This document shows positions 1-38,635 of a stretch of DNA of 38,635 bases, in pieces. Positions within the stretch are counted from its first letter, which is position 1; every line of letters starts with the position of its first letter. Source of the stretch: Phoronis australis (Eukaryota > Animalia > Phoronida); the NCBI GenBank assembly GCA_002633005.1, contig NMRA01000423.1, positions 337,231 to 375,865 on the forward strand, given 5' to 3'. Below the pieces are notes generated by a model, which ran no database searches, was not told the origin of the DNA, and worked only from the letters and a program-made list of their open reading frames with translations. A program made the position numbers and the translations under genes.

Positions 1-1913
1 ACCTTCTCAAAAATTTTTGACTTAAAGTGCTTTAAAATCACACCCACAGTATAACGCCATAGGATTATCCCTTAGCGCAAGCAGTGTCGATGTGGCAACT
101 GAATGGAGTGTTCGAAAAACAGGATTGCAGGAGAATTTGTTTAAACTGGGAACAAATGAAAACATTAACGACCTCCTCAGAGGCATCTCTCTACGCGATA
201 CTTCTAAACTTATAGGAACATAATTTGCCGAAAAGTATCCGGCATATGAAGTACCTATGGTATGATCATCGTCTCTACTGGATCAGCAGTATTGTCTAAG
301 GCCTAGGCAGCCAAGGGGCTGAACAAGCTAAAAAACAACTGGTGATAATGCTGAGTCACACATGGAAAACACCAAGATGTATTTTTAAAAAACACGTACC
401 TGTTTTTGAAAGCTATACTTCTTTCTCTTTCTTGAAATGTGGCCCATAATGTACTTTTCCTGCTAACAAATGATGCACTCATGTTTCAGAATGTTCCTAT
501 CTTGTTCAGGTTAATTGGGTGTTTCAGATGTTGGAAGTATAATTGATTTTCTTGGGAAATCTTGGATAACATCTGTATCACCATAGACTATAGTACATCT
601 ATGGTATCACTTTCAGCAACTTCAGCTTTAGTACTGCTGTTGGTGCCTTGAAACGTTGCTATGCCGTTCTATGTCCTTTCAATTTTTTGGTCTGACACTT
701 GGTCTAGTCTACAGCACTCAGCAGTATACTGTGTAGGCTACCAGGACATGTCTTCTGCACAAACGTTTGTGACACCTCTTCTTCTTTTTGATCTACTGAT
801 CTGCAGAGTTCCACAGTCAATCAGCTTTCGTCAGGAAGCTTTCCTAAACTTCTTTAGGCTCTGACATCACAATTTTGTGCTGTTTGATAAACCTTGAATT
901 ATACAGGCATCATATTCCATGGGAGCAGCCATATTGAAGTAACTAAGCACAACAATACAATCTGGCTCTCTGATTGGTCAATTCACTAGAAAAGCGCCAT
1001 CAAGTGGCAGGAATGTGCATCATATTTTGTGCAAAAAACACCTTTTTTAGAAAAATGTGCAAGTGTAGACGTGGGAACTTTTTGGAATTTGATTTATAGG
1101 TATATTATCTAGCCACATAGAAAAAACTAGGTTGCCCCCCAAAGTACTCACAAGGATGAACGCTATGAAATCTGGCCCACCGACTACTAGGCCAGGCCAC
1201 TGCCTCGACGTCTGGAGACTCAGAACATCAGAACAATTCGTCTGGATTTTCGGCAAAATGTGAACCGCGTGATTGATTGACCATCAGTCTTATTAGAAGA
1301 ATGGTTTTGGTAAAATGTGTTTCTTCATGTGCTTAATACGTAGAGAAGGGTTTATTCTTTTCTAGGTTTTACCAGTTACCACTTTGTTCAATGTCATTGA
1401 CAAGTTGAATGTGTTCTCTCTGCATTTGTTCCTAACCAGTAAAACACCAAATAGGCCTACCAAAGATTGCCTAATTGATTATCCCTTAAACTACTTCATA
1501 CTTCAGTTGTATTTTAATAATAGCCAATTCCAATATCATTTTAATCATGTATTGGTGTTCTGTCATAATTCTATTCCTGTTTGTCAATGACACACATTCG
1601 TTAGAAACTATTTTGGACCTCGGACAGAAGTGAAACTGGACGTATAACTTAGTTTTACCATGTTTTTCAATTGATGCACCCAGCAGGTATGGTCGATATA
1701 CTAAGACAACTAGGCGACCTTCAACACTGCTGTCCAATACATGGTATTTTGTGGCCAACAAAGGAAAATTTAATTAAATGTTTTACTCACATCAAATTAA
1801 CAGAGAATCTGTGTACAATTGTGATATTTCAACCTTTGCATGACAAGTCATTAAGATTCATAGTGAAGTTAGTGATTGTGAAGTTTGCTATAAATTGTTC
1901 ATTGTTTCTGCAG

Positions 1914-2009
1914 GACAGCGCAGCACTTCACATGGCAGCAGGGAAGGGCAGGACGGAGGTGGTGAGGGTGCTGGTGCAGGGTGGGGCCGACGTAGACGTG
2001 CAAAACAGG
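1914..2009 (+). CDS. Ankyrin-repeat exon A (first visible) of ANK-ZU5 gene: DSAALHMAAGKGRTEVVRVLVQGGADVDVQNR
   Basis: Acceptor tgtttctgcag ends at 1913 and donor gtaata starts at 2010. 96 nt, phase 0/0, GC-rich island, ankyrin consensus LHxAAxxGxxEVVxxLxxxGADV. Confidence 0.9.
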
Positions 2010-2573
2010 GTAATAGAAACTAATTGAGACGACATTAGAATTAAGACAATGTTATCTTTGTTACAAAAGCTGTAGACTATCTGAAGTTTAACTAAATGTT
2101 TTGTGTGTAAATACACTTTTCATATCTCATGATTTCAACAAATATTTTTCAATCTGTATTGTGTACATGCATCTTTAGAAACAGTGAAGTTTGAATTGTG
2201 TCAACAATATATTTGTCGACTGAACGTTGATACTTTTCTATTCTTAATGACAATCGTCCATTCAACATTACAACTTTATATTAAACACGAAGCCAGAAAT
2301 CGGTGAAGAAATACAACATGGCGGGATCGCTGTCAAGTTATGCAGGAACTCTGTAATTTCTTACAATCGACGTCTACAACATGCTCTGTTGTTACAGCAA
2401 TGTTTTAAAATCTGCAACACTTGGTTCTTGAAATCCTTACAAGTATTGTAGCGCCTTAGAGGGGTCAGTAATGTTTCATCTATGTCACCTTACAAGTTCA
2501 CTTTCCCCCTTGTATGTTAATTAGCTCTAAACGTTGATCGTCCATTCACACATCTCCATTATATATTACATAG

Positions 2574-2672
2574 TGGGGCATGACACCGCTGTACTGGGCA
2601 GCAGAGGGTGGTCATACAGACACAGTGGAGGTGATGTTGGCCAACAAGGCCAGTGTAGATGTACCTGATCAG
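2574..2672 (+). CDS. Ankyrin exon B: WGMTPLYWAAEGGHTDTVEVMLANKASVDVPDQ
   Basis: Acceptor tacatag, donor gtaagt, 99 nt = 33 codons, phase 0/0, GxTPL..AAxxGH motif. Confidence 0.93.
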
Positions 2673-3032
2673 GTAAGTAATGACACACAGGTTGTTTAGT
2701 TGAACTAGTTGTTAACAAACACGATGATTAAAACTGTTTACGAACACATTTTGTTGATATTTTTCACAATTTATTGTCCAAAAACAATGACAAGTTCAAT
2801 GTCGTCTGCTTTTCTTGGTGAAGAACCAAAGCTGCGTAGAGTTGTAACATGTTCTGTAACGTTTTAAAATCTGTAACACTTGATTCTTGAAATCGTTACA
2901 AGTATTGTAGCGTCTTAGAGGGGTCAGTAATGTTTCATTTATGTCACCTTACAAGTTCACTTTCCCCCGTGTATGTTAATTAGCTCTAAACGTTGATCGT
3001 CCATCCACACATCTCCATTATATATTACATAG

Positions 3033-3131
3033 GTGGGCTGGACACCTCTGCACACGGCAGCACTGCGTGGTTATACAGACACAGTGAAGGTGATGTTGGC
3101 CAACAAGGCCAGTGTAGATGTACGTGATGTG
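3033..3131 (+). CDS. Ankyrin exon C: VGWTPLHTAALRGYTDTVKVMLANKASVDVRDV (recent duplicate of exon B)
   Basis: Same acceptor and donor as exon B, 99 nt, TPLH motif, 459 bp downstream of B. Confidence 0.93.
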
Positions 3132-3321
3132 GTAAGTAATGACACACAGGTTGTTTAGTTGAACTAGTTGTTAACACAACGATGATGAACACACAAAATG
3201 TGACTTGGCTGAATCATTCAATGATTTAATTAATCGTGATTTATGATTTCATTTTAAACATTGACATTTTTGTTGCATTCCACCGCACGTGACGTGACGT
3301 GCACGCGACTTTAACTAATTA

Positions 3322-4141
3322 CAGTCAAGTGACCTAATTATCGGACGTTTTGGCACATTTTGCATTATATTTCATTGAAAACATTACGGATTGTTGTAAA
3401 TTCTTTGCTGAAATAAAGAATTACCATTATAGAATTGTTGTGATACTATATCTTGTCACCGAAAGCCACATTTATGTTCCGACTGATCTTCAAAAAACAC
3501 AACAACCAAACCTTCGGAGAACCTAAATATCGGAAACCATGTTTCTCCATACGCCACACCGCGGAAAACTGACTAACCACGTAATGGCCGCGGGCACCTT
3601 GTCGCAAAATTTCAGCTCGAGTGTTTTGACATATATGCTGCTAGAACCCAGGTCCATTCGCAACAAAATTATCCATGAAATGAAATCTGATGACGGCGCC
3701 AAGTCGTTTCAATGAATTATTGCAGACGAATAAAGCACGTGCAAACTCACTGCAGTTTTTAGTATCACTTAGGCTTCTTGATATGACACCCGCACGTGCG
3801 CGGTCGGGGTTTGACTTGAGTTTAAAAACAAACGAAAAAATGGAACAGTGACATATTGTCTGTTCAATGAGATGGTTTCATTGTGGAAAAAGATTTTATT
3901 TTCAACTTTTATAACCGATTTATGCGATCGTCCATTTTAGGCCGACTTGGGGGTCTAAATTGCACCCTCTCTCGGTGAAATCAAAACGAGGCAACGCTGT
4001 AAAAACGAGACGGTGCCGGACATTGAATGCATTACAACGGAACAAAAATTGGTGTCATTTAATTCTCAGATTATGCTTCAAGTAAGATTCTATGAAATGT
4101 CCGATATTTAGGTTCCGTCTGATAATTAGGTACCCTATGTG
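3322..4141. mobile_element. Non-autonomous DNA transposon (Tc1/mariner-like MITE)
   Basis: TA-flanked ends with inverted subterminal motif ACCTAATTATCGGAC (left) and GTCTGATAATTAGGT / TCCGATATTTAGGTT (right). The outermost TIR is imperfect. Confidence 0.5.
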
Positions 4142-4500
4142 TATAAACAGTTTTTAGTTCACCTAGACTTGCACACTGACTTGGTTCTTTACTTGCATTT
4201 CCACAGCACTCATTAAATGAATGTCGATCTGTTGTAATGTATGAGATCAAGTTGTTATATTTAAAACACTATTTTTTTCTACATCACATCAGAAAAACAG
4301 CTAAAAAATCCCACGCAAGTTATGTCTGAATTTAAATGTCAGGTTTTAGTCATATCCTGTTGAGTCACTCACTTCATTAGTATTGCAACTGATGTTGAAG
4401 TTTAAACTGGAAAAGTATAAAACTCGACGACTTTTTCACCCACTCACATCACTATGTATGATGCTGATCAACATTATCTATTTTTGTTCACTTACTGTAG

Positions 4501-4602
4501 GGGGGTGACACACCGCTGCACGTGGCATCTGAAGGTGGACATACAGAGGTAGTGAAACTACTGTGCAAGGAAAGCGGATGCGACGTCAATGCCGTCAACA
4601 AG
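4501..4602 (+). CDS. Ankyrin exon D: GGDTPLHVASEGGHTEVVKLLCKESGCDVNAVNK
   Basis: Acceptor cttactgtag, donor gtatca, 102 nt, phase 0/0, canonical ankyrin repeat. Confidence 0.93.
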
Positions 4603-7600
4603 GTATCACAAGAGTGTTGTACTTCTTGATTAGTTATAAATGTGTTTTAAATGGACTATGAGTTCGAGAATCTATTCATTCGTAATAAATATCTCGTCAA
4701 AAATGATCTGTCTCCTACTTACAAAGAATCTCTTCTTCACTCCATGTACCTCCCCAGATCACTCAGTGGATCAAAACAGCTTGTCTAATCGTATTAATTT
4801 GGCAGAAATAAAAAACAGACCGAACGCGCCATCAATGGTCGACAACAGCCACAGGTTCAGATTTCCTCGCTTCATTAATTATAACACATGCAGGTTTTTA
4901 ATCGGTTCACTACTAGGAATCAGATGCGCATTTAGGAAGGAAATCTTGGAAGGTTTTAGTCTTGCCTAGTTTAATATAACGATAATTTAGCAATCAATTT
5001 ATCCATGTGTTTTAACCCCATGGCTTAACTGTACATGTATTTCAACCCCACCACACAACCGTGTTTGTTCCTGCCAAGGGCGGATTTACTATTGTATGAT
5101 GTTGAAATCTAGGGCGTGACTGAGGCAAAGTCCCGGGCAGTCCGTCGAAAGCACAAGTCCTTTTATCACGGTGACAAGCCGAGCACTCTGAATCTAGTAA
5201 ACGAGCTGTAATCCACAATACATGTAAATCCAAAGTCTGTGTATACATGTGTACATGTGCAGGTGCTTTAAATTGTGTATACACTGAAGCTGGTTTGTTT
5301 ACGATTTTTGCGTGAATTTTGTTGTCGGAAACAGTACCGTGTTTTTTACCTGTCGTCTGCTTCACTTGTTTCAAAAATATGGCATCGTACTTCATCTCGT
5401 TGATCTCTCGTCTTTTTGTTATGTAAGCAAGTTTTATTGTTTAGCGATGAATACTGACTGCTTGTTATAAGTGACACGTTTTGTACCCTTATAATATCAA
5501 CACAATTATTTGAGTTTGCCAACTTCAAGCTGAAAGAATTCAAATTTATGTCGGGATATCTTGCAGAAAAATAGATTAATTACGAATGGGTGCCTGCTTC
5601 GCTAGAAAAATTGAAATTGACAAGTAAATCACTTAGATGGTAATTTTTATGTTTCAAAAGTTCAGGTTGATGCCATTATTTGTGTCTCGATGTTTAAACA
5701 AAAGATAACGGTATGTGAGTCTCGATGGTGTACATGTGTCGGTGAAGTTGACTTTACTGGTAAACATGGTAATTTATAAGATTATATATTTATTACCGAA
5801 GTTAAAAAAACGTGCCTTCAGCAGAACAAAAACGGTTATTTTTGTATCAATAAAACGAGAAACAAAATCAACGTTTGGAACCCTTGCTTTCCTAGAATTT
5901 TACACTTTCGCAAGGAAATAACAGATTATTTCGTTTGCTCAGTTGCAGTTGATTCAGCGAATTTAGTTGACCAAAGTGAATACGTTTTTGAATCATTTTT
6001 ATCATTTTGTTTTTTTTTCGGACATAGGCAGATGCATTTGTGTAAATGTTGTTTCATATCTTGAGCTTAACATCATTTTGCTTCACTCTTAACCTAAACA
6101 ATGCAAATGCCAAAAGTGAAAAATGTCACGGTAGGGCAGACAGTGTAAAAATACTTATAACTGGGTGCCAAACACACCACGGTGAGTCGTCTAGCGCTCG
6201 TGAGCTATCATTCAAACCAGTACTAAACAACCCACTGTACTTTTTCATCACATGTTCAAGCCATGTGGCCTCAGAATATTATAGATTATTGAGTAGAGAT
6301 AGTAAAAGTATTTGCCTATATCCGTGATTCATTAAAAAAATGAAAAGTTGGGGCTGGGAAATGATCCAATACATTCATTTGTTTTTCCGATAGAGTACAG
6401 TACAATTGCCAGTTATACTGATCGTGGCCAACTGTCGTATTTTTTGATTTTTCCAGCAGTGCACACCGTGAACATTTTCAGGTGTACTGACTCATGATAA
6501 ATCCGGCACATTGCAGGCTATAGCCCTCACTTTCAGTTCTGCTAAAGAAAATGGCACTCATATATTTCCAGTCGGCTAAACACAAAAGTTTCGAGCTGTT
6601 GTGGTCATTACAGCACTCGTAATGTTCGTTCGACTAGTTCGATTAAACGGGTCGTTTCTTCTGTTGCTACGATTATCTCACCCGTTTGCTGGCAGACCCA
6701 GATTTACCGCTTTATATCAAGTTTTCAATTTTCCTTATCTAATACTGACAACTATGCAGTAGCTGAACTAAATAACATTGACTACGTGTCATGAATATTG
6801 TTATTTTGTTAGTTTTCACAGCGCAGACTCCTTAGTGTCTCTTGTCTGCAGGCATCCTAAGTGTCGACGTTTTTAACAGTTCATGAAGAAATTCATTTCT
6901 CAGATTAATACGCATGCCAATAGTGCCTGTACTTTCCTCACGCGTTCAAATTCATTTTATTGAAACAAAACATTGAAATTCGGAAATATAAAAGTATAGC
7001 CTATATAATAGACGTAATTGACATTTGACATGGACTTTGACGTTCATTTATTATTCCTCCCATATTTACTCAATAACGGATTTTTACGGTACCTAACTTA
7101 GTTTGCACGTTGATGGCCACGCGTGTCCTTTTCAGTAAACCGTCATATAACGCTTCAATAAAGCATGATGCAGTTTCTGGATTCCAAGTTGGACATCCTT
7201 TATCAATCATTGTGGCGCACGGAAGAGAAATGACACGTCTTTCTTTTCTCCGGGACTGCAAAGTCCGAATTCTTCCAGTCAATGCATACAGTATGGACGG
7301 TTTAAGAAGTTAATTCCACACGCCGTGTATGTCCTACACGCTGTACGCAAAATGGTTGTGAGTCCTTACGTATCGGATATTTATTTGGTTGGAAACTCTA
7401 AATATTGGCATCTGAAAAAATCAACTTTCACGCAAACTACTCTCAGAAGGCAGCCAATGTTGTCCATAAAGTGAACGTTTGCAAATCTACATTTTGTGGA
7501 ATAATTGAATTAGACAGCCGACAAGAATTAAACGAAACAATTTCGGGTGCGAAAATGGACTTTTGCGGTATTACTTGGTAAACTTGTCGTGTAGATTTCT

Positions 7601-7750
7601 AGAAAATATTCTAAAAAATGTGCCAGTCACGAAACAAACAACGCTAATTTTATAAAGATGGTCGATTGCTAGAACGTGTGGAATATTTGAGCTTATTTGA
7701 AAGAAACGCACAGCAGTAGACGCGTGCATTTGAATCGTTTCATTTATTGT

Positions 7751-7853
7751 GATGGTGACACATCAGTTTACGTAGCGTCTGAGAATGGTTAACGAACGAA
7801 CAGTCTTGGAAGTAATTTTTGAAAAACGTGTCAATCTCGCAGTTGTCAAACAG
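7751..7853 (+). pseudogene. Ankyrin pseudo-exon DGDTSVYVASENG*RTVLEVIFEKRVNLAVVKQ
   Basis: 103 nt = 99 + a 4-nt slippage (aacgaacgaac); removing it gives 33 codons aligning to exons D/E. Stop at the His of GH, donor reads AT instead of GT, no AG acceptor. Confidence 0.7.
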
Positions 7854-10365
7854 ATAAAACAACAATGTAAATCACATTGTGTAGCAAGACAGAACTTTAA
7901 AAAATAATGAAAACACTTTCCGACTTAACTTTAATTTTCAAGTGTTGTGTTCTCCATCTCAGCGCTAAATATTCGTATACACGTTGGTGCTGATTGTCCA
8001 GGTTACCACAAATTTAGATCACGACATACATTTCCTGTATAATATATACTGACCTCAATTTCAACATAGCTATAATTCTGTACATAATCTGACTCCATTT
8101 CCGGAACATTTACTTCCATGTTCACTAAAGATATGTTAGTGATTGGTGGCAACATGTTATTGTTGGACCACATCTTATGTTCTCATAAGTATAAACAATA
8201 GTTTCAAATTGCCTTTATTATTCAGTGAAAAGCTACCAAAGTTCGTTGGATTACAAATTTATTTTTGTGAATGAATTATATCCTCATCGTTTCTTTCGGT
8301 TTGTATTTTGCAATTTTTTCTAGCTATCTTCACTGAAATTGTCACCAAAGTATCATTTACACAAACCTGTTCAGTTATTTAATGTTAGTTGTGCCATTCC
8401 GTTCAACTTTGCATACATTAGTCGTGCTTACATGTCGACGGGTGCCACCATTCGGAAATTTAGTGAAGCTTGCTTTAGAGCCGAGGCAATAACTGTTATG
8501 TCAGCAAAAGTTTCATTGATTTTCTTATACATGCACAGTGTACACAATTTCAATATTTGCCTTGTGAGCCAATATGTCTGTTTTATACATTTTTACCTTA
8601 TGTGCATGAAGTTGCGCAAAGGCGTGGATTTAAAAAAATTACAAAAGTATACAAAAATAATTATGCGCACATATACAACGGATTTCTACCTGTGCCTATA
8701 AGCAAGGCATAAGCATGCGTTTACAAGTATATGTGAAACAATTAAGAAGGAAATTTGCCTTAGTTTCTTTATTTCCTAAGCACGGAACGCACTTGTAATG
8801 TTGTGCAGTGGGTTACGATTTCCTTGGTTTACTCGAAAGAATTGAAGTGCATTACAAATGTGACAAGTAAAAATGACACGCATGTACAGCATATGCTTAA
8901 GCGGTCGAATAAATGTCAATGGCAATCTGACTATTCGTGTATTCGATCAGCAGCACAGATATTGATACCTGAAGGCTATTCCTACTGTGACAGAAGAATG
9001 GCCAAATTCAGTTGACATGATATAGACCGAGCATCTGCTTGAGCGAAATCAGTTTGCAAAATTTAAAAAAAGGACCAAATAGTTTACGTAAGCCACTGGT
9101 GTGCCAGCTGCAAATGACTAACGTTCGTTGAAAAATAACGATCACACCCAGTGGGCTCAAGGATTAGGACCATTCATTATGATTATTAAAAATGAATAAG
9201 ATTATATGGCGTATCAATTTTGTTTATTTTCTATACATGTACATTTTTCACCTGCCTTATCGAGAGTCACATCGCTCTTCTAACACCCAAAATAGCTTGA
9301 CAGCAACAAAGTATCCGTTAGATTTGATTAAAATGAATCAAATTGCTTCATTTTGTCCTCGATTAAATATCAGACAATTTCTTTCGCTAATCTGACTGAA
9401 AATAGACCACTTAGCTTTGATTTACATATGCAGTTCAACTAGGAATTGAAATGGTGGTAATCTGGACTGTGTTCAGCTTCACTAAAAACCTTGAAATTGA
9501 CAAATAAATCACCGAGATGGTATTTTTATGTTTCAAAAGTTTAGGTTGATGCCCTGTTTCGGTTGTTTAAACAAAAGATGGCGGTATGTGAGTCTCGATG
9601 GTGTTCATGTGTCGGCGAGGTTGCCTTTACTTGTAAACATGGCATTTATAGGATTATATATTTTTTACCCATGTTCAAAAAACATGACTTTAGTAGAGCC
9701 AAAACGGTTAATTTTAGAGCGATAAAACGAGAAACAAAACCAAGGAGTGGAATCCTCGCTTTCCTACATGTAGGTTTTTACAAACTAGCAAGGGAATAAC
9801 AGACTATTTCGTTTGCTCAGTTGCAGTTGATTCGGCGAATTTAGTTGGTCATGATGAATGCGCTTTTGATCATTTTTATCATTTTGTTTTTCTTTTAGAC
9901 TTAGGCGGATATATTTGAGTACAAGTTGTTAGACCTCTTGATGAGCTTAACAGTATCTTGCCTCACTCTTAACGTAAATAATGCAACTGACAAATCTGAT
10001 TATAAAATGTCACAATCATACAGGTACAGTAGGTTGCGCTGTGTAAAATACAAAGTAGGTGTCGAACACACCTTGGTACGTCGTCAAACACTCGTGAGCT
10101 ATCATTCATAAACTGAGTAAACAACGTGCTTTTGCATCACGTGTTCAGTCCATTCCACTTTAGTGTATTCTAGTTTTTAAGTAGTTGTAGTTATAGTGTA
10201 TGGTATATCGGTAAATAAATAATCCAATGCTTAGCTTTACCAATAGAGTACAATGCACACACAATCCTGCTCTTGACAAACTGTCGTATTTTTATTTTTC
10301 ACTAAGTCAAAGTGTTCCCGTTTTTAACTCACGGCAAAACTAGCATATCACGTAATATATCGCTC

Positions 10366-10598
10366 GAGGAGGCAGTGTGGCCTGGTTGATAAGTGCCTAC
10401 TTTCTTTACTCGAGGTCGTGGGTTCAAGTCCCACCAGGTCACACTGCTTAACCCTTGAGCCAGGTTTCTAGCTCCTCAGCTCGGTTTTAACCATATATTA
10501 ATAAAGCATAAACATATTTCAAGGTGATCAGTGCAATGGGTCCACATGCGAGGCCTGCGCCCGCCTGGTACTACGTGTATTAGACCGCCTGCAATTTT
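10366..10598 (+). mobile_element. tRNA-derived SINE with 13-bp target-site duplication
   Basis: A-box-like TGGCCTGGTTG and B box GGTTCAAGTCC (10421-10431). TSD TAATATATCGCTC at 10353-10365 and 10599-10611. Absent at the paralogous site near 6520. Confidence 0.85.
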
Positions 10599-13500
10599 TA
10601 ATATATCGCTCACTTTGCGTTCTATTAAAGAAAAAAAAAACAGGATGTATATTATTTTGTGACACTCTTAAGTTTGCAGTCGACTAAATTAAAAAATTCT
10701 GGCGCTTGGGCGTTACGACACTCGTAATCTTCGGTCGACAAAAACGCTGTAGGTTAGTTTCTTCTGTTGCTGCAATCATTTCACTCGTTCTTTTAGCAGA
10801 CCCAAATTTTCTGCTTGTTATCAAGTTGTCGCTTTTCTTTCTCTAACACTGACAACTATGACAGGAGGTGATCTAAGTAACATTGACTATTTGTCAGGAA
10901 CTAAGTTATATTTTTATTTTTCACAGTGCAGACTCCTTAGCAACATAACAATCGTAAAATAGGTGGCAGTGTCGCTTGTTTACAGTAATGCAAATTATCG
11001 CTGTTTTCATAATTTAATAAGAAGTTACCGGTAGTTCATTTTTATGATTACGCTTTTCAACAATGTCTTCGCTTTCCTCACCCGTCCAAAGTCATATTAT
11101 TGAAACATTATATTATGTAAATTTAGTGTGGAAGTTTTTAAAAAGTCATACAGGTATAGACTACACAAAAGACGTAACTGACATTCGTCTTTGAACTAAC
11201 AATCCTAGATTTAATCAAGAACTGATTTTCCAGTAACTCAGCAACAAAGAACATTGTGATGGGTGCGCTCTCTTCAGGCGCGAAATACCGACCATAGGTG
11301 TCCTTGGTTGAAACCGCTATATAACTCTTCAATAAATCACAGTCTGGATTCCCAAGTTGCACATTCTGTACCAATCTGAAGTAAAACTGAGGTTTGATGT
11401 TACCGCTCAATTTGGCCCACGGTAAAGGAATTGTACGTCTTTCTTATTCTCCGCCACCAAACGCTTCCGATTTGTGCATACAGTATTGACGTTTTATGAA
11501 GTCAAACACGAAATTGTCCGCAACTGCATTCCACTCATTGTGTATGTTCAATAAAATTCAGCCTACTGTAGGTAAAATGATTGTGACTCGTAATGTGTCG
11601 AGTATATATTTGGTTAGAAACTCCAAAGATTGGTATTTGACACTCCCTCAGTTCGCACGCAAATCTGTTGCAGAACGCCTGCAGAACATCGTGCAATCTT
11701 GTCCATACCGATTTTAAAACAAACACTTTCAAATCTGCAAGCTCTGCCAATTTCACTGAGTCGGCCGTCGTGAACAGGAGTAAAAGGTTTCGTGAGTAAA
11801 AATGGACTTTTCAAGTACAAATTGGTAAACGTTGACGTGTTGCTTTAAATGCAAAATTCTGAAGATATACCAATCACGATGCAAGAACACTCAGTTTAAG
11901 AGTTGGTCGATTGCTAGTGGGATGTTTGAGCGATTTTTTATACAAACGCATAACTGAAGATGTTCTTGGGCCTGAAAAATAAGGAAAGAATAAGAGACGC
12001 TGTGACATGAAATTTAAAGAAGTTGCCTACTTAATGCTAATTGAAATGGATTATCAGGGTGTATTGTACAGTCATGTTGTTCTTAAATTGTGTATTGAGC
12101 TAGTCCTTGAATTAAAATTAAAATTAAAACACGGCTTGATTATTGGATCTTGTAAAATGTGAAAACGCATATCGGTTTCAAGTAGCGGAAGACCACAGCG
12201 GTGAAAAGAAGATGGTCGGCGACATGAACTATTCCGTTGGTGTGGCACTTGTCGTTGAAAAGCTTGACTATTACAAAGTTATTGTCAAACTGGTGCTCGA
12301 TAAAATCAAAATCAGTCGAAATGGTTTAATTTTTAATGTGTCGATAACGTACCTGATTAATGTGTTTGATTTTCCTCTGATATCTATCTCTTTTCAGTTC
12401 TGACTGAAAGTGTCTCTTATCTCAGTTCGGCTAAAGTAAACTCTCCGCTACTCCCGGGGGAAATGATTCAAATGAATAATAACTCGATCGTTTTGGTTTT
12501 GTTTAATTATTTGTCATTTCTTCATACAATTTGAAGTTTTTGCGTCACGCAATTCCACAACCATGTTCAGCTGTAGGAACATGGCTCCTTTCCTTTTTGT
12601 TTTGTTAAGTTTGAAAAACTAATTGGCAAACATTGACGTTTATTCAATTTTGAAAATGTACCAACCCTGAAAAAATCACTTAATTTAAGGCGGATGATCC
12701 ATTGCTAGTGCTTGTGGAATATTTAAGCATTTTTCTTTGAACAAACGATGTACATTACATCCGTGCGGAACTAAACATATTATGCATTTTTAGAACACTA
12801 AAATGCAAATGACCCGTACTATGTAAGGCGATGGCGTTCATTTTGGCTTACCAATCAGGACAAAAACTATGTAATGGTTAAAATTATGAAATAATGCTTC
12901 TCTAAAGAACAATAAAATGGCAAGCAAACTGTGCAGCGAATTCCAAAAATGGCAAACACTGAACACTGTCTGGGTACGGAATAACTGTGCTGTATGGTGT
13001 TGTGCGATGTGTTCACACGTATCTTGTTTTCCTTAACTTAATCATGATTATGTTAATATTAATAATACTATTGTCACGCGCATTCTGTCACACGTCTTTG
13101 TGCTACGTTTGTTATGGCATTATAAGCAAAGTAAGGAACTTTTACAGAGCACTTGAAAATAGTAATGGCCCATCCTATACAGCCGTGGCCTTAAGTTCGA
13201 GTAAATGGCCATACAGCACAATGAGTTCATGGCCTTGTATTTCGGGGATTACGGTACATGTATGTTTACGGAAACAATGACTATCCGTGCAATTTGCAGA
13301 CATTAGACATACTCTGTGAAGTGGACCAATAGGCTGAATAGTAATGGAGTTTTATCTGATGTATTGAATATGTCCTTAATTAGAAACTAAACGCTCTGCT
13401 AAGTAAATACACGTTGATCAGAAAATTATTACTGAAGATGTAAGCAGGATAAATGACAATCGTTTCACTTTGTTTCATGGTAATTAACCGTATTATTATG

Positions 13501-13793
13501 TTTGATTTTCCTTGTGGGTTTATTTTTTCACATCTTCACTGAAGGTGTTGTTTTTGTCGCTCTGTTGACCAAGCGGAAAATCGCTTTGTTCAATAAGTTC
13601 GTGGTAAGTGATGAATTATAACTAGGTTGTTTTTATTTCGGTTTAAGACATGTCAATGTTCGTTTACAATTTGCCTGAAACTGCTAAAGTATTGCCACTT
13701 CCCCAACCATGTCCTGTTACATTGTATACATGTAGATAAGAATCTCGCTTTGTACTCGTATTTGTTTATTTAAGCCTGTTTTATTTGATGTAG

Positions 13794-13892
13794 AAAGGCA
13801 ACACACCGCTGCACCGTGCTTGTAAATTTGGCCATCTGGATGTCGTGAAACTCCTCGTGGAAGAGGATGGTGACGTCACAGTTGTCAACAAG
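13794..13892 (+). CDS. Ankyrin exon E: KGNTPLHRACKFGHLDVVKLLVEEDGDVTVVNK
   Basis: Acceptor ttatttgatgtag, donor gtaaaa, 99 nt, phase 0/0, canonical ankyrin repeat. Confidence 0.92.
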
Positions 13893-13933
13893 GTAAAATA
13901 TGAATATAAATGGAACTGTGTGGTAAGACACAC

Positions 13934-14263
13934 TTTTACCTGAATAGTGAACATGTCATCTAACTTTGATATAACTTTACCTGAATAGTGAACATTTCAT
14001 CTAACTTTGTTATAACTTTACCTGAATATGAACATCTCATCTAACTTTGCTATAACTTTACCTGAATAATGAACATGTCATCTAACTTTGTTATAACTTT
14101 ACCTGAATAGTGAACATGTCTTCTGATTTTGCTATAACTTTACCTGAATATGAACATGTCATCTAACTTTGCTATAACTTTACCTGAATAGTGAACATGT
14201 CATCTAACTTTGCTATAACTTTTAAATGAATAGTGAGCATGTCATCTCACTTTGCTATAACTT
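13934..14263. repeat. 41-bp minisatellite, about 8 copies (actttacctgaatagtgaacatgtcatctaactttgctata)
   Basis: Direct tandem units starting about 40 nt after the exon E donor. Confidence 0.95.
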
Positions 14264-14928
14264 TTCGATGTGGTGTTATCTTCCCGTTAGTAAAGTATCA
14301 GGTTTAGTTTTATTAGTTGTACCATGTAGTTGCAAAAACTTCTAAGGCTGTAAGCATGTATTTCATCATTTCAATGCTCATGTTTAGTTTTACACGGTGC
14401 CACGAAATATGTTGGTTCACGTCAGTTTCATTCGGACTGTTAATTTTGTGCTATGCATTGTTTTTAATGTTTCTTCGCACAAGCGACATCATGCTAATTT
14501 GTCTGATTCATTAAAAACCTTAAAATTGACCGAAACTCTCTAAAATAGTAACCTTTAAGTCACCAAATGCCTGCTGTTAATTGTGCCTCGTTGTTCAAAC
14601 TAAGCATAGTGTTGTGTGCAAGTCTCGATGGTCTACTTGTGTCGGTGAAGTTGGGTTTACTTTTAAATATGATAAACAGTGTATTTCTTGTGAAACAGTC
14701 TTGATCAGAAGCATAACTTGGGAGTGTCGGGAAAAGAAATACATCCATCATTGTCGCGGAAATGTTGATAGAGATTGGTGCCCTTTATCTTGACTGATTC
14801 TCCTAGTTGTCTGTGACTGTAATTTATGAGCGATGTGTAAATTGCAAATCAAAATACTGAGTTCACTCCGTCACTGAGTTTGCCTGGCAGTGTTCATTCG
14901 TGAGATCCCGTTATTGTTAATCATGCAG

Positions 14929-15010
14929 GGATACACCGCCAATGAAATTGTCTGGCAGTGGATAATTTTGATACAGTGAATTGAGTAGAATTAAAAAAAA
15001 TATACAAAAG
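14929..15010 (+). pseudogene. Probable degenerate ankyrin pseudo-exon (DTPPMKLSGSG*F/DTV...)
   Basis: Follows tgcag. Codons GAT ACA CCG, TCT, GGA and GAT ACA GTG align with exons D/B; contains stop, frameshift and deletion. Confidence 0.4.
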
Positions 15011-17377
15011 TACGCAAAAGCATGCGCACATACAAAGACATACAACTTAATTTACTGTATGAATGAAGCATAAGATAAGATCCTATATGAAAATACTGGA
15101 GTAAGATTTTTCCCTGATGATCTTTTTAGTTTGATAAATGTTACGCCACTCTTTATTAAAACGACTCTTTAGAGCAATTCAAACTTGTTGAAGAGGCTTT
15201 TTAAACTTCTCAAAGGGTTGCGACACTGTACTGCACGAAGCAGCTTGCAGTCTGGCGAATTATCGGTCATTTGAAAAGTGTGGTGCTGTCCCTGTTGTCA
15301 ATAATATAAAATGAAAAGTCGTCGGTTCTTGGCCTCAAAATTGAAAATTCAACTATGGTTGCTTCATCCTTTGATTCTGATGTTCTCTTCAAATGAGCTA
15401 TTGTCCCTTTTACCGATAAATTTCCACGACTGACCCCCACGGAAAACATGTACTGACTATGTCAACAGACATTTCAGTGGATTTTAAGGGAGCGTGATTA
15501 TATGTTAACCTACTCAAATTTCTTAAGATTTGACTGTATTGCTGAAAATCCTATCTTCCCAATGTAGCTGCACATGTTTCAGCTTGTCGTTAAATCAAAA
15601 ACTTCAGCAACTTGACAAAAAGTTAAACTTAGCCGAGCTTGCCACTGACGCCCGGCCTGCACTCAACAAAATACCCCTGTCAACCCCTGATTGTCTGTGA
15701 TATAAGTACGAACCACACTCTTTATTTTGCTCATTAATAAGACACTGTACCTGCCCAAGTACCATGAATGCAGCCATTCATCTTTATCGTTCCGCTTGCT
15801 GCGTGTGCGCGTATTGCGGCCATGCGCATTGATTGAGTTTATGCCATGCAAAATGGCAAACATTGACGTACATTTAGTCAAATGAAAAGTACAGACACTT
15901 GATGAAAAAATAAAATAAAAACATCCCGTTTACGAAAGGCGCCTGGACCAACAAGTGAATTGAAACACATGCGTCTATACTGTACTTGCAAAGCATTTGA
16001 ATAGAATTATTTCATTTGGACAACAGCATCATTCGGCGTGTACAGGTGTTTTGGCCTAAATACGCGCACATGTATGAACGGGAATTGTTAAGTTAGGTGT
16101 AAAGTGTGAAGCGGAGAAACTGCGCTAACAGGGCGTAAGACTGCCATTGCGGGTGTTGAATGTTGGTTCCACACCGAGGTTGATCTCAGAAAAACCTTTC
16201 TCACCTAAATTTTAAAAGTTAAGGTTCCCCAAAACCTGAACTTTGTGAACTTCGATTTCCTACAACTTTTACTTACAAACTGCTAGACAAACTTGAACTC
16301 ATAGTTAGATGAATTGCCGAAGAGGTCCTTGCTGAAAAATGCTGACTTCAACGAAAACCTTGCAACTAAACGTGTAGAAAAATGGAGAATTGTAGTTTCA
16401 TTTAATTTGATAACTGTGAGTGAATTGAAGCAACATGGGAATGATTCGTTGCTATTGATTTGTAGGTTTGTACGTCTGAAAATATCGACAAAAGTCTACG
16501 ATTCACGAATGACTATTTCTAATTACTTACAAACTGGAGACTCATTTGCAAACCTGAAACATTTTTAACTTGCATACACGTCATTATAATCCTTACGTCG
16601 TCCGCATATAGCGCAAACCAACAAAACGCGCAGGACCCACTAAGCCCCTGTGCCAGACACGCAAGCGTTTTGTCAACTTGCATGAAACATTGCGAATTGG
16701 TGCTTGGACTTAAACTAATCGTGCATTTCTCCAAAGTTGGTGATTTCTAGTTCCCAATTGCGGTCCAGATGATAGCACACTGGAGCTAGACTGTAATGGC
16801 ACTGCAATCTTTTCCACCTCGTAATTATAGTCACTGCTTTGTACTATCTAATAAATCAAGTCTCTCGTACTTCATGCGTAGGGGACTTGGGCACTGACAA
16901 ATGGTGCGTCGAGTTATGTTGCAGTCAAAACGCTGACGTCATGTTGGTCTTCCCAAATTTCTTCTCAACCGTGTTATGTCCAAAAGTGGCCACAGCCTTA
17001 CAAAATCCTGCTTGGCTGTACTTGGCATCCAGTTTTCATTTCTCTTCGAACACAAATATTTATTTACTTTGAAAATTTGAATAAAACGTGAAGTATGCAA
17101 GAAAGGTAATGAGATGCTTAGAAATATCACCTGAAACCTCTGGTTCGATTGGTACTTTAAATCAATGGAAAGAGTGGATTTTGAAGTTGACCTTCTAGGT
17201 TTTTAAAATTCTTTAATCATTTTTTAAAATAAAATTTAAAAATTTCTTACCTCATGTCTTGCACTCTGGCCCACGGGGTCTAATCTCTAAGTACAGATGC
17301 ACTCAAATCTTTCACCCTGTTTATCTGGCTAAAAACGAAGTTCAAGTTGGTGGGCATTATTGGCGTGAAATCGCATC

Positions 17378-17594
17378 TTATGAGATGACCAACTCGAGCT
17401 GAAGGCAATGAGTACACTAGCGCTACTTTCGAATGCGCTACTTATGGGATGACAAACTCGAGTTGAAGGCAATGAGTACACTTGTACTACTTTCGAGTGC
17501 ACAACTTATGGTATGGTCAACTAGAGTGGAAGGCGATGAGTACACTGTCTTGCGCTACTTTAGAATGCACAATTTACGGTATGGTCAACTCCAG
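17378..17594. repeat. Minisatellite of about 63-68 bp, about 3.3 copies (second instance about 21248-21468)
   Basis: Repeated caactcgagtggaaggcgatgagtacact...ctactt units. Confidence 0.85.
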
Positions 17595-18689
17595 AGACTG
17601 ATGATTTAGATGTCATTGTTGTTGACAGAAATGGAATCATATCGCAGAAAGGAATATTATGAAATTCTTATTAGAGTGGAAGGCATAATTTCATTGAAAA
17701 CATCGATTCTGACTGCGGTGTTAATAGAACTCTCTCAGAACTTTCTCACCAGTAAATTACTGAATATTTCTGAGTCATGCCATAACAAAATATTGTTATC
17801 GCACCATTGCAATCCAATGAAAGAGCCACTGAAGTGTCCTCTTAAATTCCGAAGTTGAACCGGCGTGAAACCAATCTACCATATTAAAAACAACTTTGAA
17901 ATGGTGGGTCAAATGTCACACCGTTCAGTGGTTTAAGGCCCACGTACCAAAATCCAGAAGACGAAAAGTCTGTAAAATCACTAATTGAGAAATGTCAGAG
18001 AAAATGGTCTCATTGCCAGATGGGCTGTGAACACAAAGTCTGAATAAGGTCCGACTTTTGTAAAATGATTTGCTCGTTTTCCGACTATTTTTAATAATGA
18101 GGATTGTGGTACAACGTTTGTCATATCTTGAGTCTGAAAATATGTCATGTTGTATTTTTCATTTTCGACACTTCCGTTAATACTGCTGTCCTAATAATTT
18201 TTTTCTTTTATTGGCAATTCCATTTTTAATCCATTACAATGTACTTCTTAAGATTATTTCATAACAAGTAAGCTCCCTTTGTTTCGTGTAACATCAACCA
18301 AGCCTACATATCATGTTGGAACAAAATGGACTTTTAGACTGTGGGTGGTCCTGTTATTAGGAATTACCTCTGTGAAAGAAAACAATCCCAACATTCAATA
18401 CTAATCACGTGATCAAAATGTGGATTAGTGATATCACATATTGTTTTGTAACTCAGAAAAAAATAGTCTAGTCTGAGGTTACCACATAAAATTACTGTGG
18501 AACACCAAAAATATCAACAGTCCATGAATGACTTATTACGTTGCTGGAAAAGGTGTTTGTGAGCGTATTATCATGATGGAATAACTAACGTGAAACTTAC
18601 TTTGAGTTTTGCTCGTGGGCCGTAAAACGAGTGGCGCTGTCGTCTGAAATAACGAGCGGAAATCAACGATTGATCGATCTTCCAAACCA

Positions 18690-18880
18690 CCTGCTGGATT
18701 GCAAAACCCAGTGACCGGTGCTCCAACTTGTGGGACTCCTATACTAGATGGCTGCACTCAAGAGCGGGTTGGCCTGACCTAAAATGAATTGGCTGGTGCT
18801 CAAATACACATCAGGGTCTACACGTTCAAAGCCAGTCTCTGGAGCGGTCAGGCCGTCGTGTTTGATCTCCAACCCACTGG
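18690..18880 (-). mobile_element. Possible decayed LINE (CR1/L2-type) RT C-terminal fragment
   Basis: Minus strand reads V-R-P..L-E-C...V-*-S-P with frameshifts, resembling LVRPxLEYxxxVWxP. Confidence 0.3.
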
Positions 18881-18884
18881 TTAT

Positions 18885-19190
18885 ACCAGTGTACACTGTA
18901 TGTTCTACACGCTCCTTCGTGTAACCGAGCATAACCACGTGTACACTGTTTGTTCTACAGCTCTCTTTCGTGTAACCCAGCATCACAAGTGTACACTATG
19001 TTCTACAGCACTCCTTGGTGTAACCCAGCATCTCCAGTGTACACTATGTTCTACAACACTCCTTCGTGTAACCCAGCATCACCAGTGTACACTGTGCGTT
19101 CTACAACAGTCTTTCGTGTAACTCAGCATCCCCAGGGTACACTGTATCTACTACAGCACTTCTTGGTGTAACCTAACATCACCGCGTGTA
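18885..19190. repeat. Minisatellite of about 48-50 bp, about 6 copies (second instance about 22765-23075)
   Basis: Repeated gtgtacactgtatgttctacagcactccttcgtgtaacccagcatcacca units. Confidence 0.9.
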
Positions 19191-22100
19191 TGCTTAGATG
19201 GCAACGATTCTGCTTCCTCTCAAGTCTCTAATGAGCACAACAAAAGTGTTGATGAAAATAAGCAACAGCCAGTTTTGGAAGAATCGGTATTTGGCATAAA
19301 CTATTGACATTAATAACTCAATATGTAGTGGTCATTTTAGCACTACATCGGCGGTTGACGAGGTATTTAAAAGTCAATTTCTGCTGCCAATAATTTCAGA
19401 AAGAGCAGAAAGTAGCAGTAGGTTCATGTCTACATANGCTGCACATGTTTCAGCTTGTCGTTAAATCAAAAACTTCTGCAACTTGACAAAAAGTTAAACT
19501 TAGCCGAGCTTGCCACTGACGCCCGGCCTGCACTCAACAAAATACCCCTGTCAACCCCTGATTGTCTGTGATATAAGTACGAACCACACTCTTTATTTTG
19601 CTCATTAATAAGACACTGTACCTGCCCAAGTACCATGAATGCAGCCATTCATCTTTATCGTTCCGCTTGCTGCGTGTGCGCGTATTGGGGCCAGGCGCAT
19701 TGATTGTGTTTATGCGATGCAAAATGGCAAACATTGACGCACATTTAGTCAAATGAAAAATAGTGAAACTTGATGAAAAAAATAAAATAAAAACATCCCG
19801 TTTATGAAAGACACCTGGACCAACAAGTGAATTGAAACACATGCGTCTACACTGTACGTGCAAAGCATTTGAACAGAATTATTTCATTTGGACAATAGCA
19901 TCATTCGGCGTGTACAGGTGTTTTGGCCTGTTTTTGGACGCGCACCTATATGAACGGCAATCGTTAAGTTAGGTGTAAAGTGTGAAGCTGGGAAACTGCG
20001 CTAACAGGGCGTAAGACTGCCATTGCGGGTGTTGAATGTTGGTTCCACACTGAGGTTGATCTCAGAAAAACCTTTCTCACCTAAATTTTAAAAGTTAAGG
20101 GTCCCCAAAACCGGAACTTTGTGAACTTCGATTTCCTACAACTTTTACTTACAAACTGCTAGACAAACTTGAACTCATACTTAGATGGATTGCCGAAGAG
20201 GTCCTTGCTGAAAAATGCTGACTTCAACGAAAACCTTACAACTAAACGTGCAGAAAAATGGTGGATTGTAGTTTCATTTAATTTGATAACTGTGTGTGAA
20301 TTGAAGCAACATGGGAATGATTCGTTGCTATTGATTTGTAGGTTTGTACGTGTGAAAATATCGACAAAAGTCTACGATTCACGAATGACTATTTCTAATT
20401 ACTTACAAATTGGAGACTCATTTGCAAACCTGAAACATTTTTAACTTGCTTACACGTCATTATAATCCTTACGTCGTCCGCATATAGCGCAAACCAACAA
20501 AACGCGCAGGACCCACTAACCCCCTGTGCCAGACACGCAAGCGTTTTGTCAACTTGCATGAAACATTGCGAATTGGTGCTTGGACTTAAACTAATCGTGC
20601 ATTTCTCCAAATTTGGTGATTTCTAGTTCCCAATTGCGGTCCAGATGATAGTACACTGGAGCTAGACTGTAATGGCACTGCAATCTTTTCCACCTCGTAA
20701 TTATAGTCACTGCTTTGTACTATCTAACAAATCAAGTCTCTTGTACTTCATACTTGGGCACTGACAAATGGTGCGTCGATTTATGTTGCAGTCAAAACGC
20801 TGACGGCATGATGGTCTTCCCCAAATTTCTTCTCAACCGTGTTATGTCCAAAAGTGGCCACAGGGCCTTACAAAATCCTGCTTGGCAGTATTTGGCATCC
20901 AGTTTTCATTTCACTTCGAACACAAATATTTATTTACTTTGAAAATTTGAATAAAACGTGAAGTATGCAAGAAAGGTAATGAGATGCTTAGAAATATCAC
21001 CTGAAACCTCTGGTTCGCTTGGTACTTTAAATCAATGGAAACAGTGGATTTTGAAGTTGATCTTCTAGGTTTTTGAAGTTCTTTAATCATTTTTTAAAAT
21101 AAAATTTAAAAAATTCTTACCTCATGTCTTGCACTCAGGCCCACGGGGTCTAATCTCTAAGTACAGATGCACTCAAATCATTCACCCTGTTTATCTGGCT
21201 AAAAACGAAGTTCAAGTTGGTGGGCATTATTGGCGTGAAATCGCATCTTATGAGATGACCAACTCGAGTTGAAGGCAATGAGTACACTTGTACTACTTTC
21301 GAGTGCACAACTTATGGTATGGTCAACTCGAGTGGAAGGCGATGAGTACACTGTCTTGCGCTACTTTAGAATGCACAACTTACGGTATGGTCAACTCGAG
21401 TGGAAGGCGATGAGTACACTGTCTTGCACTACTTGAGAATCCACAATTTAAGGTATGGTCAACTCCAGAGACTGATGATTTAGATGTCATTGTTGTTGAC
21501 AGAAATAGTATCATATCGCAGAAAGGAATATTATGAAATTCTTATTAGAGTGGAAGGCATATTTCGTTGAAAACATCGATTCTGACTGCGGTGTTAATAC
21601 AACTCTCTCAGAACTCTCTCACCAGTAAATTGCCGAATATTTCTGAGTCATGCCATAACACAATATTGTTATCGCACCATTGCAATCCAATGAAAGAGCC
21701 ACTGAAGTGTCCTCTTAAATTCCGATGTTGAACCGGCGTGAACCAATCTATCATTATATATTAAAAACAACTTGGAAATGGTGGGTCAAATGTCACACCG
21801 TTCAGTGGTTTAAGGCGCACCTACCAAAATCCAGAACACGAAGAGTCTGTAAAATCACTAATTGAAAAATTTCAGAGAAAATGGTCTCATTGCCAGATGG
21901 GCTGTGAACACAAAGTCTGAATAAGGTCCGACTTTTGTATAATGATTTGCTTGTTTTCCCACTGTTTTTAATAATGACGATTGTAGTACAACGTTTGTCC
22001 TATCTTGCGTCAGAAAATATGTCATGTTGTATTTTTCATTTTCGACACTTCCTTTCATACTGCGGTCCTAATGATTTTTTCTTTTATTGGCAATTCCATT

Positions 22101-23386
22101 TTTAATCCATTACAATCATCTTCAGATTATTTCATAACAAGTAACCTCTCTGTGCCTTTGTTTCGTGTAACATCAACCAAGCCTACATATCATGTTGGAA
22201 CAAAAATGGACTTTTAGACTGTGGGTGGTCCTGTTATTAGGAATTACCTCCGAGTCTGTGAAAGAAAACAATCCCAACATTACACTAATCACGTGATCAA
22301 AATGTGGACCAGTGATATCACATATTGTTTTGTAACTCAGAAAAAAATAGTCTAGTCTAAGGTTACCACATAAAATTACTGTGGAACACCAAAATATCAA
22401 CAGTCCATAAATGACTTAACACGTTGCTCGAAAAGGTGTTTGTGAGCGTATTATCATGATGCAGTAACTAACGTGAAACGTACTTTGAGTTTTGCTCGTG
22501 GGCCGTAAGACGAGTGGCGCTGTCGTCTGAAATAACGAGCGGAAATCAACGATTGATCGATCTTCCAAACCACCTGCTGGATTGCAAAACCCAGTGACCG
22601 GTGCTCCAACTTGTGGTACCCTATACTAGATGGCTGTACTCAAGAGCGGGCTGGCCTGACCTAATATGGATTGGCTGGTGCTCAAATACACATCAGGGTC
22701 TACACGTTCAAAGCCAGTCTCTGGGGCGGTCAGGCCTTCGTGTCTGATCTCCAACCAACTGCTTATACCAGTGTACACTGTATGTTCTACACCGCTCCTT
22801 CGTATAACCGAGTGTAACCACGTGTACACTGTTTGTTCTACAGCTCTCCTTCGTGTAACCCAGCATCACAAGTGTACACTATGTTCTACAGGACTCCTTG
22901 GTGTAACCCAGCATCTCCAGTGTACACTGTATGTTCTACAACACTCCTTCGTGTAACCCAGCATCACCAGTGTACACTGTGCGTTCTACAACAGTCTTTC
23001 GTGTAACTCAGCATCCCCAGGGTACACTGTATCTACTACAGCACTTCTTGGTGTAACCTAACATCACCACGTGTATGCTTACATGGCAACGATTCTGCTT
23101 CCTCTCAAGTCTCTAATGAGCACAACAAAAGTGTTGATGAAAATAAGCAATAGCCAGTTTTGGAAGAATCGGTATTTGGCATAAACTATTGACATTAATA
23201 ACTCAATATGTAGTGGTCATTTTAGCACTACATCGGCGGTTGACGAAGTATTTAAAAGTCAATTTCTGCTGCCAATAATTTCAGAAAGAGCAGAAAGTAG
23301 CAGTAGGTTCATGTCTACATAAGATCAATTCTCGGGTCTTGTAATTTTACGTAATATTCGTCTTCCATTCAAATATTTTGTTGCAG

Positions 23387-23470
23387 GCTGGAGAAACCGC
23401 TTACGACGTTTGTGGACGTGGACGCAGGGTCAAGGAATCAACTGCAGAAAACATCAAGGAATTCCTTAAG
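23387..23470 (+). CDS. Ankyrin C-terminal capping exon F: AGETAYDVCGRGRRVKESTAENIKEFLK
   Basis: Acceptor ttttgttgcag, donor gtagca, 84 nt, phase 0/0. GxTAxD...IxxxL is typical of a last ankyrin repeat. Confidence 0.85.
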
Positions 23471-24704
23471 GTAGCATTCATGAAAATTATCGGGTGATTA
23501 GTGTAAAATTCTAAAGTATTGCTGACAGTATTTGTGTGATAATATTAAGGTTTTAATAAATGGATTCGTTTTTATGAAATTTTCACAATTTTGAATACAG
23601 CATCTAATACCGCATGAACGCAAAGTTGCGGAATTTCAGATCAAAAATGAAGCCGTTGGTGCAAATTTGTGCGTTGGCATTTCCATCGTTTTTATGATTT
23701 ACATGGTAAATAAAAAATCCCTTGGGACTTTCTCTAAAATGACATTTCTAATTTCAAGATGAAATAACACAAACATGCACACTAACACCCACACCCACTC
23801 CCACGTACGTACACAAACAGACACACACATTACGCTACCTTTTTGTTTGTAATTACATATTGTTGTTTTACGATTTGCTTGTTCTGTGTAATACCACTAA
23901 ACGTGTAAACTACACTGTAGTAGTTCCGTCTTGTCAATGAATGCTTTTGACCGTGAAAATATACACTTGGAAACGCAGTGGTCACCGCGTAGATTTACAA
24001 GTAAACCAATGAGTCGAGCTCTAGTATATTCCACATTATTTCTACCGGTTCTCGAATTTTAGTGTTCCAATGTTTGCCCCTCTTGCTAATATCTTGACTG
24101 TAGTTTCTCATTTACTTTGTAAGCTGTTTTGATTTAAAAAATGTCAATCATTTTGAAAAATACTGGTAACTCCTCAGGTATTCTCCCTCTGCGTATGTGC
24201 TAACTTCCACAAAGTCATTAGGACAACAGACTTTTCAACTGATTTCACTCAATTGGTGGACACGCCTACTCTGCCGAGGGCAGAATAGTGTTTAATCAAT
24301 GCTTATTTCAACCTACATATCACTTCATTTTACATGATAAGAAAACAAATCACCAAAATCTATTGCATTGCAGCACCGAGGCTTCCAAATGGAAATTTCT
24401 CTGTTCTTCAGCTATTTGAAATTTAAAAGTGCTATTTTAATGTATTTAAAAGGAATAAATTCCAATGCAAACCAGTCTGGACTTCTACCTATTGTTTATT
24501 ATGTCGGCAAATACAATAGTTATTGGAAGGAATACAATAATTTATCAGCGAGGAAAATGTCAGTGAAGTCGCAAAGCATAAATCCATACATGGTAATCTC
24601 GAGATCTTCCCTAGGTATTTTGTTGCTCAGGTTAATTGATTTACTTCGAAGAGATGCTACTGTACTATTAACTATTTTGTGCGTTGAATTTTGTTTCGTT
24701 TCAG

Positions 24705-24747
24705 GAAAAGCTGTTCGGAAGAGCAGAATCTGCTGCACCGCCAACTT
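24705..24747 (+). CDS. Linker micro-exon G: EKLFGRAESAAPPT plus 1 nt (phase 0 to 1)
   Basis: Acceptor ttttgtttcgtttcag, donor gtaaga. Supplies the phase-1 junction needed to read exon H in frame. Confidence 0.75.
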
Positions 24748-25439
24748 GTAAGAAGGATTGAGTTTTCATAGCGTGAACCTGTCTCCCCTTTGTGACGTTT
24801 ACTTGGAATGCGTTTTGTATACCTATTTTCTCTCGAAAAAGTCAATCTATCTCAAGACTTCGCAAAATTACGTTCCTGAATTAAAAGTGTTTCAGAAGTC
24901 TAGCCGGCAGTTTACGGGCCTGGCCTACAGGAAAAATGTGATCATCACTGAACAAACTATTTTTTTGGTGAAATTGGAATGTTCAATTATGAATACAGTG
25001 AAGCAAAAACACGCATTCGTATCAACACCACTGACTATTATGATGAACACTGTTTAAAGTTCTCTAAGTTACTTTTCTGTGTTCATTTCAAACAATCTTT
25101 TGAGTCCTACATGTATATTTGTTAATCCCTCATTCTAAACTGTTGACATTTAGAAACACTTCTTAATCCAAATTTTTGAGAGCAATGGACAAAGCATGAT
25201 GTGTGAAGTTTTTGTTGCATTTATTGTCATACGTTTGCGTTTATTGTAAACTGTTGTTATCTTTGTCCTCTTGTCTAGATTAAAACTAAGTATAGAAATG
25301 GTAGATAAACTTCCATTTAGAATTTTTAGTGGCTGTCTAACTTACACGTGTCATGTTAAATATTCTGGTATTAGAGATGTAGTACATATACTGAACAATT
25401 TTAAAAGCTGTAAAAAAGTTTGTTGTGACTTGGTACATG

Positions 25440-25858
25440 TAGGACCACCCTTTATCGTACGAACACTATGACGATCCTGTATCGTCAGATCAGTAGGTCC
25501 ACCCTTTGTCGTAAGAACACTAAGACGACCCTGTATTGTGAGATCAGTAGGACCACCCTTTATCGTGAGAACACTATGACGACCCTGTATTGTCAGATCA
25601 GTAGGACCACCCACTATCGCCATATTAGTAGGATCACCCTGTATCGTGAGATCAGTAGGACCACCCACTATCGTCAGATTAGTAGCATCACCCTGTATCG
25701 TCAGATCAGTAGGACCACCCTGTATCGTGAGATCAGTAGGACGACCCTGTATAGTGAGATCAGTAGAAACCACCCTGTATCTTGAGATCAGTGGGACCAG
25801 CCTGTATCTTGAGATCAGTAGAACCACCCTGTATCACTAGAGCAGTAGGTCCACCCTG
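25440..25858. repeat. 27-bp minisatellite, about 15 copies (gtaggaccaccctgtatcgtgagatca)
   Basis: Direct tandem units; they explain the 9-aa repeat ORFs on both strands. Confidence 0.95.
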
Positions 25859-26400
25859 CAAACTTAACGTTCAGTAATTTTTCAGGAACTTTTAAGTTGG
25901 TCCTATGAATCAAACGGCAGGCAGAAGAAATTATGTAGGTTGTTTGACGCCCCTCCCGGAATGTCTAAGTACCCCCGAGTATTCGTGAAAATAGAGTGCA
26001 CAACATTCAACAAATCTCAAAAACAATTCAATTTTAGCTTCCAAGTGAAGCAGTCCGAGCAATGAGTACGAGGTCGGCCGTGTTCAGGGGCACGATCTTT
26101 CCGAAAAAAGGGGAATGATTAGTATTCTTCTGCTTAACCGAATACATGTAGCTACGCCCACACACGCTTTTTTGCTCTCAAATTTATAGCGATAAAAAGG
26201 ACAAAGGGTGCCATCGTCACCTTCTCATTCCCGGATTGTAATTGATAACGGAAATTCAAAATTACTAAGATAATATGTGCCAAAGTCTGCACATTGAAGT
26301 GATCACTAATAAAAGCTACTTAGTAAGAAAACGAGGAACTTAATTGACTTTCGTTGCAATCCTTCCCAAGTACTGATAAATGTCATTTCTATCCCTATAG

Positions 26401-27245
26401 CAACTATTGATGGAGCAGACGGTGGAGTTTTTGGGTACAAAGGGTTTCAACTCAAAGTACCACCAAATGCAATATCCGGGAACATAGAAATTGAGTTTGT
26501 AGATCAGTTGTTGTTAGCACGGGCAGTGCATTACGACACCCAAGGCAGAGCTAACCTCCATTCTCAGAGATTATGCGTGACCTGCACAGATGGAGATGTA
26601 ACATTCTCGGAGCCAGTCGAAGTGCGAGTGACTGTTGCAGCAATGTTCGGAAAAGTGGATGATCAACGACTAAAGAGCGAAGACTTTCGCATATTGCATG
26701 AAAAAGATGGTGAAGTGACTGACGTTACTGAAGATTGCAATGTCAGCATGGTATCGGAGGAAATAATCTTCTACTGTAAAACATGTTTAATGGTTAATAT
26801 TGCTTGGCTGGCAGATTTCACATCTCCTATCGCTACTGGCATGTTTACGACCATCAAACATATACTCGAAGCGTCATACATGTGCAGGATATGCCCGTAC
26901 ATAAAAAAAAGACAAGATGGAGGGTTGATAGTTAAACTATTTTGTCATGGCGTGGACGTGGAGTGTACTGATGACATTGAACACGAGTGTACAAGTTACA
27001 AAATGCGTTTGATAAATAGCGCCACGTTGTTGTTTGGAATTGTTTGCTGGAGCATTGCGGATGACAAAAAGAAACAAATTTCCTCTAAAGGGTTTAAACT
27101 TGAAAGGGATCATTGTGAAAGAGCATGTACAGTTTTTGAGATGATTGAAGCTAGAGTTCGTGCACTTATGGCTCACAAGGTTCGACTGTTTGTGAAAGAA
27201 TTAATCTACAAGGAAACCCTGATGGACAGGCCTGTGAAGGTTCAT
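26401..27245 (+). CDS. Large exon H encoding a ZU5-like domain followed by a UPA-like beta domain (STIDGADGGVFGYKGFQLKVPPNAI...FSEPVEV...IVKLFCH...PVKVH)
   Basis: Acceptor tctatccctatag ends at 26400. Frame is open from 26403 and continuous with ORF 26508-27266; donor gtaagt at 27246. The GG.....G..L.VP.NAI and F.EPV.V motifs match the ZU5 pattern from memory; no HMM was run. Confidence 0.85.
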
Positions 27246-27658
27246 GTAAGTACAGTACCTGTATAACTTGTTGTCTGTGTGTGTTGGACTGCATGTTGCA
27301 TGTGGTGTATTGGAGTATGAATCAGGTGTCCGCGTTTCTGTTACAGTGGCTGTAAGGGAATGAATTGACAATGACGTCAATGAAAAATAACCATTCGTCT
27401 AACGGTACTCTCCGATCCAAACTAAAGGTATTTGATCCGCCGGGACTCGTGCAGTTTGTCAATTCCCCGTTTTAATCCAACAATTCTATGTTGCATAAAA
27501 TACGAGTCGTTCATTGGAACAAATGCAATACAACACACGCTATACTTTCTTTGATGCTCACGATGAAGCGGACCCGCTGACGATCAAGAACCTGCGACGT
27601 TGTAGACCTCCCGTTTGCTATAACATTTTTGTCTAAAATACCTGACATTTCCGCCTGG

Positions 27659-27934
27659 TTATGAATCCGATTTAGTTGTCCATGTTGTGTGCTTATTTTG
27701 TGTGACGAAACAGGAGTATTCCTCTCGCCTGTCTGATGAATACTTGCTAGTATGAATGGGATGTTTTTGAAGATTTGACTCCTCTTTGGCACGCGCAGCG
27801 ATGAATGCTTCACGTTTGAGAGGGTAGTGCGTCTTTGGTATACGATGTACTTTGAGTTACGGCGATGTTATGTAATCGGGTGAATTAAACGAGAAGCTAT
27901 TGAACATGCCCTTCTGTTCAGCAGAAGTCACCAT
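27659..27934 (-). pseudogene. Degenerate THAP-like N-terminus from a DNA transposon relic
   Basis: Minus strand reads MVTSAEQKGMFNS...*LKVHRIPK...KREAFIAA, resembling THAP MVxxCxxxGCxN...FHRFPK...RxxWIxA with the Cys/Trp lost. Confidence 0.35.
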
Positions 27935-28699
27935 GCTGTCGGTGCCGCCGGAAATGAGACGAAGTCCAAAACAGGAATTGTGAGCAGTTTTATCACTCTA
28001 CAAGTAACTTCTGCTTGGCCGAAATCCAATGAAAACTATTCAATCGCTCAGAATAGTAGTTATAGATCTGTCTCACTAAATTTCATCGTAAATTGCTGGT
28101 GAAAATAAATTATGCACGGTGTTAAACTCGTAACTTATGCTGCTGTTGTCCAGGATGGCCAAGCAGATCCAAACAAACGACCCAAATTTCGCCACCAAAA
28201 TTGCACTAAATGTGCACAGCTTAAACCGATTTTGATATTTTTTTCAAATTACATTGAGTGGGATGCATTATCTTTCCGAATATATTCAAGTATTTTTGCA
28301 AATCCAAAAAATATCGGTTGGACAGCCCTAATCTTATTGTTCATTTGGTCCAGCTAGCGATCGACTAGGCTAAAATACAATGAAATGCAACGACAGGTAA
28401 CGAACATCAAGCAATTCAGCACATCCACCTACAAACACTTACCGGTATGTTGCAAAAACTGTAATTCAAAAGAAAAGCAATCTAGCAGTTACTTCTAGCA
28501 CTAATCCTGTCCGACAGTGTCCATCCATGCTATCCGCCGTTTTGAATGTTACGTTGTTAATAATAGCTCAAGTCCCACTAGCTTCTGGAAAGTGACATAT
28601 GTACCGTTTCGAATACTCTCTAAGATTTCACTCATCCTGGTTTACAACCATACTCGGATCACAGGCTGTCGTTCTAGAAGCAGTCATAGAAATATGTTA

Positions 28700-29917
28700 G
28701 CTACATGTTACAGCTATCGAATACGGCGACGCTCCACTCGTGGACTTCGCAAAGTGTTTTCACTTGCGACACAGTCTTGGATCAGTGGGAAACTTGTGCA
28801 AAGATACCCCCAGCCCTTGGCGTATTGCCACAGCCTCCAGCTTTACACAACGGTCAGGCATTCTTCTTCAAATATTTACTCCAGTTAAAATGTAAAAATC
28901 CGTCTACATTTGAAAAAGTACTCCTCCTGGCACACAGCAATGGAGACTGTGTACTCAGTCAGGCTGATTCTGCAATGATGGGGACACATTGTAAAATGTT
29001 TATGGCAACACACGAGACCATGTGCATGTGTCACATTCAAATGGCAAAGGTTGCATAATATACCATTCTAACAAACACTAAGACTCCCATTTGTGCCACA
29101 TAGTCCCAGCCAAGAGAACAAACCTATGCGCAGACTCGGCAGTGATCGGGTCAGGAATTCTTGATGTGTTTCTGATGTGACGTGTTTCCGAAGATAGCCG
29201 AAGTTCAAAATTTTTTGTTCTCAAAATTTTGTGGGGAAGTGGGAACGTGTTTAAACTAATAATAGAAGAATATGGGGTATGGAATAAAAAGAAATGTGGT
29301 TTATAAACAAACTTTAATTACAGTCAACACATGTGTGTACATGTACATATTAACTACAATTAAATAGCTCTGAATCAATCTCTATAAGACAGCATCTTGA
29401 GATTCTTCTGTCTGAGTTCCACCTCCACTGTTCTACGATTTAATGTTGCCGGGAAGGGTTTTGCCCCCCTTTGGCCACAAAAATGAACACTAAAATGACA
29501 AGGAAATAAATTCGGGCCTTAATCATGATACATCTAGCCGTGAGCATGTACTTTGATATATGTGTGTGTTGGGCACAGAAATTATAATATTCCTCATGAG
29601 AAAAGCTTTTAGACCCTGTTCGTAACTGTCTGTACTAATTCTACTAGTGTATGCCATTGTATACCCATGTGATCAAGGTTTCATTGAAGCACTTCAATAG
29701 TTTCTTTGTTGGGTTTACCCCTCTCGACACAGTGGGTTGCCTTAGAAACTAAAAATGATTTTAAATAACCAGCTCACTGGTATAGCAAAACCAGGCTTTC
29801 AGACTCTTAAACCATGTTGGTGAAATGTACGTCAGGCCTAAAATTAGACCAGGTTTAGGAAGACCAGGTTTAAGACTTAAACCTGGTTTTGTCAGACCAC
29901 CTTTATGAAATCGGGTG
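28700..29917 (+). mobile_element. Decayed, internally deleted PIF/Harbinger transposon (partial second copy about 31931-32506)
   Basis: Ordered relic motifs LQLYTT (28835), GDCVLSQA (28942), AMMGTH (28972), TP (29083), EQTY/QTR and GIL/MCF*C (29154). TIR-like end CTTTATGAAATCGGGTG with AGACCAGGTTTA subterminal repeats. Confidence 0.55.
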
Positions 29918-31560
29918 TTGATGTGTGCTACTGAGACGGGTGGTGGTCAGACCTTTCGTTATAATGATTGAATTTGAATCATGCCGTGATATTAAACTCA
30001 TCTGAGGGATAATGTGAGGACACCAAAATACCCGAAATACCTGAAGTCAGTATACCTGGAATTGCTTCAACGAAATATCGTGATTCAGAAACTTTGGTTG
30101 TGCTGTACATATACTTAACTTACTGCCCCATCTCAGGTTGGTTAGCACAGATTACTTTGAGACAGTTAAAATCTAGTGTACATAAATTAATTTGAGATTT
30201 TTCTACATGTATTTGACTCTTCCCGAGTGAGAATTTGACACATTTGACACCCTCTAAAAACGTGGAGTATTGTACGCCATAAAAACAAAAGTGTAAAACG
30301 TGGCGTGTCAAAGGTGTAAAATGTAGCGTGTCAAACGTGTCAAGAACGCGTCGAAAACGTGTAATTTTCGTTCCAATACTCCACGTATGACACGCTTACC
30401 GTGTCAAACGTGGCGATAAGTGTGTAAAACGTGGCGATAGCCTGTCCAACGTGGCGTGCCAAAACGTGGCAAAAATGTGGCGCTTTTGACACACTACCGT
30501 GTCGAACGTGGCGCTTGTGATACGCTAGCGTGTCGAATGTGGCGCTTTTGCCGTGCTAGCCTGTAATCTGTGTCATTGCCGTGGTACCGACCCCACATTT
30601 AGCCTGAGGCCTGTACAAGCCATAATGTTCTTGTATAGAGCAGCTCGCCATCCACCATGGGAATCCATACTGAAAGCAAATGTAGAAAGAGATTTCTTCT
30701 TTAAGTCACTGTTTATTGTAACATATAAATAATCCAAAATGTGATAATGATATAGAGTCTTTAAAAGGATAATGTATTTATCCAATTCTTACCACATACA
30801 GTTGTCACTAAATTTCATTACATCTAGAATAACAGTAACACAGAAGTAAGAAAGTGGTTCAACATACAAGTTCGAAGTGCTTAAAAGGGAACTGTATTTT
30901 ATTCTAAATAAATTCTGGATATTCTTTCATGTATTGTTGATTAATTTCGCAAATAATTCAACAAAAAATTAAACTTATATTCTCTAACGAAGCTTAAAAA
31001 ACTACCGGCTTGGAGCGCTGCTTAGTCTCGTAACGTATTTGGCGGGGGCAAAGTCACTGTCCTGTGTTAGCGTGCAATCAAGTAGCGTTTTTCATATTGT
31101 CGGAATAAGAAATTTTAGTGCGAAATGTAGGGTCACCAGGGATACTTGTTTGAGCCGAGAAAACACAAAGTGATACCAAGTCATCGCCATCGTCAGAGGA
31201 AAATTTGCCGGTGCAACCAGTCCGCATCAACAATTTACACTGGTGTGACTGTGCCGTGGGCAATATAGACTCCAGCTAGCCAGTCAGCTCTGTAAACTTG
31301 AAGGGTTGGCAAGTTACCGATTATAACAGTACATGTATTAAAGTGTAAATTGCAAGGTCTCAACCAATCTGAACAACAAAATGCTCTAAATTCGTGTTTA
31401 TAATTATTATTGCTATATTCTCAACATTAACTGAATTGTACGTCGCTATAAAAAGTTCTTTACATATTTGTTGCCGTGGCGTTGTAACGCCATTGTTGTA
31501 ACGGAAAATAGAAACGGCGCCATTTTCCTTCGTTACACATCTGTGACGTGGTGTTGGGGA

Positions 31561-31734
31561 NNNNNNNNNNNNNNNNNNNNNNNNNNNNNNNNNNNNNNNN
31601 NNNNNNNNNNNNNNNNNNNNNNNNNNNNNNNNNNNNNNNNNNNNNNNNNNNNNNNNNNNNNNNNNNNNNNNNNNNNNNNNNNNNNNNNNNNNNNNNNNNN
31701 NNNNNNNNNNNNNNNNNNNNNNNNNNNNNNNNNN
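31561..31734. other. Assembly gap (N run)
   Basis: Run of N. Confidence 1.
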
Positions 31735-31769
31735 TTAAGTATTCTATTTTCACTCTTGATGACGTCAGT

Positions 31770-31848
31770 CGCTGCGTGGTGTAGTGGTAAAGTCGGCGAC
31801 CAGCAATATTAGGGTCCCGGGTTCGACCCCGTCCTCGGATTCCCGCCA
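31770..31848 (+). mobile_element. tRNA-derived (SINE-head-like) sequence
   Basis: A box TGGTGTAGTGG and B box GGTTCGACCCC with a T-stem, but no pairing acceptor or anticodon stems. Confidence 0.6.
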
Positions 31849-33958
31849 AATCGTTATCTCACTAGTGAGATAACTTTATGGGTTATTACACGGTTGTATC
31901 TGCCATTTGACGCTAAAAAACGTGGTATAAATGTACATATTAACTACAATTAAATAGCTCTGAATCAATCTCTATAAGACAGCATCTTGAGATTCTTCTG
32001 TCTGAGTTCCACCTCCACTGTTCTACGATTTAATGTTGCCGGGAAGGGTTTTGCCCCTCTTTGGCCACAAAAATAAACACTAAAATGACAAGGAAATAAA
32101 TTCGGGCCTTTAAATCATGATACATCTAGCCGTGAGCATGTACTTTGATATACGTGTGTGTTGGGCACAGAAATTATAATATTCCTCATGACAAAAGCTT
32201 TTAGACCCTGTTCGTAACTGTCAGTACTGATTCTACTAGTGTATGCCATTGTATACCCATGTGATCAAGGTTTCATTGAAGCACTTCAATAGTTTCTTTG
32301 TTGGGTTTACCCATCTCGACACAGTGGGTTGCCTTAGAAACTTTAAAAATGATTTTAGATAACCAGCTCACTGGTATAGCAAAACCAGGCTTTCAGACTC
32401 TTAAACCATGTTGGTGAAATGTAGGTCAGGTCTAGACCAGGTTTAGGAAGACCAGGTTTCAGACTTAAACCTGCTTTTGTCAAACCACCTTTATGAAATA
32501 GGGTTTTGATATGTGCTACTGAGATGGGTGGTGGTCAGACCTTTCGCTATAATGATTGAATTTGAATCATGCCGTGATATGAAACTCATCTGAGAGATAA
32601 TGTGAGGACACGAAAATACCCGAAATACCTGAAATCCGTATACCTGGAATTGCTTCAACGAAATATCGTGATTCAGAAACTTTGTTTGTGCTGTACATAT
32701 ACTTAACTTACTGCCCCATCTCAGGTTGGTTAGCACAGATTACTTTGAGACATTTAAAATCTAGTGTACATAAATTAATTTGAGATTTTCCTACATGTAT
32801 CTGGCTCTTCCCGGGTGAGAATTTGACACATTTGACACCCTCTAAAAACGTGGAGTATTGTACGCCATAAAAACGTGTCAAAAGTGTAAAACGTGGCGTG
32901 TCAAAGGTGTAAAATGTAGCGTGTCAAACGTGTCAAGAACGCGTCGGAAACGTGTAATTTTCGTTTCAATACTCCACGTATGACACGCTTACCGTGTCAA
33001 ACGTGGCGATAAGTGTGTAAAACGTGGCGTTAGCCTGTCCAACGTGGCGTGCCAAAACGTGGCAAAAATGTGGCGCTTTTGACACACTAGCGTGTCGAAC
33101 GTGGCGCTTGTGATACGCTAGCGTGTCGAATGTGGCGCTTTTGCCGTGCTAGCCTGTAATCTGTGTCATTGCCGTGGTACCGACCCCACATTTAGCCTGA
33201 GGCCTGTACAAGCCATAATGTTCTTGTATAAAGCAGCTCACCATCCACCATGGGAATCCATACTGAAAGCAAATGTAGAAAGAGATTTCTTCTTTAAGTC
33301 ACTGTTTATTGTAACATATAAATAATCCAAAATGTGATAATGATATAGAGTCTTTAAAAGGATAATGTAACTATCCAATTCTTACCACGTACAATTGTCA
33401 CTAAATTTCATTACATCTAGAATAACAGTAACACAGAAGTAAGAAAATGGTTCAACATACAAGTTCGAAGTGCTTAAAAGGGAACTGTATTTTATTCTAA
33501 ATAAATTCTGGATAGTCTTTCATGTATTGTTGATTAATTTCGCAAATAATTCAACAAAAAATTAAACTTTTATTATCTAACGAAGCTTAAAAAACTACCG
33601 GCTTGGAGCGCTGCTTAGTCTCGTAACGTATTTGGCGGGGGCAAAGTCACTGTCCTGTGTTAGCGTGCAATCAAGTAGCGTTTTTCATATTGTCGGAATA
33701 AGAAATTTTAGTGCGAAATGTAGGGTCACCAGGAATACTTGTTTGAGCCGAGAAAACACAAAGTGATACCAAGTCATCGCCATCGTCAGAGGAACATTTG
33801 CCGGTGCAACCAGTCCGCATCAACAATTTACACTGGTGTGACTGTGCCGTGGGCAATATAGACTCCAGCTAGCCAGTCAGCTCTGTAAACTTGAAGTTTT
33901 GGCAAGTTACCGATTATAACAGTATTAAGACTATCGTATCACTGTGTGTTGAGCTCCG

Positions 33959-34734
33959 TTAACCCCGAAATTTCAGACAGCCATTGACTACCCGGGTATA
34001 ATAGACTTTAGCCTTGGTACAAAGCTGTATATAAATATACAGCTTTGCACCGATGTGGGTAAAAAGTGGCAAGATAAAATCTGACACAAAATTGGTGTCA
34101 TTAAAAACTACAGTCTTCCTTGAGTAAACTAAATTATTTAACGGTGTTGGCAAAAATGGCGTTCTACCGTTATTCTGCTGCTAAATTTGTGGAGCGATCT
34201 TTAGCGACGGCTTTTGGCGCCGTGAAATATTGCGTCACCTATTGGCCAGTTTCTTTTTTCGAAAATTCTTTAATCAACTGTTGTTCTTTCACGAGCTTGC
34301 ATACACGTCAAAACAAATTATCAGAACTGGTTTCACTTCATTATAAGTTTTTAGAATTTTGATACCGAAAAATCGAATTTCAGAAGAAATTTTGCTGCGG
34401 CCAAGCTATCATCATCACCCGAGAGATGTCGCAAAAATTTAGGAAATGGCGCGTGCGCGTGACACGAGCGTACTGTTTTCAAAACGACGAAATATTTTCA
34501 TTGTTAGAAAAGGCGGAGAGTTACACAAGAAAATGACGTTTATTGCATTGTTTTTCACTTAAACGGCTGTAACGGCAAAGGTGAGTGTCGGTTGACTCCC
34601 AGATTTTGCATGCACACCGTCCGGTTTTTAGCTTTACATGTTGATACAAGTTTCACGGCGCGGTGACGAGCAGAACTACCCAGGCTGTGTGCAATTTCGG
34701 GGTCTACGGAAGAAATACACACAGTGGGACCTAG
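33959..34734. mobile_element. Possible piggyBac-like element end, truncated by the gap
   Basis: Begins TTAA-CCC followed by CpG-rich non-coding sequence; the other end is not visible. Confidence 0.3.
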
Positions 34735-35627
34735 NNNNNNNNNNNNNNNNNNNNNNNNNNNNNNNNNNNNNNNNNNNNNNNNNNNNNNNNNNNNNNNNNN
34801 NNNNNNNNNNNNNNNNNNNNNNNNNNNNNNNNNNNNNNNNNNNNNNNNNNNNNNNNNNNNNNNNNNNNNNNNNNNNNNNNNNNNNNNNNNNNNNNNNNNN
34901 NNNNNNNNNNNNNNNNNNNNNNNNNNNNNNNNNNNNNNNNNNNNNNNNNNNNNNNNNNNNNNNNNNNNNNNNNNNNNNNNNNNNNNNNNNNNNNNNNNNN
35001 NNNNNNNNNNNNNNNNNNNNNNNNNNNNNNNNNNNNNNNNNNNNNNNNNNNNNNNNNNNNNNNNNNNNNNNNNNNNNNNNNNNNNNNNNNNNNNNNNNNN
35101 NNNNNNNNNNNNNNNNNNNNNNNNNNNNNNNNNNNNNNNNNNNNNNNNNNNNNNNNNNNNNNNNNNNNNNNNNNNNNNNNNNNNNNNNNNNNNNNNNNNN
35201 NNNNNNNNNNNNNNNNNNNNNNNNNNNNNNNNNNNNNNNNNNNNNNNNNNNNNNNNNNNNNNNNNNNNNNNNNNNNNNNNNNNNNNNNNNNNNNNNNNNN
35301 NNNNNNNNNNNNNNNNNNNNNNNNNNNNNNNNNNNNNNNNNNNNNNNNNNNNNNNNNNNNNNNNNNNNNNNNNNNNNNNNNNNNNNNNNNNNNNNNNNNN
35401 NNNNNNNNNNNNNNNNNNNNNNNNNNNNNNNNNNNNNNNNNNNNNNNNNNNNNNNNNNNNNNNNNNNNNNNNNNNNNNNNNNNNNNNNNNNNNNNNNNNN
35501 NNNNNNNNNNNNNNNNNNNNNNNNNNNNNNNNNNNNNNNNNNNNNNNNNNNNNNNNNNNNNNNNNNNNNNNNNNNNNNNNNNNNNNNNNNNNNNNNNNNN
35601 NNNNNNNNNNNNNNNNNNNNNNNNNNA
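34735..35627. other. Assembly gap (N run)
   Basis: Run of N. Confidence 1.
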
Positions 35628-37399
35628 TTTAGCTTTTGAGTCATGCCCCTTGCTTGAAGGCAGTTTTTGAAGTAAAGAACAGACGCATTTTGTAACATTT
35701 TTGAATTACCAAGAGTGATTCAACATTTGTCATAACATCGATTTCATGTTGATTTTTCTGCCGAAACCTCTACACACAATGTGTTATCCTCATTCAAGCT
35801 GGCAAAAATGTGAGTTGATCCTATAACAACAATTATGAATTGATATACTACTTAAGATGAGAGGCGTTCCAACTTCATATACATGTACATTTGTATTACA
35901 ATAGTTTCTACTGACTCTTGTTTTCTGTTACAATCAAACTTACCTGGTAGAAGAAATACCATTTGCAAGAAAAGTTTATCAAGCCACTGTCAACCAGAGT
36001 ACACACATAATAAACTTCTGTTAGAGTTGCACCAAACTCGAAAACCATACTTCATAAGTGCTCTCTTATAACAACTGCACTCTCTGACAGCTAAACCAAC
36101 TCTAACGCAGTATCTGGATATTTGAAAAGCCAGTTATTTTGTTACAAATTCTTTGATGTTATTAAGGGAACATATTTAGTCAATCAAATTGGGTGATTAC
36201 CTCCCAGTGGCCTTTTCAGAGCTACCAAGCCTATGTAAATTGTATCTTTATTGAAGAGTTCTATCATATTTTACACGTTCGACACGCTAGCGTGTCAAAA
36301 TTTTACACGTTTGACACGACCCTGGCGTGTCACAATTTACAAGTTTGATATGCTAGCGTGTAAAATTTACACGTTTGACACGCTAGCGTGTCACATTTTA
36401 CATGTTTGAAACGCTAGCGTGTAAAATTTTACACGCTAGCGTGTCAAACATGTAAAATGTGACACGCTAGCGTGTCAAACGTGTAAAATTTTACATCTCT
36501 CGTATACGGATTGCAGCTATGTTTTAACTACTGCTTGTTAGCGATCTCTTCATGTTTACATATTATTAAAATATAACATTACTGAAACCTATTACGTTGC
36601 AGCACAGACGCCTTCAAGTTCTAAGTTCTCTGTGGTACAATTCTTTGAAATTTGAAAAATACTACTTTGATGTACTTAAAATAAATGAGTTTGAAGCAAT
36701 CTTGGCCTACCTGTTGTTATTATACCGCTAAATACATCCATCCATAGTATTTTTGAGATCATCACCAGGTCTTGTGTTGGTCAGGTTAATGCATTCTAGA
36801 TTTACTTCAAAAGGTTGTCACTGTACAAGTACATTCAGTGTAACTATTTTTATTTGCGCTAACTGTGAAGCGATACCGAGTCTACTTTACGTTGAAACAA
36901 CACGTGTGAAAAGGTCACATAGATCATGACAAATTAAACTAATACAGATGTCGATTAAAACCTGTTATATAATAAGTTGAGCTGTAGAGGTGGGTGACAA
37001 TCTGCGACAATCAGCCGGACAAGGAGCACTATGGGATGTACAATGCAGCAATGCAAGTATACACAATTGTTAAACTAGGAAGATAAGTAACAATATGCAG
37101 AAGCAAATCTAGGACATCCACATGGGAAATTAAGTGTAAATACGAAGTAAGGAAAATTGATTTGAGGGTTGGAGGGGAAGAGAAACTGACTGAAAACTGG
37201 AGAGAGTTATGGACCATGAACCAGTAGTGCGACAAGACAAATAGATCACGTGGTACAATTAAATTAATAATAGTAGAACAAATAGGGTCACTAACCCGAG
37301 AATCCAAACAATACGATAATGAGGATGAAGCAGTATAGCTTACATAAGATAATTTGATACTTGAATAATATGTGTGCGTTGAATTTTGTTTCGTTTCAG

Positions 37400-37454
37400 G
37401 AAGAGTCGGCAAGCCGAACGCTTTCAGCTATTCTACTGAGGCCCACTGCAATAG
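37400..37454 (+). CDS. Second linker micro-exon I: EESASRTLSAILLRPTAI plus 1 nt (phase 0 to 1), paralogous to exon G
   Basis: Acceptor gtgcgttgaattttgtttcgtttcag is identical to that of exon G. Donor gtaagaag, downstream intron homologous to that of G, and phase compatible with the end of exon H. Confidence 0.65.
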
Positions 37455-38358
37455 GTAAGAAGTTTTGAGTTTTCATAGTGTGAAATTGACTCACCTCCGC
37501 GGCTCATACCAGAAATGCGCTCTGTAGCCCTGTTTTCTCTAAAAAGCAAGATACCTGAAGACTTCACCAAATCACTTTAGTGAAACGTTTGTGTTAAACA
37601 AGTATGCTATCGAGCTTACTAGTCTGACCTACGGTGGAAAACGTGATCGCTGAACGAACTACAATGTTGGTGAGATTGGATTGTATAATGAGCTGGGAGT
37701 TTTCGACCACATCGTAAAAGAATGTCTTGCGTTCTACGGAAATCAATCCGATGTTCGTCGTGAAGACCGCAAGCCACCACCTTAACCTCACGGCCAAAAG
37801 CGAAACATCGCTGCTCAAGAAATGGAAACGTTGAATTCAGTACCATTATACAATAGGCCCTACTGTGACCTCAACTTTCATTCACTTTTACTTCAGCTAT
37901 TCATTACCTACACGGATTTTCCACCATGCACGAGGTGCTGTGTCAAATCTACTAATGGTCCAGTATGTTTGGAAGCCAACGCTTTCACGTTTGCGTTGTT
38001 AAAAAGCCATGTTTCTTCCTAAATAACAATTATTTTTGTAGTGCCACCAAAGTGTGCAAATAATATGGAATTTTACCTAGATATGTAAGTTAGCTCCCAA
38101 GCATGCCCTTGCACCTATGTTTACCGTGCAAGTAGGGAGTTTTTGGTAAAACTTGCATGTTTTACTCGGCACCTCACATTTGGTACGCCCTCTTGGTCGG
38201 CCGGCTTGCGCTGCACAGGCAAGGACATTGTCAAACAGTGAGATGACGAAGCAGTTCTTAATACATAACTATGCATTATATGGGAAGCACACGGACAAAA
38301 TCCCATGACAGACGTGACATTATTATCTAACAATCCACCCAAGACTGGATTGCCAGCC

Positions 38359-38635
38359 CATGTGGTGATGTGGCTATGTAATACATGGTCATGTGGTGAT
38401 GTGGCTATGTAATACATGGTCATGTGGTGATGTGGCTATGTAATACATGGTCATGTGGTATGGTGGCTATGTAATACATGGTCTTGTGGTATTGCTGCTA
38501 TGTAATACACGGTAAAGCGATGATACGGTTTGCAATACACATGGTCATGTGGTGATGCGGCTATGTAATACATGGTCATGTGGTGATGTGGCTATGTAAT
38601 ACATGGTCATGTGGTGATGTGGCTATGTAATACAT
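38359..38635. repeat. 31-bp minisatellite, about 9 copies, running off the window end
   Basis: Unit catgtggtgatgtggctatgtaatacatggt. Confidence 0.95.

Follow-up and report, generated by a model that had tools for sequence, protein, structure and literature searches.

The canonical ankyrins ANK1-3 carry 24 ankyrin (ANK) repeats, followed by ZU5-ZU5-UPA and DD. Known intracellular sensors with variable repeats (NLR, ROCO) switch via an NTPase, and the known ZU5 sensors self-cleave. In PIDD1, NLRP1, CARD8, and UNC5, ZU5(-UPA) comes after a repeat or sensor region, and cleavage of NLRP1 requires Ser1213 (available text of PMC3210808). The LRR-ROCO and NB-ARC-TPR genes of brown algae, in which each exon holds a single repeat, exons are shuffled, the repeats are under diversifying selection, and transcripts combine repeats in various ways, are presented as candidate immune receptors on the basis of inferred function, as is also the case here (accessible parts of PMC11378527). 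Fungal NLRs, such as HNWD of Podospora, have near-identical repeats with a few hypervariable contact positions, which are gained, lost, and shuffled (PMC13449251, in the text available), while engineered DARPins keep a constant framework and are varied at six positions (PMC9611651, likewise in part), with their paratopes described in the accessible portions of PMC8683736, PMC10542815, and PMC8229355.

The locus described here lies within a 38,635 nucleotide stretch of Phoronis australis DNA (contig NMRA01000423.1, positions 337,231 to 375,865), referred to as the window. It resembles ANK1-3 in its 99-nt one-repeat exons, which are in the same register, and in its predicted ZU5 fold, but differs in that the window holds five repeats, in its single ZU5 at 14–16% identity, and in its rapid divergence; exon H lacks the tandem ZU5-ZU5 that precedes UPA in canonical ankyrins, and there is no sequence-level match. 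The original reading of the gene as something other than an ankyrin orthologue is supported, in that it is not a canonical ankyrin. Unlike the brown-algal receptors, which it otherwise resembles in the respects listed above, it is an animal gene with ankyrin repeats rather than LRR or TPR and a ZU5 with a possible UPA rather than an NTPase, and alternative splicing is unproven here. The likeness to the fungal NLRs is limited by the lack of any NACHT or NB-ARC seen, by repeats that are separate exons, and by near-identity in only one exon pair. Like PIDD1, NLRP1, CARD8, and UNC5, it has a predicted ZU5 placed after a repeat region; in contrast to PIDD1, NLRP1, and CARD8, there is no HF/S or SF/S motif at the aligned site, and the window is without a death-fold domain. 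The variation falls at the same surface positions as in DARPins, on a framework that is natural, exon-encoded, and fused to ZU5. In the literature searched, mostly freely available main texts, no description of an ankyrin-ZU5 architecture of this kind was found; the accessible parts of PMC8195603 and PMC8260672 refer to ZU5 and to ankyrin among the immune expansions of invertebrates, though not to this architecture.

The spliced gene and its transcripts

Nine GT-AG exons (A to I, Table 1) splice to 1522 nt, or 507 codons, with zero stops, the AG/GT ends and the reading frame agreeing with the original prediction. The locus is a real, spliced, and expressed animal gene fragment, which has been correctly modelled. 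All of the ankyrin exons, A to F, are symmetric, as had been claimed, although the predicted count of six repeats stands only in part. Five of these six exons, A to E, pass the Pfam Ank (PF00023) cut-off of 21.1 at 32.9–45.2 bits, while exon F has zero matches to Pfam, which makes five repeats and a cap-like half repeat rather than six full repeats. A search for ankyrin-motif AG..GT exons makes 6 calls on the + strand (5 distinct exons), 0 on the - strand, and 0 in 30 mononucleotide shuffles.

Table 1. Exons and pseudo-exons identified in the window
Feature	Position	Strand	Phase	Remarks
Exon A, ankyrin repeat, 32 aa	1914..2009	+	0/0	first in window
Exon B, ankyrin repeat	2574..2672	+	0/0	young tandem duplicate of C
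Exon C, ankyrin repeat	3033..3131	+	0/0	residues 1, 3, 7, 8, 11, 12, 14, 19, 31, 33 differ from B
Exon D, ankyrin repeat, 34 aa	4501..4602	+	0/0	
Decayed D/E-type ankyrin pseudo-exon	7751..7853	+		stop, frameshift, both splice sites lost; nhmmer E 7.6e-6
Exon E, ankyrin repeat	13794..13892	+	0/0	reads show two sequence variants; splices to F
Second, weaker decayed D/E-type ankyrin pseudo-exon	15216..15305	+		deletions, no GT donor; nhmmer E 0.002
Exon F, cap-like half repeat	23387..23470	+	0/0	no Pfam match
Exon G, 43-nt linker	24705..24747	+	0/1	
Exon H, predicted ZU5 domain (about residues 1-140), then UPA-like half (lead only)	26401..27245	+	1/0	
Exon I, 55-nt linker, G paralogue	37400..37454	+	0/1	frame runs on past window

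Neither the start nor the stop codon is within the nine-exon model, and the gene extends past both ends of the window. A splice-consensus scan of positions 30-1900 returns zero candidate exons, and between H and I only weak candidates are found, in both cases with cut-offs at which exons B to F would fail; by simple look, there is no start or stop exon between D and E. The ankyrin repeats are spliced straight to the ZU5 exon with no NTPase domain between them. No STAND NTPase or ROC-COR domain is present in the 507 spliced codons, although one may lie upstream of A, and effector domains, death-fold or other, are absent from the window.

Four RNA runs with the same species label (X1 to X4, of which X1 and X2 are stranded) were used, with about 18–19% of each raw run read. 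Reads were mapped to 23330-29300 with a likeness cut-off of 90 and to 1700-4750 with a cut-off of 85. In 23330-29300, the stranded signal of X1 and X2 is on the + strand and is located on F, G, and H. Splicing joins F to G (17+42 reads, 59 in all) and G to H (25+39 reads), with 3 reads for an F to F joint. On the 5' side of F, the loose ends correspond to the last letters of E (12+14 reads in X1 and one X4 contig), and on the 3' side of H they correspond to the first letters of I (X1, 23 reads; 27/30 letters). RNA reads therefore join E-F-G-H-I, and the connection of the ankyrin exons to H, without which the original prediction would have failed, is observed through E-F-G-H. Read-through past the H donor, which would reach a stop after six codons, was considered and rejected, as the reads splice at the donor.

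In X2, 13 loose ends 3' of H start like I and then diverge, which would suggest that other I-like exons probably exist; this X2 sequence has no credible match anywhere in the window. Spliced expression is seen in X1, X2, and X4. The depth in X1 and X2 is about 49-65 on exon A, where the loose ends 5' are mixed, and 27-49 on exon H, while X3 covers B-D well and F-H barely. One X4 contig has A spliced to a B/C-type exon. Joints of A to B and of D to E are absent among those listed (15 of 57 in the region 1700-4750, apart from 324 further rows of loose ends), and no RNA read or contig was found to run the whole way from A to I.

Turnover and contact-site change in the ankyrin exons

One ankyrin repeat per phase 0 exon, which the original prediction had described, is standard in ankyrins; the available exon table for mouse Ank3 has 16 single-repeat exons of 99 nt (PMC4449188). 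The informative part of the ankyrin array is instead its turnover. One repeat per symmetric exon is found here together with duplication, of B and C, and with loss, in the form of two pseudo-exons (Table 1), against which the best nhmmer match in the reversed window has an E of 0.42. The expectation that these exons could be duplicated, lost, or skipped is thus borne out for duplication and loss, while true exon skipping is inseparable from allele or paralogue differences in these reads.

Among the joints listed (15 of 57, in 1700-4750), B is followed by C in 23 reads and by D in 53, and C is followed by D in 110, but there are also joints of C to C (21 reads), C to B (26), and D to D (106). 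The letters at the joints, where listed, encode differing residues at positions 33/34, 1, and 3 when read by hand, and the D to D joints encode Gly-Trp or Glu-Arg in place of Lys-Gly at the hairpin positions, which would mean that different exon copies are joined here, rather than one exon closed into a circle. In X1 and X2, coverage of the C- and D-type exons is 3-5x deeper than that of F, G, and H, across likeness cut-offs of 85 and 90 respectively. The reads are mostly 85–95% alike, with 26 of 1882 at 99% or more (X1, 1700-4750), at which likeness alleles, paralogues, and isoforms are inseparable; taken with the deeper C- and D-type exons, this indicates that both alleles and paralogues contribute to the reads. 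The order of the repeat joints thus varies in RNA from other individuals, and probably from paralogues too, pointing to a polymorphic multi-copy family.

Exons B and C are a tandem duplicate with a spacing of 459 nt. They differ at 16 of 99 exon nucleotides, against 8 of 220 sites in the flanking introns (Fisher p 2.9e-4), and 15 of the 16 exon differences are non-synonymous, giving a pN of 0.199 versus 0.037 at synonymous and intron sites (p 2.5e-5). Ten of the 33 residues differ (Table 1). These include all six of the DARPin library positions, which we take to be 1, 3, 11, 12, 31, and 33 in the B/C register, reportedly after Binz et al. 2003 (hypergeometric P 1.9e-4, with the positions applied once the differences had been seen). 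In the literature searched, no text listing the six positions was found; in PDB alignments, solved DARPins vary in the same register at 3, 11, 12, 31, and 33. These six of 33 codons hold 10 of the 16 nucleotide changes, and nucleotides 41-91 hold one difference. Diversifying change at contact residues is found for the B/C pair only and, from this one pair, the ankyrin exons would appear to be under selection for change at the predicted binding face.

Exon H, exon I, and the region beyond

Exon H encodes 281 aa, while a single ZU5 is about 140 aa. Its residues 1-140 are predicted to have a ZU5 fold. The model of this part has a pLDDT of 62, the best of five (the others being 36-42), and its top Foldseek match is the ZU5-ZU5-UPA-DD of ankyrin-B (TM 0.64, E 1.8e-3). 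In VIA the top match is an ankyrin ZU5 (Z 9.2, rmsd 3.6, 130 aligned), followed by GAIN, CARD8, UNC5b, and NLRP1, with GAIN domains within 1 Z of ZU5. Pfam ZU5 scores 12.8 bits on exon H, below the cut-off of 21, and in the Atlas the exon scores 0.95-0.96 to ZU5/UPA clusters, its recognition value there falling short of the confidence mark. The nearest Atlas clusters are mostly of echinoderms or sponges where the phylum is given. Of the ZU5-UPA originally predicted, the ZU5, whose absence from H would have refuted the prediction, is supported by the modelled fold, while a UPA following it is a lead only: the second half of H is at 0.85 to an Atlas cluster in which 16% of members have UPA, and a single-sequence model of the whole exon has a pLDDT of 38.

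Searches at the sequence level found no relatives. A protein search with exon H finds nothing at E 0.001 among longer proteins or at 0.1 among those of near length, residues 1-140 have no match at E 10, phmmer against ankyrin chains gives none at E up to 10, and in a metagenome search 374 pattern matches include zero that are confirmed. No paralogue of H is present elsewhere in the window, 1067 N excluded. Two matches in a representative library were rejected as low-complexity repeat ORFs with about 24 residues matched, and the PDB sequence search gave weak alphaRep matches only.

The alignment of the cleaved NLRP1 chain, which ends at 1212, extends to residue 129 of the H model, and the alignments of several GAIN chains extend to 128, which would place Leu129 or Met130 in the nucleophile slot. 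The aligned site in H is Thr127-Cys128-Leu129-Met130, without the HF/S or SF/S cleavage motif, although the model is moderate and a shift of one residue would bring Cys128 into the slot. Either Leu129 or Met130 in this position would suggest that the H ZU5 is probably non-cleaving; it is likely to be without the self-cleavage residue.

Among the variants listed (40 of 331), 27 are in exon H and 24 of these are non-synonymous (null 21.5, p 0.16). The lack of any stop among them could be chance (P 0.38), while the changes are milder than the null (mean BLOSUM62 0.54 vs -0.18, p 0.022). By count, there would be little purifying selection on exon H, which fits a generally relaxed gene.

Exon I, the ninth exon of the model, is spliced from H and turns out to be a duplicate of linker G. 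The two have an identical 30-nt acceptor and flanks that are about 70% alike (E 4e-32 and 2e-17), which identifies I as a paralogue of G by sequence. Exon I ends in the phase needed by an H-type acceptor, and the 1653 nt that separate G from H, if measured past I, fall beyond the window end. As I is a G paralogue, another cassette probably lies past the window end, and the simplest expectation is a second ZU5-UPA cassette 3' of I. Alternatively, the duplicated linker may precede some other phase 1 exon.

A candidate recognition protein

From the patterns of selection, this gene probably encodes a variable recognition protein, likely an intracellular sensor. Its single-exon ankyrin repeats, duplicated and lost, with apparent selection for change at the binding face, would form a stack that binds variable proteins, probably non-self or altered-self. 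Binding might relieve ZU5-UPA autoinhibition or cluster the protein, with the predicted non-cleaving ZU5-UPA acting as a stalk, and the output would be left to domains encoded past exon I and beyond the window, among which a further ZU5-UPA, a death-fold domain, or both are probable.

The alternative that survives best, although unlikely, is that this is a lineage-specific adaptor in which the repeats diversify to fit differing self partners, in scaffolding, gametes, or allorecognition, and not pathogen molecules. Such an adaptor would give the same sequence signatures; ZU5-UPA is also present in scaffolds (ankyrin, UNC5), there is no effector domain in the window, and the ZU5 is likely to be non-cleaving, unlike those of PIDD1, NLRP1, and CARD8. 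Against it, the high polymorphism, exon turnover, and differences in copy number may be seen as resembling the conflict-driven sensor families in the available text of PMC11378527 and PMC13449251.

It is distinctly improbable that the locus belongs to a relaxed birth-and-death family in near-neutral drift, with gene conversion having homogenised the B and C introns in a way that mimics selection. The roughly neutral rate of non-synonymous variants in H, its stop-free state being within chance, the pseudo-exons, and the lack of detectable sequence relatives would all agree with drift, but the clustering of the B/C changes on contact codons, the mildness of the changes in H, and the retention of splice sites and frame with spliced expression in three runs would not. 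It is very improbable that the model is in part a composite of assembly or annotation, with B and C being alleles set in tandem or A-D and E-I coming from different paralogous genes, because although two tandem duplications of 95–97% adjoin N gaps in the window, as is typical of unmerged haplotypes, and the absence of A to B and D to E joints among those listed and the uneven X3 coverage would be in keeping with this, the stretch between B and C is free of N, 70 reads join B/C-type exons to one another, an X4 contig carries a tandem B/C unit, and the region between D and E shows no start or stop exon by simple look. Even if B and C were alleles, the excess of change at the contact sites would still mean diversifying selection.

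Within the favoured reading, as a variable recognition protein, a more specific proposal can be made tentatively. It is possible, if doubtful, that the locus is part of a germline 'natural DARPin library', in which ankyrin modules that are duplicated, exchanged between copies, and reordered produce many binding surfaces on tandem non-cleaving ZU5-UPA stalks, signalling without an NTPase, and that it represents an as yet undescribed class of receptor, variable and intracellular, that serves immunity or allorecognition. Exons B and C, with a common framework and differing contact residues, are a matched pair for finding ligands. Genes of this kind would be easily missed, as the protein collections searched contain nothing detectably related in sequence to the ZU5 exon. 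A non-cleaving ZU5 joined directly to an ankyrin array that diversifies would give invertebrates a further route to recognition diversity.

Duplications, gaps and tandem repeats

The window contains two pairs of closely similar copies, at 95% and 97% identity. The first pair, which is separated by a single N, probably represents two haplotypes set in tandem by the assembler, and the same origin is suspected for the second, where the copies lie on either side of a 174-N gap. Between exon H, the ZU5 exon, and exon I there is a gap of 893 N, which could hide a further exon.

In the D–E intron there is an old tandem duplication of about 4 kb, the two parts of which are 65–77% alike. Its first copy stops close beside the ankyrin pseudo-exon at 7751, and more fragments of it are present.

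Repeats, duplications and gaps in the window
Feature	Positions	Size or unit
Near-identical tandem pair	15567-19436, 19438-23321	3.9 kb
Near-identical pair	29335-31331, 31925-33924	2 kb
Gap, H–I	about 34735-35627	893 N	
D–E intron duplication	5596-7710, 9476-11950	about 4 kb	
Further fragments	near 14577-14675		
C–D intron element	3320-4142	822 nt
Intronic minisatellites and palindromic repeat array	13935-14265, 25439-25858, 36264-36495, 38359-38635	minisatellite units about 41, 27, 31 nt

The element in the C–D intron

The ends of the element between exons C and D are inverted-repeat-like. Repeat reads fall within it on both strands, and it is missing from 24 reads. The element is a polymorphic, MITE-like insertion.

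Variation among the RNA runs

In run X2, three reads pass from the end of one F-type exon straight into the start of an F-type exon, which suggests that exon F (23387-23470), a cap-like half repeat, is duplicated in another allele or paralogue. Coverage in run X3 is good over ankyrin exons B–D and their introns (within 1914-4602), whereas F–H (23387-27245) are almost uncovered; expression in this run may come from other members of the family whose C-termini differ, or from an allele that has diverged strongly.

Follow-up and report, generated by a model that had tools for sequence, protein, structure and literature searches.

The repeats of Podospora HNWD (het-d and het-e) are constantly exchanged, receive a high supply of mutations and are under positive selection at four surface residues, according to the accessible part of PMC1805685. 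In fungal ANK repeats, namely those of Podospora Pa_3_8560, five selected positions are located on the inner helices and the hairpin (accessible text of PMC4986451). In the ROCO-LRR and NB-ARC-TPR genes of the brown alga Ectocarpus, as far as the accessible text of PMC3341825 describes them, every repeat occupies a phase-0 exon of its own, and the introns contain dead exons. DARPins bind via randomised positions on the concave surface (PMC8229355, accessible part), and ankyrin and UPA-ZU5 modules occur in invertebrate expansions (PMC8195603, accessible part). Outside subscription journals and supplements, our literature search, which took in the accessible part of PMC5100051, listed no description of animal ankyrin-ZU5 genes with hypervariable, shuffled exons.

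In this study, we analysed a window, that is, a whole stretch of 38,635 nucleotides of Phoronis australis DNA, in which exons B and C (Table 1) each encode a single ankyrin repeat. With a probability of roughly 0.6, we think that B and C are members of a multi-copy, transcribed, phase-0 one-repeat ankyrin cassette that varies mainly at partner-binding codons, that such cassettes are shuffled by recombination in their flanks and are under diversifying selection, and that their products would be cytosolic recognition proteins, most likely for defence. The cassette is multi-copy, its spliced transcripts are expressed from the + strand, and its variation is concentrated at codons 1, 3, 8, 11, 12 and 33.

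Table 1. Features of the predicted gene and of related elements in the window (positions counted from the first letter of the window).
Feature	Position	Strand	Description	Evidence
Exon A	1914..2009	+	Ankyrin repeat, 32 aa, phase 0-0	Pfam Ank E=6.6e-8; AG/GT
Cassette B	2399..2734	+	About 175 nt of acceptor-side intron, exon B and about 60 nt of donor-side intron	91.7% identity to 2858-3192 across 336 nt
Exon B	2574..2672	+	Single ankyrin repeat, 99 nt, phase 0-0	Pfam Ank E=4.8e-8; AG/GT; RNA joints to C and to D
Cassette C	2858..3192	+	Tandem copy of cassette B	91.7% identity
Exon C	3033..3131	+	Single ankyrin repeat, 99 nt, phase 0-0; hypervariable codons 1, 3, 8, 11, 12, 33	Pfam Ank E=8.5e-9; AG/GT
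Exon D	4501..4602	+	Ankyrin repeat, 34 aa, phase 0-0	Pfam Ank E=7.9e-12
Decayed D/E-like ankyrin exon within intron D-E	7737..7890	+	Frameshift, lost splice sites	nhmmer E=0.0057
Exon E	13794..13892	+	Ankyrin repeat, 99 nt, phase 0-0	Pfam Ank E=7.4e-11; AG/GT; low + strand RNA depth in its bin
Exon F	23387..23470	+	Capping repeat at the C-terminal end (predicted), 84 nt, phase 0-0	AG/GT, open frame; cap role assigned by eye
Exon G	24705..24747	+	Predicted short linker, phase 0-1	AG/GT; phase matches exon H
Exon H	26401..27266	+	Divergent ZU5, then likely UPA-like part	Stop at 27266 or phase-0 donor after 27245
G'	37400..37454	+	Phase 0-1 exon resembling linker exon G, a candidate paralogue	AG/GT, open frame; similarity of flanks to those of G 68-72%

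In the predicted gene, five ankyrin exons are followed by a cap exon, a linker exon and a divergent exon of putative ZU5(-UPA) type. The eight-exon model from A to H encodes 495 aa with one terminal stop, and has AG acceptors at 8/8 exons and GT donors after exons A-G. Exons A-E score 32.9-45.2 bits against Pfam Ank (PF00023), of which the cut-off is 21.1. The ankyrin exons A-F are 96, 99, 99, 102, 99 and 84 nt long, and every one is phase 0-0. Many ankyrin genes of animals have single-repeat exons of 99 nt, so that this exon layout is unremarkable by itself. The part of the gene 5' of exon A, including the start, was not found within the window. To judge from the fit of phase and strand only, the ankyrin exons may be joined to exon H in one gene. 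The phase-0 donor after 27245 leaves room for further exons in the gaps or past the end of the window, and could splice to G', whose region including flanks spans 36544-37684. G' could thus lead to a second ZU5-UPA module located past the end of the window, or could be part of a neighbouring family member with its earlier exons in the N gap. The decayed exon in intron D-E aligned to exon E with a score of 84, against a maximum of 52 in 300 shuffles; two other candidate decayed exons (12176-12329 and 15194-15317) were rejected as their scores were merely at the shuffle maximum.

Exon H matched Pfam ZU5 with E=0.14, which falls short of the cut-off. Its best matches in the Atlas (0.95-0.96) were eukaryotic ZU5/UPA/FIIND clusters, with a recognition value of 2016, less than the guide value of 2300, and UPA appears among the cluster names for a query consisting of the entire exon. 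The single-sequence AlphaFold model of exon H had a pLDDT of 37, too low for use. Two word-based searches and those of the representative protein library and the PDB gave no true homologue of exon H; two matches in the representative library were rejected because they were low-complexity repeats over 21-24 residues. A Pfam scan of 89 further + strand frames of the window found no death, CARD or NOD domain, and neither NACHT nor NB-ARC was found in seven exons or in these 89 frames, with the 5' end of the gene and the N gaps out of view. The splice-site scan together with the Pfam scan of the 89 frames gave no additional exon of a known family, and matches to LysM, DUF1719 and TNB (E 0.01-0.04, falling short of the cut-off) were taken as chance.

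Other features of the window are as follows. Two pairs of large tandem duplicates, 15567-19436 with 19438-23321 (3.8% substitutions) and 29335-31331 with 31925-33924 (2.5%), meet at a single N or flank an N gap, and probably represent the two alleles of one heterozygous animal, assembled next to each other. Duplicated intron blocks at 5596-7710 and 9476-11950, and also at 14577-14675, are 65-79% similar and are located downstream of exons D and E; they are earlier rounds of cassette duplication in multi-kb units, one of which carries a decayed exon. A short, strongly transcribed interspersed repeat with a tRNA-like head (10366-10596) is likely a SINE. Dispersed repeats at 1-1260 and 3260-4140 are transcribed on both strands, and there is an 822-nt RNA skip at 3319-4142. 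Minisatellites are found at 13932-14264 (41 nt units), 18885-19190 (48-50), 25439-25858 (27), 36264-36495 (31 nt units, palindromic) and 38321-38635 (31 nt units).

Exons B and C, offset by 459 nt, differ at 16 of 99 nt, 15 differences being non-synonymous and one, in codon 5, synonymous. The changed codons (B/C) are 1 (W/V), 3 (M/W), 7 (Y/H), 8 (W/T), 11 (E/L), 12 (G/R), 14 (H/Y), 19 (E/K), 31 (P/R) and 33 (Q/V). Of the 172 nt of intron upstream of B (2402-2573), 7 differ from those upstream of C, whereas the downstream introns match completely over their first 45 nt (2673-2717). An earlier note on this DNA had reported these exon counts, with ten amino acid changes at the same codons, and this intron similarity; the former were exact on our recount and the latter was confirmed. 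The spacers at 2250-2400, 2715-2860 and 3170-3330 have no detectable homology to one another. Differences are significantly more frequent in the exon than in the intron (16/99 vs 7/217, Fisher p=1.0e-4). dN is 0.233 and dS is 0.043; taken by itself, the exon shows no significant difference between non-synonymous and synonymous changes (p=0.11), whereas the comparison of non-synonymous changes with synonymous and intron sites together gives p=1.2e-5. Since dS equals the intron level, conservation is not limited to the introns, as it would be under the intron-limited gene conversion that the earlier note had named as a possible objection. Of the 15 non-synonymous changes, 12 are located in seven face codons (about 17 sites), namely the six DARPin codons described below and codon 8, to which the whole excess is confined; the remaining codons hold three in about 58 sites, with no excess over the neutral level (p=0.45).

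The positions 2, 3, 5, 13, 14 and 33 of the DARPin library are those which we take to be exon codons 33, 1, 3, 11, 12 and 31, respectively. All six are changed between B and C (p=1.9e-4, given 10 changed codons of 33), in agreement with the previous claim that the changes sit at DARPin-randomised sites. DARPin repeats in the PDB (6mol, 5le2 and others) align in register with exon codons 1-32 and vary at codons 3, 11, 12 and 31. The predicted protein shares with DARPins this register and the layout of an N-terminal repeat, internal repeats and a C-cap. Unlike DARPins, the present repeats are natural, their scaffold splits into several classes, and codon 8, in the first helix, is among the most variable in the family; this position is fixed in the classical DARPin library. 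Codon 33, the last of an exon, and codon 1 of the exon that follows are both sites of the beta-hairpin, which the splice junction thus divides, so that each new pairing of exons would create a new hairpin surface. By eye, the length of the hairpin also seems variable, some tandem junctions having +1 or -2 codons.

Variation in the whole family was measured on the 196-nt cassette at 2985-3180 in the DNA run X1 and in RNA runs including X7 and X9, with exon C as the reference; reads less than 80% alike or clipped at the exon ends drop out of the variant counts. In X1, 171 contigs were placed on the cassette and 34-35 covered single exon sites. At the intron site 3005, twenty X1 contigs averaged about 1,190-fold depth, compared with 20-83 for long contigs. 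This depth points to tens of cassette copies with common intron words, and gives no copy number; summed contig depth was not used as such. Among the best 40 of 68 variants, 35 are in the exon and five in 97 nt of intron, and a single one falls in the acceptor-side intron 2985-3032, which is near-invariant family-wide. The 35 exon variants comprise 32 non-synonymous and three synonymous ones relative to exon C, and one of the 32 is a stop unless paired with a neighbouring change. Among these 40 variants, codons 1, 3, 8, 11, 12 and 33 vary at both the first and second positions, codons 7, 14, 16, 17, 19, 20, 21 and 32 have fewer and mostly conservative variants, and codons 2, 4, 6, 9, 10, 13, 15, 18, 22-29 and 31 have none. 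The identity of codons 20-30 claimed previously thus holds between B and C, but not family-wide, where codons 20 (V/L) and 21 (M/L) vary conservatively.

Diversity per site, given as lower bounds from the 40 listed variants and alike in X7, X9 and X1, was 0.36-0.39 at the first and second positions of the six DARPin codons and 0.40-0.52 at codon 8. The remaining codons gave 0.05-0.06, fourfold framework sites 0.002-0.028 and the introns 0-0.023. Variability in these independent reads is therefore concentrated at the face codons, and is not uniform along the repeat, which the earlier note had considered as an outcome contrary to its reading. Because about 35 of the 39 changes in X1 are among those listed, the unlisted ones cannot overturn the DNA pattern; beyond the listed variants there are 19 for X7 and 11 for X9. 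In codons 1, 3, 8, 11, 12 and 33, positions 1-2 are polymorphic at 12/12 sites and third positions at 2/6 (p=0.005), and fourfold framework sites are polymorphic at 2/15. That the third positions of hypervariable codons are mostly fixed favours selection over a local mutator. The earlier note had proposed diversifying selection or targeted diversification; the former is supported and targeted mutagenesis is disfavoured.

The letters that distinguish B from C are mostly not peculiar to B, as 12 of the 16 are listed family variants in independent runs. Thus, the claim that exons diverge about four times faster than introns reflects a circulating pool of variants, not the rate since duplication: the excess in the exon is real, but is better read as shuffled standing variants. 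The intron distance between B and C (3.2%) is at the level of the large duplicates at the N junctions. On sequence comparison, B and C would have flanks of allelic age and binding-face states drawn from the circulating family pool. In two X5 contigs, the introns of the family diverge by about 6-8%, above the B/C level, and a second scaffold class after 3089 is visible in loose read ends. Three letters of the exon C cassette (3005, 3047 and 3055) are missing, or almost so, from each of the four runs, and could represent either private variants or errors in base calling; at 3055, three different non-reference letters were found in X1 contigs.

Expression was analysed in the stranded RNA runs X7-X9 (one study; about 18-19% of each was read) and in RNA-like contigs X5, mapped to 1-13930. 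The + strand RNA amounted to 24-99 reads in bins with exons A-D, compared with 0-7 in the first half of intron D-E. Joints among the 15 of 69 listed were those from A (at 2001) to a B/C-like exon, from B to C, from B to D, from C to D, from C back to a B/C-like exon and from D to D; no joint from D to E was among these 15. The D-to-D joint (4599 back to 4502) was found in 47 reads of X7 and 34 reads of X8, so that D-like exons are in tandem in transcripts. There are many different letters at RNA exon junctions, and an X5 contig links the donor side of one cassette to the acceptor side of another. Transcripts carry B/C-like and D-like cassettes in differing number and order, the short reads not separating paralogues, alleles and splice forms. 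The introns around B and C (2010-2573 and 2673-3032) also have heavy + strand RNA, for example 213 reads at 2895 in X9, which suggests frequent intron retention or slow splicing.

The earlier note had likened the locus to fungal NLR repeats and to Ectocarpus genes. It appears to work alike but belongs to neither group. Like the fungal NLR-like repeats, as the accessible parts of the sources describe them, the cassettes have a conserved scaffold, few putatively selected residues on the concave face and hairpin, probable repeat exchange and, among transcripts, variation in repeat number, and in the cassette family, too, variation and non-synonymous excess are located on the hairpin and the inner helix. 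Internal identity in the fungal group exceeds 85% over 100 aa, whereas B and C share 23 of 33 aa and the other repeats 38-61%. Unlike the fungal NLR-like proteins, this is an animal gene with one repeat per exon and introns carried along, its ankyrin exons are N-terminal to the ZU5-like module, and NACHT or NB-ARC was not seen in the exons and frames scanned. Probable exon shuffling and probable diversifying selection on exposed residues are shared with the Ectocarpus genes (PMC3341825, accessible part), as are one repeat per phase-0 exon, in exons A-F, and an inactivated repeat exon inside an intron of the repeat domain, at 7737-7890. Those genes combine LRR with ROC-COR or TPR with NB-ARC, whereas the repeats here are ankyrin and such domains were not found in the exons or the 89 frames; no inverted intronic exon, another Ectocarpus feature, was found in the window, and the organism is an animal, not a brown alga. 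The ZU5-UPA(-death domain) proteins (ankyrins, UNC5, PIDD1, DTHD1 and FIIND) are similar in the ZU5-like features of exon H and in its ZU5/UPA/FIIND Atlas neighbours, and in ankyrins the ankyrin repeats likewise precede the ZU5-like part. Unlike in these proteins, exon H is very divergent, five repeats plus a cap and one ZU5-like part are seen, and the frames scanned across the window gave no death domain. The genes of canonical ankyrins are conserved and have a low copy number.

Several other explanations have to be weighed against recognition for defence. The strongest of them, although we think it rather unlikely, retains the same shuffling and diversifying selection but with a driver other than pathogens: allorecognition, recognition of gametes or symbionts, conflict with selfish elements, or host partners that differ from one paralogue to another. 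The window is without a visible effector domain, and the fungal HNWD repeats under the same regime serve allorecognition (PMC1805685, accessible part). However, marine invertebrates have lineage-specific expansions, interpreted as defences against invaders, in which ankyrin and ZU5/UPA modules are found repeatedly (PMC8195603, accessible part), and fixed host partners would presumably not readily sustain many states per site. By analogy, defence would be the likeliest role of the products and the predicted proteins may act as recognition receptors. We consider it improbable that there is no positive selection at all, in which case the surface sites would be unconstrained and of old divergence, and the uniformity of introns, silent sites and scaffold would be due to conversion or to the demands of splicing. 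The surface positions at issue are indeed the least constrained in all ankyrin repeats, the test within the exon alone was not significant, and the 6-8% distance of family introns exceeds that between B and C. Neutral sites, however, cannot surpass the neutral rate unless conversion skips base by base, and to spare interleaved single codons from conversion tracts would need selection too; the contrast of 12/12 polymorphic first and second positions with few third positions and fourfold framework sites also argues against it.

A dedicated diversifying process that builds a repertoire within the individual, such as templated copying like that of lamprey VLR, somatic rearrangement, a targeted mutator or Dscam-like splicing, would account for the many junction strings and exon orders in RNA and for the two substitutions each in 5 of the 10 changed B/C codons, and the near-invariant acceptor-side intron could guide recombination. 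We regard it as somewhat less probable still. Genomic contigs of X1 carry, at high depth, the variant letters that are found in RNA, so that the diversity is largely genomic and in many copies, no single substitution type dominates (transitions are 3/16 in the exon vs 5/7 in the intron), and the third codon positions are spared. To a similarly low degree, one may entertain a genomic bank of single-repeat ankyrin cassettes from which every individual would build combinatorial DARPin-like receptors, either by splicing of cassettes or by templated recombination at the invariant intron flanks, and in which a new binding hairpin would arise at each new exon junction. It is very improbable that B and C are an assembly artefact, that is, two alleles set side by side or base errors. 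The large duplicates at N junctions do differ at the same level as the B/C introns, but there is no gap between B and C, RNA reads contain joints from B to C and from C to a C-like exon, an X5 contig links two cassettes, and the shared B letters recur in independent runs. Tandem cassettes are thus present in RNA and contigs, which answers the doubt about mis-assembly raised previously.

The preferred reading, a shuffled cassette family of recognition proteins, implies the following mechanism. Recombination between near-identical flanks or scaffolds, by unequal crossing-over or conversion, would likely duplicate, delete and homogenise in-frame cassettes. Diversifying selection would likely maintain many versions of the residues at the face codons. 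The predicted products are binders, putatively cytosolic, with a variable ankyrin surface and a ZU5-type module.

The residues varied in nature are almost exactly those that engineers randomise in DARPins, and the family may provide a natural frequency table for binder design, including an extra position in the first helix. The near-invariant intron flank is a single PCR or capture handle for the whole repertoire of an individual, so that ligand specificity, and whether the diversity is germline or somatic, can be put to a direct test. The family bears on how invertebrates, without antibodies, recognise many fast-changing targets. On the reading given here, this animal family would unite on the ankyrin scaffold two regimes that have been described separately, the concerted evolution with selected faces of fungal NLR and the one-repeat exon shuffling of brown algae.
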